Origin: Enterococcus phage VRE9_2
Length of the DNA: 64,000 nucleotides
Sequence record: PP680568.1
Reading direction: 5' to 3' (one strand)
Positions within the stretch are counted from its first letter, which is position 1, and the number at the start of each line of letters is the position of its first letter. The position numbers were made by a program, and so were the translations under genes. Below the pieces are notes generated by a model. It was not told the origin of the DNA, did no database searches, and was given only the letters and a program-made list of their open reading frames with translations. This document shows positions 1-64,000 of the stretch, piece after piece.

Positions 1-50
1 AAATCCTCTAATGTACCTGAAATTTTTACTTGATTTTTAAAAGTTGCCAT
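1..50 (-). CDS. N-terminal fragment of a gene running off the window start (minus strand)
   Basis: ATG at 48-50 (reverse complement), GGAGG RBS at 55-60, open frame to window edge. Confidence 0.35.
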   Translation of the reverse strand, partial: MATFKNQVKISGTLED

Positions 51-128
51 AATTTAATTTCCTCCAATATTTGTTTATCTTTTATATTATATTAATATTA
101 TAACCTATTTAACTAAAAAAGTCAAATT

Positions 129-530
129 TTATTTTTTGGGACCAGACTCTTTCCAACGTTTTAACGCTACTTGTAAACGATCATTAATTTCATATTCTTG
201 ATAATATCTAACTCGTTTACAAACCATGATATCGTTTCCTTTATGTTCTGCTCCAAAAACTGGTGCACTATTTTTAAAAGATTCTTTGACTAAACCTTCT
301 AAATCTTCACGACTAAATACTTTATAATATTTATCTAAGGCTTGTACAATACTTGTATAATCTTCCCAAGTAATCCCACCATCTGGACTAATTTGAACTC
401 CTGTGGTGTGAACACCTTTTTTGATTGGAAAAATTCCTTCTTTTTTAAGGAACGCATTTAAGTTTCGAGAAAAACTTTTAAAAATTTTCTTTTCTTGCTT
501 TTCATTTTTTGTCATAATAAAATCCTCCAT
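129..530 (-). CDS. hypothetical protein
   Basis: 133-aa ORF; conserved promoter-leader motif upstream on minus strand (548-590). Confidence 0.5.
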   Translation of the reverse strand: MEDFIMTKNEKQEKKIFKSFSRNLNAFLKKEGIFPIKKGVHTTGVQISPDGGITWEDYTSIVQALDKYYKVFSREDLEGLVKESFKNSAPVFGAEHKGNDIMVCKRVRYYQEYEINDRLQVALKRWKESGPKK

Positions 531-601
531 AAATACTTTTTAATATTTCTTATTTAACTTTATAATTAATTATATCATGTTGAACATAAAAAATCAAATT
601 T

Positions 602-853
602 TTAATTAGGGATAACAGCTTTACCTACAACAGCTTTTCCAACCACTGCGATTGTATCATCTGGAGTTCCATCGTCAATTGTTCGTTCAACATACCTAGT
701 TAAATCAATATCTTCACTCATTATTAGTCCATGTTTTGGACAATATAGATCTCCTGATTTATCGTCTAATTTACGATATACATTTCTCATAATTCTTTCT
801 TCATCATAACAAATCGGACAAAAATTATCAAGATTTAAATTTACTTTCATCAT
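602..853 (-). CDS. small zinc-ribbon protein with C-terminal VGKAVVGKAV repeat; paralog of 16645..16860
   Basis: CPICY...CPKHG Cys pairs; C-terminal GKA(V/I)VGKA repeat shared with the ORF at 16645. Confidence 0.5.
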   Translation of the reverse strand: MMKVNLNLDNFCPICYDEERIMRNVYRKLDDKSGDLYCPKHGLIMSEDIDLTRYVERTIDDGTPDDTIAVVGKAVVGKAVIPN

Positions 854-908
854 AAAAAATTCCTCCTTTTCTTATCTTTATAATTTAAAAAGGAGGAATC
901 ATCCATTA

Positions 909-1109
909 TTATTCATCGTCCTCAATAACTAATTCTAATTCACTAGGACTACAATTACAATATTGTTGAAAACCATGATATTTACAATTTAAAGTTTTTT
1001 CTCCATGTTCATTTTTTTCAGAATATAAACGAACTAATTTATCTTTTTCTTGCTTACATACTGGACAAAAATATTTTCTAGAATAATATCTAATCATATT
1101 ACTCACCAA
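909..1109 (-). CDS. small Cys-rich (zinc-finger-like) protein
   Basis: 66 aa with CPVC...CKYHG...CNC. Confidence 0.4.
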   Translation of the reverse strand: MVSNMIRYYSRKYFCPVCKQEKDKLVRLYSEKNEHGEKTLNCKYHGFQQYCNCSPSELELVIEDDE

Positions 1110-1359
1110 ATTCTCGTTTTAACATTAAATTAATTTGTTGAATATTAAAACCAGTTGTTAAAACTGTTCCATCTTCTCGCATTAATGCTGGTAATGATAA
1201 TACATTACCTTTTTCTACTAATTCATTATATTTTTCTGGATCTTTTTCTTTATGAACACTTACGATATGCTTGTTATATTTTTGCATATTTTTAGTTTTT
1301 AAATAACCTTCCAATTGATTACAATATGGACAATTATCTTTTGATAGTTTATAAATCAA
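1099..1359 (-). CDS. nrdH: NrdH-like glutaredoxin
   Basis: 86 aa, CPYC redox motif near N-terminus, immediately upstream of nrdI/nrdF/nrdE. Confidence 0.7.
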   Translation of the reverse strand: MIYKLSKDNCPYCNQLEGYLKTKNMQKYNKHIVSVHKEKDPEKYNELVEKGNVLSLPALMREDGTVLTTGFNIQQINLMLKREFGE

Positions 1360-1368
1360 ATTATATCA

Positions 1369-1869
1369 CTACTCCTTAATAAAATTATTAAACATTTCTA
1401 AATCTTCTTTATGCTCTTCTGGAATAAAAGTTAATTCAAACTTGATCTTAGGAATATCTTTCTCTAAAATAACTTGAATATTATCTAATGCTCCGCAGAA
1501 ATGAGTATAAATTGTAATTCCACTACCAAATAATAAAACTGGTTTGTTTATTAATACATCTCTATTAGAAATTACAAAAGATTTAATATTTTTAGGAATC
1601 TTTCCATTACTCCATGTGTAAGTTCCTATAATTATTTTATCATACTCTTCTAAATTTGTCAAGTCATCTTTTGTATTTTTTATAACAAAATTAACATTTG
1701 GATAAGTTTTTACTATAAAATCAACAAAAGTTTTTGTATTCCCAGATAAACTCTCATAAATTACAAGCACTTTAGATCCAAGAGAGAGAGATTCTATATG
1801 CGAAGGGATTGCTTTGGGCGGAGCTAATTTCACTCCACCCGTGCAAAATGTTTTTTCATTATTATCCAT
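1369..1869 (-). CDS. nrdI: NrdI flavodoxin-like RNR stimulatory protein
   Basis: LVIYESLSGNTKTFV and LLFGSGITIY...FCGA motifs resemble NrdI; operon position between nrdH and nrdF. Confidence 0.7.
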   Translation of the reverse strand: MDNNEKTFCTGGVKLAPPKAIPSHIESLSLGSKVLVIYESLSGNTKTFVDFIVKTYPNVNFVIKNTKDDLTNLEEYDKIIIGTYTWSNGKIPKNIKSFVISNRDVLINKPVLLFGSGITIYTHFCGALDNIQVILEKDIPKIKFELTFIPEEHKEDLEMFNNFIKE

Positions 1870-2912
1870 TATAATTCATCCCAATTATTTTTATCGTCTG
1901 TTGCTTTAGAATAATTTACTACACGATTTTCAAAGAAATCTGTTTTTGTATTATTGATATTATCTGAATCATAGGTCTTAATCCAAATCATTGGATTGGT
2001 TAAAGCTTCAGTATAAACTTTAGTTAAGCCCAGATTTTGTAATAGAATATTAGCACGCCATTCAATATAGTGTTCTAATTCTTCCATATCTAAAACAGCA
2101 TAATCTTTATATAAATCTCGAGCCAATTCCTGCTCAGATTTAACTACTTTATCAAAGAACGCATAAACCCAATTACTAAAATCTTCACTCTCTTGGGACG
2201 AAAGATGTAATTCAGACATAATTTGTCGTACAACTAACGTTTGGAAATAACTATGTTGTACTTCGTCACGCTGGATCAACTGAATAATTTGTCCTGTTCC
2301 TAACATTTTTTTGTTTCGATTCAATAAATAAAATGGAGTAAATCCATTTGTAAACCTAATACCTTCAAGTGCTGCCATAGCTGCTAAGGCTTTAGCCATA
2401 TTTAATCTAGTTGGAGTTTCCAAAAATGTCTCAAATGTATCTAAAATCATTTCACTTGAGCCAAGAATATATTTATCTGTTTTAGGAATTTCAAATACTT
2501 CCTTCGCTTCTTCTTTCGTCATAAAAGTAGTAGCAATATAAGTATAACTTTCATTATGAATTGATTCTTGAGAAGCGATATAAGCCATAATAGCTTTGAT
2601 AGCAGGGTTTTTAATGTACGCTGCCAATTGACCATCAATAACAGTAGAAATAGAATCTAGTAATACTAATTGAGAAATAGCTCGTTTATAAAAAGTTTTT
2701 TCAATGTCGCTCATATTATCTCGCCAATCTCTACTATCAGTATTTAACCCTACTTCTTGAGGAATCCAAAAATTTTGTTTTAGTTCTGAATATACATCAT
2801 ACCATACAGGATTTTGTTCGTCCCAATATAATAATCCAGAATGTTCTCCAAAAATTGATTCATTTGTATTTTCTGCATCTTTATTAAATAATCTAATATG
2901 TTTTTCTAACAT
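1869..2912 (-). CDS. nrdF: ribonucleotide reductase small (R2) subunit, class Ib NrdF-like
   Basis: NFWIPQEV, ESIHNESY (ExxH iron ligand), 347 aa. Confidence 0.88.
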   Translation of the reverse strand: MLEKHIRLFNKDAENTNESIFGEHSGLLYWDEQNPVWYDVYSELKQNFWIPQEVGLNTDSRDWRDNMSDIEKTFYKRAISQLVLLDSISTVIDGQLAAYIKNPAIKAIMAYIASQESIHNESYTYIATTFMTKEEAKEVFEIPKTDKYILGSSEMILDTFETFLETPTRLNMAKALAAMAALEGIRFTNGFTPFYLLNRNKKMLGTGQIIQLIQRDEVQHSYFQTLVVRQIMSELHLSSQESEDFSNWVYAFFDKVVKSEQELARDLYKDYAVLDMEELEHYIEWRANILLQNLGLTKVYTEALTNPMIWIKTYDSDNINNTKTDFFENRVVNYSKATDDKNNWDEL

Positions 2913-2931
2913 TAAAATCTTCTCCTTTATA

Positions 2932-3138
2932 TTACTCTAAATGATTTGTCCATTCATCAATTGAATCTAACCATTCAGAAAAATCATTTGTCGTTCGATT
3001 TTCATCAACAACAAAACAATCATGAAGATAACTAATAATTTCATCTTCAGTTTTATATCCTTTATTTTCAGCTTCCTCAGTAAGGTCATATAAGTTTTGA
3101 TATAAGACCTTACCATTTTCTGTAAATTTTGCTTTCAT
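2932..3138 (-). CDS. hypothetical protein
   Basis: 68-aa ORF in operon. Confidence 0.4.
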   Translation of the reverse strand: MKAKFTENGKVLYQNLYDLTEEAENKGYKTEDEIISYLHDCFVVDENRTTNDFSEWLDSIDEWTNHLE

Positions 3139-3140
3139 TT

Positions 3141-3401
3141 TTATAGATCCTCTACATTAAAATGAATGTTCTTTTGCTTCTTGTAAGCATCTAGATAAAT
3201 TTCTTTTTTATCTCCATTTAAGGTTACTTCATAATACATACCATCAGAAATTGCTGTAGATAAAAGTAGTTTACTATTTTGTAGCACTTTTGTACTCCAG
3301 ACAACATATACATCTTCTAAGGTATAGTTTCCTTCTAAATTTTTATTAGAATAATCTAAGACCAATTTTTTAGCTGCTTCTACAAATAATTCATGTTTCA
3401 T
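3141..3401 (-). CDS. hypothetical protein
   Basis: 86-aa ORF. Confidence 0.4.
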   Translation of the reverse strand: MKHELFVEAAKKLVLDYSNKNLEGNYTLEDVYVVWSTKVLQNSKLLLSTAISDGMYYEVTLNGDKKEIYLDAYKKQKNIHFNVEDL

Positions 3402-3480
3402 TTATTTTCCTCTTTTCTTTATCTTTATATATTTATTATATCATAATAAATAAGGAATTTCAAATAAGAAATTCCTTATT

Positions 3481-4002
3481 TTAAATTTGTTCCCAATAAT
3501 ATCCATAGGCAGATTTAATTTTTCCAGTTGCAGCACTTCTAATATTACCACTACCTTTTTTTAAAAAATCTGCAGCTTCTTTACTATTTTTAAAAATTAA
3601 AACTTCTCCTGTTTTTTTATGGGTTGCTTTTAATTTTATACTTCTTTTGTCAGCAGAAATTCTAGATCCCTTTTCAGAATTTGCTTTTGATAGTCCATTA
3701 TTATAAGCATGTTGAGTATTCTCAGATATAGTTGCCCATTCTAGGTTAGAAACAACATTATTAAGTTTATTCCCATCTTTATGGTTCACACTATATTTAT
3801 TTTCTGGATTTTCTAAAAAAGCTATTGCTACTAATCTATGAGCATAAAATTGTTGCTTCTTCCCATTCATATAGAGAGTATGTTGTCTATAGCCATGACT
3901 ATTAATTCCGCCAGATAATATTCTATTTCCTCTTTTTAGTCTGCCATAGGAGGAGATCTCATAGACCTCCCACCCCTTGACAGGCAACCATAGTTCTTTC
4001 AT
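3481..4002 (-). CDS. HNH homing endonuclease (free-standing)
   Basis: YEISSYGRL...NHKDGNKLNN...NLEWATISENTQHAYN HNH/AP2-like; start re-set to MKELWL with AAGGAG RBS overlapping nrdE stop. Confidence 0.72.
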   Translation of the reverse strand: MKELWLPVKGWEVYEISSYGRLKRGNRILSGGINSHGYRQHTLYMNGKKQQFYAHRLVAIAFLENPENKYSVNHKDGNKLNNVVSNLEWATISENTQHAYNNGLSKANSEKGSRISADKRSIKLKATHKKTGEVLIFKNSKEAADFLKKGSGNIRSAATGKIKSAYGYYWEQI

Positions 4003-4013
4003 TCTTTTTCTCC

Positions 4014-6443
4014 TTAAGAACTGCAAGCAACACAATCATCTACACGAGAAGCATCATGAGAACGGGTATAGTAAGAAGATTTAATACCTCTAGACCAAAC
4101 TTCCATATGAAGACGTAGTAAGTTTTTAACTTTAATATCGTCTAAAATATATAAATTAAATGAAGTAGATTGATCTACCCATTTTTGACGTTCTGCGTTG
4201 TGGAGAACAGCCCACATATGACCTAAATCTTTTTCTCCTTCATACTCCATCAACATGGTTGGTTTATAATAGAACCATGTTTCTAAACCTAGTTCTGGAG
4301 CAATGACAGGTGTACGAGAATCTTTCTTACCATCAAAAAAGATAGTATCGTAAACTGTATCTGCCGCTGCAGTAGAACCAGCTAATAAAGAGGTAGAACC
4401 TGTTGGAGCAACTGCTCTTAAATATCCATTCCGCATACCTTTTTTAGCTTTGAAATAAACCTCTGCTCGATAAGCATCCTCAATATCACCTTGACAAACT
4501 CCTCGATGGTCCAACCATTCTCCTGTATTCCATTGGCTTCCCTCAAATAAAGGGTAGCTTCCTTTCTCTTGGGCTAAATCTGCCGACGCCTCAATAATAT
4601 TTAACATGATTCTTTCTTCTAATCGAGCAATTAATTTAGTTGCTTCAACTGAATCAAAATGAATTCCTTGTTTAGCCAAAACTGCTGCAATACCTTGTTC
4701 ACCAATCCCAATAGCACGATAACGATTATTTGTATACTGGGCTTGTAAAACAGGTAAATTATTAACAGTAATAACTGCATCAGTAGCACGAACTTGAGTA
4801 CGTAAAACCTGTCTTAATTTTTCAAATGCCTTAACATCATCATTAGTTTGTGGTCCTTCAATGGAAAGAGTAAAATCTTTCAAAACATTGTTAAGAACAA
4901 TAGAAGATAAATTACATGTTACAAAATCTCCACTTTGTTTATGGATAATAATTTCTCCTAGTTCATTAATAGTTTCTTTAGTCATGGTTGTAGGAGATTG
5001 ATTTTGCACAATTTCAGAACATAGATTAGAACAGTATACCATCCCTACATGATTGTTAGGATTATCTCTATTTGCAGTATCCCGATAAAACATATAAGGT
5101 AAACCAGTTTCTAGTTGAGAACGCATAATTTTTTTCATAATTTCAATAGCTGGTAAACGTTTCTTTAAATGTAAATCATTATTGTCTACAGCCTTAAAAT
5201 AATGATAAGAGAAAGCGTGACGATCAGGGTCTAGGGGTGATCTTCCATCCCATTTTTCTTTATCGTAGAAATCTTCCAGAGAAAAACCTAATACTTTTTT
5301 CACTTCGTGAGGATCAAATAAATACCAGTCTCCACGTTTTTCTACTTGTTGCATGAATAAATCAGGAATAGAAGCACCTAAAAATAGTTCATGCGCTCGT
5401 TTAGATAGATCTCCTGTATTTAAACGTAACTCTAAGAAATCTTCTATATCATAATGCCAAACATCCAAATATGCTGCAATAGCACCACTACGAACTCCTA
5501 ATTGGTCTACTGAAACAGCAGTATTATTTAATTGTTTAAGCCAACCAACAATACCACCTGCAGCACCAACATTTCCTCTAATATCTGAACCAGCAGCACG
5601 AATTTTACCTACATAAATACCAATACCTCCACCAGCCTTGCTTAGGCGAGCAGCATCTGTATTATCATCATAAATCCCTTGTAAGCTATCTTCTGTTGTT
5701 AAAATAAAACAGCTAGAAAATTGTGCATCTGGTCGTCCAGCGTTTGCAAATGTTGGGGTAGCCATAGTAACTTCTTGTTTAGACAATACGTCGTATAATT
5801 CTTTTACATGTTGTAGTCTATCTTGCGTTTCTTCTCTTAATAAAGAAATTGCAATTGTCATATAACGTTCTTGTGGTAGTTCAAATACTGAACGTCCTTT
5901 ATCTTTAGCCCGAATAAGATATCTTTCAGACATATTATATAAACCAGCATAAGTCAAAAGTAAGTCTCGTTCTGGTTTAATATATTTACCTAATTCTTGA
6001 ATTTCTTCTTTAGTATATTTTACAAAAATCTCTGGTTCAATAAGACCTTGTTCACCAAGAGAAGAAAGAAGACCAAAATAGTCGCCATATTTTGAATCGA
6101 CATCATAACTTCGATTTTTTGAAGCTCGTTTATACAATGAATTTAATAATGCTCTAGCTGCCACAAATTCAAATTGTGTATTGCCTAATTTATCAAAATC
6201 CATCATTTCTCCATCTTTAAAGTCCATGATTCTGTCAATTGCATTTTGAATGATAACATCATTAATATCTCGGAAATCAATCTCTTGCCTACCCTGAATT
6301 TGTTTAATAACGCCTTTCTTATAGGCTTCAAATGTATCTGAATGAACATCCAATCCTTCTTTAAAGCTATCTAATTTATTAATTAATCGTTGTGGATCAA
6401 ATTCTAATTTTCTCAATCCATTATCTTTTATTACTACTGTCAA
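4014..6443 (-). CDS. nrdE: ribonucleotide reductase large (R1) subunit, class I NrdE/NrdA-like
   Basis: FSSCFIL, CSNLCSEI active-site motifs, C-terminal CVAC pair, N-terminal ATP-cone-like VIKDNG..FDPQRL; 809 aa. Confidence 0.88.
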   Translation of the reverse strand: MTVVIKDNGLRKLEFDPQRLINKLDSFKEGLDVHSDTFEAYKKGVIKQIQGRQEIDFRDINDVIIQNAIDRIMDFKDGEMMDFDKLGNTQFEFVAARALLNSLYKRASKNRSYDVDSKYGDYFGLLSSLGEQGLIEPEIFVKYTKEEIQELGKYIKPERDLLLTYAGLYNMSERYLIRAKDKGRSVFELPQERYMTIAISLLREETQDRLQHVKELYDVLSKQEVTMATPTFANAGRPDAQFSSCFILTTEDSLQGIYDDNTDAARLSKAGGGIGIYVGKIRAAGSDIRGNVGAAGGIVGWLKQLNNTAVSVDQLGVRSGAIAAYLDVWHYDIEDFLELRLNTGDLSKRAHELFLGASIPDLFMQQVEKRGDWYLFDPHEVKKVLGFSLEDFYDKEKWDGRSPLDPDRHAFSYHYFKAVDNNDLHLKKRLPAIEIMKKIMRSQLETGLPYMFYRDTANRDNPNNHVGMVYCSNLCSEIVQNQSPTTMTKETINELGEIIIHKQSGDFVTCNLSSIVLNNVLKDFTLSIEGPQTNDDVKAFEKLRQVLRTQVRATDAVITVNNLPVLQAQYTNNRYRAIGIGEQGIAAVLAKQGIHFDSVEATKLIARLEERIMLNIIEASADLAQEKGSYPLFEGSQWNTGEWLDHRGVCQGDIEDAYRAEVYFKAKKGMRNGYLRAVAPTGSTSLLAGSTAAADTVYDTIFFDGKKDSRTPVIAPELGLETWFYYKPTMLMEYEGEKDLGHMWAVLHNAERQKWVDQSTSFNLYILDDIKVKNLLRLHMEVWSRGIKSSYYTRSHDASRVDDCVACSS

Positions 6444-6517
6444 ATAAATCTCTCCTTTTTCAATTCTGTAATCTTTATAAAACCCAATATATAGATATTT
6501 ATACGAAATAAACCACC

Positions 6518-7000
6518 TTATATAGAAGCATATTTAATCAAGGCAAGTAAGACATCTATCAATCCATTATTACAATCAATAAACACTGATTCGGCTTTTC
6601 CTTTTCGTCCTATTACAGAAACCTCTTTTTTGTCTATATCTACAATCATAGCTGTATATTTTCCTGTGGTAGAATATAAAATAAATCCAATAGCTTTTCC
6701 ATCTTTGTCATGTTTGATATATATTTCATCTTCGGTATAACCTAACGCATCTATAATATAAAAAACTATAGTTCTCATATTTGTCCCCGCTGTTTCTTTA
6801 TCAAAGTATAAACTCATAGATGATATAAAATCTCTTTTATAAGAATGACGATCATAAAACATTAAATTTAAAGAATCTTTAGTTATTATAGGACTTACTT
6901 CAATTCTTCCTTTTGGAGAATATATCTTGCCCTCCACTCTTAAAACTTTAGAGCGGCTAATTTCATTTACAATTGCACTTACCTCTTCTAATGGTTTCAT
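6518..7000 (-). CDS. hypothetical protein
   Basis: 160-aa ORF. Confidence 0.45.
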   Translation of the reverse strand: MKPLEEVSAIVNEISRSKVLRVEGKIYSPKGRIEVSPIITKDSLNLMFYDRHSYKRDFISSMSLYFDKETAGTNMRTIVFYIIDALGYTEDEIYIKHDKDGKAIGFILYSTTGKYTAMIVDIDKKEVSVIGRKGKAESVFIDCNNGLIDVLLALIKYASI

Positions 7001-7090
7001 ATTTTTTCTCCTTTTAAAATTATTATAAAATAAAAATCCTTACTATATAAATTATAACATAGTAAGGATTTTTTGTCAATTTATTTAATT

Positions 7091-7657
7091 TTAATACCAG
7101 CCATTAGCCATCCAAAAAGCTTGTGCCGCTTCCCACGAACCATAACGCTGAGCTACATAATTTTCTGCAACACGTTCCTGGTTTGCTGGAGAATGATCTC
7201 CATTTAGATAAGCTGAATCTAGTTGATAACGTCCGATGTAACGACCATTTGTTGCTGAATATGAACCACCTGATTCACGTTGAGCAATCCATTCTTTTGC
7301 TGAGTTTGTCCCTGTTGAAGGAGTTTGTTCTACTACTGGGGCTTGTTCTACAACATTTTCTTGTACAACTGGAGTTTCAACTACCGCCGCTGTTGCTGGA
7401 GCCTGAACCTCTCCATTGGTTGGAATCAATAATAAATCTCCAACAAAAATCATATTAACATCACTAACTGTATCAATGTTAGCTTGATGGATTAGACTAT
7501 AATCTAGCCCATATTTATTACCGATAGTAGATAATGTATCTCCTGCTTCTACTTCGTAATAAGTCTGCCCATCTTTTTGAATTTCTGCTGCGTGGACGCC
7601 TGTTCCACCAATAAATAAAGCTCCTGCTAATAGTCCTGCGATAATAATTTTCTTCAA
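7091..7657 (-). CDS. secreted LysM-domain protein with C-terminal GSWEAAQAFWMANGWY (Apf-like) domain
   Basis: signal peptide MKKIIIAGLLAGALFIGG..HA; LysM YEVEAGDTLSTIGNKYG; C-terminal domain resembles Lactobacillus aggregation-promoting-factor tail. Confidence 0.65.
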   Translation of the reverse strand: MKKIIIAGLLAGALFIGGTGVHAAEIQKDGQTYYEVEAGDTLSTIGNKYGLDYSLIHQANIDTVSDVNMIFVGDLLLIPTNGEVQAPATAAVVETPVVQENVVEQAPVVEQTPSTGTNSAKEWIAQRESGGSYSATNGRYIGRYQLDSAYLNGDHSPANQERVAENYVAQRYGSWEAAQAFWMANGWY

Positions 7658-7661
7658 ATTG

Positions 7662-7991
7662 TTATTCTCCCTTTTCTTTTAGTTTTTCGTTAAGCAATGA
7701 AGCATATCCATTTGCTTCGTTAAATTCTAAAAACTTAATTTTGGCAACACTTAAGCCAGTAAAACAATTTCGTTGAGAATCTACTAAAGCTTCTCGTTCA
7801 AATTGTGCTGAATTAAAGTTGTCTTTTACGAAGTCGAAAAATGGAAATATAATGTCTCCATCTTCTGAAAAAGGAATATCTAATAGAAAAGCTTCGTAAA
7901 CCCAATCATCTAATGATTCCAATTTCTTATTTACAACTTTATAAGCCTCTTTACCAAAAATAGTTTTTGTTGCTTCAACGATGTATTCCAT
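7662..7991 (-). CDS. hypothetical protein
   Basis: 109-aa ORF. Confidence 0.45.
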   Translation of the reverse strand: MEYIVEATKTIFGKEAYKVVNKKLESLDDWVYEAFLLDIPFSEDGDIIFPFFDFVKDNFNSAQFEREALVDSQRNCFTGLSVAKIKFLEFNEANGYASLLNEKLKEKGE

Positions 7992-8058
7992 ATGAAATTC
8001 CCCTTTTCTTGTTTTAATAAAAAAGACCCTATTACAAAATTATTACAGTTAAATTACA

Positions 8059-8616
8059 TTAAAATAACCGTGACTTCTTCTTTGTAATTTTTACTGAAGT
8101 ATGAACTTTATTATCATCTTCTACAGTAATTTGATTATTTTTAACTACAACAACAAGATATTGTTCTTCAAGTTTTTCTGCTAATTTTTCTACAAAAGAA
8201 TTTAGTTTTTTAGCTACAATAACTTCTCCTTCTGCAACTTGAGGACTTTTATGTCGAGTTACTTTTACCTCATAAAATGTATCGCCATCTTTAATACCAG
8301 CAATGCGTTTTTGAGAATCTAAAAGTTTAAATTCAATATCTTCGTCCTCTTGAAGAAAACCGAATGCCATATTCGCTAATCCCCACTTATCTGCAACCAT
8401 TTGTTTTGTTGGAGTAGCACGACCCGCTTCGATTAAATAATCGTCCCAATTTTTCAGAATTTCATATTCAAACTCTTGATGCTTAGAGTCTGGTTTTTTT
8501 ATGCCATTTTTCAGATTTTCTTTAAATTTTCTACTTGTAATAATAGAATTATAATACATAGACATAAATTTTCTATCCTCTGTAGTTTGTTGGAATGCAC
8601 CGTATTTGTTTTCCAT
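8059..8616 (-). CDS. hypothetical protein
   Basis: 185-aa ORF. Confidence 0.45.
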   Translation of the reverse strand: MENKYGAFQQTTEDRKFMSMYYNSIITSRKFKENLKNGIKKPDSKHQEFEYEILKNWDDYLIEAGRATPTKQMVADKWGLANMAFGFLQEDEDIEFKLLDSQKRIAGIKDGDTFYEVKVTRHKSPQVAEGEVIVAKKLNSFVEKLAEKLEEQYLVVVVKNNQITVEDDNKVHTSVKITKKKSRLF

Positions 8617-8740
8617 AAAATAAAAACTCCTTTTAAAATTCTTTTATTTCTTAACTATATATATATTATATCATTTTTAAATAAGTTTTTCAAATTAAAT
8701 TAAAAAAGGCTGAGGAAAACTCAGTCTTTTTTAATAGAAA

Positions 8741-8995
8741 TTATTCTTCAACTTTTTCGTCAATCTCTTTTTCTTCAATTGTTGCAGGAGATTGCAGTTG
8801 TTGAATAGCTTCAAGCAATTGTTTGTTTGCAGCTTCTGATTTAGCCAATACAACTTCTTGTCTTGCTATTTCACCCATTGCTTGAGTAAGCAATTCTTGT
8901 GTTCCAATTAATTGTTGTCGAGCAACAGCTAATTCAAATTCTGCTTGTTCTAATAGCTGTTCAACTGTTGGATGTTGGTCTGTTTTATTTTCCAT
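8741..8995 (-). CDS. hypothetical coiled-coil protein
   Basis: 84 aa, Q/L/E-rich heptads. Confidence 0.4.
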   Translation of the reverse strand: MENKTDQHPTVEQLLEQAEFELAVARQQLIGTQELLTQAMGEIARQEVVLAKSEAANKQLLEAIQQLQSPATIEEKEIDEKVEE

Positions 8996-9444
8996 TATTG
9001 TGTTACCTCCACTGATGTTTTTCCATCTTCTGAAACAACAAAATGTCGAACTTTATTAGTCATATCTCCAGTACGATTTGCTCTAATACGTTCATACATA
9101 GCTGTTTTACGATCGATAAATGCTTGGATTTCATTTTGTAATTCAGACCTCATTTGTTCTAAGGTCTCAAATGTTTCAAGATCCATTTTGATATCTCCTA
9201 AGTTATTTAGAATATCAATATAAGAACGTAATAAAGCAATACGAGTCCCCACTTTTTCTGTCGCCATATCTAAATCATCTGGATGAGTCTGACTAACTCC
9301 GGTACCCTTAACTATCTTACCATTGGTTAGTTCTGCTGTAGTAATAACAGTCACCTTAGATACGATATTGATACCATCTACTTCTGTAAATTCTGGAAAA
9401 GAATCAGATGTTATAATTCGTTCTAATACATTTTTAACTTCCAC
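8995..9444 (-). CDS. hypothetical protein
   Basis: 149-aa ORF; conserved promoter-leader at 9440-9485 on minus strand. Confidence 0.45.
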   Translation of the reverse strand: MEVKNVLERIITSDSFPEFTEVDGINIVSKVTVITTAELTNGKIVKGTGVSQTHPDDLDMATEKVGTRIALLRSYIDILNNLGDIKMDLETFETLEQMRSELQNEIQAFIDRKTAMYERIRANRTGDMTNKVRHFVVSEDGKTSVEVTQ

Positions 9445-9672
9445 TAAAATTTCCTCCTTATTTAACTTTATAATTAATTATATCATCCTTAATAAAAAAA
9501 GTCAATAATTATCTCGCCAAACACCCTTTATTTTTTTTCGTGCTTTTTGTCTAGTTAATGGATACCATTGTTCACTTTTAGCTTTTTTTAAAATTTGAGC
9601 TTCAATTGGAATCCATCTACCATCACTATCTTTTCTATATATTAACATATTACTCTCTCCCTGTCAAGTAAA

Positions 9673-10974
9673 TTAAATTTTAATCCAAATATCTCCTTCT
9701 CTACCTGCCTTACCTGGATCAGTAACACTAAAGAAAATTCTAACCCCTTTAAATGATATATATGATTGTTCAGAAGATAATGCAGTATCTGTTAATAGTT
9801 CGCCGTCACTCATTCTTAGATAATGATAATATCCGCTTTCTGTTGGTTGTCCACTACCAGCATAATTTCTAGGGAATAAAATAGCTGCATCACGACTACT
9901 AGAGTAATTTCTAAATACAAGCTGTCCAATACCATTCATTGCTCCACCATTTATATCAATAGCTGGTTTACGATTTAAATTACCTACATAAGTCAAATTA
10001 GGCTCAGAAATTTTTAACGCTGGCATACCTAAATATCGTTTAGTATCTCCAATCGTCATTTGACCTGCAGGAACATGAATTCGTCCAAAATTCAATGTTA
10101 AAGAACCACCAGTATTTCCATCAACACCACCAAAAATAATATCATTTAATTCTGTTCCACCATTACCACTTGTCGCTATAATTAACGAATCTGTTGGGCT
10201 TGTCGGAAATTGGAAATCTAATCTTCCAAAACTATTCCTAATACTTAATGGAAGTCCTGAGCCATCTGTGTCTAATACAAGACTTCCTGTCATGGTTTGA
10301 TTTATAGTTTTATCTAAATAATTTTCATGTTTATGATTTGCTGGAGCTAAATTTGTGTGAGTATGGTCGATAGGTGAATATTTTGCTTTCATTGTTTCTA
10401 ATAAAGTTTTACCAGCAGATGCTGCTAATGCTCTATCAGAAGCTGAACTATCTAATGTAGAAACTAATTCATCTTTACGGACATATTGACTGAAATCAAT
10501 TCCACCTTCACTTGGGGATGCACCAGTCACTTCATAAGGAACAAAAGTACTACCATTCCAACCAAGTAATGTATTAACTTTTAGATTTTCTCCTAGTGTA
10601 ACATCTTTAAGTTCTCCAATAGAAGAGTTGGTTGATAATACTGGTGCTCCTCCTACTCGTAATGCTCCAGTAAAATTGTTCCAATCTCCTTCCCACATAT
10701 TGTTTCCACCCTTAAGAGCTATTAAGGCTGCTTCAATACCTTGATCTTGAACAATCTTTGTAATCTCTGGAATCAAATCAGAAAAATCTGATACTGTATG
10801 TTTGTGACCTTTTTGAGAAACCTCATTCCATGATTCATTATTTTGTCCTGTGGCTACCCAAATAGCTCTAGGATTTGAACCTGTATCAATATAAGTTTGT
10901 CCATAATATTCAGCACTAATGGTTGGTTTACCTGTGCCGTATAGCATATTTCCTCTAGTAATATGAATTGACAT
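9673..10974 (-). CDS. Gly/Thr-rich protein with HTHTN motif; tail-fibre-like or receptor-binding-like
   Basis: 433 aa, G-rich, DHTHTNLAPANHKH similar to HxH motifs of phage fibre proteins; weak. Confidence 0.4.
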   Translation of the reverse strand: MSIHITRGNMLYGTGKPTISAEYYGQTYIDTGSNPRAIWVATGQNNESWNEVSQKGHKHTVSDFSDLIPEITKIVQDQGIEAALIALKGGNNMWEGDWNNFTGALRVGGAPVLSTNSSIGELKDVTLGENLKVNTLLGWNGSTFVPYEVTGASPSEGGIDFSQYVRKDELVSTLDSSASDRALAASAGKTLLETMKAKYSPIDHTHTNLAPANHKHENYLDKTINQTMTGSLVLDTDGSGLPLSIRNSFGRLDFQFPTSPTDSLIIATSGNGGTELNDIIFGGVDGNTGGSLTLNFGRIHVPAGQMTIGDTKRYLGMPALKISEPNLTYVGNLNRKPAIDINGGAMNGIGQLVFRNYSSSRDAAILFPRNYAGSGQPTESGYYHYLRMSDGELLTDTALSSEQSYISFKGVRIFFSVTDPGKAGREGDIWIKI

Positions 10975-11033
10975 TTATTTGTCCTCCTTTATAATCTTTC
11001 TCTTATGTATATTAAAAAGCTTTTAAACCTAAT

Positions 11034-11066
11034 ATAAAAAAAGAACCCTAAAAGATTAAAGGGTTC
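11034..11066 (-). terminator. rho-independent terminator (minus strand) after 11065..11550
   Basis: hairpin GAACCCTttaatcttttAGGGTTC followed by T7 on the minus strand. Confidence 0.6.
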
Positions 11067-11550
11067 AAAAACTTTCTGATGTTTTTAGAAAAATAATACC
11101 ATTGGAAATAAATTTTTGTCCCCAATAAGTATCTTCTATTTCTTTATACTCATCTTGATTTACAGGAATTGGCAATGTACTTCTTACAATAGTTTGCTGT
11201 TTCATAATCTCTTTTTTTAAACGTTCCCTTTTTGTATATTTGGTTACCATATAAGGCAATATAAATATAGCAGGAAAAACTAAAAGCATTGAAAGCAAAA
11301 TTACAAGAAAAGAACGGAAAGTAAAAATAGAAGCTACTCTATCTTCTTGCTCCCACCGTTTGGCTGGAAGTATAATTGATTGTTCAGTAAAATTCCAGCG
11401 TTCAATTAATAAATCTCTTTTTTCAATTGCATTCCGAGCTTTTTCTAACTCTATTTGATGCCGAACCAAAACTCTACTATTAAATAGCTCCACTTTTAAC
11501 CCTCCTAACCAATCAGGAATCCTGTGTTTTTCTATAAAATTCTTTAACAT
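11065..11550 (-). CDS. hypothetical membrane protein
   Basis: 161 aa with one hydrophobic TM segment. Confidence 0.4.
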   Translation of the reverse strand: MLKNFIEKHRIPDWLGGLKVELFNSRVLVRHQIELEKARNAIEKRDLLIERWNFTEQSIILPAKRWEQEDRVASIFTFRSFLVILLSMLLVFPAIFILPYMVTKYTKRERLKKEIMKQQTIVRSTLPIPVNQDEYKEIEDTYWGQKFISNGIIFLKTSESF

Positions 11551-11588
11551 GCGAAAAACAAGCTCGTCCTCCTTATCTATCTGGTTTT

Positions 11589-12209
11589 TTAAAACAATTT
11601 AATTTGGTGTGAAGAACCTTTCACATAATTTACTATTAACATAGCTAATTTACCAGGATCTACGTAAATAGAATTTAACCTATTATAAATGAAATTTATT
11701 TCGGTTAGATTTGAATCTTTTGGCTCGTTTACTAGAAGATTATAATTTTCTGACAAGTGGTATCCTAATCCAGGAATATTTTTAATAAAGATTGAAGTAC
11801 CATCATAAATATAATCAAAATATTTACTAGCAATTTTATCAAACCATAATACATCCTTCTCTGCTAATAAATACATATCTGGGTCTTCTAACAATTCCAT
11901 CAAAAAAATAATAGAATCCTTCGCCACCTTATTCCCTGCTTCTCTTGGGACAATATTGCCATATATGCTATAAAAGACTAGATATAAATCTTCTTTAGTT
12001 TTTATAGAACAAGCTTCGTTATCTTTTGCAATATGCTCTATTGTATTATAGTTTATAAATGAATTTAGGATAGGTCCAATAGGTTTATCAGACACAAAAA
12101 ATCTAATATCCTCCATTGAACGATTTTCTAAATATTGATTAAAATATTCTGTATAGACCAAAGGCCCGCTACCAAAGATAGCAGGCTGTCCAGTAAAATC
12201 TAACATCAT
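11589..12209 (-). CDS. hypothetical protein
   Basis: 206-aa ORF. Confidence 0.45.
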   Translation of the reverse strand: MMLDFTGQPAIFGSGPLVYTEYFNQYLENRSMEDIRFFVSDKPIGPILNSFINYNTIEHIAKDNEACSIKTKEDLYLVFYSIYGNIVPREAGNKVAKDSIIFLMELLEDPDMYLLAEKDVLWFDKIASKYFDYIYDGTSIFIKNIPGLGYHLSENYNLLVNEPKDSNLTEINFIYNRLNSIYVDPGKLAMLIVNYVKGSSHQIKLF

Positions 12210-12508
12210 AAAATTCCATCTCCTTCAGATTCCACATAGGCTTTAATAGCTGAATAGAATTCTGATGGTGCTTCAAAACCAGCATAATTTGCTACAACCA
12301 AACATTGTTGTACATAATCAATAAATCTATCAAAAATCTCTGGATTATCCTTGAAATATTCATCAGTATCCTTTTCCATAGTAAAAGCAAGCTTTGCTTC
12401 GCCCTCTTCTTCTAAATATTGGATACCAACTTTTTCATCAACAATTAATTCAAAGAAAAATTTCTCATATTGTATATTGTCCAATTTTATCACTCCAATT
12501 TCCTTCAT
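12206..12508 (-). CDS. hypothetical acidic protein
   Basis: 100-aa ORF. Confidence 0.4.
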   Translation of the reverse strand: MKEIGVIKLDNIQYEKFFFELIVDEKVGIQYLEEEGEAKLAFTMEKDTDEYFKDNPEIFDRFIDYVQQCLVVANYAGFEAPSEFYSAIKAYVESEGDGIL

Positions 12509-13484
12509 AGGTTTTTAATTCACAATCTCCACATATAGGCATATCAGAAAAAGCATTTGTTTTATTACAAGATAAACATTTTACAACAGATCCATATTTT
12601 AATATTTCAGATTCTTTTGGCTCTCCTATATATAAATTCTCTCTTTTTGATTTTATACCTAAAGTAAAATCATTATATACTTGACTTAAATTTGTTTTAT
12701 AAGTTTTTATATTATCGTCATGAACTGAAATAAAATTCTCTCCAAGAGAAGAGAAGAAAGTATTTTGTAAAGTATTTATTGTAAATTCTTCAATTCCGTT
12801 ATTTTTATAGGGATACTGCGTAGATAACATTGCTCCTTTATAATCTTTTGAGAAAACTCCCAAGCGTCTATAAATTTTTTTATCTACGTATTCAACATCA
12901 TTAAAATTGGGTTTCTCTGTCATTACATAAGTTAAAAATGTATAATTATCTAAACCTGCAGAATATCCTCCAGTATAATGCTCTCCCATAGGTTTATAAC
13001 ATGTAGTCCATCCTCTACCAACCCCCATCATTATAAAATCATAAGGATGAACAGATATAACCAAATAACTGGATGGGAGAATATATGAATTTTTTATTTG
13101 AGAATACATTAATACAATTTCTTCTCCCAATTCTGGAGTTTGATTAATAACCTTAGATAATTTTTTGCCAGAAGAATGTTTATTCTCTATTAAATCTGAA
13201 TCATTTAATAGTCCTGCTAATTTAAAGAAGCCAGCATCTATTTTTCTGGTTTCTTTATATCGTTCCTTAAATTCTTTTTTAAAATCTCTTTCTGCTTGTG
13301 TTTTTATAGCTTTTATATTATCTATTTTAAAAACTAATCTTAGATTATTATCCATCATAGCAATTATTTCTTTTTTCTTTTCAGCAACTTGACTGAAAAA
13401 ATTTTCATAATTATTATACGAAAAGAGACTAACCCCTTGAGAGAGGTTAATCTTTTCGTACTGACTTTTCATATTTTCTGTCAA
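12465..13484 (-). CDS. member A of W-x-SC paralog family; C-terminal zinc ribbon
   Basis: core ISVHPYDFIMMGVGRGWTTCYKP..GGYSAG...KKIYRRLGVF...LSTQYPYKNNG aligns with the ORFs at 14592 and 16957; C-terminal CLSCN...CGDC. Confidence 0.55.
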   Translation of the reverse strand: MTENMKSQYEKINLSQGVSLFSYNNYENFFSQVAEKKKEIIAMMDNNLRLVFKIDNIKAIKTQAERDFKKEFKERYKETRKIDAGFFKLAGLLNDSDLIENKHSSGKKLSKVINQTPELGEEIVLMYSQIKNSYILPSSYLVISVHPYDFIMMGVGRGWTTCYKPMGEHYTGGYSAGLDNYTFLTYVMTEKPNFNDVEYVDKKIYRRLGVFSKDYKGAMLSTQYPYKNNGIEEFTINTLQNTFFSSLGENFISVHDDNIKTYKTNLSQVYNDFTLGIKSKRENLYIGEPKESEILKYGSVVKCLSCNKTNAFSDMPICGDCELKTYEGNWSDKIGQYTI

Positions 13485-13496
13485 ATTTCCACCATC

Positions 13497-14570
13497 TTAC
13501 TTTCCGTCATTATTTATAGTTTCAGTATAACGTTCTTTTTGTGATACATCTTCTAAGTATTTTTCTCGACACTCATCGCATAAATGCGACAATACTTCAT
13601 TGTCTGTATCAGACCAAGAAACTGTCCCTTTATCTAAAAAGCAAAATTCGCATTGTTCAACTTCTTTTTTTTTATTGCGACTTTTATAGGGGATAAAACT
13701 CGTTTCATCATCGTCATAATTTAGATAATCCGATTCATCATAAACGTCTTCATCTCCCCAGTAACAATAAGAACCATTTTGATAATAATTAGAATATCCA
13801 TAGTTACCATATCCAGCATAAGAATCTTCTTTATACTCATAAAATTTAGGATTTTGATATTGGTCTTCTAAAATTTCCTTTACTTTTCTCTGGGTCTTAT
13901 ACATTTCGTTAATATAAATGCGTTCATAACATGTGTGTTCATCCATATAGCCTGCCGATAAATTTACTCCTGCGAAACCAAATTCAGGACAAACTTGACA
14001 AATGTCTGTATAAGATCCATTGTGAGTTTTAAAACCAAAACTATTAATATATTCTTCAAAATCTGTGTTATCTAAATAATAATAGACAGATTCTCCGAAA
14101 CCTTTTCGATCCAATTGAATAGCGAAATTAATCTCTGTTAAAGCTGTTTGTACATCTTCTCCAAAGTAATTTTCTACATTTTTTGTGAAGAAACTAGATC
14201 CAATAGTTCCAATTTCCTCATCCCAACAAAATAATACATGAGGACGATAGCCTTGTGTCAACATATCTAAAATGCTAAAAACTCCACAACGATCATCTCC
14301 ACCAATACCATCAGGACACCATAAAACATTTTTTTCTTTATCGTGGAAAATAGTTTCCTCTGTTGGAGCTACTGTATGGACTGTATCCAAATGAGCCAAC
14401 ATAAGAACAGGAATATCTCCTTTAGCATAAATAAAACTACCATCAACACGATAAATATCTCTAGAATCATACATTGATTCTATTTGACCTAATAAATAAA
14501 AATGAAGCCCCTCTTGTGTCATTTGTAAAATGTTTTTAAAGGTTTGTAAACCTAATTCTTTCTTTTGCAT
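13497..14570 (-). CDS. M20/M28-type zinc metallopeptidase-like protein with C-terminal zinc ribbon
   Basis: HLDTVH ... GGDDRCG ... WDEEIG ... DEHT motif order typical of the co-catalytic zinc peptidase fold; CEFC...CDEC tail. Confidence 0.55.
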   Translation of the reverse strand: MQKKELGLQTFKNILQMTQEGLHFYLLGQIESMYDSRDIYRVDGSFIYAKGDIPVLMLAHLDTVHTVAPTEETIFHDKEKNVLWCPDGIGGDDRCGVFSILDMLTQGYRPHVLFCWDEEIGTIGSSFFTKNVENYFGEDVQTALTEINFAIQLDRKGFGESVYYYLDNTDFEEYINSFGFKTHNGSYTDICQVCPEFGFAGVNLSAGYMDEHTCYERIYINEMYKTQRKVKEILEDQYQNPKFYEYKEDSYAGYGNYGYSNYYQNGSYCYWGDEDVYDESDYLNYDDDETSFIPYKSRNKKKEVEQCEFCFLDKGTVSWSDTDNEVLSHLCDECREKYLEDVSQKERYTETINNDGK

Positions 14571-14591
14571 TTTATAAAATTCCCCCTTTTT

Positions 14592-15791
14592 TTAATAATC
14601 CCAATCATCTTCGTCGTCCCAATATTCATCTTCATCATAATAAGCGTCTTCATCAAAAAGACCTCCAACTTCAATCGATCCATCAATAAAGAAATCACAA
14701 GTTGGGCTTATAACTGAATCAACACCTACTTCAAAACGAACATTGCATAATTCAGTTTCATCAGTTTCATCATAAAAATCTTTATTGAAATGTTTTCTTA
14801 AGATATTTTCAGAATTATTTTCTCCTTCAACATTGTATTTTTGTTTATCTAAAATAATCATTGGAACTTTATTCATAGTCCCATGTGTAATATCATTATA
14901 GTGAATTTCACTACTTTCTCTAATAGTATTTTCTGCATCAGAAGAATCAATAAATCCATAAGCAACATTATCTTCTCCAAAAGTATCTACAAATAATTTG
15001 CGTAAAGCTTTAGTATTATTTTTATTAACGCTTGGATATGAACGAGACAAATAAATAGCATCTAACTCTGTATTAAACATACCCATTCTACGCCAAATTT
15101 TATCTGGAATACTGTCTTGACTACCTAAAATAATTTGACAAATAAAACTTGAACCATCTAATAAATAAGAAACTGGTCCAGCACCATAACAACCATCAAT
15201 AATAGAATGACAAGAAGACCATTCTCTGGTTTTGTTTACAGACATCATTAAAATATCAAGAGGATCAATAGAAACTTCTAAAACTCCTCGAGCTAATAAT
15301 GATTCATTAAATGCTGACAAATAAATTTGTATTTGGTTAACTAGTTTTTTATTTTTTAGAACACGCTTAAGAGACTTAGAAATTTTTGCTCCAGCTTGAA
15401 ATGATTCGCCTAAAATTTCTTTATTTGTCATAAAACGGTTTTTTTGTAATTCTTCTAAAGAAAAACTACTAAAATAAAGTGCTATAATTTTTCCTTCATT
15501 TTCTTCCATGGTCATAGACTTAATTTTAGATAAAAATGAAGAATGAAAAGCATCTTTAATCTCTGAATTTGATAATGCGTTTTCAACGCTTCCTTCTAAT
15601 CTTAATTTATTCCCAAACTTCTGAAAAATAGGAAATTTTGCTTGAGCCCAATCTCTTGCCCATGCTCGTCTAGTATCTGTATCGAAACCACCATTGATGC
15701 TATATAAAATATTATCAATTTCTTCCCAAGATTTTTTCATCATTGGTTCCATCAAATTTAATTTTTCTTCGATAGTATATGTTTTTTCCAT
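14592..15791 (-). CDS. member B of W-x-SC paralog family; acidic C-terminal tail
   Basis: VSIDPLDILMMSVNKTREWSSCHS..GCYGAG...KIWRRMGMF..LSRSYP core; DEDAYYDEDEYWDDEDDWDY tail. Confidence 0.55.
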   Translation of the reverse strand: MEKTYTIEEKLNLMEPMMKKSWEEIDNILYSINGGFDTDTRRAWARDWAQAKFPIFQKFGNKLRLEGSVENALSNSEIKDAFHSSFLSKIKSMTMEENEGKIIALYFSSFSLEELQKNRFMTNKEILGESFQAGAKISKSLKRVLKNKKLVNQIQIYLSAFNESLLARGVLEVSIDPLDILMMSVNKTREWSSCHSIIDGCYGAGPVSYLLDGSSFICQIILGSQDSIPDKIWRRMGMFNTELDAIYLSRSYPSVNKNNTKALRKLFVDTFGEDNVAYGFIDSSDAENTIRESSEIHYNDITHGTMNKVPMIILDKQKYNVEGENNSENILRKHFNKDFYDETDETELCNVRFEVGVDSVISPTCDFFIDGSIEVGGLFDEDAYYDEDEYWDDEDDWDY

Positions 15792-15818
15792 TGCAAAATC
15801 TCCCTTTTTTTTATTTTA

Positions 15819-16061
15819 TTATTGTAAATTAAAATTTACTCCTTGTTTTGTTAAAAAATATTTTCGAGGAGTATCAGCAGTTTTGTCTACTAGTCCTTTT
15901 TTGTTTAATGAAGTTAATACACCTGGAACACCATTAGGCATCATAAATGCTAATTCTGCCACACGTTTCGAAAATACTGCATCTTCTTCTTTATCAATAT
16001 GAGCTTCTTGTAAAGCTTTTAAAACTTGCATACCTTTTTCTGTTAATTTAATTTCTTCCAT
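15819..16061 (-). CDS. small protein of the TPxxL..KKYKVK-tail family (divergent member)
   Basis: 80 aa; C-terminal NKKGLVDKTADTPRKYFLTKQG resembles the tails of the ORFs at 19278, 36189, 57477, 60924 and 63003. Confidence 0.4.
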   Translation of the reverse strand: MEEIKLTEKGMQVLKALQEAHIDKEEDAVFSKRVAELAFMMPNGVPGVLTSLNKKGLVDKTADTPRKYFLTKQGVNFNLQ

Positions 16062-16268
16062 TTAAAATCCGCTCCTATTTTTTATTATCAATTCATTTTC
16101 TATAATATAATTATAACAAATTGAACTAACTTTTTCAAATTGTGTGTTTACATAAGCTATCTGACTTTTTGTTTCTTTCATTTAACTTATAATTAATTAT
16201 ATCATTTAATATATAAAAACTCAAATAAAAAATCCCAATCATCTAGATTGGGATTAATTTTAAATAAT

Positions 16269-16583
16269 TTATGCTCCAGCTTGACTAACTGTAATTTCAA
16301 TTGTAGATTGATCAGAAAGAGTAGCTGTTCCTCCAGTTACTTTACCAGATTCGTCTGTTGTTAAGGCAATAGCCGTAATAGATTTTCCATCTGTACCATT
16401 TGCCCCAGCAGCTCCTTTTGCACCGGCATCCCCCTTGTCTCCTTTAGGTCCGGCAGGTCCAGTCTCACCTGGATCTCCTTTAGGTCCTTTTTGTTCTTGT
16501 AAGAAATCTACTAAAGAAGCAAATGATTCTTGTGTCATAGTTTTACCAGTTGCAAATAATGCTTTAATTTGTTCTGCGTTCAT
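16269..16583 (-). CDS. small collagen-like (Gly-X-Y repeat) protein
   Basis: GPKGDPGETGPAGPKGDKGDAGAKGAAGANGTDGKS, about 12 uninterrupted G-X-Y triplets in a 104-aa protein. Confidence 0.55.
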   Translation of the reverse strand: MNAEQIKALFATGKTMTQESFASLVDFLQEQKGPKGDPGETGPAGPKGDKGDAGAKGAAGANGTDGKSITAIALTTDESGKVTGGTATLSDQSTIEITVSQAGA

Positions 16584-16644
16584 TTTGTTTCCTCCTATTT
16601 TTAAATATATTTGAGAACTTATCTCTTTTTATTATGAAAAAGTC

Positions 16645-16860
16645 TTATTCTGCTTTTCCAACTTTTGCCTTACCTACTATAGCTTTTCCTACAATAGATT
16701 CTTCACCTAATTCTTCTTCTTTTTTATAAGCAATAGCTTTATCCGTAGGACAAATCATATAATAGAAATCTTCCGTTTTGTTTTTACGATAATTAATAAC
16801 CATATAATTTTCTTCATATTCTCGTCCACAATGAGAACATACATAAATATCTTTTTTCAT
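16645..16860 (-). CDS. small zinc-ribbon protein with C-terminal GKAIVGKAKVGKAE repeat; paralog of 602..853
   Basis: CSHCG...CPTDK; shared tail repeat. Confidence 0.5.
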   Translation of the reverse strand: MKKDIYVCSHCGREYEENYMVINYRKNKTEDFYYMICPTDKAIAYKKEEELGEESIVGKAIVGKAKVGKAE

Positions 16861-16956
16861 TCTCTTTCCTCCTTTTGGTAATCGCTAATACTATTAAAAA
16901 GACCTAATTTGAAACAATAAAATAAAGCCCTATTTTATAATAGGGCTTAAATCTTA

Positions 16957-18828
16957 TTATTCTTTTACTTCGCCAGTTAATAAGAAGTCAATGAATTCTT
17001 TATTAATAGGACTGTCTCCAGTCAAACGGAATTCAAAAGAACTATCTTCAAGAGGCTCCCATGAAAAACCTAAAGAATCTAAAATAATTTTAGTTTTTAA
17101 TTGAAATTCTTCTTCTCGATTTTCACATTTGAAAATATAATCCTTTAGAATTTCAAAACAATCTTTTTTAGATGTACCTAATTCTTGATACTTTTTGAAA
17201 ATTTTATTCATTTTCCAAGCTTCATCAAGAATGTTTGGTAGTTCCTGAGAAAAGATTTCTTTCCATTCATCAGAATCAATATCTTCTGTATTTTCATGAT
17301 ATTTTCCGTCAACTTTCCAAATAAAGCAATCATGGATACAAGCAGTTACTCCATTTGATAATTCTACAACATCTTCTTGAAGCATATAACTATCAAGAGT
17401 TTCGCACCATGCAGCATCAGAAGTTAAGAGATATTCTTCTAAATGATCTGAGTAAGTAGCATCTTTTGTATAAACCCAAGAATCTTCTTTGGAGCCAATC
17501 GCATGAACTGCTTCTTCTCCCCAAATATTTTCTCCTTCTTTGGTAGACCAAATGGTTTCTTCTCCACAGCATTCACAAACATAGACAATATCTCCAAAAG
17601 TATCTAATACTCGAACACCATAATCTTCATCAAAACGTTCTTCACAAGATGGACAAATTGATCTTGAACCATAGTAACATTCTTCACAAAGCCCTGAACA
17701 ATTTGCAGGATCATCTTTAGAACCACATTCGAGACAAACAAAGGCGCTTTGTGCATTAATTGGGATAGTTTTGCCTTCTTCCGCCTGAAAAAGAACAGGA
17801 GATCGTAAACCTCGAATTGCATCATTCCAGTTGAAAGCATCTACATAACCATATTCATTACAATCTGAACCATTTCTCCAACGAAAACGAGTTAAATTTT
17901 CTTCAATTTGGTTAATTTTCGCATTACCTTCCCAACCCAATAAAGATAAGGTTGCATTACTAATCATATTTTGTAATCCATTATTCAAACGGGGATATCC
18001 TTTTTGAGATAAAAGAACTGGAACAGTTTCTTCTTCATAGTCAACTTCAGAAACGAACATCATTTGACGCCATACTTTTGGAGCTAAATAACCAAACTCT
18101 TCTAAATCTTTTTCCATTACAGTAAAACCAACAAAAGCATCTGGTCCAACCATGTAACCTAGTGTACCATTATTATATTCACCTTCGTCAGGGTGCATAC
18201 ATGAACGCCAGCTATTTCCATAACTAATTAAGAATAAATCTTCTGGTCTGATAGATAGAACAATTTTTCGTCCATCAAAATTTGCCCCTGATGCAAAACT
18301 AGCCATTTCTCCACCAACAATTTTATTTTTAATGTCAGAAACCGCTTCTTTTAATTTCCTAGTTGAAGAAACGTTTTGAGCAGACAATACTGACATATCA
18401 ACTAAAGAGTTTAAAACTTTAGTTAAACGTTGTCCATGGAAAGGTAACATTTTGAATTCATCTTTCATAATTACCTTTTTATTTTCAACTCTGATTTTGT
18501 CAAAAGTATTATAAACTGATGTTTTAAAAACGTCAATGAAATTATAAGAAATATCCAAGTCACGTAAATCAGAATATAATCCATCATCTACATAATTTTT
18601 CATTTCTTCAAATGAAAATTCTTCCATGAAATCTTTGAAATCTTTAGGATCTAAGACAATCCTTCCATTTGTTCCATCAAAGATTTTTTGTAGGTAAGAG
18701 TTTTTCATTTCCATTCCTTTTGCATAATAATCTAAATATTGTGAGTCTGATAATGAGCCCCACTCATAAAATTCATTAAAGATTTCTTTTAAATTTGCTT
18801 TAACCTCTTCAACGCTATAATTTAACAT
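16957..18828 (-). CDS. member C of W-x-SC paralog family; large Cys-rich protein
   Basis: LSIRPEDLFLISYGNSWRSCMHP..GEYNNG...KVWRQMMFV...LSQKGYPRLNNG core; multiple CxxC pairs (CLECG, CEEC, CPSCE, CECCG). Confidence 0.55.
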   Translation of the reverse strand: MLNYSVEEVKANLKEIFNEFYEWGSLSDSQYLDYYAKGMEMKNSYLQKIFDGTNGRIVLDPKDFKDFMEEFSFEEMKNYVDDGLYSDLRDLDISYNFIDVFKTSVYNTFDKIRVENKKVIMKDEFKMLPFHGQRLTKVLNSLVDMSVLSAQNVSSTRKLKEAVSDIKNKIVGGEMASFASGANFDGRKIVLSIRPEDLFLISYGNSWRSCMHPDEGEYNNGTLGYMVGPDAFVGFTVMEKDLEEFGYLAPKVWRQMMFVSEVDYEEETVPVLLSQKGYPRLNNGLQNMISNATLSLLGWEGNAKINQIEENLTRFRWRNGSDCNEYGYVDAFNWNDAIRGLRSPVLFQAEEGKTIPINAQSAFVCLECGSKDDPANCSGLCEECYYGSRSICPSCEERFDEDYGVRVLDTFGDIVYVCECCGEETIWSTKEGENIWGEEAVHAIGSKEDSWVYTKDATYSDHLEEYLLTSDAAWCETLDSYMLQEDVVELSNGVTACIHDCFIWKVDGKYHENTEDIDSDEWKEIFSQELPNILDEAWKMNKIFKKYQELGTSKKDCFEILKDYIFKCENREEEFQLKTKIILDSLGFSWEPLEDSSFEFRLTGDSPINKEFIDFLLTGEVKE

Positions 18829-18844
18829 AAATGAAAAACTCCCT

Positions 18845-18895
18845 TTCTTTAACTTATATAAATATTATATCATTTTAAAAATTACTTTTCAAATA
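18845..18895 (-). promoter_or_regulatory. minus-strand promoter for 16957..18828 (TTGAAA-17-TATAAT, TGaTATAAT extended -10)
   Basis: reverse complement reads ttgaaaagtaatttttaaaatgaTATAATatttatataagttaaagaaagggag then ATG. Confidence 0.5.
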
Positions 18896-19130
18896 ATGTT
18901 TTTTAAAATCTAAACTTTATTTGAATTTTCGTTTCTAAAACTTGATTACAAAACTATTATATAATTTTAAAAAAAGTTTTTCAACCAAGAGCAACAAGGA
19001 TTTCGCCTCTGACTAAAAACGTATTTGACTTTTTTCGTTTAATATATATTTTTATAAATATTTTTTTATATAAAAAGGAAGTTTTTTGTTCGTGCATTAC
19101 AAATCGGCTCCCCCATCATTGCTCTCTTGG

Positions 19131-19160
19131 GTTGACTTTTTTATGTTCAATATATATAAT
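19131..19160 (+). promoter_or_regulatory. consensus sigma70-type promoter TTGACT-17-TATAAT
   Basis: ttgacttttttatgttcaatatatataat read directly. Confidence 0.55.
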
Positions 19161-19198
19161 TAATATAGAGTTTTGAGTAATTCTCAGAGTAAAAATTC

Positions 19199-19228
19199 TT
19201 GACTTTTTGATTATTATATGTTATAATT
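19199..19228 (+). promoter_or_regulatory. second tandem consensus promoter TTGACT-17-TATAAT
   Basis: ttgactttttgattattatatgttataat. Confidence 0.55.
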
Positions 19229-19277
19229 AATCATAAAGATAAATAAAGAATTAAAATTTGAAGGAGTGTATTTTTAA

Positions 19278-19646
19278 ATGAAAGAAGAAATTATTAAAAA
19301 ATTTATGAACGCCTTAAACATTTCAAGAGAAGCAGCTTTGGAGTTATATGATTATGATGAACGAGTAGAAAAAAGTAATAAGCCTGTAGAAGGGGAAATT
19401 GTAGTTAAAAAGGTTCCTAAAACTTCAAAGAAAAAAGGTATTCAAAAAGAAGAATTAGATGCAATGAAAGATTTGTTATCTAAAATGTTTCCGAATGGAG
19501 AAGAGTTTAAAAATAGTCAATTATCTCCATTATGTGAAGAATTAAACTTAACTAATAGACAGACTCCTTCAAGATTAAAAGCATTAAAAGAAGAAGGTTT
19601 CTTAGAAGACTTAGGTGGTTCACCTAAAAAATATAAGGTTAAATAA
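19278..19646 (+). CDS. small protein, TPxxL..KKYKVK-tail family (putative winged-helix DNA/RNA-binding)
   Basis: C-terminal NRQTPSRLKALKEEGFLEDLGGSPKKYKVK nearly identical to the tail of the ORF at 60924. Confidence 0.55.
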   Translation: MKEEIIKKFMNALNISREAALELYDYDERVEKSNKPVEGEIVVKKVPKTSKKKGIQKEELDAMKDLLSKMFPNGEEFKNSQLSPLCEELNLTNRQTPSRLKALKEEGFLEDLGGSPKKYKVK

Positions 19647-19668
19647 GACAAAATGTCTTGGTTTTTTC
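19645..19668 (+). terminator. rho-independent terminator
   Basis: AAGACAaaaTGTCTT hairpin followed by GGTTTTTT. Confidence 0.55.
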
Positions 19669-19730
19669 AGAGAAACTTTCTTATATTGAGTTTTAAATAA
19701 ACTACCGATATAGGAGAGGATGAAAGTTTT

Positions 19731-21771
19731 ATGTTAAATGTAATGAAAAAAGATGGTCATATTGAAATTTTTGACACGAAGAAAATTCAGGAGGCAATTT
19801 TAGCTTCTGCAAGGAAAATTCTTTCTAATGAAGAAGAATATGATATGCAGCAAAAAGCTTTAATTATTGCGAATGAGGTAGCTCGTTTCTTAAATTCAAC
19901 TGAAGATGAAAATGCAGTTATTATGACATCTAAAATTCATAATGTTGTTCTGGAGATTCTATCCAAAGAATGGGAAGTCGTTGGAGCTTCTTATGGAATG
20001 TATAGAAACTATAGAAAACAAATGGCTAAAACATTTTTAAAAAGTTATGAGGAATCTGAAACTGTACTCCACGATGGAGATAAAGAAAATGCTAATAAAG
20101 ATAGTGATTTGAATAGTACAAAACAAGCTTTAATTGCAAATAATAATATGCGTGGTTATATGGAAACATTTGAAATGGATAAAGATTGGATTGAAGCTCA
20201 TAAACAAGGTTGGATACACATTCATGATTTAGCAGAGCGTTATTTGCGCCAGCAAAATTGTTGTTTGTTTAACATGGCAGGTTTATTAGATGGTGGGTTC
20301 CAATTAAATGGAACAGTTTATGCAGAGCCTAAACATTTTGATTCTGCTATTAATGTAGTAGGAGATGTTACTTTGTTTGCATCTGCACAGCAATATGGCG
20401 GTTTTACTATTCCTGAAATAGATACTGTTTTAGCTAAATACGCTGAAAAAAGTTATCAATCAAATTTAAAATTTATTTTAGATAAATTTGGAGATATTAC
20501 TAATGAAGATATTATGGAAACACTAGAACAAACAGCTTACGACATGACTGTTAGAGAGCTAGAACAAGGCTTTCAAGGCTTTGAAACAAAATTAAATACA
20601 ATTAGTAATTCTTTAGGACAAATTCCTTTTGTAACAATTACTTTTGGTTTGGATACAACTCAATGGGGAAGAGAAATTTCTAAAGCTATTTTGAATGTAC
20701 GGATTAAAGGGATTGGAGAAAATAAATCAACAGCGGTATTTCCTAAATTATCTTTTTTACATAGAAAGGAAATTAATGGAAATCCAGAATCTCCTAATTA
20801 TGATATTAAACAATTAGGGATTCAATGTTCTCGATTAAGATTATATCCTGATTGGCTGTCCCTAGATAGTGGAAATCTTGCAGAAGTATATGAAAGATCT
20901 AATCAAGTTGTATCTGGGATGGGATGTCGAGCATATTTAAGTCCATTTTGGGACGAGCAAGGAAATGAAATTTACACTGGACGATCTAATATTGGAGCCG
21001 TTACATTGAACCTTCCTAAAATTGGTTTAGAATCAAAAGGGGATTGGAATAAATTTTTTGATCTAGTAGATAAATATTCTGATATTGTTTTTGCTATTCA
21101 TGAAGATTATTATACTAAAATTAGTAAAACAAAAGGTTCTTCTAACCCTCTATATTTCTGTGAAGGTGGAGCTTGGACAAAAGTAGGCTATGATGAAGAA
21201 GTTGGGAAGATATATGAAGCTTCAACTGCTTCATTGGGATATATTGGAATTTATGAAACATTAAAAGCAATGAATGTTTCAAAAGAAGAATATCTTAAAT
21301 ATGGGACTAAAATTGTTGCATATTTGAAAAAATTAACAGAAAAAGCTACAATTAATTATAATCATTTATATGCACTTTATTCAACCCCAGCAGAAAGTTT
21401 ATGCTATAGATTCCAGAAAATTAATCGTAAATATTATGGAGTAATTGAAGATGTAACTGATAGAGAGTACATTACAAATTCTTTCCATGTTCCAGTATGG
21501 GAAGATGTTAGCGTTCCTGAAAAAATTGCTTTTGAAGCACCATTCCATAAACTTGCAACAGGTGGGCGAATTTCTTATAATGAATTTGTTTATGGAGTAG
21601 ATAATTCTGTGCTAGAACAAGCAATTAACTTTGCTATGGAAAATGGAATGTATTATGGAGTTAATGTTGTTGCAGGAACTTGTAATCAATGTGGTTATAG
21701 TGGAGATTTCCATGACAATTGTCCTAAATGTGGTACCCATGATATTACAGTAGTAACGAGAGTTTGTGGGT
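19731..21771 (+). CDS. nrdD: anaerobic ribonucleoside-triphosphate reductase NrdD, exon 1
   Basis: N-terminal ATP cone (MKKDGHIEIFDTKKI), class III body, C-terminal Zn ribbon CNQCG...CPKCG, ends ...VTRVCG then intron; exon ends in U as expected for a group I 5' splice site. Confidence 0.8.
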
Positions 21772-22809
21772 TAACTATAAAAAGTTCTCTTTAAAAAACT
21801 TAAAGGCTCACGTAAAACAGGATAAATTGCGGGAACATCCTAAAGTTCTTAACTACTAAGCAAATATAGTGATATATTTGTGGCTGAACTAATCACTCAG
21901 GTATAGTAAAAAGGTTAAGAAATTGGACAATCCGCAGCGATACCTCTCATTAGAGAGAGACGTTCAACGACTATAAACCTGCTCTGGCTTAATTTTAAGC
22001 TAAATGTATAGTCTAGTCCGAGATAATATGTAGTATAATAGGAGTTGTTACAGTATAGATTTTTATGTATACATTCATTATACTAAAGATACAAAAGAAA
22101 TATTTTATGTAGGTAAGGGTATAAATAACAGAGCTTATTCAAAAGTTAAACGAAATAAGTTTTGGTGGAATATTGTTAATAAGCATGATTATTGCTTAAA
22201 AATTTTATATTCAAATTTATCAGAAGAAAAGGCTTTCCTTTTAGAGAAGGAATTAATTAAAAATCTAAAAGCTATTGGATTAGCAAAAGCAAACTTCCAT
22301 GAAGGAGGTTCAGGAGGAAATACAATGAAATACGCCCCTCTTGGAGAAATCCAAAAGTGGAAAGAAAGTTTATGCTCCGCTCAACAAAATTTAGATTTAG
22401 AAACTAGACAAAGATTAAGTCAAATTCGTAGTCTAAATGTAAGCGGAGATAAAAATCCTCAATTTAATAAGCCTGGATTTAATACAGGTCGCAAATTTTC
22501 TGATGAACATAAAAATAAAATTAGCAATGCTTTAAAACAATATTCTATGACAGAAGAACACAAACAAAATATAACAAAATCACACAACAAATATCTATTA
22601 AAGGTTATTACAGATAATGGAGAAGAAATGATTTTTAGTTCTCTAAAGGAAGCTTCTGAAACACTAGGAGTTCCTAAGACTACATTATCTAGTTGTGGAC
22701 ATGGAAATAATGGCAGAAACAAAACCCATTATTCTTCCAAATATAAACTTACTGCATATTATCTAACATAAGTATCCCGAAAGGGACGGTAGATTCGATT
22801 TATCCTTTG
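21772..22809 (+). mobile_element. group I (IA-like) self-splicing intron in nrdD carrying a GIY-YIG homing endonuclease ORF
   Basis: core elements read in sequence: P AATTGCGGGAA (21825-21835), Q AATCCGCAGC (21929-21938), R GTTCAACGACTA (21962-21973), S ATAGTC (22008-22013); intron ends in G (22809); joining 21771 to 22810 gives ...TRVCG-Y-QIHGDSRYNPGKQKEVKERVKHNFK*. Confidence 0.78.
22055..22771 (+). CDS. intron-encoded GIY-YIG homing endonuclease (I-TevI/I-TevII-like) with NUMOD-type C-terminal repeats; start codon non-canonical or uncertain
   Basis: frame open from 22034: ..DFYVYIHYTKDTKEIFYVGKG...RAYSKVKRNKFWWN (GIY...YIG...R...N), later GRKFSDEHKNKISNALK NUMOD-like; no in-frame ATG/GTG/TTG before 22325; TAGGAG RBS at 22039-22044 then ATA at 22055. 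Confidence 0.65.
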   Translation: MDFYVYIHYTKDTKEIFYVGKGINNRAYSKVKRNKFWWNIVNKHDYCLKILYSNLSEEKAFLLEKELIKNLKAIGLAKANFHEGGSGGNTMKYAPLGEIQKWKESLCSAQQNLDLETRQRLSQIRSLNVSGDKNPQFNKPGFNTGRKFSDEHKNKISNALKQYSMTEEHKQNITKSHNKYLLKVITDNGEEMIFSSLKEASETLGVPKTTLSSCGHGNNGRNKTHYSSKYKLTAYYLT

Positions 22810-22889
22810 ATCAGATTCATGGTGACTCACGTTATAATCCTGGTAAACAAAAAGAAGTTAAAGAAAGAGTTAAACATAATTTCAAATAA
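22810..22889 (+). CDS. nrdD: NrdD exon 2 (glycyl-radical C-terminus)
   Basis: completes the codon TAT (Y) to give RVCGY; ..NPGKQKEVKERVKH matches the conserved NrdD C-terminal pattern PFNAGKQEEVKRRVKH as I recall it from E. coli. Confidence 0.75.
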
Positions 22890-22901
22890 AAGGAGAAATA
22901 T

Positions 22902-23195
22902 ATGAAAGAAAAGGAACAAGAGGTTATTGAAAAGTTATATGCTTATGTATCAGAAATGGATATTGTTTTAGCAGAAAAGAAACTACAAACAATTTCTTTA
23001 ATACTTTTTATTCTTATGGGAGGATATTGTTTAATCTTTTCTTGCCCTGTATTTATTAATATTGTTTCTTTATCCGGCTTAGCTTATTTTGCTTTTACTT
23101 TATTGGCAAATTTAATGCTTGAACAACTTTTGGATAAAGAAATTTCAAAAAATGAAGTTTTATTAGAACAAATTCTTAAAAATAAAGAGAAATAG
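22902..23195 (+). CDS. hypothetical membrane protein
   Basis: 97 aa with two hydrophobic segments; AAGGAG RBS. Confidence 0.45.
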   Translation: MKEKEQEVIEKLYAYVSEMDIVLAEKKLQTISLILFILMGGYCLIFSCPVFINIVSLSGLAYFAFTLLANLMLEQLLDKEISKNEVLLEQILKNKEK

Positions 23196-23217
23196 AAAGA
23201 AAGGAAGTTTTTTAAAA

Positions 23218-23385
23218 TGATGTTTATTGCAGTTTTTTGTGGGATTTGTATCCTATTATTAATTGGTTCTGGAATGAAAGCAAATATAGGAAGAGATACT
23301 ACGAGATTAGAGAATATGGCTTACTTAATGTTTGCCATATTCTTAATTTTGTTTATCCTAATTTTAATTGGGGGAGCATAATATG
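23218..23385 (+). CDS. small hydrophobic protein (55 aa)
   Basis: ORF MMFIAVFCGICILLLIG...; below the ORF-track length cutoff; AGGAAG RBS. Confidence 0.3.
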
Positions 23386-23904
23386 GCTTATTTACACAAT
23401 ATAAAAAAATATGATATGGAAAACAGTGGTTTAAAAGGAGCCTCAGTTTCTTTATGGTTTAATCATTGTCCACATCATTGCCCAGGATGCTGGAATTCAG
23501 AAACTTGGGAAAGAAATGAAAACTTATATGAGGATAACCAAGAGGTAATAGAAGAGGTGCTCGATGGTCTTGATGGAGGACCAATGAAATTAAATACTCT
23601 TGCTCTTTTGGGAGGAGACCCTCTCAGTCCTAAAAATATAAAAGATACATTAGAAATTTTATCGGCAGTTAAAACAAAAAGACCAGAGACAGAGGTTATC
23701 TGTTGGACTGGTTTTACTTGGGAACAAGTAACTAAAAGTAAGTTACTTAAACCAGTATTAGAATATTTAGATGTATTAATTGATGGTCGTTTTATGATAG
23801 ACCGTAGAATCGAAGGTAAAAAATATGGTTCTGACAATCAAAGATGTATTGATGTGAAAAAATCTCTTCAATGTGATAAAATATATTTAATGGAGGGATT
23901 TTAA
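23383..23904 (+). CDS. nrdG: anaerobic RNR activating enzyme (radical SAM) NrdG
   Basis: CPHHCPGC = CxxxCxxC cluster motif; start moved to MAYLHN with GGGGGAG RBS. Confidence 0.78.
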   Translation: MAYLHNIKKYDMENSGLKGASVSLWFNHCPHHCPGCWNSETWERNENLYEDNQEVIEEVLDGLDGGPMKLNTLALLGGDPLSPKNIKDTLEILSAVKTKRPETEVICWTGFTWEQVTKSKLLKPVLEYLDVLIDGRFMIDRRIEGKKYGSDNQRCIDVKKSLQCDKIYLMEGF

Positions 23905-24212
23905 TGTTTGGTCTTAATAAAAAAACAGAAAAAAATTCTGTGAAAAAGTATCGTAAAAAACCTGTTGAAGTAGAAGTATGGCTTTTTAATAGAGAAAATT
24001 TGGAAACAGCAGAAAGTTGGGTACGCAAGTATTCAGATAAAATGGTTTTATTTTCTCAATATGGTGGAGAAAAAATTTGGATAGAAATAAAAACTTTAGA
24101 AGGTGTAATGAAAGCTTCTGAAGGAGACTATATTATAAAAGGAATCAATGGAGAATTATATCCTTGTAAACCAGATATTTTTCTCAAAACTTATGAAGAG
24201 GTGACAAATTAA
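23904..24212 (+). CDS. hypothetical protein
   Basis: 102-aa ORF, translationally coupled. Confidence 0.45.
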   Translation: MFGLNKKTEKNSVKKYRKKPVEVEVWLFNRENLETAESWVRKYSDKMVLFSQYGGEKIWIEIKTLEGVMKASEGDYIIKGINGELYPCKPDIFLKTYEEVTN

Positions 24213-25135
24213 TGTATGAAACAATAGTTATAGGTGGCGGACCAGGAGCGATGTCTGCCATTCTTTATTTATCTCGACTTGGTTTAAAAACTGCATGGAT
24301 CTATGGTTATGGTTTTGGAGGACAAATTCAAAATACAGAAGTTGTAGATAATTATCTTGGGAAGGGAAAAATTTATGCCCCAATCTTAGTAAAAGATATG
24401 TACTCTCATGTAGAAGATCTAGAACATGTTACACAAATTTTTGGTATGGCTGAAAATGTTAATAAAATTGATGATTCAACTTTTATAGTAACTACTGATA
24501 CGGGAGAAAAAATTAGTGGTAATACTGTATTAGTTGCAACTGGAGCTTCTCCTAGAAAACTTGGAGTTAAAGGAGAAGAAGATTTTGCTGGTTTTGGCGT
24601 CTCTTATTGCGCTATTTGTGATGCTCCTTTATTTAAAGATAAAGAAGTAGCAATTGTTGGTGGTGGACAAACTGCTTTAGAAGATGCACAAATCCTATCT
24701 CGTCATGCAAAAAAAGTATATTTAATTCATAGACGACAAGAATTTAGAGCAACAAATGCCGAAGTAAAACAAGCAAAAAATACTTCAAATATCCATTTTC
24801 TCTTGGATACACAAGTTACTTCTATCATGGGAGAAGACAAAGTTGATTTTATTGTTATTAATGAAAAGGGAATTGGTCATAGAACTTTATCAGTGGATGG
24901 TATTTTTATAGCTGTAGGACAAGTTCCGCAAACTGATTTTTTAATTGAAAATTTTAATTATATTTTACGAGATGGTTATGTAGAAACGATGAGAAACAAT
25001 AAGGTAGAAGATTTAGGCATCTTTGCCATTGGAGATGTAGTTTATGGGAATAATAAACAAATTGCTATTGCTGTAGGAGAAGGTGCAAATGCCGCAATAG
25101 AAATTAATAAATATTTATCAGATCCTAATTTTTGA
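24212..25135 (+). CDS. trxB: thioredoxin-disulfide reductase
   Basis: VIGGGPGAMSA FAD-binding GxGxxG, redox CAICDAP (CxxC), second GxGxxG VGGGQTALEDA, 307 aa. Confidence 0.82.
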   Translation: MYETIVIGGGPGAMSAILYLSRLGLKTAWIYGYGFGGQIQNTEVVDNYLGKGKIYAPILVKDMYSHVEDLEHVTQIFGMAENVNKIDDSTFIVTTDTGEKISGNTVLVATGASPRKLGVKGEEDFAGFGVSYCAICDAPLFKDKEVAIVGGGQTALEDAQILSRHAKKVYLIHRRQEFRATNAEVKQAKNTSNIHFLLDTQVTSIMGEDKVDFIVINEKGIGHRTLSVDGIFIAVGQVPQTDFLIENFNYILRDGYVETMRNNKVEDLGIFAIGDVVYGNNKQIAIAVGEGANAAIEINKYLSDPNF

Positions 25136-25191
25136 TTTTTTATATATAAAATGTTAATATAAATATATAACAAAATAGGAGGACAAAAATT

Positions 25192-26004
25192 ATGACTGTA
25201 TATGCTATGTCAGATATCCATGGAAATTTTCAAGCCTTAGAAAAAGCTTTAGATTTCTTATTTAATAAAACAAAAATTTCTATTGGTGAAGATAAACTTA
25301 TTTTTCTTGGAGATTATATTGATCGTTCTCCTGATGGATATTCTGTTTTAAAGACTATTTATGATTTACAGCAAAAACATGGAAAAGAAAATATTATTGT
25401 TTTAATGGGAAATCATGATGAAATGTTTTTGGAATGGTTGAAACAGCCTTATAATACTCTTCATCTAATTAATGATAAACCATTAATAACCGTCAAAAGT
25501 TTTATAAAACCTCTTAACAAGGGGTGGAACTTGATTTTTGACGGCGTAAATGCTATTTACGATATAAGTGACCCTAATAATCAAGTTAAAGTTACACAAG
25601 AAGTTGTTGATACAATTAAAGCAGAATATAAAGAATTATTAGATTGGTATCAAGATTTAGATTATTTTTATGAATATGGAAATGCTTTGTTTGTTCATGC
25701 CGGTTTTGAAGAAGTACCAAGCTGGCATTGGACAGATTCTTCTAAAGAAGAAATGACCTGGAAATATCCAGCTTCTTTTGGTTATACTCCGTGGAATAAA
25801 CAAATTGTAGCAGGTCATATAATGACAAGAGAGTTGCATCCAGAAGGAGTTCCCCAAGAGAAAGAAGATTCAATTTATAGAAATAAGGATCATATTTTTA
25901 TTGACGGGGCTACACCAATTACAAATCATATTAATATTTTGGCTTATGATGAAAATGGTTATCTATACTATGATGCTGAGACAGGAGAAATTTTACCAGA
26001 ATAA
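25192..26004 (+). CDS. calcineurin-like metallophosphoesterase (PPP-family, PrpE/ApaH-like)
   Basis: SDIHGN, GDYIDRSPDG, GNHDEM motifs. Confidence 0.78.
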   Translation: MTVYAMSDIHGNFQALEKALDFLFNKTKISIGEDKLIFLGDYIDRSPDGYSVLKTIYDLQQKHGKENIIVLMGNHDEMFLEWLKQPYNTLHLINDKPLITVKSFIKPLNKGWNLIFDGVNAIYDISDPNNQVKVTQEVVDTIKAEYKELLDWYQDLDYFYEYGNALFVHAGFEEVPSWHWTDSSKEEMTWKYPASFGYTPWNKQIVAGHIMTRELHPEGVPQEKEDSIYRNKDHIFIDGATPITNHINILAYDENGYLYYDAETGEILPE

Positions 26005-26082
26005 CCTAAGCTTTTTATTATCATTATTAATTTTCCCTTTTTATTATCTTTAGCAGAGATAAATAAAGAGAGGAGAATTAAC

Positions 26083-26313
26083 ATGAGAATCAATGCAGAT
26101 AAAATAAGAGAATATAGAGAAGAGCATGGAATTAGCATCGATGAGATGGCTGAAATTCTTAATATAGATGGAGAAGCACTTTATGAATACGAAAGTGGAG
26201 TTCCATGGTTTGAAGAAGATGCCTTAACTATTTTTACGATTAATAATATTTGTGATAATTTAGATTTTATTGCTATAGATGTTGATGAATTATTTGAAGA
26301 ATATAATATTTAA
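26083..26313 (+). CDS. small helix-turn-helix (XRE-like) protein
   Basis: 76 aa, IREYREEHGISIDEMAEILNI. Confidence 0.45.
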   Translation: MRINADKIREYREEHGISIDEMAEILNIDGEALYEYESGVPWFEEDALTIFTINNICDNLDFIAIDVDELFEEYNI

Positions 26314-26509
26314 TTTTATAAAATTCAACTATTGGATTCCCTTTAGTTGAATTTTTTTATTTAAAATTATATAATATATATATAAGTTAATTAAGAAAGG
26401 AAGTTGCTTAATGAAAGAAGAAATTTTGAACATCCTATTAGTTGATTTGAAAGAAGATTTAGATAGAGAATTAATTGTAGCAGTGGATTTACTTTAGGAG
26501 GCGAAAAGT

Positions 26510-26962
26510 ATAGAAAAAATTGTTAAGATTCATGTAGATGGAAGTTACAAGCAAAAAGTAAACCCTAATGTAGCTGGTTGGGGTTTTTGTATTGAAGCAG
26601 AAGAGCAAGAAGTTTTATATACTGCTTCCGGTATCGTAAATAACCCAGTCTCTAGACAAATTGATGGAGAAATTCAAGCCGCCAAAGAAGCTATTAATTG
26701 GTGTCTTGAAAATGTTATAGATAAAGTAAATACAAAAATTGAAATATATCATGATTATGAAGGCTTAGGAAAATGGGCTGATAATCTTTGGAAGACAAAT
26801 AAACCCTTAACTACAGAATATAAACTTTTTGTTTCTAATGCTCGATTCTCAGGACTTAAAGTTTATTTTATATGGGAAAAAGGTCATAATAATAATTTCT
26901 TTAACGAAATTGCAGATGAATTAGCAACTTCTGCTGTTGAAGATTCTGCCAACATAAAATAA
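26510..26962 (+). CDS. rnhA: RNase H (type 1-like); start codon non-canonical or uncertain
   Basis: KIVKIHVDGSYKQ...GWGFCIE...EIQAAKEAINW...HDYEG..KWADN..W: D-E-D-(H/D) arrangement of RNase H fold; no in-frame ATG/GTG/TTG; AGGAGG at 26496-26501 then ATA at 26510; in frame with the small ORF at 26411..26497 across one TAG. Confidence 0.62.
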   Translation: MEKIVKIHVDGSYKQKVNPNVAGWGFCIEAEEQEVLYTASGIVNNPVSRQIDGEIQAAKEAINWCLENVIDKVNTKIEIYHDYEGLGKWADNLWKTNKPLTTEYKLFVSNARFSGLKVYFIWEKGHNNNFFNEIADELATSAVEDSANIK

Positions 26963-27002
26963 TATTCTATAAGTAGAATAAATAAAAATAGGAGGTTTTA
27001 AA

Positions 27003-27728
27003 ATGAATAAAGATTTATTAGTAAGGGGTGTAAAAAGTACAGTAAAAACAGTAGAAACAAAATTAAATAGAAAAGTTCATTCTGTATATTTAACAGGTAG
27101 TACTCTTTATGGAGTTTCTACTTCCGAAAGTGATTTTGATTTTAAGGTTTATGTATATCCCACTTTTTCAGATTTGTGCTTTAACGAAAAGCTTTCTAAA
27201 GAGGTGGCTGTTAATGAAAATAATGTAGAACATGTCTCTGTAAGAGATGTTCGATTTCAGTATGATGAACTCAATAAATTGTCCCTCAATAGCGCCCACT
27301 TACTTCATCCTCCTCTTTTGGGGAAAAGATTATTCACAGAAGAACAATTAACACAAGTTTTGGAAGAAAGAAAAGATAATTTTCTTTTTAGTCTTGCTGG
27401 CGTCTCTTTGTCAGAATCTAAAAAGGAAGATTCAGGAAAAAAACTTTCAAGAATGTTATTGTTAGAAAATATGTTTACTGCTGTTTTAGAGGATAAATTT
27501 ACCCTAAATTATTTTTTTGATAAAGATTCTTCTAAAGAAGTATTGGTTAGAGAAAATTTTCATAGATATACAGATTTTGCTAAATTAACTCCTGAAGAAT
27601 TAATGTTGACAGCTAAAGATTTTAAAAAAGAATATAAGGTTAATCATAAAAAATTGGAAAATGTTCTAAAAAATCAATTACTACAAACAGTAAAAACATT
27701 TTACAATGTAGGAAAGGAAGTATATTAA
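27003..27728 (+). CDS. minimal nucleotidyltransferase (pol-beta superfamily)
   Basis: LTGSTLYGVSTSESDFDF = GSx9-13Dx[DE] NTase signature. Confidence 0.6.
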   Translation: MNKDLLVRGVKSTVKTVETKLNRKVHSVYLTGSTLYGVSTSESDFDFKVYVYPTFSDLCFNEKLSKEVAVNENNVEHVSVRDVRFQYDELNKLSLNSAHLLHPPLLGKRLFTEEQLTQVLEERKDNFLFSLAGVSLSESKKEDSGKKLSRMLLLENMFTAVLEDKFTLNYFFDKDSSKEVLVRENFHRYTDFAKLTPEELMLTAKDFKKEYKVNHKKLENVLKNQLLQTVKTFYNVGKEVY

Positions 27729-27925
27729 TGTTTAACATATTAATTACAAAAGATATGGTAATGAACGGAATTACAATCAAAAACGTTCCTGTTAAACAAT
27801 TAGAAGGTAAGGATGCTCCTGGGATTACAAAAGGAGTGGCTAGTAAAATTCAAGATTTGGTTTGGAAAGCTAATGCTCTTAAAATTGATGTAATAGATTT
27901 TAGTTATAATTTAGGGAAAGAATAG
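27728..27925 (+). CDS. hypothetical protein
   Basis: 65-aa ORF, coupled. Confidence 0.4.
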   Translation: MFNILITKDMVMNGITIKNVPVKQLEGKDAPGITKGVASKIQDLVWKANALKIDVIDFSYNLGKE

Positions 27926-27939
27926 GAGAAGAGATTTTT

Positions 27940-28311
27940 ATGTTTCTTAATTATGATGAAGGTTTAGTAAAAGATTATATAGATAAAAATATTGTTCAAC
28001 CTGTACTAAAATTAATTGAACAGACAATAGAAGATGCTGGCAAAAATCCTTCAGAATGGGATTTTTTGAATTTATCTATTTCTTTAAATGACACTGAATT
28101 AAAATATATTGAAGCTTTTGGAGAAAATAAATTTTATTTTCGGTTCATGGAAGAAAACATTCATGTATATATTCGCAATAAAGAATTGTATATCACAAAA
28201 AAGAGAAAATCTGGAATTCAGCTTTCTGACGTCTTAAACGAAGAAAATATGGAACTAACAGCGAATCAAATTAGTAGTTTTTTAGAACAATACTTTAAGG
28301 AGGAAGAATAA
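27940..28311 (+). CDS. hypothetical protein
   Basis: 123-aa ORF. Confidence 0.45.
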   Translation: MFLNYDEGLVKDYIDKNIVQPVLKLIEQTIEDAGKNPSEWDFLNLSISLNDTELKYIEAFGENKFYFRFMEENIHVYIRNKELYITKKRKSGIQLSDVLNEENMELTANQISSFLEQYFKEEE

Positions 28312-29172
28312 TTGAATACATTAAAAATGGATCATTTTGTTGCATCTAGTATTTCTGAAATCCTAGACAATGGAGTTAATTCTTTAGGAGCTCGTCCTAA
28401 ATACGCCTCTGATGGAAAAACCGCTAATAGTAAATATATAACAGATGTATTTATCAAATTTTATTTAGACAAGGGAGAGTTACCCATTAGCAGATTACGT
28501 CCTGTATATACTGGATTAGCTAGGCAGGAACTTTTTTGGATATATCAAGACCAAACATCTGATTTGCAGCCATTAAGAGATAGAGGAGTTCATTGGTGGG
28601 AAGATTGGGCTTTAGAAAATGGAACTATTGGGCAACGTTACGGAGCAACAGTTAATCGCTATAAACTAATTGATAGATTAATAGAAGGATTGGAAAAAAA
28701 TCCATATAATCGTAGAAATATTATTAATTTATGGCAATATAAAGACTTAGATGAAACAGAAGGTTTAATGCCATGTGCTTTTCAAACTATTTGGGATGTT
28801 AGAGAAGTTAATGGAGAAACGTTTTTGGATATGAGTTTAATTCAGCGTAGTTCAGATTTTCTTGTAGCTGGTATGGGTATTAATCAAATCCAATATGTAG
28901 CATTACAAATGATGGTAGCTAAACATTTTGGGTGGAAAGTAGGAACTTTTTCTTGGCATGTAATGAACTTGCATATTTATGATAGATATTTTACTCAAGC
29001 TCAAGAATTAGTTGCTAGATTTGAAAGGATGAACCAAGAGGAACAAAAAGAAATTGAGTTTTATTTGGACGTTCCTGACAAAACTAATTTTTATAATATA
29101 AAACCAAGCGATTTTGTACTAAAGGGTTATTCTTCTGTAGGAGATCAGATGAGATTTGATATGGCAATTTAA
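28312..29172 (+). CDS. thyA: thymidylate synthase (or dUMP hydroxymethylase-type) ThyA-family enzyme
   Basis: LMPCAFQ (nucleophile Cys; PCA instead of PCH), QRSSDFLVAGMGINQ (Asn specifying dUMP), HIYD; TTG start with AAGGAGG RBS. Confidence 0.8.
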   Translation: MNTLKMDHFVASSISEILDNGVNSLGARPKYASDGKTANSKYITDVFIKFYLDKGELPISRLRPVYTGLARQELFWIYQDQTSDLQPLRDRGVHWWEDWALENGTIGQRYGATVNRYKLIDRLIEGLEKNPYNRRNIINLWQYKDLDETEGLMPCAFQTIWDVREVNGETFLDMSLIQRSSDFLVAGMGINQIQYVALQMMVAKHFGWKVGTFSWHVMNLHIYDRYFTQAQELVARFERMNQEEQKEIEFYLDVPDKTNFYNIKPSDFVLKGYSSVGDQMRFDMAI

Positions 29173-29182
29173 TAATAAATTA

Positions 29183-29210
29183 AGACACCTTAAATGGTGT
29201 CTTTTTTTTG
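29183..29210 (+). terminator. rho-independent terminator
   Basis: AGACACCttaaatGGTGTCT followed by T8. Confidence 0.6.
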
Positions 29211-29282
29211 TACTTTTTGGCTATAGGATTTTAACGTATTTGAGCTAGGAAAGTCTCAAAAAATAAAAGGAAGGTGTAAAAT

Positions 29283-29597
29283 ATGTTTAAAGAAAAAGAT
29301 TTACTTATCCCAATTGGCGTATTTACAGTCGGGGAATCTAAAGAAGATTATATCGAAATGGACCCGTATGAAAAAGGCACTGTTGACAAGTTAAAAGAAT
29401 ATAATGAAAATGGTGTAGTAGAGATGACTGCAGAGGGCGAAAAGAAAGATTTTGATGGATATTCAAAAGGAGATTTCTTCTCTTTTGGAGATAAGGGATT
29501 TCCAGTAGTTCGAAGCAATGAAATTTTTACTAAGTTAGATGTAGATGGACAATTACTATCATTCCCTAATCATAAACTTATGGAAGGTGATAAATAA
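29283..29597 (+). CDS. hypothetical protein
   Basis: 104-aa ORF. Confidence 0.45.
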   Translation: MFKEKDLLIPIGVFTVGESKEDYIEMDPYEKGTVDKLKEYNENGVVEMTAEGEKKDFDGYSKGDFFSFGDKGFPVVRSNEIFTKLDVDGQLLSFPNHKLMEGDK

Positions 29598-30817
29598 TGA
29601 CTCGTTTTTATAAAGGAATCGCTGGGCGTCGAGGGGCTAACCCATCAGGTGTAGTTATTCACAATGATGCAGGCTCTGTTTATGCTAATGCTGCATTTTA
29701 TCGTGGATGGTTACCTTCTCATGATGCAGAAAATGGCTTTGCTCATTATTACGTAGCTAGTGATGGAACATTCCAAGCAGAAGATGAAATGAATATGGCA
29801 TGGCATACTGCGAACTCAACTGGTAACGCATATTATATCGGTATTGAAGCATGTCAATCAATGGGACCAGAAAATATTTTCCGACAAAATGAAGAAAATT
29901 CTATTAAACTAGCAGCTCAAATCTTAAAGAGATATGGTTTACAACCTAATAGAAATACTGTAAAATTGCATAAACAATTTTCAGCAACTTCTTGTCCTCA
30001 TCGTTCTGTTGCTTTGCATGGCGATGGATACGTAATGCAAGATTATTTTATTGCTCGTATTAAATCTTATATGGGTTCTAATCCAACCCCAGCCCCAGCA
30101 CCAAATACTGGAACTAGAAAATATAATATTGATCTAGTTAATATGAATTCAAAAGCTTTCCAAATCAAAGGTTGGTTTACCCCAGCTAAGGCTACAAAAG
30201 GTCAAGATATTTGGGTTTATATTATGAAAAAAGGTGGACCAGAAATTGCCCGCTTTAAAGCGAAAAAAATTCAACGTCCAGACGTTCAAAAAGCAGTTTC
30301 AAATCCTAACGGAGCAGATGTTGGTTTCCAAGTAGATGCTCTTACACCAGAAGGTGTCCTAGGAAAAGATTTTGATTTATTGCTTCGTTACAATAATGAT
30401 AACAAAGAAGAAATTCGCACTAAAGAGCATTGGAAAGCTCCTGCATTAATTAATGAAGGATACCTAGATAAAGTTGCTGGAGATGCCAAAGGTGTTACAT
30501 TCGCTGGATGGCATTTAAATACACGTCAAAAAGATGGATTTAAACATTATCTATTTGTAACTGACGCAAAAACTGGGAAAGAATATGTACGATTTGATAT
30601 TACAGGAGGATCTTACTTAGCTTCTCCAGATATCACTAAAAAGTATGGTCCAGAAATTGCTCAACGTAGTAACTGTCGTTTCCATAATTGGTGCGCATTA
30701 GCAGCAAATCATCCAGCTAGAGGTAAAACTGTTAATATTATTAGCCGTTATGCTCCTGCAAAAGAAATTGATACAAAAACTTCTACAGATAAACTGTGGG
30801 GGACTTATAGACTATAA
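29597..30817 (+). CDS. endolysin: N-acetylmuramoyl-L-alanine amidase (amidase_2/PGRP) with C-terminal cell-wall-binding region
   Basis: VIHNDAG...NMAWHTAN...YIGIEACQS...FSATSCPHRS zinc-amidase motifs; about 250-aa C-terminal binding domain. Confidence 0.82.
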   Translation: MTRFYKGIAGRRGANPSGVVIHNDAGSVYANAAFYRGWLPSHDAENGFAHYYVASDGTFQAEDEMNMAWHTANSTGNAYYIGIEACQSMGPENIFRQNEENSIKLAAQILKRYGLQPNRNTVKLHKQFSATSCPHRSVALHGDGYVMQDYFIARIKSYMGSNPTPAPAPNTGTRKYNIDLVNMNSKAFQIKGWFTPAKATKGQDIWVYIMKKGGPEIARFKAKKIQRPDVQKAVSNPNGADVGFQVDALTPEGVLGKDFDLLLRYNNDNKEEIRTKEHWKAPALINEGYLDKVAGDAKGVTFAGWHLNTRQKDGFKHYLFVTDAKTGKEYVRFDITGGSYLASPDITKKYGPEIAQRSNCRFHNWCALAANHPARGKTVNIISRYAPAKEIDTKTSTDKLWGTYRL

Positions 30818-30828
30818 AAATAAGATTA

Positions 30829-30860
30829 AAAATACCCTTAGAAATAAGGGTATTTTTTTT
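30829..30860 (+). terminator. rho-independent terminator
   Basis: ACCCTTagaaatAAGGGT followed by T8. Confidence 0.6.
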
Positions 30861-30921
30861 GCTTTTTATAAATAAATTTGTTATAATAATAACAAATAAG
30901 ATAAAAAAGGAAGTGTTTTTA

Positions 30922-31428
30922 TTGATTTATGCTGTAGCAGCAATTGGACCAAATGGAGAATTAGGATTAAATAATAAATTAATTTATCATTCTTCTGAAG
31001 ATATGAAAAGATTTAAAATTTTAACTTGGAATAGAAATATTTATATGGGGTATAAAACTTGGGAATCACTACCAGTAGAAGCATTACCTAATAGAATGAA
31101 TACAGTGGTTCTTGATATGGAAAGAGGAATATCGAAAAAGCTTCAACTAGCTATGAAGAATAATGATAATTTAAAAGTCATTGATGAATCAATGTTTCTT
31201 GCTCTTTTGGAGATCCACTCATTATCTTCAGATGTTATTGTAATTATTGGTGGGGGAAGATTATATGCACAAACTCAATATTATTGGGATAGATTATATC
31301 TGACAAAATTTTATGAAAAGAGACAAGCAGATACGTTCTTTCCAGAAATAGATTATAATAATTATACTATAAAGAACTTCCAAAAGCAAGAAGATTGTGA
31401 GTTTATTGATTTTTATCATATAAAATGA
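30922..31428 (+). CDS. folA: dihydrofolate reductase
   Basis: LIYAVAAIGPNGELG...IIGGGRLY; TTG start at 30922 with AAGGAAG RBS (the upstream TTG at 30859 lies in the terminator/promoter). Confidence 0.78.
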   Translation: MIYAVAAIGPNGELGLNNKLIYHSSEDMKRFKILTWNRNIYMGYKTWESLPVEALPNRMNTVVLDMERGISKKLQLAMKNNDNLKVIDESMFLALLEIHSLSSDVIVIIGGGRLYAQTQYYWDRLYLTKFYEKRQADTFFPEIDYNNYTIKNFQKQEDCEFIDFYHIK

Positions 31429-31463
31429 TATAATTAATATATACTTAAAAAGGAGATAATAAA

Positions 31464-31880
31464 ATGGGAAAACTTGTAGAATATATTTTAGTTAATAAAG
31501 AATTAAATATGGGTGTTGGTAAAATTGCTGGTCAAGTTGCTCATGTACAAACAATTATTGATAACAAAATTTTTGAATTAGATGATAAGATTTATTTTTT
31601 ATCAGAAGAAATTCTTGATGAAGATATTATGGATATTCGTTTTGCCAAAGAAAAAGAACTAATCAATAATTATTATGATTGGCTTTATTCTGGATCTCAA
31701 ACAAAAATTATCTTACGAGCAAAGGAAAAAGATTTGCTTAAGGCAATTGATATGGGAGCAGTGTATATTAGAGATAATGGCTTAACTGAGATTCCCTCAG
31801 GTTCACTAACCGCTGTTGGTTTTTTCCCACAGCCAAAAGATAATCTAGTAGATTTTACCAAAAAATTTCAATTGTTATAA
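31464..31880 (+). CDS. peptidyl-tRNA hydrolase, PTH2-like
   Basis: VNKELNMGVGKIAGQVAHV matches the PTH2 core (..DLKMGKGKIAAQCSHA..). Confidence 0.6.
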   Translation: MGKLVEYILVNKELNMGVGKIAGQVAHVQTIIDNKIFELDDKIYFLSEEILDEDIMDIRFAKEKELINNYYDWLYSGSQTKIILRAKEKDLLKAIDMGAVYIRDNGLTEIPSGSLTAVGFFPQPKDNLVDFTKKFQLL

Positions 31881-31895
31881 AAGGAGATTAATATA

Positions 31896-32480
31896 ATGAA
31901 AATTATTGGATATGTTTTGATGTATAGAACTTCGTATGACCAAACTTTTGTAAAACTCGAATTTAATTCAAAAGGTAAATATTTGAAATGGCTAAAATTT
32001 ATGGAAGAATTTGAGTCTTTAGATTTAGATGATTTACCAGATTCTAGATTAGATAATTTAATCGAAAAATGGTATCCTGAAGAAGGAGAAGATATTTGTT
32101 ATGATTTTGGGCTAATTGATAATCACGGAGAATATGTAAACTATATGAATTCAAAAGATTTCTTTATAGAAACCAGCGACGGGTTATATAAAAAACTTAT
32201 TACTAATAGTTTAGATCAATTAGAATATTCAAAACAAGATTTAGATATTGCATATCGAACTATTATACCAAAAGCCTTAGAAGATTATACTTCTTATGTT
32301 TTAGGATTAAACCCAACATTAGATGGATTAATTCAGTTTGGTAAACCTTCTGATTTACACAGATTTTTTCCTTCGTTATATTCCTCTTTAGATTTAATTT
32401 TAAAAGTAGTTGATACTTTTTTGGAAAAAGGATATGAGATTATTAAAAATTCTGAAGGTTGGTTCGTTAAAGTATTTTAA
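31896..32480 (+). CDS. hypothetical protein
   Basis: 194-aa ORF. Confidence 0.45.
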   Translation: MKIIGYVLMYRTSYDQTFVKLEFNSKGKYLKWLKFMEEFESLDLDDLPDSRLDNLIEKWYPEEGEDICYDFGLIDNHGEYVNYMNSKDFFIETSDGLYKKLITNSLDQLEYSKQDLDIAYRTIIPKALEDYTSYVLGLNPTLDGLIQFGKPSDLHRFFPSLYSSLDLILKVVDTFLEKGYEIIKNSEGWFVKVF

Positions 32481-32546
32481 TTTGATTTTTTCAGAATAAG
32501 ATGATATAATATTATTATAATAAATGATAAAAAGGAGAAAAACATT

Positions 32547-32774
32547 ATGAAGAAAACAAAATTTTATGGAGTCGTCTCTACAAGCAAAAAAGTGCGTGAG
32601 GTAGTGCGAACAAAAGATTCAAAAGGACGTTGGGCTTCTGAGGTTCAAGAGATTTCTCGTCCAATTGATATTTTAGTAACTTCTGATTTTACTAATCGTA
32701 TTGATGCTTTAAATGATATTGAAGCACAAGCAGCTAAATTAGGCACACTCAAATTCACTAGTGCTTTCAAATAA
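32547..32774 (+). CDS. hypothetical protein
   Basis: 75-aa ORF with RBS. Confidence 0.45.
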   Translation: MKKTKFYGVVSTSKKVREVVRTKDSKGRWASEVQEISRPIDILVTSDFTNRIDALNDIEAQAAKLGTLKFTSAFK

Positions 32775-32849
32775 CATATAATATTAAAAGGGAATTTTTA
32801 TAATTCCCTTTTTACATAGAAATATAAAAATAAAGGAGAGTAGAATTTT

Positions 32850-32996
32850 ATGAAAATTAAACCTTCTCATAAAATGAAATTGGATGAAGTAGGAGATTAC
32901 CTACAAAAAGTTTCACGTGGAGTAGGAACTATTAAGCCAAAAAAGGGTAAAGGCTCGTATAAAAGAAAGCCTAAACATAAAGGGAAGTGGGATTAA
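32850..32996 (+). CDS. small basic protein (48 aa)
   Basis: MKIKPSHKMKLDEVGDYLQKVSRGVGTIKPKKGKGSYKRKPKHKGKWD; AAAGGAG RBS. Confidence 0.3.
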   Translation: MKIKPSHKMKLDEVGDYLQKVSRGVGTIKPKKGKGSYKRKPKHKGKWD

Positions 32997-33226
32997 TGGA
33001 TAAAGATATAAAATATACAATCTCAAGTGGAGGCGAAACAATTGGTTATTGGACGCAAGAAGAATATGAAACCTGGATGGCGAAGATTCATGGTACTCAC
33101 GAATACTCTGAAGAAGAACAAAGAAAAATTGAAGAAGTTAGAAAAAGATTAAATAATATATCTATGATAAAAAATAGTGATGGTAGTTATAGATTTATTA
33201 AAGAGGAGGAAAACAGTGGCAATTAA
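32987..33226 (+). CDS. hypothetical protein
   Basis: 79-aa ORF. Confidence 0.4.
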   Translation: MGLMDKDIKYTISSGGETIGYWTQEEYETWMAKIHGTHEYSEEEQRKIEEVRKRLNNISMIKNSDGSYRFIKEEENSGN

Positions 33227-34067
33227 TTTATTATATGGTAAACCAGTAGCAGATTCAATTTATAAAGATATTCATTATCCAAATAAAAAAGTTTTGCATA
33301 TTTTCCAGGTTGGAGATCTAGAGGAATCTAATCGCTATATCAGAAATAAAATTAAAAAGGCTGAATCTTTAGGTATTCCAACTCAGCTACATAAAGCTGA
33401 AACTAAAGAAAAGGTTGATAAAATTTTAGAAGAACTTATATCTTTAACAAAGATCCCTAACCGAGACAAAATATCCGGCATATTTGTTCAACTTCCTTTT
33501 GAATTTGATCGCTTTATGGAAGATACATTTTTGCGTGTAATTCCCCCAGAATTTGATGTTGACGGTTTAACACATTATAATTTAGGACGTCTATTAGATG
33601 GGAGCAGAACTGATCTAAATTTTGTCCCAGCAACAGCACATGGAGTAGTAGATATGCTAAAATATTATAATATCCCAATAGAAGGGAAAATAGTAGGTGT
33701 TATTGGTCGATCTAACTTAGTCGGAAAACCACTTATTCCTCTTCTCTTGGAAGAAAACGCAACTGTTATTAGCATGAACTCCTATACCGGTAAAAAGAAT
33801 TTAGTTTCTCTTAGTAAACAATGCGATATATTAGTAGTGGCAATTGGAAAAGCTAACTTTATAGATAGTGATTTTATTAAAGATAATGCTACTATTATAG
33901 ATGTAGGCATTAACTTTGATGAATCAGGAAAGTTGGTTGGAGATGTAGATTTTGATTCTTTGAAAAAAGAAAGTTGGAATGGTAATCTTTCTCCAGTACC
34001 AGGTGGAGTTGGACCTTTGACAATTGCTAATTTAATGAGAAATGTAAGTATAGGAGCGTGGAGATAA
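33216..34067 (+). CDS. folD: bifunctional 5,10-methylene-THF dehydrogenase/cyclohydrolase FolD-like
   Basis: INLLYGKPVAD...IRNKIKKAE...; GRSNLVGKPL (Rossmann), PVPGGVGPLTIA C-terminal motif; GTG start after GAGGAGG. Confidence 0.75.
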   Translation: MAINLLYGKPVADSIYKDIHYPNKKVLHIFQVGDLEESNRYIRNKIKKAESLGIPTQLHKAETKEKVDKILEELISLTKIPNRDKISGIFVQLPFEFDRFMEDTFLRVIPPEFDVDGLTHYNLGRLLDGSRTDLNFVPATAHGVVDMLKYYNIPIEGKIVGVIGRSNLVGKPLIPLLLEENATVISMNSYTGKKNLVSLSKQCDILVVAIGKANFIDSDFIKDNATIIDVGINFDESGKLVGDVDFDSLKKESWNGNLSPVPGGVGPLTIANLMRNVSIGAWR

Positions 34068-34315
34068 TGATGGATTATTTTAGTGCAGAGCAGGTTAAAT
34101 ATATTTTATTATTAAAAGATTTACAGGGCTATACTATTGATGCTATTTTCCAAGAAGATACTCCAGAGCAAAGATATAACAGTTTAATTAAAGTGTTTTT
34201 GGGACTAGAAAATGTTTTTATCTGCCAAAGAAAAGATTATCTTTCTAGGGGAGATTTATACTCTGATAATTCTATGGTAGAATCTATTGCCAAAAAAATT
34301 AAAGAATACCTGTAA
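34058..34315 (+). CDS. hypothetical protein
   Basis: 85-aa ORF. Confidence 0.4.
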   Translation: MEIMMDYFSAEQVKYILLLKDLQGYTIDAIFQEDTPEQRYNSLIKVFLGLENVFICQRKDYLSRGDLYSDNSMVESIAKKIKEYL

Positions 34316-34388
34316 AAAGGTATTCTTTAATTGAAATTATTAATTTAAAATGATATAATTAATTATAAAGTTAAATAAGGAGATAAAA

Positions 34389-34841
34389 ATGATAGAATTA
34401 GCTTCTCATATTGTAGATTTGAGTTTAGAACATAAAAAATATATTTATCAATTACAGTTACAAAAAATAACATATTATACTGTATTACAAGGGTTAAAAT
34501 TAAATTTAATAGATAAAGATACACTTAAAGAATTATATAAATATGAGTCTGGTAGATTTACACCATCAAGATATGGTCCACGATCTGAAATTATATTCCT
34601 TCGATACTGTGTGTTTGGAGCGGAAAGGATTTTTACCAATTCTTTTAACAATTCTTATCTAAGAGATATGGATTTTTCCCACTTAAATTCTATTATTCTT
34701 CCTCTTTTGGAAGAACAGACAATGGATTTATGTAGAAAAAGTATGAAAAATCCTATTTTTGAAGAACGATTTAAAGATAATAAAGAACTTAGTATTGAAG
34801 ATATATTTGAACTTAGCGAAAAATATTCAGATTTGAAATAA
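34389..34841 (+). CDS. hypothetical protein
   Basis: 150 aa; conserved promoter-leader directly upstream. Confidence 0.45.
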   Translation: MIELASHIVDLSLEHKKYIYQLQLQKITYYTVLQGLKLNLIDKDTLKELYKYESGRFTPSRYGPRSEIIFLRYCVFGAERIFTNSFNNSYLRDMDFSHLNSIILPLLEEQTMDLCRKSMKNPIFEERFKDNKELSIEDIFELSEKYSDLK

Positions 34842-34894
34842 AAAATATAAAATGATATAATTAATTATAAAGTTAAATAAGGAGGAAATTTTAA

Positions 34895-35425
34895 ATGAAA
34901 AAAAGTTTAGTAGGGTTTTCAATTATTGCAATGTTTGGTTTAGGTTTGGCAGGATGTGCTAAAGGAGAAGTTCCTGATGCACAATGGAAAAGTGAAGATT
35001 CTACTGAACAGACAGTAGAAAGTAGCACAGTAGAATCGTCTGAACAAAAAGAACCTTATAAAAAAGATGAAGTTCAATTATCTACGCTAGAACAACAAGT
35101 TTTAGATGCTTTTCAACAAAGTTTTCAGTCAACAGGTCCAGTTCGTTTTGATTCTGTAAACAAATATTATATTATTACACCAACAGATCCTCAATTTACG
35201 CAAGAAATGGCAGCTATTATGGATGGCACATTAAGTTTAGACACATGGACTAATTTAGTTCAAAATGTTCAACAAACATCTTTAGGTTTACAAGATACTC
35301 TTGGTAGTGGATATACAATTATTATTGAAAATCCATTTGAAACAGGTCAAATGTTTTTGGCTGTAAGTGATGGAGAAGTTGTTTTTGATGGTTTGACAGA
35401 ATATATGACTGGTCAAAACACATAA
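34895..35425 (+). CDS. lipoprotein
   Basis: MKKSLVGFSIIAMFGLGLAGC signal peptide plus lipobox; conserved promoter-leader upstream. Confidence 0.6.
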   Translation: MKKSLVGFSIIAMFGLGLAGCAKGEVPDAQWKSEDSTEQTVESSTVESSEQKEPYKKDEVQLSTLEQQVLDAFQQSFQSTGPVRFDSVNKYYIITPTDPQFTQEMAAIMDGTLSLDTWTNLVQNVQQTSLGLQDTLGSGYTIIIENPFETGQMFLAVSDGEVVFDGLTEYMTGQNT

Positions 35426-35473
35426 TTTGAAAAAATATGAATAACATGTTATAATATTTATATAAGATAAAGT

Positions 35474-35549
35474 TACTTGAGTGGTCTTAAAAAGGAAAGA
35501 CGCATGGTTTAATCTTCCATGAGACGTTGGTTCGAGTCCAACCTCAAGA
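35474..35549 (+). tRNA. tRNA-like gene with 9-nt anticodon loop (anticodon region ..UUUAAUCUU..), atypical
   Basis: acceptor cttgag/ctcaag, D-arm gtct/agac, T-arm gttgg-TTCGAGT-ccaac; anticodon stem catgg/ccatg encloses 9 nt. Confidence 0.35.
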
Positions 35550-35630
35550 ATATCAGGATTGGCTATCCTTTCACCTTATAGCTAGAGGTTGATAAATATA
35601 AAGTGGAATTAACCACAGTTGGCTGCTCCC

Positions 35631-35745
35631 TAGGTTAAAGAAGATACCTATTGGGTCGGGGCATAAGCTAAGTTAACTAATAAACAACTTCTTTTAGTTA
35701 GCTTTTCTCACGAGTGATTGTTGAGGTTCAATTCCTTCTTAACCT
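35631..35745 (+). ncRNA. tRNA-like element (T-arm plus acceptor complementarity but 115 nt overall)
   Basis: aggttaa ... gagg-TTCAATT-cctt-ttaacct; internal region too long for a canonical tRNA. Confidence 0.2.
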
Positions 35746-35810
35746 ATGGGCGGGACAACACTCTATCGGAGATAAAAATATATAATTTAGTTTAATATTC
35801 TCGAGAATGG

Positions 35811-35905
35811 TTGAGATATGGCGGAAAGGTAGACGCAAGGAGAGTCTCCCCATTGGAGACCCCTGTGCATGACGATGCAGTGTAGGTTCGAATCCTACTA
35901 TCTCA
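35811..35905 (+). tRNA. type II tRNA (Leu-like D-arm GGCGGAAAGGTAGACGC); anticodon not resolved
   Basis: perfect acceptor tgagata/tatctca, T-arm gtagg-TTCGAAT-cctac, variable hairpin tgcatgacgatgca; anticodon arm irregular. Confidence 0.45.
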
Positions 35906-36026
35906 GTTAAATAGGGACTAGAGCTAATTTATTTTAGCCAGTCCTTATCCCGAAAGGGAAAAATAATTTGACATTTTGAACATAATATGTTATAATTATT
36001 ATATAATAAAGATAAGAAATATAAAA

Positions 36027-36098
36027 CGGCTTGTTGGTCAAGAAGTTAAGACGCTCGACTTTCACTCGGGAATCACAGGTGCAAATCCTGTACAAGTC
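36027..36098 (+). tRNA. tRNA-Glu (UUC)
   Basis: manual fold: acceptor 7 bp, AC stem ctcga/tcggg, loop cuUUCac, T-loop TGCAAAT. Confidence 0.7.
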
Positions 36099-36188
36099 AT
36101 TAACATTATTTGAAAAAAATCTTTCAAAATGTTATAATTAATATGTAAAAAGAAATAAAAAAAATTATTTTAAAAGGAGAGGTTCATC

Positions 36189-36581
36189 ATGGAAAAACAA
36201 ACTAAAGCAGATATGTATCGTAATGCAGCAAAATTGTTGGAAGTAAATGCTCCTGAATATGCAGAAATGTTATTGGAAGATGCTCAAAGAATTGAAGCTC
36301 GTAACGCAAGTCGTCGAAATGTTGATACCAAAGTTCAAAAAGAAAATAAACACATCGCTGCTTTAGTAATTGAGTTTTTCCATAATGATGCTGAAGATGG
36401 AATCGCTTATGACAGTGGTGAAATTGCAAATGCAGTTGGGATCGAAGTTTCTCCTCAGAAAATGTCAGCAATTATGCGTTTAGTTGGGGATGAAGTAGAT
36501 AAAATGAACCAAGCTACGAATAATAAAGATCATGTTGGATATAAAAAGAAAGGAACTGAATTAGTTCCTGATGAAAAATAG
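36189..36581 (+). CDS. small protein, TPxxL..KKYKVK-tail family
   Basis: N-terminus MEKQTKADMYRNAAKLLEVNAPEYAEML like the ORFs at 57477 and 63003; tail SPQKMSAIMRLVGDEVDKMNQATNNKDHVGYKKKG. Confidence 0.55.
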   Translation: MEKQTKADMYRNAAKLLEVNAPEYAEMLLEDAQRIEARNASRRNVDTKVQKENKHIAALVIEFFHNDAEDGIAYDSGEIANAVGIEVSPQKMSAIMRLVGDEVDKMNQATNNKDHVGYKKKGTELVPDEK

Positions 36582-36628
36582 GACAAAATGTCTTAATTAA
36601 ATATCCCCATATTTTATTGGGGATACAC

Positions 36629-36703
36629 CAGGGTATAGGAGAATTTGGTTAATCCGCTGCATTTGGGATGCAGAGATTGTTGGTTCAAATCCAGCTACCC
36701 TGA
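36629..36703 (+). tRNA. tRNA-Pro (UGG)
   Basis: C1-G72 acceptor cagggta/taccctg, AC stem ctgca/tgcag, loop uuUGGga. Confidence 0.7.
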
Positions 36704-36779
36704 TTTGAACAACGTGTTAGAACGTTGGGCGTGAAGGGATTTATCCTATGAAGGGATTTATCCTAACACGTTTAAACAT

Positions 36780-36850
36780 TCACCTATGATGAAATGGTAT
36801 CATGACTGGCTGTTAACCAGTTCTTGTAGGTTCGAATCCTGCTGGGTGAG
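36780..36850 (+). tRNA. tRNA-Asn (GUU)
   Basis: acceptor tcaccta/tgggtga, D atga/tcat, AC actgg/ccagt, loop cuGUUaa. Confidence 0.7.
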
Positions 36851-36856
36851 TATTTT

Positions 36857-36939
36857 GCGAGAGTGGCGGAATTGGCAGACGCACTAGATTTAGGATCTAG
36901 CGTTTTCATAACGTGTGGGTTCAAGTCCCACCTCTTGTA
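36857..36939 (+). tRNA. tRNA-Leu (UAG), type II
   Basis: D gcg/cgc, AC ctaga/tctag, loop uuUAGga, variable hairpin cgtt..aacg. Confidence 0.7.
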
Positions 36940-36948
36940 TAATAAAAT

Positions 36949-37032
36949 GGAGAGTCCCTGTTGGCTAAAGGAAGAATGTTTTGAAAGCATTTGGCGGTAA
37001 CACGTCCAAGGGTTCGATTCCCTTACTCTCCT
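36949..37032 (+). tRNA. tRNA-Ser (UGA), type II (probable)
   Basis: acceptor ggagagt/actctcc, AC stem gaatgt/gcattt (6 bp incl. U-G), loop uuUGAaa, T-loop TTCGATT. Confidence 0.55.
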
Positions 37033-37089
37033 TAAAGAATCTTACAGCAAATATTAATACTTTTAATAATATTTGGGAAAAAATAAGGT

Positions 37090-37192
37090 CTAGGTTCGAC
37101 CCCTAGTATAAGTTTGGTACAACTTATATGGTGTAATGGTAGCACACAAAAGATAGATTCTTGTTTTTGGGGAAGGTACCTCCCCAGTATTT
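37090..37192 (+). ncRNA. degenerate tRNA-like element: T-arm+3' acceptor directly followed by a 5' acceptor+D-arm
   Basis: ctagg-TTCGACC-cctag tataagt (8 nt) acttata tg gtg-taatggtag-cac; tataagt/acttata are mutually complementary. Confidence 0.25.
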
Positions 37193-37276
37193 GGAGGATT
37201 ATGCAAATTGGTGAAGCAAGTGGTCTGTAAAACCATGACGTAAGATACATTGGGGGTTCGAATCCCTTGTCCTCCA
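37193..37276 (+). tRNA. tRNA-Tyr (GUA), type II
   Basis: acceptor ggaggat/gtcctcc, AC gtggt/accat, loop cuGUAaa. Confidence 0.7.
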
Positions 37277-37436
37277 TAGACTGCCTTTGTCAAGCAGTCG
37301 AATGTAACTAATTTTTTCATTAAATAAATATCAAATTGTGGCTGATTTCTACAGATTCAGAGCGGAGCATCCCCGCAGGTTGGGCATACTACAGTCCCCC
37401 ATGACTTTCATGGGTTGCACATAGTTAGGAGGTAGC

Positions 37437-37622
37437 ATGATGTATTTAAAATTCATTGGTTTAAACGGAAGTTTAGGTTTAGAGAAGGACAAGATATACT
37501 TTGTTACCTCTGAGATAACTGAATATTATATTATTTTGAGAATACAGGGTGTTCACGGTAAGACAGTAATGTGTCCATACGAAACATTAGAAAAAATGTT
37601 AGAAAATTGGCAGGTCTGTTAG
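37437..37622 (+). CDS. small hypothetical protein between tRNAs
   Basis: 61 aa, AGGAGG RBS. Confidence 0.35.
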   Translation: MMYLKFIGLNGSLGLEKDKIYFVTSEITEYYIILRIQGVHGKTVMCPYETLEKMLENWQVC

Positions 37623-37707
37623 TGTGTAAATAGCAAGGTCTGCATAAAACCTAAGAAACAGCACGCACAGAAGATTATGTATTGTCTCCCTTTTGGACAA
37701 ACATTTT

Positions 37708-37779
37708 GGCGCTATGGTCAAGCGGTTAAGACACTGGTCTTTCTAACCAGAATCCCGAGTTCGAATCTCGGTAGCGTCA
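37708..37779 (+). tRNA. tRNA, anticodon ambiguous (loop CUUUCUA: UUC read, U at 37)
   Basis: acceptor ggcgcta/tagcgtc, T-arm ccgag-TTCGAAT-ctcgg, AC stem ctggt/accag. Confidence 0.5.
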
Positions 37780-38001
37780 TAAAGAACGATACAGCAAACC
37801 TATTAAAATATTACAGAAGAGATTATGTAAGGAGCCGTAGATACCAACCGAAAAATCTACGAGTTCAATTATGGTTGGCGTTTGAGTTTTTTCTAGGTAC
37901 TTTCCTTGAGTTACGTTAACACTCGAAAAAGGTCTAAACCTCGTTCTTGATAAATAAACACAACTTTCCTTTCTTCCTGTCCATGTCACTGGACAGGTAA
38001 C

Positions 38002-38087
38002 GCGGGTATGGTGGAATTGGCAGACACATCAGACTTAAGATCTGACGAGAGGTATCTCTCATGCAGGTTCGACTCCTGCTATCCGTA
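38002..38087 (+). tRNA. tRNA-Leu (UAA), type II
   Basis: D gtg/cac with GAATTGGCAGA loop, AC tcaga/tctga, loop cuUAAga, variable hairpin gagag..ctctc. Confidence 0.7.
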
Positions 38088-38159
38088 TAAAGAACCTAAC
38101 AGCAATCACATTTAAAGGGATAATAGTATATCTAATAATATATAGGTTCTTGTTTTTTA

Positions 38160-38235
38160 TAGCTGGCGGCTGGTTGGATATCAGGGCAGGGTTCATAACC
38201 CAGCATAACTCAGTTCGATTCTGAGGCGTAGCAAT
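38160..38235 (+). ncRNA. degenerate tRNA-like element with two consecutive T-arm-like hairpins
   Basis: ggg-TTCATAA-ccc and ctcag-TTCGATT-ctgag followed by gcgtagc; no complementary 5' acceptor found. Confidence 0.25.
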
Positions 38236-38415
38236 ATTATTGAGGAAGAGCTAACCTGGCGAAAATATGCTCAGAGGAAAAAACCTGGCGAAAAATTAGC
38301 CCCTAGTCAAATTTCCACTTTGGCGGCTAGGTTGAGGCGCACAATAGGCATAAAGACACCTCGTAAAAGGGCAAGCGCAGTGTCCTTACCCAAATAAAAC
38401 AGCGGCAGCCTTTAC

Positions 38416-38487
38416 GCTGGTTTCGTATAATGGCTATTACAGTTGACTTGTAATCTTCAAATGGGAGTTCGATTCTCTCAACCAGCA
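38416..38487 (+). tRNA. tRNA, anticodon uncertain (UGA read in loop GUUGACU)
   Basis: perfect acceptor gctggtt/aaccagc, T-arm gggag-TTCGATT-ctctc; AC stem ttaca/tgtaa; short D-arm. Confidence 0.45.
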
Positions 38488-38585
38488 TTTATAAATGAAT
38501 GAGGCATTGGTTAGGTCTAAAATAGATATAGGGGTATTTAGTTATCTACGGATGCTAAATATTGTGTAATTCATTTTATTTTTTT

Positions 38586-38658
38586 CGATGATTCGTTCAA
38601 ATGGATAGGACGCTAGACTACGGATCTAGTAATAGAGGTTCAAGTCCTCTATCATCGG
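38586..38658 (+). tRNA. tRNA-Arg (ACG)
   Basis: acceptor cgatgat/atcatcg, AC ctaga/tctag, loop cuACGga. Confidence 0.7.
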
Positions 38659-38766
38659 TAGTATAAGGAATGATATTTCGCTTATACGAAACGTTAAGAG
38701 ATTCTCACACTGACGTCCCAATAGAGAAGGGTTTGAATAATCTTCCTTCTCTTGGTTTTTAATTTA

Positions 38767-38837
38767 TGCGCTGTTGGTGTAGTGGTATCACATCTGGCTC
38801 CAAACCAGAAAATGGGGGTTCGATTCCTTCACGGCGT
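38767..38837 (+). tRNA. tRNA-Trp (CCA)
   Basis: D gtg-TAGTGGTAT-cac, AC tctgg/ccaga, loop cuCCAaa. Confidence 0.65.
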
Positions 38838-38960
38838 GTTAGTATTTATCCTAATATTTATGATACCATGTAGAAGATATAAATAATAGGAAATAGGCTA
38901 GTCGTACAGAAAATGCCTATAGCAGCTTTAATAGCTGTCGCTTGATTTTTTAGCTATTAC

Positions 38961-39031
38961 ACCCCTATAATTTAATGGTAAAATACTGTGCTGATAACGC
39001 AGATTCCCTTGTTCGATTCAAGGTAGGGGTA
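38961..39031 (+). tRNA. tRNA-Ile (GAU)
   Basis: acceptor accccta/taggggt, D attt/aaat, AC ctgtg/cgcag, loop cuGAUaa. Confidence 0.7.
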
Positions 39032-39065
39032 TTTCTCTTTAATAAAAATAGAGGAAGGTAAAATA

Positions 39066-39557
39066 ATGTTTAGATGTGAAATTTGTGGCAAGGAATTTGA
39101 CAGTCCCCTTAAACTAGGAGGGCACAAATCCTCTCATTCAAGAGGAAAGAGAAAAGACTGCAAAAAAGAAATTAATTGTTTATATTGTAATAAAACTATG
39201 ACTGTCAATAAATCAGATAAAAAACAATATTGTTCTGTTGAATGTTTTAGAGCTCAAGTACAAGAAGATAAAAACAATCGTTTTGTTGTAATTAGAAGCG
39301 AGAAACATGGCAATCATGTTTTAGACATTACTGTCAAAGAACTAGAAGACTATCGGCAAAAACAATTAGTTTGTGAGATTTGCGGCAACAAAGAAATCAT
39401 CAAAAATGGAACTATAAAATTATCAGTCGATCACAACCATGAAACTTATAAATTTAGAGGTTTGCTATGCTATGCATGTAATGTTAAATTAGCTTGGTTA
39501 GAGAAAGAGTGGGATAGCATTAAATCTTACTTAGAAAGAGATAATTTTAAGTTTTAG
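39066..39557 (+). CDS. HNH endonuclease with N-terminal C2H2-like zinc finger
   Basis: CEICGKEF...HKSSH; VDHNHETYKFRGLLCYACN HNH motif. Confidence 0.7.
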   Translation: MFRCEICGKEFDSPLKLGGHKSSHSRGKRKDCKKEINCLYCNKTMTVNKSDKKQYCSVECFRAQVQEDKNNRFVVIRSEKHGNHVLDITVKELEDYRQKQLVCEICGNKEIIKNGTIKLSVDHNHETYKFRGLLCYACNVKLAWLEKEWDSIKSYLERDNFKF

Positions 39558-39651
39558 TATTAATTTTTTTTTATTTAGATAGGAGAGCTTGGATAATATG
39601 AAGAAAAGATTAAACAAACTATAAATATCTTATAAAGGAGGTATTTATAAT

Positions 39652-39903
39652 ATGAGTAGAAGTAGAAAAAAACAACCATATTCAAGATATGTTTGTATGA
39701 AGAATTCTTCTGTCAGAAAATCCAAGAAACAAATAAATCGTCTTTATCGAAGAAGAATGAAACAAGGTCTATATGATGAAGATGCCAAAATTCCAAGTTT
39801 GTATAAAAGACATGTAGACTGGGATTGGGATTATGAAATGATAAAAGGATATTTTCCTAAAGAAAAGTATCCTGATTTTTATGAAAAACTTATGAGAAAA
39901 TAA
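39652..39903 (+). CDS. small basic protein
   Basis: 83 aa, R/K-rich N-terminus; GGAGG RBS. Confidence 0.4.
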   Translation: MSRSRKKQPYSRYVCMKNSSVRKSKKQINRLYRRRMKQGLYDEDAKIPSLYKRHVDWDWDYEMIKGYFPKEKYPDFYEKLMRK

Positions 39904-39993
39904 AACTCCCTAAGATAGGGAGTTTTTTATTTGAAAAATTTAATTTAAAATGATATAATTAATTATAAGGACAAATAAAAAGGAGATTCAAAA

Positions 39994-40269
39994 ATGAATA
40001 AAAGAGAAAAAATATTTAATAAAGCTAAAAATATTACTGCCAAAACTGAGTTAATTAGGGGCATAGTGCAAAATCCAATGCTTCCCGAAGAAGTAGATTT
40101 AGATGAATTCAAAAAAGAAATTCAACGTATCAAACGAGAATTAACAGATTATCAAAATGAAGTTCTCTTATATTTTGCTTCTATTGGGGATGAAGAGAAA
40201 GAGAGAATTAAACAAGAACAATTAGAATTATCTGAATACTGGGAACAAAGGTGGGAAAATATACTATGA
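39994..40269 (+). CDS. hypothetical protein
   Basis: 91 aa; conserved promoter-leader upstream. Confidence 0.45.
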   Translation: MNKREKIFNKAKNITAKTELIRGIVQNPMLPEEVDLDEFKKEIQRIKRELTDYQNEVLLYFASIGDEEKERIKQEQLELSEYWEQRWENIL

Positions 40270-40640
40270 AAGTATTTGTAGATGATTTAAGGAAGTGTCC
40301 TGAAAGATATGAATTATTTAGGAGCGCAGAAGATTTTCTTGACTGGAGACAGAAAAATAATGATACAGAAATTGATATTTTGGCATTGGATCATGACCTA
40401 GGAGAAAACTGTTTGAATGGATATGAATTAGTTCAAGAATTAGTAGAATCTACTAGAATGGACAATATTAAAACTATTATTTTCCACACAGATAATTTAA
40501 TTGGTATGAAAAATATGTATTGTTATTTAAGTAATGCCCAAAAGCATGGGATTATTAGTGAAAATATTGTAATAAACCCAAATAAATATAATTGTTTAGA
40601 TGGTAAGTTTACTCAAAGTCTATATCGTGTTATTAAATAA
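40266..40640 (+). CDS. hypothetical protein
   Basis: start set to MKVFVDD after AAAGGTGGG RBS. Confidence 0.45.
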   Translation: MKVFVDDLRKCPERYELFRSAEDFLDWRQKNNDTEIDILALDHDLGENCLNGYELVQELVESTRMDNIKTIIFHTDNLIGMKNMYCYLSNAQKHGIISENIVINPNKYNCLDGKFTQSLYRVIK

Positions 40641-40708
40641 TTTGAAATTATTAATACAATATATTATAATTATATTATAAGATAAATAAAAGAAAGGAAG
40701 TTGTTTAA

Positions 40709-40942
40709 ATGTTGGAAGATGAATTATATGAACAAGGTTTTAATTCTGGATATATTAGTGCATTACAAAAAATTTCTCATAAACTTGCTATGAAGAAAGA
40801 GCCAATTCTTCGAGGTATTCTAGTGGGAGAACTATCTTCCGAAGAAGATTTAGCGATATTAAATACTATTAATGAGATTGAAAAAGTTGTTGAAGAAGAA
40901 AAAGAAAATCTTGAAGATGAAGAAAGTTGGTTAGATGAATGA
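40709..40942 (+). CDS. hypothetical acidic protein
   Basis: 77 aa, AAAGGAAG RBS. Confidence 0.4.
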   Translation: MLEDELYEQGFNSGYISALQKISHKLAMKKEPILRGILVGELSSEEDLAILNTINEIEKVVEEEKENLEDEESWLDE

Positions 40943-41113
40943 AAGTAGGAGACACTGTTCTTATCCTTAAAGATCTTGAAGATGTTGCTTGTAAAGGGTG
41001 TATTGGAGTAATTGAAGAGATAAATATAGTCTTGAATAAAGTGTATTTTGTTTCAAAAGAAGGCATTGAAATGAATTGTTCTTTTTTTGAAGATGAGTTG
41101 GAGGTAATCTAAT
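40940..41113 (+). CDS. small hypothetical protein (57 aa)
   Basis: coupled ATGA overlap with previous gene. Confidence 0.3.
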
Positions 41114-41378
41114 GGTATTTGTACTTTTATTATTAAATGGAGGAGTTATATTAGCAACGATTGGTTTAATTTTTCTTATTATTGCTACAATTTTATCTAT
41201 TAAGTCAAGTGTTAGAGAAAAATATATCAATATAATTATTAAATTTTATTATATTGCAGGTATACTTTATATTATTTCAGCCTTTTTCTCTTTCGAAATT
41301 TTAACTATATTTTTAAAAGTTTTAGTTGGATTAATATGCTTATATAATGTTTATCTAATCAAAAAAAATAAAAATTGA
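41112..41378 (+). CDS. hypothetical membrane protein
   Basis: 88 aa, three hydrophobic segments. Confidence 0.45.
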   Translation: MVFVLLLLNGGVILATIGLIFLIIATILSIKSSVREKYINIIIKFYYIAGILYIISAFFSFEILTIFLKVLVGLICLYNVYLIKKNKN

Positions 41379-41439
41379 CTTTTTTAGCATAACATGTTAT
41401 AATATTTATATAAGTTAGGAAGAAAAAACTTCCTAATAT

Positions 41440-41511
41440 GTCGCTATAGTGTAATGGATAGCACAAGAAACTTCTAATTTCTAAGTTTAGGTTCGAGTCC
41501 TAATAGCGATG
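41440..41511 (+). tRNA. tRNA-Arg (UCU)
   Basis: AC agaaa/tttct, loop cuUCUaa, T-loop TTCGAGT. Confidence 0.7.
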
Positions 41512-41516
41512 TTCAC

Positions 41517-41592
41517 AGTAGAATAGCTTATGTTTGGTTAAAGCACTCACCTTATAAGTGAGAGAGCGTGGGTTCGAACCCCACTTCTACTA
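41517..41592 (+). tRNA. tRNA with anticodon UAU (Ile-AUA reader?)
   Basis: acceptor agtagaa/ttctact, D gctt/aagc, AC ctcac/gtgag, loop cuUAUaa, T-loop TTCGAAC. Confidence 0.55.
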
Positions 41593-41626
41593 TAAAGAAT
41601 AAATAATGAAAGGAGAATCTCAAAAA

Positions 41627-41749
41627 ATGGAAGAAACATTAGATCGTGCAATAGAATTATTAGAAGAAGCAGAAGATTTATTGAATAATGTTCATGCCTA
41701 TGATAGCGACACATATAATTCTATTTGTGAATTTTTAGACTCTTTATAA
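41627..41749 (+). CDS. small acidic protein (40 aa)
   Basis: AAAGGAG RBS then ATG; followed by AGGACAAAATGTCTT hairpin. Confidence 0.3.
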   Translation: MEETLDRAIELLEEAEDLLNNVHAYDSDTYNSICEFLDSL

Positions 41750-41797
41750 TTAGGACAAAATGTCTTAAAGTATATGTAAATTATTTTAAAGACTTAT

Positions 41798-41854
41798 ACA
41801 GGTGCGAAATTAATTCAATAGGTAGAATTATTTAGATGGGTTCAAATCCCATAT
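41798..41854 (+). ncRNA. armless tRNA-like RNA (acceptor-like stem + D-like arm + T-arm, no anticodon arm); candidate Y-RNA tRNA-like module
   Basis: gcgaaat t aattc-AATAGGTA-gaatt atttag atggg-TTCAAAT-cccat atttcgc; 57 nt; 120 nt upstream of the Ro60-like gene on the same strand. Confidence 0.35.
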
Positions 41855-41974
41855 TTCGCTTAGGTAAAGAATCTTACAGCAAATATCATATGTTTAATAG
41901 GCTAATTCAAATATATTATATAAGATTCTTGAAGTTATTTTTAGCCGATTAAGAGATAAAGGAGATAAATAACT

Positions 41975-43471
41975 ATGACATTTTTAGATAATTTGAAAGA
42001 GGAAGCAACAGTTGGACGCACTTTCAATGGTGCAACTACTTATACTACTTCATTAAATGCTAATGTTGATCTTTTTGCATTAGGTGGGTCTATGCGATAC
42101 CAAAATGTTGGAGACAAGATTTCATTATTTGAAAAAGCATATAATGAAGACAGAGCTGTTGCATTGAGAAACCTAGTTTATATGCGAGATATTCGTAATG
42201 GTGGACTGGGTGAAAGAGCTATGTTCCACGCAGGAATTTGGTTCTTAGCTAAAAAGAAAGATGAAAAAGCACTTCATGTTATCATGAATAATGTAGCTGA
42301 TTTTAGTCGTTGGGATGATCTATTTTTCATTATGAAACAAGATGAAAAATTGTTTGATTATGGATTAATCATCATCAAAACTCAGCTTTTGGAAGATATG
42401 GACAATATGCGAAAAGGTAAAGAAATTTCTTTATTAGGGAAATGGCTACCTAATATTAATGCCAAAAGTGAAGAACGAAGAGCTTTTGGTCTTAGAGTTG
42501 CTAATGCTTTAGGATATACTAAACCTAGTGACTATAAGGTCTACCGAAAAATGTTAGTTAGATTAAGAGAAAAATTAGATTTAGTAGAAGTAAAATTAGC
42601 TGCTAAAGATTATGATTCAATTGATTTTTCTAAATTACCTTCTAGAGCAGGATTCAAGTATCGCTCAGCATTTTGGCGCCATATTTCAGATCGTTATTCT
42701 GAATTTTTAGAAGCTGTGAATAACGGCGAAGCTACAATGAATGGAAATTTGGTAATGCCAGATGAAATTATTGGAGCTTATGGATATCGGAGTTGTATTT
42801 CTTATGAAGAACAACCTGAATTAGAAGCTGCATGGAAATCTCTAAAAGATACTGTTAAGGGTTCTGACGAGAATGTAATTGTAGTTGCAGATACTTCTGC
42901 TTCTATGTGGGGTAAACCATGGGAAGTAGCAGAAGGTTTAGCAATTTATACTGCTGAACGCTTAGAAGGACCATTCAAGAATAATTTTATCACTTTCTCT
43001 AGACGCCCACAATTGGTAACTCTACCAAGTAATTGTTCCTTACGAGATAAAATGAACGAATATTCTCGTCATTCTATTATCGAAAACACAGATATTGAAG
43101 CAGTATTTAATCTTATTTTAGATACTGCTATCAAGAATAACACTCCAAAAGAAGAAGTTCCATCTAAAATTATCATTGTTTCAGATATGGAATTTGATCT
43201 TCAACGAGGAAATGACGTTACACATTTCAAACTTGCAAAATCTCGTTTTGAGGACGCTGGTTATGAAATGCCAGATGTAATCTTTTGGAATGTAGAAGCT
43301 AGATTAGGAAACTTGCCTGTTCGTTACAATGAACAGGGAGCAGCATTAGTATCTGGATTCAGTACAAATATTCTAACTTCTATTTTGAATGGAAAATTAG
43401 AAACTCCAGAATCTATGATGTTAGAAACGTTGTCCAATCCAGCATTTGACTTCATTGATGAAGCTATCTAA
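41975..43471 (+). CDS. rsr: Ro60/Rsr-like protein (TROVE domain + C-terminal vWA domain)
   Basis: N-terminus TFNGATTYTTS...LFALGGSMRY TROVE-like; vWA with MIDAS VVADTSASMWGKPW...IIVSDMEFD; 498 aa. Confidence 0.65.
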   Translation: MTFLDNLKEEATVGRTFNGATTYTTSLNANVDLFALGGSMRYQNVGDKISLFEKAYNEDRAVALRNLVYMRDIRNGGLGERAMFHAGIWFLAKKKDEKALHVIMNNVADFSRWDDLFFIMKQDEKLFDYGLIIIKTQLLEDMDNMRKGKEISLLGKWLPNINAKSEERRAFGLRVANALGYTKPSDYKVYRKMLVRLREKLDLVEVKLAAKDYDSIDFSKLPSRAGFKYRSAFWRHISDRYSEFLEAVNNGEATMNGNLVMPDEIIGAYGYRSCISYEEQPELEAAWKSLKDTVKGSDENVIVVADTSASMWGKPWEVAEGLAIYTAERLEGPFKNNFITFSRRPQLVTLPSNCSLRDKMNEYSRHSIIENTDIEAVFNLILDTAIKNNTPKEEVPSKIIIVSDMEFDLQRGNDVTHFKLAKSRFEDAGYEMPDVIFWNVEARLGNLPVRYNEQGAALVSGFSTNILTSILNGKLETPESMMLETLSNPAFDFIDEAI

Positions 43472-43505
43472 ATTACCCCCTTTCTACCTCTTAATTGAGG
43501 TAGTT

Positions 43506-43579
43506 ACGCTTCTTTAGCTCAGTAGGTAGTAGCGCCAGTCTGAAGAACTGGAGGTCCCTGGTTCGACTCCAGGAGGAAG
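43506..43579 (+). tRNA. tRNA-Phe (GAA)
   Basis: AC ccagt/actgg, loop cuGAAga, T-loop TTCGACT. Confidence 0.7.
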
Positions 43580-43697
43580 CATTAATCCAGCCCAGGAAAG
43601 TGCCAATATTATATTCGCTCTCTTGGGCTTTTCATATTTGAAAAAATATATTAATCATGTTATAATTAATTATAAAGTTAATTAAGAATTTTAAAAG

Positions 43698-43772
43698 TGT
43701 CCCTGTCGCCAAGAGGCTTAAGGCTATGGATTGCAAACCCATAATACGTGAGTTCGAATCTCACCAGGGACT
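43698..43772 (+). tRNA. tRNA-Cys (GCA)
   Basis: perfect acceptor gtccctg/cagggac, D gcc/ggc, loop uuGCAaa. Confidence 0.65.
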
Positions 43773-43799
43773 TTTAAATAAAAAGGGGTCGATAATAAA

Positions 43800-44096
43800 A
43801 TGGACAAAGAAAAAATTAAAGAATCTTGGAACTATTGTTTAGCCCAAAGTATTGGAGTTAGAAAATTAGCTTCTAAAAATGAAGCTATTAGAAAAGATAG
43901 TTTAGAAAAAAACATTGCTACTAAAACTGCCTTAGAAGTTTTAAAAGAGCAATTAAATGTTTTAATTGAGATGCTGGAGAAAATTGATTTAGAAGAAGAA
44001 CTTCTCTTAACTTGTCAAGAGAAAGCTGCGGTAGAGTATCTTATTGAAGTATATGAAAATCTTATTATTGTGAAAGAGGGGGAGCAACTTGACTAA
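43800..44096 (+). CDS. hypothetical protein
   Basis: 98-aa ORF. Confidence 0.45.
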   Translation: MDKEKIKESWNYCLAQSIGVRKLASKNEAIRKDSLEKNIATKTALEVLKEQLNVLIEMLEKIDLEEELLLTCQEKAAVEYLIEVYENLIIVKEGEQLD

Positions 44097-44733
44097 ATTT
44101 ATTACAAGTGATTGGCATTTCTTTCATAATAATGCTTGTGGTCCAGAAGGATTCATTTCTACTAGAAAAAAGTTTTCCTCTGTAGAAGAGATGAACGATA
44201 ATATTATTAAAACTATTAATCAAAAGGTTGGTAGAGATGATACTATTATTCATTTAGGAGATATTGGTTTTGGGAAACCTAAAAAATTGTTTGAAACATT
44301 AGAAAAAATCAATGGACAAATTATTTTAATTAAGGGAAATCATGATAGTTCAAAATTATTTAAGTATATTGTAAATAATAATTATCATTATCCATATAGT
44401 AATCCTAAAAAACGTAAACAATCTCCTGACCGAGTTAAATTTTTAGTTGAAGAAGTTGGTTTAAGGGAAAAAATGAATGGTAAGGTTTACTATTTAACTC
44501 ATTACCCATTTCAGTTAGGAGAACAACGTAAAAATATGCGTTCAATTTGTGGACATATTCATGAGCAGATTGCTCCTGAGGCTAATATGATTAACGTAGG
44601 TATTGATTCTCCTGAAATTGCTTCAAAGATTTCTAATTTTGGAGAACCTCTTCTTCTGGAAGATGCAATAGAATTAGTTGATAAAAAATGGGAAAAATGG
44701 TATAATGATACTATAAGAATTTTGGGAAGTTAA
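44089..44733 (+). CDS. calcineurin-like metallophosphoesterase
   Basis: SDWHFFH, GDIGFG, GNHDSS, THYPF, GHIHEQ motifs. Confidence 0.72.
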   Translation: MTKFITSDWHFFHNNACGPEGFISTRKKFSSVEEMNDNIIKTINQKVGRDDTIIHLGDIGFGKPKKLFETLEKINGQIILIKGNHDSSKLFKYIVNNNYHYPYSNPKKRKQSPDRVKFLVEEVGLREKMNGKVYYLTHYPFQLGEQRKNMRSICGHIHEQIAPEANMINVGIDSPEIASKISNFGEPLLLEDAIELVDKKWEKWYNDTIRILGS

Positions 44734-44746
44734 TCTTCCCTTTTAT

Positions 44747-44835
44747 GGAGCTATGACTGAGAGGTTGAAGGTGACGCACTGCTAATGCGTTAGTCGGCAT
44801 AAGGTTGGCTCATGGGTTCGAATCCCATTAGCTCC
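44747..44835 (+). tRNA. tRNA-Ser (GCU), type II
   Basis: perfect acceptor ggagcta/tagctcc, AC acgca/tgcgt, loop cuGCUaa, long variable arm. Confidence 0.7.
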
Positions 44836-44862
44836 TTTTATAAAAAAATAGGGGGTTTTTAC

Positions 44863-45078
44863 ATGTTCGGTGCTAAATTAGCATTTTTTCTATATGTTGT
44901 CGCAATAATTACATTTATGATTTTACTTGCTCCAATTGTATTATATCTAATTTGGAATTTTGTAGTAGCAATAGCATTTCCAGGATTATTTACATTAACT
45001 TTTTTCCAATGTTTTAGTATAACATTATTGCTTACCTTTATAAAAGCAATTTTCATTAATAAAAAATCTAACGACTAA
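44863..45078 (+). CDS. small membrane protein
   Basis: start moved to MFGAKL downstream of the tRNA; two TM segments. Confidence 0.4.
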   Translation: MFGAKLAFFLYVVAIITFMILLAPIVLYLIWNFVVAIAFPGLFTLTFFQCFSITLLLTFIKAIFINKKSND

Positions 45079-45109
45079 AAATTAAAATTAAAGGAGAATG
45101 ATATAAATA

Positions 45110-45250
45110 TGGCGAAAAAACAAAATACTACTAAAGAACCAGTTGAATTGACACAAAAGATTGATTTTACTGAATGGTTGAAAAAACAGGAAGCAGCTTT
45201 TAGAAATAAAGTTTATAAAGAACACAAAAAATCTAAGCCCGTTAAATAGG
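45110..45250 (+). CDS. small basic protein (46 aa)
   Basis: GGAG RBS; stop inside terminator hairpin. Confidence 0.3.
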
Positions 45251-45260
45251 GCTTTTTTTC
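45235..45260 (+). terminator. rho-independent terminator
   Basis: AAGCCCgttaaataGGGCTT followed by T7. Confidence 0.6.
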
Positions 45261-45323
45261 TTGACTTTATTTGATATACATGTTATAATATAAGTATAAT
45301 AAAAAATAAGGAGGAATATCACA

Positions 45324-45635
45324 TTGTCAGATAAAACTAATACAGTAGATGTTGAATATTTAACATATTGGAAACTAACTCCAACAGAAAAAGATAGGTT
45401 AAAAACAGATTATGGTATTTCTAGAAATAAAGCTAAATATGATATTAATAAACATATAATCGTACCGCAGCCAGTAAATGCGGAAGATTTAGATTTCTTT
45501 CCTGGTGAATTCGTAGCTTCTTTTGTTATCTATGAAGGACAAAATTATCCGGTATTTTTAAAAATTAATGATCCTAATGAATACGTTGATTTACCGATTG
45601 AATCAACTCCAAAAGGAGATGAGTTAATTGATTAA
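45324..45635 (+). CDS. hypothetical protein
   Basis: 103 aa, AAGGAGG RBS, TTG start. Confidence 0.45.
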   Translation: MSDKTNTVDVEYLTYWKLTPTEKDRLKTDYGISRNKAKYDINKHIIVPQPVNAEDLDFFPGEFVASFVIYEGQNYPVFLKINDPNEYVDLPIESTPKGDELID

Positions 45636-45855
45636 TGACAAATATGCCTTTCAACAAGAAATGAACGCCCGCACAAAACTAGTATTTAAAAGTCCTATGG
45701 ATGGAATTAACTTCTATGATATAGCTTTTGTTGAAGCTAAAAAACTTGATAAAAAGCTTAAATCTGAAGGAAATCCATTAAAATCTTGGGATGATGAACG
45801 ATTATTATCGTTTTTTGAAGAAATTGCTAGTAGATATAATGTAAATATGGGGTAG
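45628..45855 (+). CDS. hypothetical protein
   Basis: 75 aa, coupled. Confidence 0.4.
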   Translation: MINDKYAFQQEMNARTKLVFKSPMDGINFYDIAFVEAKKLDKKLKSEGNPLKSWDDERLLSFFEEIASRYNVNMG

Positions 45856-45974
45856 CCTATGCTACCCTTTTTTGATTTTTTGTAAATAAAATGGTATAAT
45901 TAATTATAAAGTTAAATAAGAAATCCTTCCTTTTTCATAGAGAGTATAAGATAATATAGAAAAGGAGGGATTAT

Positions 45975-46229
45975 ATGGCTATTAGAAAAGATTATAATTG
46001 GCTTTCTAGTGAATCTAATAAGAAAGCACTAGAAGAAAAACTTTCTTTCTTCAAAGAAAAAACTGGTCTTGATATAAAACATTATTACGATAAAGGAAAC
46101 TTTTGTTCTGGTTTTGCTCATGACCATGTAGTAATAGAAGCAAATAAGAAAATTTTTGCTATTTCAGACGATAAAACTATTTATATTAATAGAAATAATA
46201 ATTGGGAGGTCTTTAAATATGAAAGTTAG
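45975..46229 (+). CDS. hypothetical protein
   Basis: 84 aa; conserved promoter-leader at 45885-45925. Confidence 0.45.
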   Translation: MAIRKDYNWLSSESNKKALEEKLSFFKEKTGLDIKHYYDKGNFCSGFAHDHVVIEANKKIFAISDDKTIYINRNNNWEVFKYES

Positions 46230-46554
46230 TTTAGAATTAAATAACGTAGAACCAGGATTGCTTGATTCAATTGTAAGATTAGTAGGAGATAATCAAGTAA
46301 AATTTGATATGACAGAAGAAGTTGAAGCCTCCTTAGAAGAAATTATTTTAGATTCATCTTATTTGTATCAAATCAATGGAGAATATCATTCTATTGTAGA
46401 TATTGACCAAGAAACTCAAATTGTTATTTTTTCTGATATATATGCAAATTTCTTAGATACTTTACAATTTTATAATATTAAAAGAATGGCTGATCCGAGT
46501 TTATTAGATAAGTTTTTAGAAAAACAAATTGAACTTGATGGGGGATTAGAATGA
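46219..46554 (+). CDS. hypothetical acidic protein
   Basis: start at MKVSLELNN after GGGAGG. Confidence 0.45.
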   Translation: MKVSLELNNVEPGLLDSIVRLVGDNQVKFDMTEEVEASLEEIILDSSYLYQINGEYHSIVDIDQETQIVIFSDIYANFLDTLQFYNIKRMADPSLLDKFLEKQIELDGGLE

Positions 46555-46814
46555 AAGTAATTACAGACCCAGTAAGTTCAACGCCATATATAGTTTTAAA
46601 AGAAAATCCAAATATTCTGGCTCTCTTGGTTTTTGACAAAAATGTTTTTAGTGATTTAGATATTGTATATCTAGAGCCTGAAAAAGTTAAACATTTTCAC
46701 GAAGTAGAATTAAATGATTTTTTTATAGAAATTATGAAATTTACTCGTGAACGAGAAGGTAAAATAGTAAAAAGTATTGAATCATATAGAATTTTGCCAA
46801 AGGAGGATAATTAA
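46551..46814 (+). CDS. hypothetical protein
   Basis: 87 aa, coupled. Confidence 0.45.
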   Translation: MKVITDPVSSTPYIVLKENPNILALLVFDKNVFSDLDIVYLEPEKVKHFHEVELNDFFIEIMKFTREREGKIVKSIESYRILPKEDN

Positions 46815-46815
46815 T

Positions 46816-47067
46816 TTGAGAGAATATCTTGATTTTGTTATGTATAAGATTAATCATTCAATGAGACCAATTTTAATTGGTGGAATAGCTTTTGTTGCAT
46901 TAATTGCTTTTGCTTTCCCACAAATAGCTTCTATTACTATATTCGGATACGCCTTAGTATTTTTAGTAGGATTAATAATTTCGATTTTAGGAGTAATTTT
47001 AGCCAATACAATATACTTTCTTGTCGTAAAACAAGAACAAAGGAAAGAAAAGAGGCGAGAAAAATAA
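46816..47067 (+). CDS. small membrane protein
   Basis: TTG start after AAGGAGG; two TM segments. Confidence 0.4.
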   Translation: MREYLDFVMYKINHSMRPILIGGIAFVALIAFAFPQIASITIFGYALVFLVGLIISILGVILANTIYFLVVKQEQRKEKRREK

Positions 47068-47276
47068 TGAGAGATTTAGATTTGGAAAGCCTAGAAGAAC
47101 ATAAACCCCCACGAACAATTACAATTCCTGACGGAGTCAATATTAGACTTGATTTCTTTAAAAGACAGGGTGAAGACAAAAAACCAGTTATACTATTAAA
47201 TAATCCAGGATTGAGCGAATTAGAAAAAATGTTTACCGATCCTAATACAAAAGTTTATGGATGGAAAAAAGACTAG
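47067..47276 (+). CDS. hypothetical protein
   Basis: 69 aa. Confidence 0.4.
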   Translation: MRDLDLESLEEHKPPRTITIPDGVNIRLDFFKRQGEDKKPVILLNNPGLSELEKMFTDPNTKVYGWKKD

Positions 47277-47296
47277 ATTTTTTCTAGTCTTTTTTA
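47268..47296. terminator. bidirectional terminator
   Basis: GACTAGAttttttCTAGTC hairpin flanked by A/T runs; between convergent genes. Confidence 0.55.
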
Positions 47297-47979
47297 TTTT
47301 GCCAATATTCTTTTATACCTACATTAATTTCTTCTTCATCAGGAATATAGATATCCCCAAAAACTTCTTCAATAGTTGGAAAATTACTTCTAACGATTTC
47401 ATCCTTTACTTCAATTACAGCATATACTTTATATTCTCCAAATTTACCTTTTTTCTTTTGACATGCTAATTTAACTAAGCCCAATTTATCTAGTAAGTCT
47501 AAAATAGAATCCATAGCATCATAAGCTGAACCCGAAGATTTTTTACCTAATATTTCGGTAATCAAATAACGTTTAGTAAAGAAAAAGATTTTATTCTTAT
47601 CTTGATAATACCACTGCATAGCTCGAAGAAAAGAATAAATTGTAATAACATTATCTGTCTGTATTTGATATAGGTATTTAAGTGTTTCAGGATGAATAGT
47701 AGTAAATAAATGTTTTATAGGGAGTTTCATTTTATCATTTTCTTCTAAAATAAAACCATATTCTTTTAGCTTATTAATTTGACGATTTATGGTTCGGCTT
47801 GACACACATAATTCGTTTGCAGCTTCTTGACTAGAAAAGTCTTTTTTATTAATATATCTTGGTTCTCCCTTTTTCCCATTCCATTTAGAAATTACCTGCA
47901 AATATCCATATAATCTATCAATATTTCTCAAACTTGTAAAATCTTGTGTCGTTGGAATTTGATTTTTATGATTATTCAA
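47284..47979 (-). CDS. HTH-domain protein (putative transcription regulator or replication-associated), lone minus-strand gene in the plus block
   Basis: ELCVSSRTINRQINKLKEYGFI helix-turn-helix; 231 aa. Confidence 0.5.
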   Translation of the reverse strand: MNNHKNQIPTTQDFTSLRNIDRLYGYLQVISKWNGKKGEPRYINKKDFSSQEAANELCVSSRTINRQINKLKEYGFILEENDKMKLPIKHLFTTIHPETLKYLYQIQTDNVITIYSFLRAMQWYYQDKNKIFFFTKRYLITEILGKKSSGSAYDAMDSILDLLDKLGLVKLACQKKKGKFGEYKVYAVIEVKDEIVRSNFPTIEEVFGDIYIPDEEEINVGIKEYWQNKKD

Positions 47980-48107
47980 ACTTTCTGACCCCCCTTCTAC
48001 TGAAATAGAAAAAAATTAGGACAGTTTGTCTTGAGATACCCATTTGATTTTTTATATATATCATGATATAATTAATTATAAAGTTAAATAAGGAGGATAA
48101 ACAGTAA

Positions 48108-48662
48108 ATGATATTTTTTATTATAGTATTTGCTGCAATATTTGTCAATATGTACCGACGTGGACGAAAAGTAATTGACAAAGAAGACCAGGGCGTAACC
48201 TTTTTATTTTCTGTCGCTATTGGAAGTATATTTCAAGCTACTGCTATTGCTTTAGTAGCTATATTCATAACATTAAGTTATTATAAAATAACTAATAGTT
48301 ATGAATTATCTATGGTAGTTACTCCATTAACATATATTAATTCAGAGCAAGATTATATAGTTCATAAAGATGGAGAATCAGATGAAATTGATTTTTATAC
48401 CTTTGCTACATTAGATGTAGATGGGAATACAAAGTTATATAAAAACATTCAAATGAATGAAAATACTGATGTTGTTATAGATAATAAAACAAAAAGACCA
48501 CGATTAGAAAGAGCAGTAGGTTTAATTCCATCAACTCCATGGACATATATTATAAGTTTAAATCGTAAAGAAGCTACTACTATTGGTTATAAATTAATAG
48601 TGCCAGAAGGAACTGTTATAGAAATGCACGAACAGGAGGAATTAGATGCGGGTAGAAAATAA
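48108..48662 (+). CDS. membrane protein
   Basis: two N-terminal TM segments; conserved promoter-leader upstream. Confidence 0.45.
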   Translation: MIFFIIVFAAIFVNMYRRGRKVIDKEDQGVTFLFSVAIGSIFQATAIALVAIFITLSYYKITNSYELSMVVTPLTYINSEQDYIVHKDGESDEIDFYTFATLDVDGNTKLYKNIQMNENTDVVIDNKTKRPRLERAVGLIPSTPWTYIISLNRKEATTIGYKLIVPEGTVIEMHEQEELDAGRK

Positions 48663-48846
48663 AGCAATTAAAAAACTAATTAAAGAAATGGATCAATCTT
48701 TTGAAGAATTTGAGAAAAGTATGAACTATACTTTATCTGCAACACCTCTTATTCAAGAAATTAAGGAAGTAATGGATCAGCAAAAAGAAACCCAAAAGAG
48801 CGAGAAAAGGAGTTGGCGTGATTGGTTAAAGAAATTGTGGCATTAA
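48646..48846 (+). CDS. hypothetical protein
   Basis: 66 aa. Confidence 0.35.
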   Translation: MRVENKAIKKLIKEMDQSFEEFEKSMNYTLSATPLIQEIKEVMDQQKETQKSEKRSWRDWLKKLWH

Positions 48847-49037
48847 TTACTGTTTTGTTTTTAGGTATTGTTGGTGGTTTTATTATTTTGTTTAGTATAG
48901 TTGGAACTCTTATGCTGGTGCCAGCTAATATTATTGGAATGGTCATTGTTATTATTGTTGGACTAGTTATGAGTAAATTATATTCAATTGCAGTTCAAAA
49001 AATTATGCCTTATATAAATAATAAATTAATCAACTAA
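48822..49037 (+). CDS. small two-TM membrane protein (holin-like topology)
   Basis: 71 aa, two hydrophobic helices, charged C-terminus. Confidence 0.35.
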   Translation: MVKEIVALITVLFLGIVGGFIILFSIVGTLMLVPANIIGMVIVIIVGLVMSKLYSIAVQKIMPYINNKLIN

Positions 49038-49112
49038 GAGTGACTCTTAGTTGATTTTTCTTTTTTAAAATGATATAATTAATATATAAGGAAATGAAAT
49101 GGAGAGAAGAAA

Positions 49113-49616
49113 ATGAATTTTTTAGATTTTATTTTTAAGAAATTAAACCCCAAAAAAGCACAAACAAAAAATATTTATTTAAATAAAGAGGGTAGAGATT
49201 TAATAGTTAAATTATATACCGAAACAGAAAATGAAAATGATATTACGTTTAGAAAAATATTTCATTATGAAATAAATTTATTAGAATATGGGTTAGAAAT
49301 TTCTAAAATAGAAGAAACTTTTACTTATTTTCGACTAGAATCGGAAGAAGACAAAAATAAAGCTATCCGAGCTATTGCTTCGGGATATTTTTATCCAGGA
49401 GTTATTGTTGGGAAACAAGAAGACAATCCTTATATTAAAAATAAACTAAGAGAATTAGCTTATGAAAACGAACGACTAGAAAGATTCCATTGGGCTTTAT
49501 ATAATACAGAAATTTCTGGAGTTCTTGATATTGAACTTGAGAAGAAATTTAAAAATATTGATGACCCAGATAATCAAAATATAGATTCTGTTGGATTTTT
49601 ATTTTGGAATAAATAG
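49113..49616 (+). CDS. hypothetical protein
   Basis: 167 aa. Confidence 0.45.
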   Translation: MNFLDFIFKKLNPKKAQTKNIYLNKEGRDLIVKLYTETENENDITFRKIFHYEINLLEYGLEISKIEETFTYFRLESEEDKNKAIRAIASGYFYPGVIVGKQEDNPYIKNKLRELAYENERLERFHWALYNTEISGVLDIELEKKFKNIDDPDNQNIDSVGFLFWNK

Positions 49617-49632
49617 AGAAGGCGGTAATCTT

Positions 49633-49752
49633 ATGTTATTGAATATATTTTATTTAGCAGGATTAATATTTTGTGGATATATTTATATCATGTTTATAGT
49701 CGAAGAATTTCTTAAAAGTATACGAAAACGACCATATCGAAGAAAGTGAGTT
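49633..49752 (+). CDS. small membrane protein (39 aa)
   Basis: MLLNIFYLAGLIFCGYIYIMFIVEEF... Confidence 0.25.
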
Positions 49753-49762
49753 GATTCTATAA

Positions 49763-49963
49763 GTGACAGATTTTCTATTATTAATCTTTATTGCTATCAT
49801 CGCCCCAACATTTCTTTTAATATCTTTGTTTCCTCTTGGAATAGCATTTATTTTTATGAATTTAGTGCATTTCTTTATTTTAAAAGCAATAATTTTAGGA
49901 ATAGGTTTTTATTTAACAATAAAGTTAGGAAATTTAATGGGAATGATTTTATTTGTAGGATAG
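49763..49963 (+). CDS. small membrane protein
   Basis: 66 aa, hydrophobic. Confidence 0.35.
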   Translation: MTDFLLLIFIAIIAPTFLLISLFPLGIAFIFMNLVHFFILKAIILGIGFYLTIKLGNLMGMILFVG

Positions 49964-49978
49964 AAAGGAATTTAAATA

Positions 49979-50401
49979 ATGGAAGAATTAAGAAAAGATT
50001 TAGATAATTTAATAAAAAGCTATGAAGAAATTGCATTTTCTGAAAGTTATGGTTTTGATAAATACGATATTCCAATTGTAGCTGAGCGAAATGCCTATAA
50101 AAAAGTTTTGCTTGATTTATACAAGTTTCGAAGCAAACATACTAAATTAAAGGCTGTTCCAATTCCAGTTATGAAATGGATAATCGAATGTAAAGAAAAG
50201 CATTTAACTTTAAATGACTCAATTGAACAATTAATAAAATTAAGGTTTAATGATAAAAAAAATTGGCAAGAGTACGTAGAAATTCTTCATTGGTGGACTG
50301 AAAATAGTGTTTTATATGAAGAAGCTTGGTTTAAAGGTCCTACTGTTGCTGCAGTAGAAAAATTTCAAGATGAATTGGAGGATTTTTATGATAAATTGTA
50401 A
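49979..50401 (+). CDS. hypothetical protein
   Basis: 140 aa. Confidence 0.45.
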   Translation: MEELRKDLDNLIKSYEEIAFSESYGFDKYDIPIVAERNAYKKVLLDLYKFRSKHTKLKAVPIPVMKWIIECKEKHLTLNDSIEQLIKLRFNDKKNWQEYVEILHWWTENSVLYEEAWFKGPTVAAVEKFQDELEDFYDKL

Positions 50402-50591
50402 GTTTCATAAAGGAGATATAATTGGTTCTACGACTGAACCAGGTAAGTACTATGTAATTACAGAAATCAACGTTGTTGGCAAAACATATGTTATGAGAAA
50501 AATTGAAATGGATTTATTTGATGATAGAGCAACTGTTACTGAAGGTTTAATTTCAGTAATTGATAAAGATTTTTATAGAGTAATTACGTAA
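50370..50591 (+). CDS. hypothetical protein
   Basis: 73 aa. Confidence 0.4.
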   Translation: MNWRIFMINCKFHKGDIIGSTTEPGKYYVITEINVVGKTYVMRKIEMDLFDDRATVTEGLISVIDKDFYRVIT

Positions 50592-50614
50592 ATTGATAAG
50601 GAGGCTAAATTAAA

Positions 50615-50950
50615 ATGTTAATGATTAGTGGTTCAAGAGGTAGTGGAAAAACTTTTGCTGCTTTACTATATGCTAGTAAAATGGCTTATCCTTTAGTGGT
50701 TAGAGACGAGCGAATGGTTAATTATGTAAGAACTTTGGCAAATGTAATGAATATTCCATTAACTAAAGCACCAATTACTTTTAAAGAATATGCTAAAATT
50801 TGCAAAAGAGAGTCTGGTGATGAGTTAGAATTTGGTTATGTACTTGATGAACTTCAAGATTTCGAACGATCTTTTTCTGATGTTAAATTACTTAACTGTC
50901 AAGCCTATACATGTACTCTATTAGAAAGTTTTTTCAAAAATGAAAAATAA
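50615..50950 (+). CDS. small P-loop (Walker A) protein
   Basis: ISGSRGSGKTFAA = GxxxxGK[ST]. Confidence 0.45.
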   Translation: MLMISGSRGSGKTFAALLYASKMAYPLVVRDERMVNYVRTLANVMNIPLTKAPITFKEYAKICKRESGDELEFGYVLDELQDFERSFSDVKLLNCQAYTCTLLESFFKNEK

Positions 50951-50962
50951 AGAGGGATAAAA

Positions 50963-51223
50963 ATGAAATATGTAGCAATTTTTATACCAGATTTACTTTA
51001 TATGGATGATAAAGTAGGGGACTTCCATTTCATTTGGAATCCCCAGACAAGAATGTTTCATCAGCGTTGTGATTTTGAAACAGCTTATCCGCCACTTGTT
51101 ATTCTTGAAGGTTCTGATTGGTTATTATTCTTGGCTGATGGACGTGATGGTTGGGGTGAAATTAAAAAAGCGTCTAAAACTCAATTTATAATTTCACAAA
51201 TCGCCATGGAGGGTCAATTATGA
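50963..51223 (+). CDS. hypothetical protein
   Basis: 86 aa. Confidence 0.4.
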   Translation: MKYVAIFIPDLLYMDDKVGDFHFIWNPQTRMFHQRCDFETAYPPLVILEGSDWLLFLADGRDGWGEIKKASKTQFIISQIAMEGQL

Positions 51224-51426
51224 ATCTAAATTTAAAAGCATTTCTGATTACCACTGGGCTAGTTTTGTTTGCAGCATTTTCATTACTTTTTATAGCTCAG
51301 AATATGGCGTTAGCTGGTAATTTATTTATTATTGGTTGTTTAATTGGGTGTATCTATATTTTATTCAATATTGTAAAAGAGGTATTAATATATAAAGAAA
51401 ATAATAAAAAGGATGATGAAAAATGA
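51220..51426 (+). CDS. small membrane protein
   Basis: 68 aa, two TM segments. Confidence 0.4.
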   Translation: MNLNLKAFLITTGLVLFAAFSLLFIAQNMALAGNLFIIGCLIGCIYILFNIVKEVLIYKENNKKDDEK

Positions 51427-52145
51427 GCGATTTTCAATTAAGTGTAGGATCAAGAGTTGTTGTTACTGTTGAGGGAATATTTAAAAATGAAGTAGGAACT
51501 GTCGAACAGATTTACTTTGATGATTTAAGTGCGAATGTTTTCTTAGATTCTTATGGAGCGCCCGAGATCTTCAGTTTTTCTTATTTACGTCCTATTGATG
51601 ATGATCGTTTACCTATACCTAGCGTAGAAGAAATGGTTGAAGAAGCCAAAGAAATTCTTGCAATTGATAAATTTGAAATTGGTGGTAAAGTTGAGATTCT
51701 TACTGGAGAATTCACTGGTTCTGTCGGAACAGTTAAATGTATTAATCAAGATAAAAACTCTGTTACTATTATACTTCCAATTAGCACCACTTATTCTAAA
51801 ACTCTTGATTTTAAGCCAGATGAATTAGCTGTAGTTCATACTAAAGATAGTCTACCGATTAGCGTCCTCAAAATCTCCGAACTTGAAGAAGTTCTTCGTT
51901 TGAAAAAGGATATTCAAACTTTTAAGCCAGATGAATTAGCTGTAGTTCATACTAAAGATAGTCTACCGATTAGCGTCCTCAAAATCTCCGAACTTGAAGA
52001 AGTTCTTCGTTTGAAAAAGGATATTCAAACCCAAGAAAATTTTGCGAGAATGCACAATGAACAAGCTAAAAAATTCAAAAAACAACTTGAAGAATTTTAC
52101 GTCAAGCTTCAAGATAAATATGGGGCCCACAGCAATGAAGACTAA
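51423..52145 (+). CDS. hypothetical protein containing a perfect 37-aa tandem duplication
   Basis: FKPDELAVVHTKDSLPISVLKISELEEVLRLKKDIQT occurs twice consecutively. Confidence 0.5.
   Translation: MSDFQLSVGSRVVVTVEGIFKNEVGTVEQIYFDDLSANVFLDSYGAPEIFSFSYLRPIDDDRLPIPSVEEMVEEAKEILAIDKFEIGGKVEILTGEFTGSVGTVKCINQDKNSVTIILPISTTYSKTLDFKPDELAVVHTKDSLPISVLKISELEEVLRLKKDIQTFKPDELAVVHTKDSLPISVLKISELEEVLRLKKDIQTQENFARMHNEQAKKFKKQLEEFYVKLQDKYGAHSNED
51809..52030 (+). repeat. perfect 111-bp x2 tandem direct repeat inside a CDS (in frame)
   Basis: 51809-51919 identical to 51920-52030 by eye. Confidence 0.7.
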
Positions 52146-52407
52146 AGTAATTGCCATTTGCGCCACCATGTTAGTAATACTTGCTCTCTTGGGGTTATTA
52201 TTTTTTCCAACACTTATAGGAATGTATCCAATCTTAGGAGATTGTATTTTTTGGACGGTTATGATTATAGCTAGTATATCTCTGATTGTTTTGATATATC
52301 AAGAAATATTATATAGGTTAAAAAGCGTAAGAAAGAAAAAGAACTTGAAGAACTTCAACAGTATCTTTATAGCGATAAATTGGAAAAACCAAAGGTTAAA
52401 GGGGTGA
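52135..52407 (+). CDS. membrane protein
   Basis: start at MKTKVIAICATML; two to three TM segments. Confidence 0.4.
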   Translation: MKTKVIAICATMLVILALLGLLFFPTLIGMYPILGDCIFWTVMIIASISLIVLIYQEILYRLKSVRKKKNLKNFNSIFIAINWKNQRLKG

Positions 52408-52563
52408 TTCTTCATAAATGAATATAAAGAATTAGAATAATGGAAAGATATAGAAGGTTTTGATGGTAATTATCAAATTTCTTCATTTAGAATGGATTAC
52501 CCAAAAATAAAATTTAAATCATGGGAAAGAAGCCACAAATTACAATAGATAGGAAGAATTAAA

Positions 52564-52776
52564 ATGTATATTGTAGAAATTATTGATCCAGCGAGAGCAG
52601 AGTTAGCCTATAGTCCAAAAGTTTTCAGTACTCAAACAGAAGCAAAAGAGTATCTACAAGAAGCTTGTGATAATACACATGGACTAGAAGGCGTTATCGT
52701 ATCAGTATTACTAGAAAAGAATTTCAGTGATAACCGAATGATTCTGACGTCAGCGGATATTTTCTATCACACATAA
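52564..52776 (+). CDS. hypothetical protein
   Basis: 70 aa. Confidence 0.4.
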   Translation: MYIVEIIDPARAELAYSPKVFSTQTEAKEYLQEACDNTHGLEGVIVSVLLEKNFSDNRMILTSADIFYHT

Positions 52777-53093
52777 CAGAAGAGGATGACAAAATATAGT
52801 GAAAACTGTACGGACTATATAAACCTTCTATATTAAATATAGAGTACGAAGAGCTATATTAGAAATTTTTCGAGACATATTTCTCGCACTTGAAAGTACT
52901 TTTGAAGACATATTTCGCGATTAAGTAATATATAGCGTTCCCTTCGGGAACGTAAATAATAGCCTTATATTTTACTCACTTCGTTCGTAAAATATAAGGT
53001 ACTGGGCGGCTTCGTACGTGGTGATTCTTATTTGAAATTTTTAGTTTTGCGTGCTATAATTAATTATAAAGTTAAATAAGAAGGGATTGAAAA

Positions 53094-53441
53094 ATGTTGA
53101 GGAAATATTTTATTGATTCGTTGTTGGGTAGTGTGCCACGAGTTCGTGGTAGAAAGAGAATTATTTTTTATATTGAGAACGATAGTGCATTGGAAGAAGA
53201 TTTATTGGAAGCCTTACAAGAATCTAAGTACGATGTTAAATGGCAATCTGGTGTTTCCCCAACACTTTTTAGTGCTATTAAAATGAATGGTTCAATTGCA
53301 ATTTCTTGTACCGAGAGAGAATCAATGGATAGTTTTATATTAACTTATTATGATTTAAATTCTGTTTTTTCTTGCGACCACGAAGAAGTTTCTCGTAGAC
53401 TTCATTATAGGCTTTTTGCTAGAACTTGGAGGGGTAAATGA
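53094..53441 (+). CDS. hypothetical protein
   Basis: 115 aa; conserved promoter-leader at 53050-53090. Confidence 0.45.
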   Translation: MLRKYFIDSLLGSVPRVRGRKRIIFYIENDSALEEDLLEALQESKYDVKWQSGVSPTLFSAIKMNGSIAISCTERESMDSFILTYYDLNSVFSCDHEEVSRRLHYRLFARTWRGK

Positions 53442-53442
53442 T

Positions 53443-53760
53443 ATGAGTATGTTACAATATTATTTGTCGAATTTATTGAAGCAATGCCGAGAAGATGGTA
53501 TTTTTTATATACAGTTTGATGTAGGTAATAATAGAAATGTAATGAAAAAACTATTAGCTTCGCTTATGACAATGGAAGGATACAATATTACTTGGGGTGG
53601 CTCAGGAGATCCTCTTATAAATTATTGTCCTGTTATTGCTCAGACAATTGTCCTAGTTAAAGAGAATACTATATTCACAACTTGTGTTATCAATCATGAT
53701 GACGATTATTCTGTATATGTTCCATTTCATTTAATAAGTAAAGTATTGGAGGAAGGATAA
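53443..53760 (+). CDS. hypothetical protein
   Basis: start at MSMLQYY after GGAGGGG. Confidence 0.45.
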   Translation: MSMLQYYLSNLLKQCREDGIFYIQFDVGNNRNVMKKLLASLMTMEGYNITWGGSGDPLINYCPVIAQTIVLVKENTIFTTCVINHDDDYSVYVPFHLISKVLEEG

Positions 53761-53999
53761 TGGCAATTAAGATAGTAGGACCGATTAAAGAATTAACGGA
53801 GAATGAAGATCTTGTATGTTGGGTTTCTCCTACAATGGATGTTTTTAAAGGTAAGATTTTTCAAAAAGAGGATTTTACTAAAGTGGAAACTTGGAGTGGT
53901 ATAAACACATATATTCCTAAGTCTGGTGGCTTTACTTATGCAAAAAGATGGGTCTTGGACACAGAAGATATTAGGTCTGATTGGTTCAAACACGAGTAA
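53760..53999 (+). CDS. hypothetical protein
   Basis: 79 aa, coupled. Confidence 0.4.
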   Translation: MAIKIVGPIKELTENEDLVCWVSPTMDVFKGKIFQKEDFTKVETWSGINTYIPKSGGFTYAKRWVLDTEDIRSDWFKHE

Positions 54000-54176
54000 A
54001 ATCCTCCGTTTTGGTAAAAAAATAAGGAAAAATAAAAAAGAAAAAATCCGTGTGATAGACGGTTAAGACGCACAAAACCTAGCCTAGAGGACACATTAGA
54101 CGGGAAAATATACGAAAAATTATTCGAGGGCGTCGAAAAATCTTAATATTGAAGAGGAAATTCTCGAAATTGAAAT

Positions 54177-54263
54177 GGAAACCCTCGATAAACTTCAAAA
54201 ACCCTCAATGTTGAGATAAAGATTATTGAAAACCCTCAATGTTAAAATGAAAACCCTCAATGT
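54177..54263 (+). repeat. direct repeats AAAACCCTCAATGTT x3 (plus a degenerate 4th copy)
   Basis: copies at 54198, 54229, 54249; degenerate GAAACCCTCGATAAA at 54177. Confidence 0.65.
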
Positions 54264-54353
54264 TGTGTGGCACCCTCCAGTCTCAGTTTAACGCAAGGCT
54301 AGCCCCGTCCTCCCTTATAACAAACACGACGATACGCGACAAACCTAGAAAGG

Positions 54354-54716
54354 ATGATTTATTTGAGTAAACAGCTTAAAATGGCAGTAATTCAAAGTGA
54401 CGAAATGATATGTTATTTTGATGATGAAACTAGAGAGGTTCAGCGTTATAGTGATATATGGAATATAGATCGAATGAGGCTCCACGTAATTAAACAGGGC
54501 GCCACCTTCGTATGTGCAGTATCGACTCCTAGTGGTTATATAAGAGAATATTATGTTAATAACAAGCCAAAAGTGCAGAGTATATCTATGAACGAGCTAT
54601 TCAAATCTGGTGTCGACAACATTGGACTGGCCCAGCCCCACAATCCATGGAGAGAAGACAAGCCCCAAACAGAGAGCCGCCTAGATGAGAATGCTTACTC
54701 CTCTCTCTCTTGGTAG
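54354..54716 (+). CDS. hypothetical protein (GC-richer island)
   Basis: 120 aa; composition differs from flanks; start uncertain. Confidence 0.4.
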   Translation: MIYLSKQLKMAVIQSDEMICYFDDETREVQRYSDIWNIDRMRLHVIKQGATFVCAVSTPSGYIREYYVNNKPKVQSISMNELFKSGVDNIGLAQPHNPWREDKPQTESRLDENAYSSLSW

Positions 54717-54890
54717 ACACCATTTGAAAAATTATATTCATAATGATATAATTAATATATAAATGAGATATGAAAAATAAATAAAAACATAGGGGGCGGA
54801 CATATCCCCCTAGTTTACTCCCCCAGTTTCGGGAGGAGCATTTAGGATTTTCAATTTTCGTTTTTCAATTTTGAAAGGGGATTTTAGATT

Positions 54891-56060
54891 ATGAAATTAT
54901 CACGACTAACTCAGGAAGATGTTATTAAAATTATAGAAAGCACTCCAAGAACACAACTTGAAAGACGAGGATCTGAAGAAGGCTTTACATTAGGATTTAT
55001 TCTTAATAAATTAGCTCGTAGTATGGTAGTGGCAGAAACGCAAGAAGAATTTTCTAATCTTAGAACTAATGCAGATGGATTCTTAACTGGAGAAGAACGG
55101 TATAGTGAATCTACTGGTTTCTATATCATATCTGAAAAAGAGGTTGATGGAAATTATATTAGTATTAGTCAATCTGAAAATATCTCTAATTTAATTTTGT
55201 ATCCTCAACTTTATACTCGTGAAGAAGCCCAAGTAATTGGAATGCGTTTGCGTACAGCGATTAATGATTTATTGTCTTATAGCTCTAGTCTTACAGCAGA
55301 CACAAAAGTAGATCCATATGCAATCGTTCAAAAAGGATTATTAAATTATCTAATGCCTAAAGAGGCTCGAGTTATCTCAAGCGCTTATGAATATATGTAT
55401 AATAATCTAACAGACAAAAAGATTGGAGACGTTGTTAGTCCTTTCTATCTATCTGAAGAAGTGCGTGCAGGAGCTCCATTCTCTGTTAAGAAATCATTAG
55501 AAAAGATTGACCCTAATTTCGAACTGAAGAATCGTATTGGCTTATTTGCAATCTGGTCATGGTCTCAACTATTCACCGCTATCGAAGAAAATGGTTGGGC
55601 AGGTTCACCTACGTTAAATGACCTAGGTGTTGATTCAGACTTTATCCAAGAAACACTTGGAAAATTTGATGAAGATTTGAAGAAACATATTGTGGAAATG
55701 CAATACGTATATACTTCACGTAAATATTTGGGTTATGAATACCTACGTGATAATCTAACTAAATATCAATCCCCTACGAAGATCGGTCCGTTTGAATATG
55801 GAATGGCAACTGTTTATAGTGGGACTACTGGAGCTTATATTTTAGTATCTGTTCGAGGTAAACATACATTCTCTAACCCTCGACACATGGAAGGATTCCT
55901 TCAACCTGCGACTTACGAAGAAGCAGTTGATGACCTAACTATTGGAAATATTATTTCAACTGAACCTTATAACCAAGACAAGATTGTCTTTGAGAAAGCA
56001 AGCAATAGTGTAGCTCGTTATATCTTAAACAATCTAAAAACCATTGAAGAAGAAGAATAA
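54891..56060 (+). CDS. hypothetical protein (389 aa) in GC-richer island
   Basis: long ORF; strong terminator after stop. Confidence 0.5.
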   Translation: MKLSRLTQEDVIKIIESTPRTQLERRGSEEGFTLGFILNKLARSMVVAETQEEFSNLRTNADGFLTGEERYSESTGFYIISEKEVDGNYISISQSENISNLILYPQLYTREEAQVIGMRLRTAINDLLSYSSSLTADTKVDPYAIVQKGLLNYLMPKEARVISSAYEYMYNNLTDKKIGDVVSPFYLSEEVRAGAPFSVKKSLEKIDPNFELKNRIGLFAIWSWSQLFTAIEENGWAGSPTLNDLGVDSDFIQETLGKFDEDLKKHIVEMQYVYTSRKYLGYEYLRDNLTKYQSPTKIGPFEYGMATVYSGTTGAYILVSVRGKHTFSNPRHMEGFLQPATYEEAVDDLTIGNIISTEPYNQDKIVFEKASNSVARYILNNLKTIEEEE

Positions 56061-56065
56061 AGGTA

Positions 56066-56090
56066 AGGACCCCTCGTGGGTCTTTTTTTG
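56066..56090 (+). terminator. rho-independent terminator
   Basis: GACCCCTCGTGGGTC followed by T7. Confidence 0.65.
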
Positions 56091-56220
56091 TATTAGTCAG
56101 GATAATTTATCCTCTCTGTTTTATTATAACATTTTATACAGAAAAAATCAAGGGGTGCTGAGTTTTAGGAAAAAATCCTGGCTTTACGAGGCAAGCCTTT
56201 AACGTGGCAAAAATCTAGCG

Positions 56221-56632
56221 TGGTGGTCAGCATTAGGCTGGGTTCCGGCCGTGCGCGACCGGCCAAAAAATAACACCCCATTATGAGAGAATTCTAATTT
56301 TCACAAATTAAAATAACGGTTTTGGGATTTTGGATTTTTATTCATGTTATTGAATATTAATTCAAGAAGCTGAAAAGCCCGTCATATCAACGTTTTGGGG
56401 CGGTGTTATTTTATAAATTAAGTTTTTTCTGTTATTTTATGTTTTTTAGATAACAAGAGAGTTTTAATTTTTCACAAACTATTATTAAAAAATAACAAAA
56501 ACATTATTAGAAATTTCTAATTTTCTAATTTTGAGAAAAAATTGATTTTCAGAAAATTTCATGAAAACTTTCAAAAATATTTTCATTTTCATAGATTAAA
56601 AAATAGTGAGATTTCTCTCACTATTTTCTTAT
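56221..56632 (+). ncRNA. noncoding module A: GC hairpin + AAAATAACA/TGTTATTTT and TTTCACAAAC repeats + terminal terminator hairpin; candidate sRNA gene or origin element
   Basis: CCGGCCGTGCGCGACCGGCC hairpin then AAAAAATAACAC; repeats; terminator AATAGTGAGAtttCTCTCACTATTTT at 56602-56629; no ORF. Confidence 0.4.
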
Positions 56633-56635
56633 TTC

Positions 56636-63879: not shown

Positions 63880-64000
63880 AATTTCAAATTTTCTATTTTT
63901 ATATTCTTCTTTGAAATCTTGGATAGCTTGCTCATAAGTATCAGCTTCAACTAAAATTTCTTCAATTTTAGGATAACCACTATCCAAACTAATTTCATCT
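63880..64000 (-). CDS. C-terminal fragment of a minus-strand gene continuing beyond the window
   Basis: open minus-strand frame to window end. Confidence 0.3.

Follow-up and report, generated by a model that had tools for sequence, protein, structure and literature searches.

Near-consensus sigma-A promoters with a conserved leader in the genome of Enterococcus phage VRE9_2

The genome of Enterococcus phage VRE9_2 raises the question of which polymerase reads a long element recurring upstream of many of its genes. In the window, that is, the whole stretch of 64,000 nucleotides analysed here (PP680568.1), a previous sequence-only reading had recognised about 18 copies of this element and, seeing "no obvious -35", had assigned it to a probable middle- or late-class promoter used by a modified polymerase.

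The repeated element and its core promoter

The 32-mer TGnTATAATTAATTATAAAGTTAAATAAGGAG occurs in the 64-kb window in eight copies with up to three mismatches versus 0.00 expected (546-577 and 9454-9485 on the minus strand; 34351, 34853, 43658, 45892, 48064 and 53052 on the plus strand). The search for the 21-nt core TATAATTAATTATAAAGTTAA, carried out with the same tolerance, brings in further variants at 16181-16201 (-), 19222 (+) and 39954 (+), giving 11 copies versus 0.13 expected. All 11, which carry the long leader and are referred to here as family A, exhibit TTGA at exactly 17 bp, with a chance probability of about 1e-24; this spacing is the optimal one, and the -10 is of the extended type (TGnTATAAT). 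Indeed, the -35 previously considered missing is present as TTGAnn, 17 bp 5' of TATAAT, in every copy of the element. A wider search for TTGA-N16-TGnTATAAT retrieved 30 sites in the window versus 0.04 expected, all of them (30/30) intergenic and oriented as the local genes. The repeat family is a set of near-perfect consensus promoters of the host (sigma-A) type, -35 box included (Table 1).

Each of the roughly 18 sites listed previously was found again within about 6 nt and is a consensus promoter; the long leader, however, is restricted to 11 of them. At 49074, 54747, 18869, 35450, 35991, 36133, 41398 and 45284 the common part is limited to the promoter and to TATAA(A)G near +1. The five catgTTATAAT copies had been placed before tRNAs, which holds for 35450, 35991 and 41398, whereas 36133 and 45284 precede ORFs. 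It remains correct to describe the element as an extended -10 promoter with a short conserved leader behind it, to which most copies add a strong Shine-Dalgarno sequence (SD). The supposed fixed spacing of SD and start codon is incorrect, since the SD is fused to the leader block in only five of the eight near-exact copies. In the four with AAGGAG (34354, 34856, 48067 and 9482) the start codon follows this motif after 6-12 nt, and copy 53055 has AAGAAGGG in place of AAGGAG; copies 574 and 45895 have leaders of 45 and 80 nt, and copy 43661 drives a tRNA-Cys. In most cases the distance from the -10 to the start codon or tRNA is 32-59 nt, and at eight sites a strong upstream hairpin merges into the -35. 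The orthologues of the variant at 39931..39982 match the consensus more closely in the relatives.

Table 1. Promoters of the 64-kb window, with strand and local context.
Feature	Position	Strand	Structure and context
Family-A promoter	546..597	-	-35 TTGATT, 17-bp spacer, TGATATAAT, invariant TAATTATAAAGTTAAATAAG; leads to ORF 129..530
Family-A promoter, exact 32-mer	9454..9505	-	-35 TTGACT; SD fused to block; GTG start 9444
Family-A variant, 1-nt deletion in leader	16173..16224	-	preceded by terminator hairpin; in tandem with promoter at 16115
Family-A variant (TAATCATAAAGATAAATAAAG)	19199..19250	+	divergent strand-switch region; ORF 19278..19646 downstream
Family-A promoter, exact 32-mer	34331..34382	+	-35 TTGAAA; directly 3' of terminator hairpin 34297-34332; ORF 34389..34841 downstream
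Family-A promoter, exact 32-mer	34833..34884	+	ORF 34895..35425 downstream
Family-A variant (TAATTATAAGGACAAATAAAAAGGAG)	39931..39982	+	3' of terminator 39902-39926
Family-A promoter	43638..43689	+	block with one mismatch, no SD; tRNA-Cys 43699-43772
Family-A promoter	45872..45923	+	3' of terminator 45849-45868; SD-sequestering hairpin 45921-45972 in leader; ORF 45975..46229 downstream
Family-A promoter, exact 32-mer	48044..48095	+	ORF 48108..48662 downstream
Family-A promoter	53032..53083	+	TGC; SD is AAGAAGGG; ORF 53094..53441 downstream
Related consensus promoter (TAATATATAAGGAAATG leader)	49051..49102	+	3' of terminator 49028-49056; ORF 49113..49616 downstream
Related consensus promoter	54724..54775	+	144 nt to ORF 54891..56060
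Related consensus promoter, subfamily B (ATTTATATAAGTTAAAG)	18841..18892	-	ORF 16957..18828 downstream
Consensus promoter cATGTTATAAT	35427..35474	+	-35 TTGAAA; drives tRNA 35475-35550 (Rfam)
Perfect TTGACA-17-TGTTATAAT promoter	35968..36027	+	drives tRNA-Glu 36028-36099
Consensus promoter	36110..36188	+	ORF 36189..36581 downstream, no tRNA; indel boundary versus VRE9_3 at its -35
Consensus promoter	41375..41438	+	drives tRNA-Arg and tRNA-Ile (41439-41592)
Consensus promoter	45261..45323	+	3' of terminator 45235-45254; ORF 45324..45635 downstream
Consensus TTGAC promoter array	60100..61400	-	small ORF after each promoter
Hairpin-embedded -35 promoter	62155..62205	-	VRE9_3 homology stops at its -10
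Hairpin-embedded -35 promoter	63566..63620	-	TTGACA-17-TATAAT without TG

The invariant block from the -10 to about +14

In the master copies the stretch from -12 to +14, i.e., the block TATAAT-TAATTATAAAGTTAAATAAG, is invariant, unlike the spacer and the "n" of TGn, and the downstream ORFs are unrelated. Between the window and its orthologues in VRE9_3, a complete relative about 94% identical, substitutions amount to 7.4% in the spacer, 6.4% in the UP region, 3.0% in the initial transcribed sequence and 1.7% in the -10 (initial transcribed sequence versus spacer, p=0.007), and the eight master copies show one change in 160 leader positions versus seven in 136 spacer positions (p=0.026), figures built on small counts and on a single unbiased pair of genomes. 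The exact 26-mer is also kept at the orthologous position in contigs with gene identities of only 66-77%, although these distant contigs were retrieved by motif search, which biases the estimate of their conservation. Purines make up 73% of the initial transcribed sequence, versus a background of 56%, and folding predicts a single-stranded leader RNA. Since the block is kept in front of tRNAs and in long leaders, is purine-rich and unstructured, evolves slowly and is retained in relatives, its features suggest that it acts in transcription initiation or escape.

It had also been proposed that the leader might be a translational enhancer or the target of an RNA-binding protein, an idea weakened by a block that lacks RNA structure and is no less conserved without a following SD, as in the tRNA-Cys promoter at 43661, the tRNA-Glu promoter of L012 (2516) and the long-leader copies. 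A leader acting mainly on the RNA, either by enhancing translation or as a 5' stabiliser with a strong SD less than about 15 nt from the 5' end, appears possible, albeit doubtful. The fusion of AAGGAG(G) or AAGAAGGG to the block in five copies, its A-rich, unpaired leader and the short purine-rich leaders likewise found in other low-GC phages would fit this idea, and SD-like 5' stabilisers are known from Bacillus, phage SP82 and cryIIIA. However, the two tRNA promoters conserve the block just as well, even though their leader gets removed, and the block persists at 574 and 45895, where the SD lies 45-80 nt downstream.

The exact identity of 26 nt in eight copies is tighter than selection for promoter strength usually gives, and this counts against a plain sigma-A promoter; therefore, a sequence-specific reader of the block has to be weighed. 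The early promoters of T5, for comparison, are similar, not identical, to each other. The block from -12 to +14 might thus be a DNA or nascent-RNA site for a phage regulator (an early shut-off repressor, an antiterminator loading site, a translational repressor or a nuclease) superimposed on the sigma-A promoter. Besides the eight identical blocks next to a variable spacer and the slower evolution of the block, this would agree with the perfect 14-bp palindrome TATAATTAATTATA, which overlaps the -10 and +1 (12 copies versus 0.38 expected), and with the 76-aa Cro/CI-type HTH protein encoded at 26083-26313. Nevertheless, we consider such a regulator unlikely: no evidence ties any regulator to these sites, the block has no RNA structure, and the palindrome is missing from the other promoter subfamilies, where conservation is limited to TATAA(A)G near +1. 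Moreover, around +1 and in the leader the unrelated Enterococcus phage EFDG1 shows a comparable theme, which it shares with other unrelated low-GC phages and which argues for the host machinery rather than for a lineage-specific factor.

Genomic distribution, temporal class and recombination

The sites of the window precede small early-type ORFs, genes of nucleotide metabolism and replication, and tRNAs; near 19 kb and again near 56 kb the coding strand changes, together with the GC skew. In VRE9_3, 46 of the 47 such sites fall within the non-structural 51-131.5 kb region, and its structural and lysis module has no sense-orientation sites, the consensus being missing from its intergenic regions. 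Because of this distribution, we suggest that these promoters are early or pre-late, not late. Placing host-type promoters on early genes is a well-known strategy of phages and does not amount to a novel polymerase signal.

A middle or late promoter lacking a -35, to be read by a phage sigma factor or by a polymerase that the phage has modified, is highly improbable. Late promoters of some phages typically carry a long extended -10 element, for example the Kayvirus motif TGTTATATTA, but the sequence already contradicts this assignment, given TTGAnn at 17 bp in every copy, the early-type genes and tRNAs downstream and the site-free structural module of VRE9_3. None of the window's large ORFs was recognised as a phage RNA polymerase. 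A candidate for late transcription in VRE9_3 is a "sigma factor" whose sole support is its PHROG label, with none from Pfam, NCBIfam or PDB.

Taken as a whole, the element very probably represents host-dependent early and pre-late promoters for the unmodified Enterococcus sigma-A holoenzyme. The holoenzyme would recognise the -35 (TTGAnn), the 17-bp A/T-rich spacer, the extended -10 (TGnTATAAT) and the A/T discriminator, and transcription would probably start at an A about 6-8 nt 3' of the -10. The block of about 11 copies would then be part of the promoter proper, consisting of the discriminator and a purine-rich initial transcribed sequence that would let the polymerase clear a consensus promoter to which it would otherwise be bound too tightly; it would also supply a short unstructured 5' leader, with a strong SD (AAGGAGG) near the mRNA 5' end before protein genes. 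Since many copies adjoin a terminator hairpin, terminator, promoter and leader may form self-contained cassettes insulating small transcription units, and at least the hairpin-embedded variants also serve as recombination points for the gain and loss of gene cassettes.

In the minus-strand array, the promoters at 60117, 60471 and 60904 have their -35 in the apex of a strong hairpin, and the 10-mer AAGGGTTGAC recurs at 60145, 60499, 60932 and 61397, the first three copies being those covered by the promoter scan and the folding. The promoters at 60471 and 60904 flank a gene missing from VRE9_3, which has one chimeric promoter there: this is a promoter-to-promoter recombination junction, like those of T4-type PeSL cassettes. 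One might ask whether the identity of the copies is unselected and stems from a promoter cassette that was recently copied or underwent gene conversion, i.e., from concerted evolution of a mobile regulatory repeat. The recombination seen in the hairpin class, the deletions mediated by short repeats in this lineage and the Sak4-like and RecJ-like recombination proteins annotated in this phage group speak for it; yet the identity ends sharply at the -10, unlike conversion tracts, and the copies differ in the TGn base, the spacer, the last two -35 bases and the sequence past +14. Between genomes, moreover, the flanks diverge while the block stays constant, and no indel was found to have a master copy at both ends. 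Such an origin of the identity is, in our opinion, quite unlikely.

Comparison with known systems

In the Kayvirus vB_SauM-515A1, RNA-seq revealed 58 early TTGACW-17-TRTGN-TATANT promoters controlling 81% of the genes, and late promoters without a -35 (PMC7698491). The system described here resembles it in that dozens of near-consensus promoters, often paired with Rho-independent terminators, drive most non-structural genes, the late genes being on a different signal. It differs in having a subfamily with an exact 20-nt block 3' of the -10, in a -35 that is usually TTGAAA or TTGATT instead of TTGACA, and in belonging to an unclassified EF1-like siphovirus-type genome outside the Herelleviridae. 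The host-takeover module of SPO1 likewise carries early sigma-70/sigma-A-type promoters of a large virulent Firmicutes phage.

A second parallel, read from the sequence, is with the promoter-early stem-loop (PeSL) elements of T4-type phages (PMC2839356, PMC4122927). Both are repeated composite motifs placed before small ORFs of unassigned function and made up of an AT-rich upstream region, a consensus host promoter, a stem-loop (over the -35 in some copies) and an SD, and in both one genome has a gene between two cassettes where a relative has a single chimeric cassette. Here, however, the host is Gram-positive, the phage lineage is unrelated, the stem-loop of the master subfamily is a separate upstream terminator, and recombination between master copies has not been seen yet.

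Lastly, the N25 promoter of T5 is limited at escape, which is governed by its purine-rich initial transcribed sequence. Its ATAAATTTGAGAGAGGAG is identical to ATAAAGTTAAATAAGGAGG at 13 of 19 positions, a short resemblance between promoters of different host polymerases that is possibly compositional. Both combine a near-consensus core and an A/T-rich spacer with a purine-rich initial transcribed sequence that starts with ATAAA and runs into a GGAG SD; by analogy, escape might be the step that the conserved block serves here as well.

Predicted sigma-A promoters in the window

In the window the 32-nt element occurs in 8 copies at no more than 3 mismatches (0 expected) and its 21-nt core in 11 copies, against 0.13 expected. 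The sites listed by the sequence-only reading are all genuine and had been placed correctly to within a few bases. That reading had ascribed a long leader to about 18 sites; all of them are indeed consensus promoters, but the leader is confined to 11 copies (hereafter family A); in the remaining sites (about seven) the promoter is accompanied only by a TATAA(A)G near +1.

It had also been claimed that the copies have no obvious -35 and that they are probably middle or late promoters recognized by a modified polymerase. However, inspection of the 45 nt upstream revealed a TTGAnn exactly 17 bp 5' of TATAAT in every copy, which holds for the long-leader copies (11/11) and for the 30 strict sites alike; the chance of finding TTGA at a set position in 11/11 copies is about 1e-24. 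The spacer is exactly 17 bp, the -10 has the form TGnTATAAT, and TTGA-N16-TGnTATAAT is found at 30 sites in the window against 0.04 expected. In a window so rich in AT a loose -35/-10 scan is uninformative (113 found vs 106 expected), and the strict pattern alone discriminates. Because TTGAnn lies at 17 bp in all the copies and the strict sites so exceed expectation, we predict that the copies are extended -10 promoters matching the sigma-A (sigma-70-type) consensus. Since the -35 is present, the premise of its absence and the modified polymerase deduced from it both fail; a search for an RNA polymerase domain in the large ORFs of the window found none. Moreover, the consensus over the 30 strict sites is essentially the 32-mer itself, and thus family A stands at the centre of a wider promoter family and is not a separate element.

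The idea that the promoter was copied from the host was discarded, since the exact 23-mer, scanned against 185,579 genomes, matched no Enterococcus chromosome; its sole match was a phage-like contig, 139 kb long, in the bin of a Carnobacterium MAG. The outcome is a map with about 30 promoter sites over 64 kb, for large Enterococcus phages that have been little studied and are candidates for VRE therapy, and the correction of an attractive but mistaken "modified polymerase" reading.

Genomic context and timing

The window (G+C 30%, 17-19 tRNA genes) is about 94% identical to the large Enterococcus phages VRE9_3, VRE9_4, EF1, EF5, and H1 (134-142 kb). The VRE9_3/EF1 group consists of unclassified Caudoviricetes with a tape-measure gene of 8 kb, and according to one paper the EF1-like phages might form an undescribed family (PMC10607447); we found no paper on their transcription.

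All the strict sites (30/30) are intergenic and share the orientation of the local genes, lying on the plus strand from about 19 to about 56 kb and on the minus strand to either side, in agreement with the GC skew. The distance from the -10 to the start codon or tRNA is 32-59 nt for most sites, and at 8 sites there is a strong upstream hairpin (free energy <= -10 kcal/mol), whose T-tract runs into the -35. As for the complete relative VRE9_3, 46 of its 47 TTGA-N19-TATAAT sites fall within 51-131.5 kb, among replication, nucleotide-metabolism, tRNA, and small-ORF genes, and no sense-orientation site was found among its structural and lysis genes, the consensus being missing from the intergenic regions of that module. 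This absence, together with the constant presence of the -35, makes the late-promoter idea very improbable. The promoter architecture, as we read it from the sequence, agrees with the RNA-seq map of Kayvirus, where 58 early TTGACW-17-TRTGN-TATANT promoters control 81% of the genes and the late promoters are few and without a -35 (PMC7698491).

The last VRE9_3 site lies directly 5' of a gene labelled "sigma factor" (VRE9_3 131590-132609, that is, 31590-32609 of its segment L006), which has its own sigma-A-type promoter and heads the structural module. The sole basis of the label is a match to PHROG 5767 (E = 8e-102), searches against Pfam, NCBIfam, and PDB sequences gave no match, and the putative identity of the product is a lead only. 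A second motif, CCAAGAGAGCAA, has 16 matches at no more than 2 mismatches in the window (4.25 expected), a moderate enrichment; its copies, on the other strand, adjoin several -35 boxes or sit about 12 nt 5' of them, and in VRE9_3 CCAAGAG occurs 20-30 nt 5' of the Shine-Dalgarno (SD) of several structural genes. The CCAAGAGAGCAA/CCAAGAG motif could be a candidate late-promoter element.

Promoters and other features of the window
Feature	Position	Strand	Remarks
Family A promoters	574, 9482, 16201	minus	
Family A promoters	19222, 34354, 34856, 39954, 43661, 45895, 48067, 53055	plus	
Hairpin-embedded promoters	60100-61400, 62155-62205, 63566-63620	minus	
Gene between hairpin promoters	60498..60878		absent from VRE9_3
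CCAAGAGAGCAA copies	19119-19130, 43615-43626, 52181-52192, 59130-59141, others		
tRNA	35475-35550		Rfam, 41.8 bits; uncalled by ARAGORN
Consensus promoter of this tRNA	35427-35455		
tRNA-like element	41804-41860		57 nt; Rfam tRNA, 42 bits; missed by ARAGORN
ORF for DUF2828 protein	41975-43471		498 aa
HTH gene	26083-26313		76 aa
Stretch 3' of the HTH gene	26314-27002		690 bp; consensus-like promoter at 26370
Segments missing from VRE9_3	3489-4022, 21770-22802, 35581-35868, 43774-44060		
ORFs included in these segments	3481..4035, 22325..22771, 43800..44096		
Leader hairpin of the 45895 transcript	45921-45972		about -20 kcal/mol, z = -2.1
ORF following this hairpin	45975..46229		
Direct repeat AAAGAATCTTACAGCAAATAT	37034-37054, 41866-41886		21 nt
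ORFs missing from VRE9_4	39066-41378		

Some other features of the window were also observed (see the table). A tRNA found by Rfam has its own consensus promoter. A tRNA-like element lies shortly 5' of an ORF whose product has DUF2828, DUF7788, and vWA domains and is labelled "RNA-binding protein" in relatives; the two may form a candidate Ro/Y-RNA-like pair. The stretch 3' of the HTH gene contains no convincing ORF, starts with a consensus-like promoter, and gave no significant match in Rfam. The segments missing from VRE9_3, whose ORFs are located beside or inside ribonucleotide reductase genes and 3' of tRNA-Cys, may be candidate homing-endonuclease-type insertions.

The invariant block

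From the -10 to about +14 the sequence is identical across the 8 near-exact copies of family A (the master copies), which vary in the TGn base, in the spacer, in the last two bases of the -35, and everywhere past AAG. The ORFs 3' of the master copies are unrelated, their PHROG families all being of unknown function; therefore, the copies are not recent duplicates of a gene together with its promoter. The comparison of orthologous promoters between the window and VRE9_3 gave substitution rates of 7.4% for the spacer, 6.4% for the UP region, 4.0% for the discriminator, 3.3% for the -35, 3.0% for the initial transcribed sequence, and 1.7% for the -10, with p=0.007 for spacer versus initial transcribed sequence; among the master copies, there is 1 change in 160 leader positions against 7 in 136 spacer positions (p=0.026).

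Within the phage database only the five EF1-like genomes contain the exact motif, in 10-13 places each. Metagenome and genome scans revealed that contigs sharing only 66-77% gene identity with the window keep the exact 26-mer in the orthologous promoter, one of these distant contigs being 139 kb long and binned with a Carnobacterium MAG. The distant contigs were retrieved by the motif search, so that conservation in them is biased; even so, such a retention would be hard to obtain without constraint. When intermediate relatives were sought in an unbiased manner, by way of the DUF2828 protein, all the loci recovered were very distant and none had informative promoters. In its exact form AGTTAAATAAG is peculiar to this lineage.

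A phage regulator reading the block might be responsible for its invariance; the whole support of this idea, which we consider unlikely, consists of the tight conservation, a 14-bp palindrome, and a small HTH protein. The palindrome (TATAATTAATTATA) is real but is not common to the other promoter subfamilies, and its reading as an operator was rejected. It seems likewise improbable that the stretch from -12 to +14 goes beyond an optimised promoter and initial transcribed sequence and is a dedicated recognition element for a phage factor acting on a subset of early units. Such a factor might be an early shut-off protein with the palindrome as its operator; another possibility would be a loading/pause site close to the promoter, to switch units off or to pass downstream terminators.

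A further question concerns the level at which the block acts. It is retained without an adjoining SD before tRNA-Cys (43661) and before tRNA-Glu (position 2516 of a relative's contig, L012), and also where leaders are long (45 nt at 574, 80 nt at 45895). Its persistence where no SD follows argues for a role in transcription, instead of or besides translation. In the predicted RNA folds the block is unpaired, with z-scores near 0, and the Rfam search returned tRNAs only and nothing for the block; on these two results a structured leader or a known RNA family was rejected. An enhancer or stabiliser working at the RNA level is a possible, if doubtful, explanation. On the opposite strand, TAAAGTTAA reads as the T7 "epsilon" translational enhancer, a coincidence, in our judgement, with no mechanistic meaning. 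The leader of the 45895 transcript contains a predicted hairpin that would pair AAATCCTTCCTTTTTC with the SD (GAAAAGGAGGGATT) of the following ORF, which suggests a possible translational control of this ORF.

The initial transcribed region contains 73% purines, the sense strand as a whole 56%, and this region agrees at 13/19 positions with ATAAATTTGAGAGAGGAG, the initial transcribed sequence of T5 N25, a near-consensus, escape-limited promoter whose productive initiation is aided by a purine-rich initial transcribed sequence (PMC12464699, PMC5961368). The most likely mechanism is that the host sigma-A holoenzyme would bind the promoters unaided by the phage. The core promoter alone would grip the polymerase too tightly; the A/T discriminator, together with the purine-rich initial transcribed sequence, would permit an efficient start and escape. 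In protein-coding transcripts the short, unstructured 5' leader would put a strong SD close to the 5' end, and the upstream hairpins would insulate the transcription units from one another. The start site, timing, and escape effect of the promoters are inferred. An initial transcribed region that is exact even in tRNA promoters offers a natural test case, in Gram-positive bacteria, of how the output of a consensus promoter depends on its initial transcribed sequence.

Leader design, hairpin cassettes, and known systems

When viral contigs were scanned for the promoter plus TAATTATAA, about 60 unrelated ones gave one match apiece, each with its own distinct short purine-rich leader followed by an SD. 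The unrelated Enterococcus phage EFDG1 shows a similar TATA(A/C)T-N5-(G/A)TAAG-ATAAA-SD arrangement; the promoter repeat family of its left-end early region (1678-4700 of the EFDG1 segment L099) conserves the spacer TTGACATTAAACAATAAA and not the transcribed region. Since these contigs and EFDG1 share the theme, the general promoter/leader design is common among low-GC phages, and it is probably set by the polymerase and ribosome of the host. The element appears to consist of strong host-type early promoters in terminator/promoter/leader cassettes of a well-known kind. There is no conceptual novelty in the promoter map, in the cassette, or in the recombination idea discussed below; the initial transcribed block is unusually exact. 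The compact and putatively very strong promoter/leader cassette might be useful for enterococcal expression.

Among the small ORFs at 60-63.6 kb, on the minus strand, the promoter -35 (TTGACA/TTGACT) lies in the apex of a strong hairpin. The hairpins across the -35 at five promoters have free energies of -13 to -18 kcal/mol and z-scores of -3.2 to -5.7, and AAGGGTTGAC is common to four sites of this class, about 350-450 bp apart. One gene sits between two such promoters (60471 and 60904); VRE9_3 lacks it and has one chimeric promoter, in which the upstream half of the 60904 promoter and the downstream half of the 60471 one are joined exactly at the shared TTGAC. At 62170, the homology with VRE9_3 stops at the -10.

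These junctions belong to the hairpin class. As for the master copies, there is little likelihood that their uniformity is due to the concerted evolution of a mobile cassette: no indel bounded by them was found relative to VRE9_3 or VRE9_4. Breakpoint enrichment at promoters was inseparable from the intergenic baseline. The 4.8-kb deletion in VRE9_4 used another repeat, the direct repeat AAAGAATCTTACAGCAAATAT, whose copies lie directly 3' of two tRNA or tRNA-like ends; the 4.8 kb precisely missing comprise about 10 tRNAs and some ORFs.

The pattern seen in the hairpin class has been described for the promoter-early stem-loop (PeSL) cassettes of T4-type phages (PMC2839356, PMC4122927). Two traits are shared with them, namely the repeated consensus early promoter with a stable stem-loop and the cassette-bounded indel leaving a chimeric cassette, the latter found here in the hairpin class only. 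This genome, however, is that of an EF1-like Enterococcus phage, outside the T4-type lineage, and therefore the cassettes are an analogue of PeSL and not a member. The 60471/60904 junction resembles the product of recombination between PeSL-type cassettes, and this chimeric promoter would carry the PeSL idea from T4-type phages to a phage of Gram-positive bacteria.

Follow-up and report, generated by a model that had tools for sequence, protein, structure and literature searches.

A probable self-splicing group I intron with a GIY-YIG-type endonuclease gene at the radical-glycine site of nrdD in Enterococcus phage VRE9_2

The class III RNR gene nrdD of Enterococcus phage VRE9_2 is very probably interrupted by a mobile self-splicing group I intron, which carries a GIY-YIG-type endonuclease gene and lies at RVCG/Y (a slash marks the insertion point throughout), splitting the tyrosine codon that follows the radical glycine after its first base. 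The DNA analyzed is a stretch of 64,000 nucleotides (PP680568.1), referred to as the window, and all features described below are on its plus strand. A split of nrdD by a group I intron had been proposed in the initial annotation, and this proposal is borne out by an Rfam match of 45.9 bits, by covariation within a family of related introns and by intron-less alleles of the gene.

Exon 1 (19731..21771) comprises 680 codons ending in ...TRVCG plus T, the first base of the tyrosine codon, and exon 2 (22798..22889) begins with the AT that completes this codon and continues with LSFDQIHGDSRYNPGKQKEVKERVKHNFK to the stop codon TAA (22887-22889), which had been placed correctly from the outset. According to the ORF list and its translation, the unspliced open reading frame (19731-21794) terminates in ...TRVCGLTIKSSL before its stop codon, and the annotated truncated NrdD ends in ...RVCGLTIKSSL. 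This frame matches Pfam NRDD (E 3.8e-130), ATP-cone and Gly_radical. It covers the NRDD profile only to position 541 of 562, and addition of exon 2, the frame of which reads ...GDSRYNPGKQKEVKERVKHNFK up to the stop ending at 22889, extends the coverage to 562 of 562 with a gain of 26 bits. The alignment to NrdD homologues suggested earlier as a check places this downstream frame on the C-terminal ends of the solved NrdD structures 8p23, 9d3x and 1h78; by the Pfam and structure alignments, the C-terminus is complete only in the spliced product. Membership in the class III RNRs is indicated by the NRDD domain, the glycyl-radical motif RVxGY with its tail, and the adjacent gene for the radical-SAM activase partner NrdG (nrdG, 23368..23904; Pfam Fer4_12, E 2.3e-29, and Radical_SAM), whose position matches that of the annotated activase in VRE9_3 and EF5. 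Because the unspliced protein lacks the tyrosine and 29 further C-terminal residues, it can reasonably be considered catalytically dead. The region 24000-29700 contains no further introns or split RNR genes; its ORFs are intact and unrelated (thioredoxin-reductase-like, phosphoesterase, thyA and amidase).

Exon 1 shows 96-97% nucleotide identity to nrdD of the Enterococcus phages VRE9_3 and H1 and follows the intron-less allele co-linearly as far as 21771, in agreement with the 5' splice site proposed after U21771. The intron is missing from VRE9_3, H1 and VRE9_4, the match of which consists of 2144 bp in two pieces, and the intron-less nrdD of VRE9_3 (2133 nt, 710 aa) is co-linear with 19731-21771 plus 22798-22889. 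Since the intron-less genes of VRE9_3 and EF5 read RVCGYLSFDQIHG... across the junction region, exon 2 must start at 22798, from where it reads AT TTA TCC TTT GAT CAG, and the ligated junction is proposed to be ...GTTTGTGGGT/ATTTATCC... (21771/22798). The peptide encoded by exon 2 is identical to that of VRE9_3 and EF5, as anticipated by the claim that splicing regenerates the RVCG-Y glycyl-radical motif, and the three nucleotide differences are all synonymous; relative to variant L040, nine codon changes are synonymous and one is non-synonymous. Exon 2 is thus under purifying selection despite having no start codon of its own. The codon context at the site is GGG-T/AT-TTA in intron-containing alleles versus GGA-TAT-CTT in intron-less ones, and the bases of the former are those required by P1 and P10. 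Separately, the EF1 and EF5 relatives have an HNH insertion elsewhere in nrdD; for that of EF5, there was no Rfam match and no detectable ribozyme.

The intron spans 1026 nt (21772..22797); it begins directly 3' of the U at the 5' splice site and closes with G22797, its terminal base. UGUGGGU, the final 7 nt of exon 1 (21765..21771), forms the 5' strand of P1 and pairs with the internal guide sequence GCUCACG (21806..21812), so that the U21771.G21806 wobble closes the 7-bp P1 at the 5' splice site, and the guide segment UAAA (21801..21804) forms P10 with UUUA of exon 2 (22799-22802); the splice-site wobble, the terminal G and P10 with the 3' exon are features of group I introns. P3 (21818..21981; CAGG 21818-21821 with CCUG 21978-21981) has only 4 bp in the window and is offset by 1 nt from the family register. 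The P4-P5 domain (21828..21936) has many compensatory pairs and agrees with fold prediction. It includes the invariant P4 (21828-21833 with 21931-21936), P5 (21838-21842 with 21923-21927), P5a (21846-21853 with 21914-21921), the P5b hairpin with a GUGA loop (21861-21880) and P5c (21884-21900), of which all but P4 show compensatory pairs, as do P6 (21937-21939 with 21961-21963) and the P6a hairpin (21943-21959). P7 (GACUAU 21969-21974 with AUAGUC 22008-22013) encloses the 3' strand of P3 and the covarying P8 hairpin (21986-22001). The four core elements named in the initial annotation are all present, P (AATTGCGGGAA, 21825-21835), Q (AATCCGCAGC, 21929-21938) and R (GTTCAACGACTA, 21962-21973) occurring once each in the 64-kb window when both strands are counted, and S (ATAGTC) lying at 22008-22013; P and Q correspond to P4, and R and S to P7. 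The 5' strand of P9 (22014..22020; UA 22014-22015 and CCG 22018-22020 with GU bulged) reaches across the endonuclease ORF to pair with CGGUA (22787-22791), and the 3' part of the intron consists of the P9b hairpin UCCC-GAAA-GGGA (22775..22786; GAAA tetraloop 22779-22782) and the P9 3' strand with the tail to the terminal G (22787..22797). The P1 and P4-P5 helices are reproduced in the minimum-free-energy fold, and, with the ORF deleted, the core reaches a modest thermodynamic z-score of -1.9.

The P1/P3-P9 structure, drawn by hand, was scored on nine family members, in which 88.5% of cells pair compared with 35-47.5% in slid controls, and compensatory changes occur in 39 of 78 pairs, a number matched by none of 500 shuffles. 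Covariation supports the core helices P3-P8 as a set, including the P3/P7 pseudoknot; P3 has compensatory changes at all five family pairs, and P7 is 98% paired and invariant. P9 is 100% paired in the nine sequences, one of its pairs switching from C-G to G-C (five versus four sequences), and P9b is likewise 100% paired, with covariation at all four pairs and an invariant GAAA loop. Because P9 and the GAAA hairpin past the ORF are fully paired and covarying, the 3' segment belongs to the ribozyme. P10 covaries across the family (UUUA/UAAA, UAUA/UAUA, UGU/ACA) and in the window fits an exon 2 beginning at 22798. All P1 cells are paired in the nine members, but the search pattern had preset most of these bases and the U.G is invariant, so that P1 provides no covariation evidence. 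In the suggested search with Rfam Intron_gpI (RF00028), a 1.3-kb local scan matched 21754-22022 with 45.9 bits (E 3.4e-10), which falls short of the gathering score of 50 bits, and whole-window scans at the gathering score or at E<=0.01 reported tRNAs only. The 738-nt ORF takes P9 out of the Rfam match, and the ORF-less intron of a relative scores 56.3 bits, above the gathering score. Rfam at default thresholds therefore misses the nrdD intron.

Based on these structural features, a possible course of splicing is proposed. The pre-mRNA could adopt the fold of a group I ribozyme that lacks P2, comprises P1 and P3-P9 and bears a P5abc-type extension; within it, pairing of UGUGGGU of exon 1 with the guide GCUCACG may set U21771 in the U.G wobble. 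An external guanosine would then attack 3' of U21771, after which the guanosine site could be taken by the terminal G22797. Exon 2, probably aligned by P10 (22799-22802 with 21801-21804), would be ligated to exon 1, and restoration of TAT would yield a 710-aa NrdD ending in ...RVCGYLSFDQIHGDSRYNPGKQKEVKERVKHNFK. Catalysis by the intron is predicted here from its sequence, as are endonuclease activity, homing and the endonuclease start codon; the endonuclease made from the P9 loop presumably cuts the intron-less nrdD of co-infecting relatives and could thereby drive homing.

The endonuclease open frame (22034..22771, 245 codons, stop TAA 22769-22771) lies in the P9 loop. Its N-terminal module is of the GIY-YIG type and its C-terminal DNA-binding module resembles that of I-HmuI; it also contains NUMOD3. 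The GIY-YIG/NUMOD-type ORF proposed within the intron is supported by the NUMOD3 and I-HmuI_NUMOD-like matches, the only Pfam matches at E<0.01, and by a GIY-YIG-type motif; at this threshold, the Pfam GIY-YIG model (PF01541) gave no match. The motif VYIHY-x8-FYVGKG-x3-R...E64...N80 contains the GIY...YIG signature with the conserved Arg, Glu and Asn, and its positions either do not vary or are conserved to at least 90% among 31 endonuclease homologues. The ORF matches PHROG 314 homing endonuclease (E 9e-17), and its family profile matches the GIY-YIG protein PDB 9u75 (E 1.5e-4). In the AF2 model (pLDDT 80, above 90 for residues 1-70), Foldseek retrieved 9u75 with a probability of 0.99 but a weak E of 0.02, the UvrC GIY-YIG domain 1yd4 with a probability of 0.72 and a target-normalized TM of 0.50, also at weak E-values, and I-HmuI.

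The start region of this gene (22028..22057) is unusual: ATG-TAG (22028-22033) is followed by AGGAG (22040-22044), 10 nt and an in-frame ATA (22055-22057). The gene has no recognizable start codon: there is no in-frame ATG, GTG or TTG before 22325 and none upstream of the catalytic motif. ATG 22065 was rejected as a start since it lies in a different frame, one that closes after 15 codons. In the protein entries of the relatives P0001 and P0002 ('M...MQYNRS...'), Gln appears at the position of TAG 22031, but a CAG codon was rejected because the DNA of L039 and L040 also has TAG; in the P0001/P0002 look-up, translation of the DNA does not reproduce the query, and the Gln seems to stem from a gene caller that took TAG for a sense codon on short contigs. 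A consensus scan for an internal promoter or terminator gave fewer promoter-like sites than shuffled sequences.

Lacking a canonical start and having an in-frame TAG after the sole nearby ATG, the endonuclease may go unexpressed. The strongest competing explanation, possible but less likely than not, is that splicing of the intron continues while the endonuclease gene has died or is decaying, the element being kept by vertical descent and not by active homing. The stretch without ATG, GTG or TTG from TAG 22031 to residue 98, the absence of a suppressor tRNA (CUA anticodon) among the 17 tRNAs of the window, and the common absence of an ORF from related introns, in line with the homing-cycle model, are consistent with decay. 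On the other hand, the frame is open in four variants and stays open in 0 of 2000 shuffles, and the dN/dS of 0.27 (dS 0.63, versus L040) shows that the ORF is under purifying selection. Between the window and a phage of 94.5% identity, the intron shows only 2 differences in 1026 positions, compared with 32 in the last 790 nt of exon 1, and this near-identity in two phages with exons ~4% apart suggests recent transfer. Like the lack of the intron in close relatives and the varied endonuclease genes of the family, it is a sign of mobility. Furthermore, the start arrangement is conserved in L039, L040/L041 (77% amino-acid identity) and L107 (96%), AGGAG-N10-ATA being kept while the bases between diverge, and endonuclease homologues begin 2-3 residues ahead of the FYVY motif. 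AGGAG-N10-ATA is therefore the best candidate start, although expression from the non-canonical AUA (22055), 10 nt past AGGAG, is considered unlikely. AUA initiation might follow re-initiation after the conserved AUG-UAG or after a 9-codon upstream ORF that starts inside P7. If true, an AUA start would keep ribosome traffic through P9 low, sparing the long-range P9 pairing needed for splicing, and would represent a new way to reconcile endonuclease expression with ribozyme folding.

That the insertion remains unspliced, with nrdD disrupted or truncated or with the C-terminal tail made separately as in the split nrdA of Aeh1, is highly improbable. Split RNR genes without introns do occur in phages (PMC3653736), and the HNH insertions of EF1 and EF5 lack a detectable ribozyme; however, exon 2 of the window lacks its own start codon and ribosome-binding site, its frame begins in mid-codon, it is conserved at the amino-acid level with synonymous changes, a complete covarying group I core sits exactly between the nrdD halves, and nrdG is kept downstream. 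For the spliced intron, the 21771/22810 junction given in the initial annotation was right as to T21771, G22809 and the reading frame, but its 3' site was not, the true site lying 12 nt upstream after G22797. Splicing of the same intron after G22809, with exon 2 from 22810 and a product ...RVCGYQIHGDSRYN..., has the slightest probability of all, since this in-frame junction, in spite of G22809 being followed by AT and of indistinguishable Pfam NRDD scores (66.9 versus 67.1 bits), would delete LSFD, which is kept in VRE9_3, EF5 and all other intron-less relatives and in exon 2 of L039 and L040, would give GYQ instead of the GYL of NrdD structures 8p23 and 9d3x, would abandon the spacing that puts the terminal G 6 nt past the P9 3' strand in all family members, and would leave P10 without pairing at 22811-22814.

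Related introns occupy the same Gly/Tyr site in 14 of 33 viral-contig matches, representing at least eight other NrdD lineages. The phages iF6 and CB457P1 have one there too, as do 13 bacterial genomes, most of them from Clostridium. All of these introns splice to CG-Y[LIV]... tails, and they carry GIY-YIG, LAGLIDADG or HNH genes in P9 or P8 or are ORF-less; a GIY-YIG gene in P9 is confined to the window, L029/L106, L039, L040/L041 and L107, and an extra hairpin in the P1 loop to the window and L040. Megablast of the locus against phage records returned no copy of the intron itself, and the endonuclease protein search found one contig in IMG/VR and two in JGI metagenomes. No description of an intron at this site was found in the literature searched.

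Gene callers and GenBank present a truncated nrdD plus an orphan endonuclease in this phage group, iF6, CB457P1 and several Clostridium genomes; the real product of such loci is probably the full-length NrdD made after splicing. The radical-glycine context TGTGGGT/AT is a recurrent homing site common to phages of different hosts and Clostridium genomes, where three endonuclease families have entered one ribozyme lineage, at two positions in it. This is a natural example of how gene, intron and intron ORF evolve independently. Current understanding is not overturned: group I introns at critical phage RNR codons have been known since T4, and the nrdD intron, although genuine, is an ordinary type of phage element. 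RNR introns are placed at highly conserved, functionally critical codons (PMC3653736), and RNRdb curation counts more than 100 introns in RNR genes (PMC2795772).

The T4 nrdD (sunY) intron with I-TevII interrupts the same host gene, that for the class III RNR large subunit, and, according to the T4 record, is a group I intron that self-splices and encodes an endonuclease of the GIY-YIG family. In both introns, the ORF lies past the catalytic core with a short 3' remainder (~235-1012 of 1033 nt in T4, 263-1000 of 1026 in the window), and both start with UAAC after an exon-terminal U, in T4 only under the 538/1571 junction, which is favored among four candidates. In contrast, the T4 site falls at about codon 171-181 of 605, which aligns with residues ~270-287 of the window protein, and that of the window is after Gly680 (codon 680 of 710), consistent with the difference in site noted in the initial annotation. 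T4 introns are classed as IA2 with P7.1/P7.2. The window intron, unlike them, has no helices between P7 and P3 or P8, and no T4-like phage is among the 39 blastn matches of the intron; by these sequence comparisons, it is not an orthologue of the T4 nrdD intron. The introns of Twort nrdE and SPbeta bnrdE/bnrdF are in class Ib genes and at other sites. Introns of SPO1-like Bacillus, Vibrio, phiPA3 and crAss-like phages are 72-76% identical to intron positions ~54-202 (P4-P7) by blastn; the annotated host gene differs in the few matches so labeled, such as the PhiPA3 RNA polymerase beta-subunit, and most matches are in unannotated DNA. The introns of iF6 (Enterococcus phage, MT909815), CB457P1 (Enterocloster phage, OP172753), IMG/VR contigs and Clostridium share with the window the insertion point TGTGGGT/AT and the guide GGCUCAC. 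The iF6 and CB457P1 loci are listed in GenBank as truncated nrdD plus a separate endonuclease, and the iF6 paper makes no mention of an intron. All of these introns can be aligned with the window core (P3-P9, the P5abc extension and the GAAA hairpin, with covariation), and they differ in their cargo, iF6 having a LAGLIDADG gene in P8 and others HNH in P8 or no ORF, whereas the window intron carries its GIY-YIG gene in P9.

Based on a local Rfam match, structural covariation and an intron-less allele, the reading in the initial annotation that nrdD is split by a group I intron is supported, and the element is regarded as a real group I intron that is well supported and carries a homing-endonuclease gene; it is predicted to splice at the corrected coordinates 21772-22797, between exon 1 (19731-21771) and exon 2 (22798-22889). 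As initially described, the nrdD ORF is cut short and its C-terminal tail lies about 1 kb on. The 5′ ORF (19731-21794, + strand, 687 aa) encodes the class III ribonucleotide reductase large subunit (Pfam NRDD, E 3.8e-130; ATP-cone; Gly_radical) and ends in ...TRVCGLTIKSSL*, with the NRDD profile reached only to position 541 of 562; approximately 1 kb 3′ of it, a frame stopping at 22889 encodes ...GDSRYNPGKQKEVKERVKHNFK*. Addition of exon 2 extends the NRDD coverage to 562/562 with a gain of 26 bits (Pfam), and the tail aligns with the C-terminal ends of the solved NrdD structures 8p23, 9d3x and T4 1h78, including GYL...N.GK..E...RV.H. Exon 2 lacks a start codon and opens mid-codon, yet it is conserved at the protein level: its three differences from the related Enterococcus phages VRE9_3 and EF5 are all synonymous, and the more distant locus L040 shows nine synonymous codon changes and one replacement (19 codons). 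The unspliced product ends in LTIKSSL and the predicted peptide across the spliced junction is VCGYLSFDQIHGDSR; because the Tyr and 29 more residues after the radical Gly are missing from the unspliced NrdD, it is presumably inactive. The nrdG gene lies 480 nt downstream of exon 2. Two small hydrophobic ORFs (22902-23195, 97 aa; 23217-23381, 54 aa) are located between nrdD and nrdG, and hypothetical ORFs are annotated at their positions in VRE9_3 and EF5.

The splice junction was placed by comparison with related phages. In a megablast search of 19731-22900 against phage records, five Enterococcus phages matched with 95-97% identity; VRE9_3, H1 and VRE9_4 match over only ~2144 bp, in two pieces, and the intervening kilobase is absent. 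The VRE9_3 nrdD is annotated as an uninterrupted gene of 2133 nt, whose 710-aa product ends in ...TRVCGYLSFDQIHGDSRYNPGKQKEVKERVKHNFK*, and reads ...GTTTGTGGATATCTTTCCTTTGAT... at the insertion site. Window and VRE9_3 sequences are co-linear as far as T21771, which confirms the initial 5′ splice site, and co-linearity resumes at A22798 (T/AT TTA TCC TTT GAT CAG, encoding Y L S F D Q; the slash marks the splice site), so that the intron comprises 1026 nt and the predicted ligated junction (21771/22798) is ...AGAGTTTGTGGGT/ATTTATCCTTTGATCAG... The 3′ junction first proposed, 21771/22810, is misplaced by 12 nt, since the context G/AT occurs at either site; it is in frame but drops LSFD, which is kept in VRE9_3, EF5 and exon 2 of the intron-bearing loci L039 and L040. 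Intron alleles read GGG-T/AT-TTA whereas intron-less alleles read GGA-TAT-CTT, and these differences are synonymous and fall exactly at the positions that P1 and P10 need. In EF1 and EF5 the Gly/Tyr site, between the radical Gly and the following Tyr codon, is without an intron; instead, an HNH homing endonuclease is annotated within a segment of ~1 kb (EF5, MF001361, 3177-4189 of locus L002) that splits nrdD after nt 1677. No group I core was detected in the EF5 insertion by Rfam at E ≤ 0.1, and this type of insertion may be a free-standing endonuclease that splits nrdD or an undetected intron.

The exon 1 end UGUGGGU (21765-21771) pairs with GCUCACG (21806-21812) with a terminal U21771·G21806 wobble, and the terminal G22797 lies 6 nt past the P9 3′ strand, as in other members of the family. 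P10 is formed by UAAA (21801-21804), the four bases just 5′ of the guide, with exon 2 positions 2-5, UUUA (22799-22802); its family variants UUUA/UAAA, UAUA/UAUA and UGU/ACA are compensatory and in one register, and P10 cannot form with the exon 2 start of the initial annotation (AUCAG...). The P1 loops of the window (21772-21805) and L040 introns contain ~24 extra nt with a small hairpin, AAGUU/AACUU (21782-21786 with 21797-21801), which shows one compensatory change between the two and shares one base with the P10 guide.

The core strings P (21825-21835), Q (21929-21938), R (21962-21973) and S (22008-22013) were all recovered at the places first reported, and P, Q and R each occur once in the 64-kb window. 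The outcome of the Intron_gpI scan suggested earlier was mixed: a local Rfam scan of 21650-22950 gave a match at 21754-22022 (45.9 bits, E 3.4e-10), below the gathering score of 50, and whole-window scans at the gathering threshold and at E ≤ 0.01 returned tRNAs only. The model covers the P4, P6 and P7 strands and cannot bridge the ORF to P9; the ORF-less relative L013 is above the gathering score (56.3 bits). Nine introns of the Gly/Tyr site were aligned with their ORFs excised, and a manually drawn P1, P3-P9 structure was scored with P7 as a pseudoknot. Standard pairs occupy 88.5% of cells vs 35-47.5% in controls with the partners shifted by 1-3 columns, compensatory changes occur in 39 of 78 pairs, and none of 500 shuffles attains these values. 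Covariation is seen in all five P3 pairs and in P5, P5a, P5b, P5c, P6, P6a and P8, and P4 and P7 are invariant across the nine members. P9 spans the ORF (22014-22020 with 22787-22791; 100% paired, one pair switching between C-G and G-C), and the hairpin at 22775-22786 has an invariant GAAA loop and is 100% paired with 4/4 pairs covarying; the 38 nt after the ORF therefore belong to the ribozyme. When the ORF-deleted core was folded thermodynamically, P1, P4-P5c, P6a, P8 and the GAAA hairpin were recovered; the z-score is modest (−1.9).

An open frame of 245 codons (22034-22771) lies between S and the nrdD tail; none of 2000 shuffles holds 245 codons open at 28% GC. Its residues VYIHY-x8-FYVGKG-x3-R, E64 and N80 are invariant or ≥90% conserved among 31 homologues. 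The Pfam matches are limited to NUMOD3 and a NUMOD-like module of the I-HmuI type, with none to the GIY-YIG model PF01541. The frame matches PHROG 314 'homing endonuclease' (E 9e-17), and the family profile matches the solved GIY-YIG protein 9u75 (E 1.5e-4) and, weakly, the DNA-binding parts of I-HmuI and I-TevI. In Foldseek, the AlphaFold model (mean pLDDT 80, >90 over the first 70 residues) finds I-HmuI, 9u75 and the UvrC GIY-YIG domain at high probability but with weak E-values. The GIY-YIG/NUMOD assignment of the initial annotation is accepted, and the best reading is a putative homing endonuclease of the GIY-YIG type whose DNA-binding tail resembles NUMOD3/I-HmuI. The ORF evolves under purifying selection (dN/dS 0.27 and dS 0.63 relative to L040, a variant of 77% identity).

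Within the intron, only the start codon of the endonuclease is out of the ordinary. There is no in-frame ATG, GTG or TTG from TAG 22031-22033 to Met98, and the sole nearby ATG (22028) directly precedes this TAG, forming an ATG-TAG start-stop (22028-22033). A 9-codon upstream ORF starts in the same frame at ATG 22004, inside P7. Four variants (window/L029/L106, L039, L040/L041 and L107) conserve the ATG-TAG, AGGAG (22040-22044), a 10-nt spacing and an in-frame ATA (22055), while the 10 nt themselves diverge; this arrangement (22004-22067) is retained down to 77% protein identity, and the ATA position matches the Met of homologues, 2-3 residues before FYVY. Our best guess is that translation starts at AUA, possibly by re-initiation after the start-stop; the alternative is a recently silenced endonuclease gene. 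Reading TAG 22031 as Gln, after the database homologues P0001 and P0002 ('...NMQYNRS...'), was rejected, as the underlying DNA also reads TAG (L039, 301-1068; L040, 297-1040) and the 17 tRNAs of the window include no suppressor. The Gln looks like a gene-caller artefact, a TAG-recoding table chosen on short Logan contigs, and such translations could mislead homology-based start-codon calls. The 17 tRNA genes form a + strand cluster (35475-44836) including tRNA-Ile(UAU) and two tRNA-Glu(UUC).

Same-site introns were found elsewhere, and these relatives support the group I reading independently. Group I cores of many phages matched the intron by blastn, the best at the nrdD end of Enterocloster phage CB457P1 (OP172753) and another just 3′ of nrdD of Enterococcus phage iF6 (MT909815); both loci have the same junction, ...TGTGGGT/TAA...GGCTCAC..., and downstream exons Y-IGTHYWNYGRTEEIRDRFVHL... 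and Y-LGQPQARPNAHGRKKEIDARAKHM, and in both GenBank records nrdD is annotated as truncated. A pattern scan of IMG/VR (TGTGGGTTAA-N3-33-AGGCTCAC) returned 33 loci, 14 of which are nrdD C-termini followed by such an intron, in at least eight distinct NrdD lineages. When one genome per prokaryotic species was scanned with this pattern, 13 bacterial genomes proved to have introns at this position, ORF-less and 236-282 nt long; these genomes include Clostridium cuniculi, C. paraputrificum (NCTC11833), a C. perfringens MAG, Sarcina ventriculi (NCTC12966) and several Clostridium spp. The window intron belongs to an under-annotated, widespread family targeting the radical-glycine codon context of nrdD. 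The bacterial introns (L051, L075, L086, L065 and others in L042-L104) lie at RRTCG/Y of nrdD, in a prophage or the host's own gene. In three IMG/VR loci (L009, L020, L030) the TGTGGGT/TAA...GGCTCAC pattern follows a different protein end (...LAKLRNCG), possibly a same-guide intron in another gene or chance; on the IMG/VR contig L018, another gene ~2.2 kb 5′ of the nrdD intron holds a second Intron_gpI match (216-520; 55.1 bits, which exceeds the gathering score).

Intron-less close relatives exist, and the phage contig L029 (= L105/L106, 133.8 kb; 94.5% identity over 12.9 kb) differs from the window at 2 of 1026 intron nt vs 32 of the last 790 nt of exon 1, which suggests that the intron is younger than the divergence of its phage hosts. 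Family members carry GIY-YIG in P9 (window), LAGLIDADG in P8 (iF6/L011), HNH in P8 (L035, L007/L031/L036) or no ORF, a mix of types and positions that is the classic signature of homing-endonuclease genes invading the ribozyme independently. The HNH-in-P8 ORF of L010 appears interrupted.

Phages are well known to carry split nrdD genes and introns in RNR genes (PMC3653736; PMC2988022; PMC12880540), and over 100 group I introns from such genes were curated in RNRdb (PMC2795772); no paper describing the Gly/Tyr-site intron was found in the searchable library, and an intron goes unmentioned in the genome paper of iF6. The T4 nrdD intron with I-TevII shares the layout of the window intron, with the core first and the ORF near the 3′ end. 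Its insertion near codon 171-181/605 is away from Gly580, whereas the window intron lies at the radical-glycine codon, and blastn with the window intron gave no similarity to it; because of these differences in site and sequence, the relationship is one of analogy, not orthology.

What the first reader, a model, noticed from the sequence alone, without database searches (positions are those of the whole stretch)
41798..43471. Ro60/Rsr-like gene (TROVE + vWA) preceded by an anticodon-armless tRNA-like element: a candidate phage Rsr / Y-RNA pair
The 498-aa protein at 41975..43471 begins with TFNGATTYTTS..LFALGGSMRY, which fits the TROVE N-terminal consensus as I recall it. It ends in a vWA domain with an intact MIDAS (DTSASM ... 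SDMEFD); this TROVE-plus-vWA architecture is that of Ro60/Rsr. Bacterial and phage Y RNAs (YrlA type) have been described as carrying a tRNA-like module with a T-arm, D-arm and acceptor-like stem but no anticodon arm, encoded next to rsr. At 41798-41854, 120 nt upstream on the same strand, is exactly such an element. It has a 7-bp acceptor-like stem gcgaaat/atttcgc, a D-like hairpin aattc-AATAGGTA-gaatt and a T-arm atggg-TTCAAAT-cccat, and nothing else; it is only 57 nt. The tRNA-like elements at 37090-37192 and 38160-38235 could be additional Y-like RNAs. Two calcineurin-type phosphoesterases, PTH2 and about 20 tRNAs lie in the same region.
Basis: partly seen in the sequence, partly recalled or inferred. 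Interest (0 to 1): 0.8.

Follow-up and report, generated by a model that had tools for sequence, protein, structure and literature searches.

The report
Phage Ro60-like protein and partner RNAs
An Enterococcus phage encodes a ring-shaped Ro60-like RNA-binding protein, so far labelled only DUF2828, beside a previously undescribed family of small structured RNAs; the odd 57-nt "tRNA without an anticodon arm" in front of the gene is real, but looks more like a processing handle or leftover tRNA body than the protein's own RNA partner.

Summary
The tRNA-like element lies at 41804-41860, 6 nt from the stated coordinates. It scores 42 bits on Rfam tRNA, with the anticodon arm replaced by 2 nt.

The likely partner RNAs are not the armless element. 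They carry a "Y-arm": a covarying helix followed by ACAGCAA.
- The window has four, at 37035, 37782, 38090 and 41866. The first encloses a YrlA-type permuted tRNA-like domain. The last sits between the armless element and the gene.
- In 80 phage loci with DUF2828 genes, ACAGCAA occurs 387 times on the gene strand and 27 on the other, mostly just upstream of the gene.
- 47 loci hold tRNA-shaped units with this arm inserted in the anticodon stem.
- None reaches Rfam's YrlA threshold.

Y-arms often start directly after a tRNA 3' end, and the armless element occupies that slot. It is therefore most likely an RNase P/Z processing handle, possibly a deletion relic. No transcript or binding data were available.

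The parts
41975..43471 (+). Gene for a 498-aa Ro60-fold protein (Pfam DUF2828 + DUF7788; PHROG 850 'RNA-binding protein'). N-terminal helical-repeat ring, C-terminal vWA domain with MIDAS residues D306-x-S308-x-S310, T372 and D404.
41804..41860 (+). Anticodon-arm-less tRNA-like element, the flagged feature: 7-bp acceptor, D arm, 6-nt linker, T arm, discriminator U, no encoded CCA.
   Evidence: Rfam tRNA 42.1 bits, with the anticodon arm replaced by 2 nt. Not called by ARAGORN. Analogues: L009 2120-2183 (Rfam tRNA 43.9 bits) and L060 1150-1202. Absent from phage VRE9_4.
41866..41931 (+). Y-arm hairpin d: helix AAGAAUCUUA (41867-41876) / UAAGAUUCUU (41921-41930), with ACAGCAA at 41877-41883 and a closing G at 41931. 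It lies in the leader of the DUF2828 gene.
   Evidence: Pattern match, 4 in the window against 0.34 expected. Fold. Helix covariation across 18 modules. Retained in VRE9_4, fused to tRNA-Ser.
37035..37163 (+). Y-arm RNA a, YrlA topology. The closing helix AAGAAUCU/AGAUUCUU + ACAGCAA encloses a permuted tRNA-like domain (37090-37145): T arm CUAGG-UUCGACC-CCUAG, capped acceptor UAUAAGUU-UGGUAC-AACUUAUA, D arm GUG-UAAUGGUAG-CAC. Followed by a U-run. Starts 3 nt after tRNA-Ser.
   Evidence: Descriptor scans, sequence, fold. Homologous Schiekvirus modules hit Rfam YrlA at 45.2 and 34.3 bits. This copy itself gives no Rfam YrlA hit.
37782..37949 (+). Y-arm RNA b: helix AAGAACGA/UCGUUCUU + ACAGCAA, with a 150-nt interior that holds no recognisable tRNA-like domain. 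Starts 2 nt after tRNA-Glu.
38090..38152 (+). Y-arm hairpin c: helix AAGAACCUA/UAGGUUCUU + ACAGCAA, followed by a U-run. Starts 3 nt after tRNA-Leu(UAA).
41375..41403 (+). Sigma-70-type promoter-like site: TTGACT, 17-nt spacer, TATAAT with an upstream TG. It is the likely start of a transcript covering tRNA-Arg, tRNA-Ile, the 40-aa ORF, the armless element, hairpin d, the gene and tRNA-Phe.
   Evidence: 11 of 12 consensus matches. No terminator-like site lies between it and the end of the gene. This is a consensus match only.
41439..41592 (+). tRNA-Arg(UCU) and tRNA-Ile(UAU), upstream in the same presumed transcript. Neither encodes CCA.
41627..41749 (+). 40-aa ORF between the tRNAs and the armless element. 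No family match.
43508..43581 (+). tRNA-Phe(GAA), 37 nt downstream of the gene's stop codon.
40251..40640 (+). Context gene: cREC_REC (cyclic-phosphate processing receiver domain), a family linked to RNA-end processing.
   Evidence: Pfam PF20274, 4.5e-22.
44089..44733 (+). Context gene: calcineurin-like metallophosphoesterase.
   Evidence: Pfam Metallophos 1.5e-7, Metallophos_2 7.3e-8.

Best explanation
The locus is a phage version of the Ro60/Y RNA system, built from a divergent protein family and a distinct RNA family.

Shown:
- The 41975-43471 product has the Ro60 fold, a helical-repeat ring plus a vWA/MIDAS domain.
- Its homologues in many unrelated phages are almost always preceded, on the same strand, by several copies of one RNA module, here called the Y-arm. 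The Y-arm is a helix whose sequence covaries. On the inner side it is flanked by the unpaired motif ACAGCAA opposite an A-rich strand. At the outer end it is closed by UAAG...CUUG (AAGAA...UUCUUG in Enterococcus phages).
- The module comes in three connectivities: (i) a bare hairpin; (ii) a closing stem around a permuted tRNA-like body, which is the YrlA topology; (iii) capped and inserted into the anticodon stem of a tRNA-shaped RNA with ordinary acceptor ends.
- The window holds four Y-arm RNAs. One is of type (ii). The last, a bare hairpin, lies in the leader of the gene.

Inferred:
- The Ro60-like protein binds the Y-arm, as Ro60 binds the conserved Y RNA stem. The tRNA-like parts engage tRNA-processing or tRNA-targeting factors.
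- The flagged 57-nt element is a tRNA body (acceptor/T-arm helix plus D/T elbow) that has lost the anticodon arm, and with it the Y-arm that related units carry there.
- It sits where genuine tRNAs sit in front of the other Y-arm RNAs. None of the phage's tRNA genes encodes CCA. It is therefore most likely cut by RNase P at 41804 and by RNase Z after 41860.
- That cleavage would separate the upstream 40-aa ORF message from the downstream RNA and create the 5' end of hairpin d plus the DUF2828 mRNA. The hairpin could then stabilise the message or let the protein regulate its own synthesis.

My confidence by step: the fold, about 0.95; Y-arm RNAs as the protein's partners, about 0.75; the processing-handle role of the armless element, about 0.45.
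For: Fold:
- AF2 model with pLDDT 92.
- Foldseek's top five PDB hits are all Ro60 over about 550 columns.

Association of RNA and gene:
- ACAGCAA occurs 387 times on the gene strand and 27 on the opposite strand in 80 IMG/VR DUF2828 loci. 76 of 80 loci have at least one and 69 of 80 at least two.
- 144 copies fall in the 500 nt just upstream of the gene, and only 14 inside the gene bins.
- The median distance from the last motif to the gene start is 121 nt; it is 99 nt in the window.
- DUF2828 is the only protein family shared by all loci. The next most frequent is present in 11 of 80.

Helix:
- In 18 Enterococcus-group modules, 91.4% of cells are paired against 76.6% in shuffles.
- Covariation score 0.356 against 0.096 (0 of 500 shuffles reach it).
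- Pair 10-37 is CG 8, UA 7, GC 3.

Relation to YrlA:
- Schiekvirus modules hit Rfam YrlA at 45.2 and 34.3 bits.
- Eleven further hits at 32-50 bits come from 9 of 10 loci.

tRNA-topology units:
- 98 units in 47 of 80 loci, all on the gene strand, none in shuffles.
- In 41 of 79 distinct units, removing the arm restores a perfect 5-bp anticodon stem with a 7-nt loop, against 0.74 in shuffles.

Slot of the armless element:
- Of 260 gene-strand tRNAs in the loci scanned (the window's included), 18 have ACAGCAA 10-19 nt after their 3' end. The neighbouring bins hold 2-4.
- These come from at least 10 unrelated loci plus three tRNAs in the window.
- The armless element has the motif 17 nt after its 3' end.
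- In L009 (protein 40% identical) an armless tRNA-like is likewise followed by bare Y-arm hairpins and then the gene.

Processing and transcription:
- All 17 tRNA genes and the armless element lack encoded CCA and have U/A-rich trailers. From established knowledge of Bacillus subtilis, such precursors are RNase Z substrates.
- There is a single strong promoter-like site and no terminator-like site between 41375 and the gene end.

RNA-repair context:
- cREC_REC and a metallophosphoesterase lie nearby.
- An RNA ligase lies just downstream in 11 of 80 loci.
- Salmonella has the comparable rsr-yrlBA-rtcBA operon (PMC7790460).
Against: - There are no transcript, cleavage or binding data. The protein-RNA link rests on gene-RNA co-occurrence and analogy with Ro60.
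- The Y-arm does not resemble the known Ro60-binding stems in sequence, and Pfam TROVE is not hit.
- Only three independent armless examples were found (window clade, L009, L060). At relaxed settings the descriptor has a background of about 5 hits per set.
- The spacer between the armless element and the Y-arm (6 nt) is longer than after the genuine tRNAs (1-3 nt).
- Phage VRE9_4 grows without the armless element and without modules a-c, so none of them is essential in culture.
- In Schiekvirus and in L004, modules are preceded by a different structured leader, not by tRNAs. A tRNA in front is therefore common but not obligatory.
- The 80 loci are not all independent; several are near-duplicates.
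Confidence: 0.6

Rival explanations
1. One reading: the armless tRNA-like element is itself the Y RNA (YrlA type) that binds the Ro60-like protein.
For: - It lies next to the gene on the same strand.
- It contains exactly the three elements that make up YrlA's tRNA-like domain: acceptor, D arm and T arm.
- Related phages do carry YrlA-like RNAs upstream of the homologous gene.
Against: - No YrlA hit, even in a 291-nt scan with lax filters.
- Opposite topology: open acceptor ends instead of a capped acceptor, and no closing stem. The flanks do not pair.
- It lacks the helix + ACAGCAA signature that tracks the gene family.
- VRE9_4 keeps the gene and hairpin d but has lost it.
Confidence: 0.1
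2. Bipartite RNA: the armless body and hairpin d stay joined as one RNA of about 130 nt. This would be a third way of connecting the same two modules, with the tRNA-like body tethered to the Y-arm through the acceptor 3' end instead of through the anticodon stem.
For: - In most relatives the tRNA-like body and the Y-arm are parts of one RNA, in two permuted connectivities.
- The two parts are only 6 nt apart here.
- The same tandem order recurs in L009.
Against: - The element has a perfect acceptor stem, a discriminator and a CCA-less U-rich trailer like the 17 real tRNAs, which predicts RNase Z cleavage between the two parts.
- Genuine tRNAs, which must be released, occupy the same position in front of other Y-arms.
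- VRE9_4 pairs hairpin d with tRNA-Ser instead.
Confidence: 0.15
3. Non-functional relic: a tRNA gene or Y-arm-bearing tRNA-like gene that lost positions 27-43 in one deletion and is simply carried along.
For: - A single deletion between positions 27 and 43 of a unit such as those in L009 or L014 would give exactly this structure.
- It is dispensable in VRE9_4.
- All known copies are at least 99.3% identical, so purifying selection cannot be measured.
- It is not a recent copy of any tRNA in the window.
Against: - All stems are perfect and all elbow nucleotides are intact.
- Independent analogues with equally clean tRNA scores exist in unrelated phages.
- Even a relic with this structure would still be cut by RNase P and RNase Z, and so would still act on the transcript.
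Confidence: 0.2
4. The ACAGCAA hairpins have nothing to do with the protein. They would be terminators, REP-like repeats or small mobile palindromes of tRNA regions.
For: - Modules a and c are followed by U-runs.
- The repeats mediate recombination, as in the VRE9_4 deletion.
- Two large contigs have modules with no DUF2828 gene in the stretch fetched.
Against: - Strand bias of 387 to 27, with a peak just upstream of one gene family across proteins only 36-49% identical.
- The helix sequence covaries while the flanks stay fixed.
- The module is integrated at a fixed place, positions 28/29 or 29/30, inside tRNA-shaped RNAs.
- Stems are AU-rich with loops of 40-150 nt, unlike intrinsic terminators. 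The terminator scan did not call them.
Confidence: 0.05

Closest known systems
Bacterial Rsr (Ro60) with YrlA/YrlB Y RNAs (Salmonella rsr-yrlBA-rtcBA; Chen et al. 2014, PMC4201824; Rfam RF02553)
   Same: - Ring protein with a vWA domain encoded next to several small RNAs on the same strand.
- At least one RNA has a tRNA-like domain (T arm, capped acceptor, D arm) enclosed by a stem formed from the 5' and 3' ends.
- RNA-repair genes are in the neighbourhood.
- Window RNA a (37035-37163) and the Schiekvirus modules have this topology.
   Different: - The protein is not detected by Pfam TROVE.
- The RNAs score 27-50 bits against a gathering score of 69, and the score comes from the tRNA-like part only.
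- The conserved protein-side element is a different motif: helix + ACAGCAA.
- Copies are more numerous, typically 4-9 per locus.
- Most units in other phages have true tRNA topology and keep an anticodon arm.
Phage Ro60 homologues with Y-like RNAs (mycobacteriophages, CcrColossus, Bacillus phage G; Thermus phage phiLo phiRo60 with Yrl1/Yrl2, PMC12135203)
   Same: - A phage-encoded Ro60-fold protein with Y-like RNA genes immediately upstream.
   Different: - Those proteins are annotated TROVE, and their RNAs were recognised by a stem-bulge-stem with a CGAA motif.
- Here the family is DUF2828, the motif is ACAGCAA, and the RNAs are interleaved with a tRNA gene cluster.
Deinococcus radiodurans Yrn1
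   Same: According to PMC4201824, in Yrn1 the T- and D-like arms have the tRNA orientation relative to the RNA ends. This is also true of the armless element and of the tRNA-topology units found here.
   Different: Yrn1's ends extend into the Rsr-binding helix. The armless element has no such extension. In the tRNA-topology units the protein-side helix is an internal capped arm.
tRNA-like elements used as RNase P / RNase Z processing signals (MALAT1-mascRNA, murine gammaherpesvirus 68 tRNA-miRNA transcripts, mitochondrial tRNA punctuation); cited from my own knowledge
   Same: A tRNA or minimal tRNA-like body directly upstream of another RNA, whose 5' end would be produced by tRNA 3' processing. 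This is how I propose the armless element works.
   Different: No cleavage has been shown here. The downstream RNA is a Y-arm hairpin fused to an mRNA.
Permuted and intron-containing tRNA genes (Cyanidioschyzon merolae permuted tRNAs; archaeal non-canonical introns); cited from my own knowledge
   Same: The same cloverleaf is encoded in two circularly permuted orders, and it is interrupted at a fixed non-canonical position in the anticodon stem (28/29 or 29/30).
   Different: - No bulge-helix-bulge motif and no splicing endonuclease gene were seen.
- Excision is not shown.
- Some reconstituted 'tRNAs' would be unnatural, for example GCU or AUG anticodons in a short-variable-arm body.

Membership tests
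Ro60 / Rsr (TROVE + vWA) protein family | HEAT-repeat ring (TROVE module) fold | tested here: met
Ro60 / Rsr (TROVE + vWA) protein family | Sequence signature: match to Pfam TROVE (PF05731) / vWA_Ro60 (PF25045) | tested here: not met
   - Pfam gives DUF2828 + DUF7788 only.
- A profile of 45 homologues finds no Ro60 chain in the PDB.
- hhalign against human Ro60 aligns only part of the vWA domain, probability 11%.
Ro60 / Rsr (TROVE + vWA) protein family | C-terminal vWA domain with a MIDAS motif | tested here: met
   D306, S308, S310, T372 and D404 are invariant in 45 homologues. VWA_2 weak hit. Many vWA structures match residues of about 300-480.
Ro60 / Rsr (TROVE + vWA) protein family | Binds Y RNAs or misfolded RNAs | not testable with these tools
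   Only co-occurrence of the gene with a conserved RNA module is available.
YrlA Y RNA (Rfam RF02553) | Covariance-model score at or above the gathering score (69 bits) | tested here: not met
   No YrlA hit in the window at E up to 10. Related loci score 27-50 bits.
YrlA Y RNA (Rfam RF02553) | Topology: T arm, capped acceptor hairpin and D arm enclosed by a stem formed by the RNA's 5' and 3' ends | tested here: not met
   For the flagged element 41804-41860 the acceptor is open, the order is D then T, and there is no enclosing stem. The feature is met by a different RNA of the window, 37035-37163.
YrlA Y RNA (Rfam RF02553) | Encoded within a few kb of the Ro60 gene on the same strand | tested here: met
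   The flagged element lies 114 nt upstream of the gene. RNA a lies 4.8 kb upstream. All are on the + strand.
tRNA (Rfam RF00005) | Covariance-model score at or above the gathering score (29 bits) | tested here: met
   42.1 bits, model positions 1-71.
tRNA (Rfam RF00005) | Anticodon arm with a 7-nt loop | tested here: not met
   17 model positions are replaced by 2 nt. ARAGORN finds nothing. It cannot decode.
tRNA (Rfam RF00005) | Elbow and acceptor features used by RNase P, RNase Z and the CCA-adding enzyme | tested here: met
   Read directly from the sequence: 7-bp acceptor, U8, A14, G18-G19, G53-C61, the UUCAA T loop and a discriminator. Actual cleavage is not testable here.
   Not met by the flagged element 41804-41860. 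Met by 41866-41931, 38090-38152, 37782-37949 and 37035-37163.

The most novel reading that the evidence does not exclude
In this phage protein family the partner RNAs are not mere tRNA mimics. They are complete tRNA cloverleaves carrying an extra 40-55-nt arm (helix + ACAGCAA) inserted at positions 28/29 or 29/30 of the anticodon stem. They are encoded either in normal order or circularly permuted.

Two radical readings remain open:
(a) The arm is an intron-like element. The permuted genes would then be true permuted tRNA genes, matured by cleavage and ligation, with the Ro60-like ring as cofactor. RNA ligase genes lie next door in 11 of 80 loci.
(b) The arm is a handle by which the Ro60-like protein holds bait tRNAs against host anticodon nucleases or tRNA-modifying toxins, or presents damaged ones for repair. 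The anticodons seen are mostly GUU, with GGU, UGU, UUU and UCU also present.

Under either reading, the window's armless element would be the 'top half' left when the whole anticodon arm plus handle is removed.
Probability: 0.2. Interest if true: 0.9.

Novelty: new variant of a known kind. Interest (0 to 1): 0.72.

Why it matters
Ro60 and Y RNAs are a conserved but poorly understood RNA-surveillance system and a major human autoantigen. Known bacterial and phage examples were all found by starting from proteins annotated as TROVE.

The evidence here points to a large second branch:
- more than 1,800 proteins in the first search;
- 570 of 600 scanned viral stretches;
- labelled only DUF2828;
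- with the same fold and a recognisable RNA partner family of its own that Rfam does not capture.

The RNA family offers a sharply defined candidate protein-binding site (helix + ACAGCAA). It shows the same architecture in permuted connectivities, which is strong evidence for a conserved three-dimensional design. It also has a direct physical link to tRNA genes and RNA-repair enzymes.

This makes the question "what is the tRNA-like half of a Y RNA for?" testable in a tractable lytic phage of Enterococcus. A natural deletion mutant, VRE9_4, is already available.

For annotation, it explains several unannotated intergenic stretches and spurious small CDS calls in Enterococcus phage genomes.

Tried and rejected
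- Rfam scan of 10 kb around the locus at E up to 10. It missed the armless element and all Y-arm RNAs. Only a 291-nt scan recovered the tRNA match, and the 176-nt scan of 37025-37200 found no YrlA.
- phmmer and profile searches of PDB sequences.
- hhalign of the family profile against human Ro60. It aligned only a weak vWA segment.
- Literature search for DUF2828. It returned five unrelated plant and tardigrade papers. The supplement of Chen et al. 2014 is not held, and the 2020 Annual Review is not held.
- Reverse association by scanning viral contigs for TAAAGAANNNNACAGCAA. The scan saturated with chance single matches, and none of the 120 stretches held the gene.
- A longer pattern gave 30 stretches.
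  - All hits with a fully complementary helix came from DUF2828 contigs.
  - Two large contigs had genuine modules without the gene in the fetched DNA.
- Computational excision of the arm followed by ARAGORN. It was not discriminating, with 79 of 79 real units called against 76-79 for shuffled ones. I replaced it with an explicit split-anticodon-stem test.
- A helix search with at least 7 bp within 230 nt. The background was too high (43% at random anchors), so I did not use it as evidence.
- A relaxed armless-tRNA descriptor. The background was about 5 hits per set, so only the strict hits are cited.
- Derivation of the armless element from a tRNA of the same window. No close parent was found.
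- The idea that the flanks of the armless element extend its acceptor into a long Ro-binding helix. Rejected by reading the sequence and by the fold.
Full report
WHAT THE WINDOW IS. The region is about 95% identical to Enterococcus phages VRE9_3, H1, EF1 and EF5, which are 134-142-kb myoviruses. It lies in their tRNA gene cluster. ARAGORN finds 17 tRNAs and Rfam adds one more. None of the public records inspected annotates any non-tRNA RNA here. Some place spurious small CDSs over the elements described below.

CHECK OF THE OBSERVATION.
- The ORF 41975..43471 (498 aa) and the quoted motifs are present.
- The tRNA-like element is real, but it lies at 41804-41860, 6 nt to the right of the stated coordinates.
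- Its parts are: acceptor GCGAAAU/AUUUCGC, U8-A9, D arm AAUUC-AAUAGGUA-GAAUU, a 6-nt linker, T arm AUGGG-UUCAAAU-CCCAU and discriminator U.
- Rfam's tRNA model matches it end to end at 42.1 bits (gathering score 29, E 7e-8). The 17 positions of the anticodon arm are replaced by 2 nt.
- ARAGORN does not call it, and a 10-kb Rfam scan lost it to the filters.
- All nucleotides that build the tRNA elbow are present, so it is a clean "top half plus D arm" rather than a decayed sequence.

THE PROTEIN.
- Pfam assigns DUF2828 (5.6e-27) and DUF7788 (4.8e-43), with a weak VWA_2 hit and no TROVE.
- PHROGs places it in phrog_850, "RNA-binding protein".
- Sequence searches of the PDB, with the single protein or with a 45-sequence profile, find no Ro60.
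- A profile comparison with human Ro60 aligns only part of the vWA domain at 11% probability.
- Structure decides the matter. An AlphaFold2 model built on the 45-sequence alignment has mean pLDDT 92 and pTM 0.90.
- Foldseek against the PDB returns Ro60 entries as the five best hits, aligned over about 550 columns (E 6.6e-8 to 7.9e-7, TM 0.42-0.60). All other hits are vWA domains only.
- The MIDAS residues D306, S308, S310, T372 and D404 are invariant in the family.
- The family is large: 1,839 hits in the first protein search, and 570 of 600 candidate stretches in IMG/VR.

THE RNAS THAT GO WITH THE GENE.
- In Schiekvirus EfV12-phi1 (protein about 50% identical), the 830-nt gap upstream of the homologous gene contains two Rfam YrlA matches. 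They score 45.2 and 34.3 bits, both below the gathering score of 69.
- Reading that gap shows four tandem modules. Each has the form UAAAGAA-NNNN-ACAGCAA ... NNNN-UUCUUG.
- The same module occurs four times in the window, at 37035, 37782, 38090 and 41867. All are on the + strand, against 0.34 expected by chance. It also occurs four to five times in each related locus.
- The four N positions covary. On 18 distinct modules, 91.4% of cells are paired against 76.6% in shuffles. The covariation score is 0.356 against 0.096, reached by 0 of 500 shuffles. Slid registers drop to 44-54% paired.
- I call this module the Y-arm.

WINDOW COPIES.
- Copy a (37035-37163) encloses a permuted tRNA-like domain, 37090-37145, made of a T arm, an acceptor capped by a loop and a D arm. 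This is the YrlA topology.
- Copy b (37782-37949) has a 150-nt interior without such a domain.
- Copies c (38090-38152) and d (41866-41931) are bare hairpins.
- Copy d lies between the armless element and the start codon.

GENERALITY.
- In 80 IMG/VR loci whose DUF2828 proteins are 36-49% identical to the query, the heptamer ACAGCAA occurs 387 times on the gene strand and 27 times on the other.
- 76 loci have at least one copy and 69 at least two.
- 144 copies fall in the 500 nt just upstream of the gene, and only 14 in the three bins that cover the gene.
- The last copy lies a median 121 nt before the gene.
- The context is always a helix ending just before the motif. The outer end of that helix reads (U)AAG...CUUG or ...CUAG.
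- DUF2828 is the only protein family common to the loci. The next most frequent, an RNA ligase (PF09414) just downstream, is in 11 of 80.
- Rfam finds only sub-threshold YrlA matches (32-50 bits) and tRNA matches in ten of these loci.
- Several loci are near-duplicates, so the effective sample is smaller than 80.

THREE CONNECTIVITIES OF ONE DESIGN.
- In many loci, Rfam's tRNA model matches stretches of 113-126 nt. These are tRNA-shaped RNAs with ordinary acceptor ends in which the Y-arm, now capped by a small loop, is inserted between the D arm and the T arm.
- A strict descriptor finds 98 such units in 47 of 80 loci. It requires a perfect 7-bp acceptor, a D arm, a T arm and ACAGCNA inside. 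All hits are on the gene strand, with none on the other strand or in shuffles.
- In 41 of 79 distinct units, removing 39-54 nt restores a perfect 5-bp anticodon stem with a 7-nt loop (U33, purine 37) at the canonical distance from the T arm. Shuffles give 0.74 on average and 4 at most.
- The insertion point is after 2 nt (22 units) or 3 nt (10 units) of the stem's 5' strand. The commonest anticodon is GUU, in 14 units.
- The same holds for 6 of 15 permuted units. Three of the 15 are probably junctions of tandem arrays.
- So the helix, the ACAGCAA/A-rich internal loop and the tRNA body are the same in both forms. Only the place where the chain is open differs: the Y-arm in the YrlA-like form, the acceptor in the tRNA-like form.
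- The Enterococcus-phage copies are the more derived ones. RNA a has no canonical anticodon arm.

WHERE THE ARMLESS ELEMENT FITS.
- It has neither the Y-arm nor an anticodon arm, so it is not a member of the RNA family that tracks the gene.
- Its position is telling. In the window, each of the other three Y-arm RNAs begins 1-3 nt after the 3' end of a genuine tRNA: Ser, Glu and Leu.
- Across the loci scanned (the window included), 18 of 260 gene-strand tRNAs have ACAGCAA 10-19 nt after their 3' end, a sharp peak against 2-4 in the neighbouring bins. These come from at least ten unrelated loci plus three tRNAs in the window.
- The armless element has the motif 17 nt after its 3' end.
- A second armless tRNA-like element exists in L009, whose protein is 40% identical. 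It scores 43.9 bits on Rfam tRNA, with its arm replaced by 6 nt. It sits after a full Y-arm-bearing unit and before three bare Y-arm hairpins and the gene.
- A third is in L060.
- None of the window's 17 tRNA genes encodes CCA, and neither does the armless element. All have U/A-rich trailers. From what is established for Bacillus subtilis, that marks them as RNase Z substrates.
- One strong promoter-like site (41375-41403) precedes tRNA-Arg, tRNA-Ile, a 40-aa ORF, the armless element, hairpin d, the gene and tRNA-Phe. No terminator-like site lies in between.

MECHANISM PROPOSED. The proposal has two steps, and both are inferred, not shown.
1. The Ro60-like protein binds the Y-arm.
2. The armless element is excised by RNase P and RNase Z like a tRNA.
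That excision would separate the upstream message and create the 5' end of hairpin d fused to the DUF2828 mRNA. A 5'-terminal hairpin that is also the protein's binding site could stabilise the message and allow feedback.

LIMITS. Phage VRE9_4 carries a natural deletion of about 4.8 kb, made by recombination between the identical 5' strands of modules a and d. It fuses tRNA-Ser directly to hairpin d. Two things follow:
- The armless element and RNAs a-c are dispensable in culture.
- The arrangement "tRNA, then Y-arm hairpin, then gene" survives.
The element may also be a simple deletion relic of a Y-arm-bearing unit. Even then it would still be cleaved.

COMPARISON WITH WHAT IS KNOWN.
- Ro60 homologues with adjacent Y-like RNAs are known in bacteria and in phages. 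All were found through TROVE annotation (PMC4201824). For phage phiLo there is biochemical and structural evidence, including binding of host PNPase (PMC12135203).
- A jumbo-phage survey mentions ROT/TROVE proteins with a tRNA-like partner in RNA-repair contexts (PMC7824862).
- Nothing retrievable links DUF2828 to Ro60 or to any RNA.
- The neighbourhood here fits the RNA-repair theme: a cREC_REC cyclic-phosphate-processing domain gene, a metallophosphoesterase and PTH2 further upstream.

VERDICT. The flagged element is not the Y RNA; the Y-like RNAs are its neighbours. Taken together, this is a new variant of a known kind of system, and it extends well beyond this phage.

Noticed in passing
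window 35812-35906 (+): Rfam tRNA match of 38.5 bits that ARAGORN misses at default settings. At relaxed settings it reads as tRNA-Ser(GGA) with a 10-nt insertion in the anticodon loop.
   Followed up: partly
window 38157-38232 (+): Degenerate tRNA-Met(CAU)-like sequence with poor acceptor and D stems, directly after Y-arm hairpin c. EfV12-phi1 has an annotated 'tRNA-Pseudo-ATG' in its cluster. It is not a Y-like RNA.
   Followed up: partly
L084 (phage VRE9_4) 2420-2570, compared with window 37035-41890: Natural deletion of about 4.8 kb by recombination between the identical 5' strands of Y-arm modules a and d. It removes RNAs a-c, nine tRNA genes, several ORFs and the armless element.
   Followed up: yes
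L003 (EfV12-phi1) 1870-2520; also L002, L004, L005: In Schiekvirus-like phages each Y-arm module is preceded not by a tRNA but by a conserved structured leader of about 45 nt. It reads GGUUUUG-hairpin-CAUAG, then a 5-bp stem with compensatory changes (GUUCC/GGAAC, GCUUC/GAAGC, GCUCU/AGAGC) around a small inner hairpin. Its function is unknown.
   Followed up: no
L006-L083, 41 of 79 distinct units, e.g. L021 1369-1485 and L009 1992-2112: tRNA-shaped RNAs in which a 39-54-nt ACAGCAA arm interrupts the anticodon stem at position 28/29 or 29/30. Removing it restores a canonical anticodon arm. The anticodon is GUU in 14 units. Some are unnatural, such as GCU in a short-variable-arm body.
   Followed up: partly
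L028 3904-5166 and 10 other loci, just downstream of the DUF2828 gene: An ATP-dependent RNA ligase gene (PF09414, 1.2e-13) is the most frequent neighbour of DUF2828 genes, in 11 of 80 loci.
   Followed up: partly
window 40251-40640 (+): 129-aa protein with a cREC_REC domain (cyclic-phosphate processing receiver, 4.5e-22) inside the tRNA cluster, 1.3 kb upstream of the Ro60-like gene.
   Followed up: no
L060 1150-1202 (+): 53-nt armless tRNA-like element with a type-II-style D loop (AAGUGGUUGAA). Unlike the window's element, it has an encoded GCCA 3' end.
   Followed up: no
L196/L212 (185-kb contig) and L214/L222 (194-kb contig): Genuine Y-arm modules next to tRNAs in two large phage contigs, with no DUF2828 homologue in the DNA fetched. 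The gene may lie elsewhere on the contig, or another protein may use the module.
   Followed up: partly
window 41593-41604 (+): tRNA-Ile(UAU) is followed immediately by UAAAGAAUAAAU, the first 7 nt of the Y-arm 5' strand, but without ACAGCAA or a partner strand. It is possibly a vestige of a lost module.
   Followed up: no
window 39066-39557 (+): 163-aa protein with a C2H2 zinc finger plus an endonuclease VII domain (3.9e-11) inside the tRNA cluster, possibly a homing-type nuclease. VRE9_3 appears to lack it at the corresponding place.
   Followed up: no
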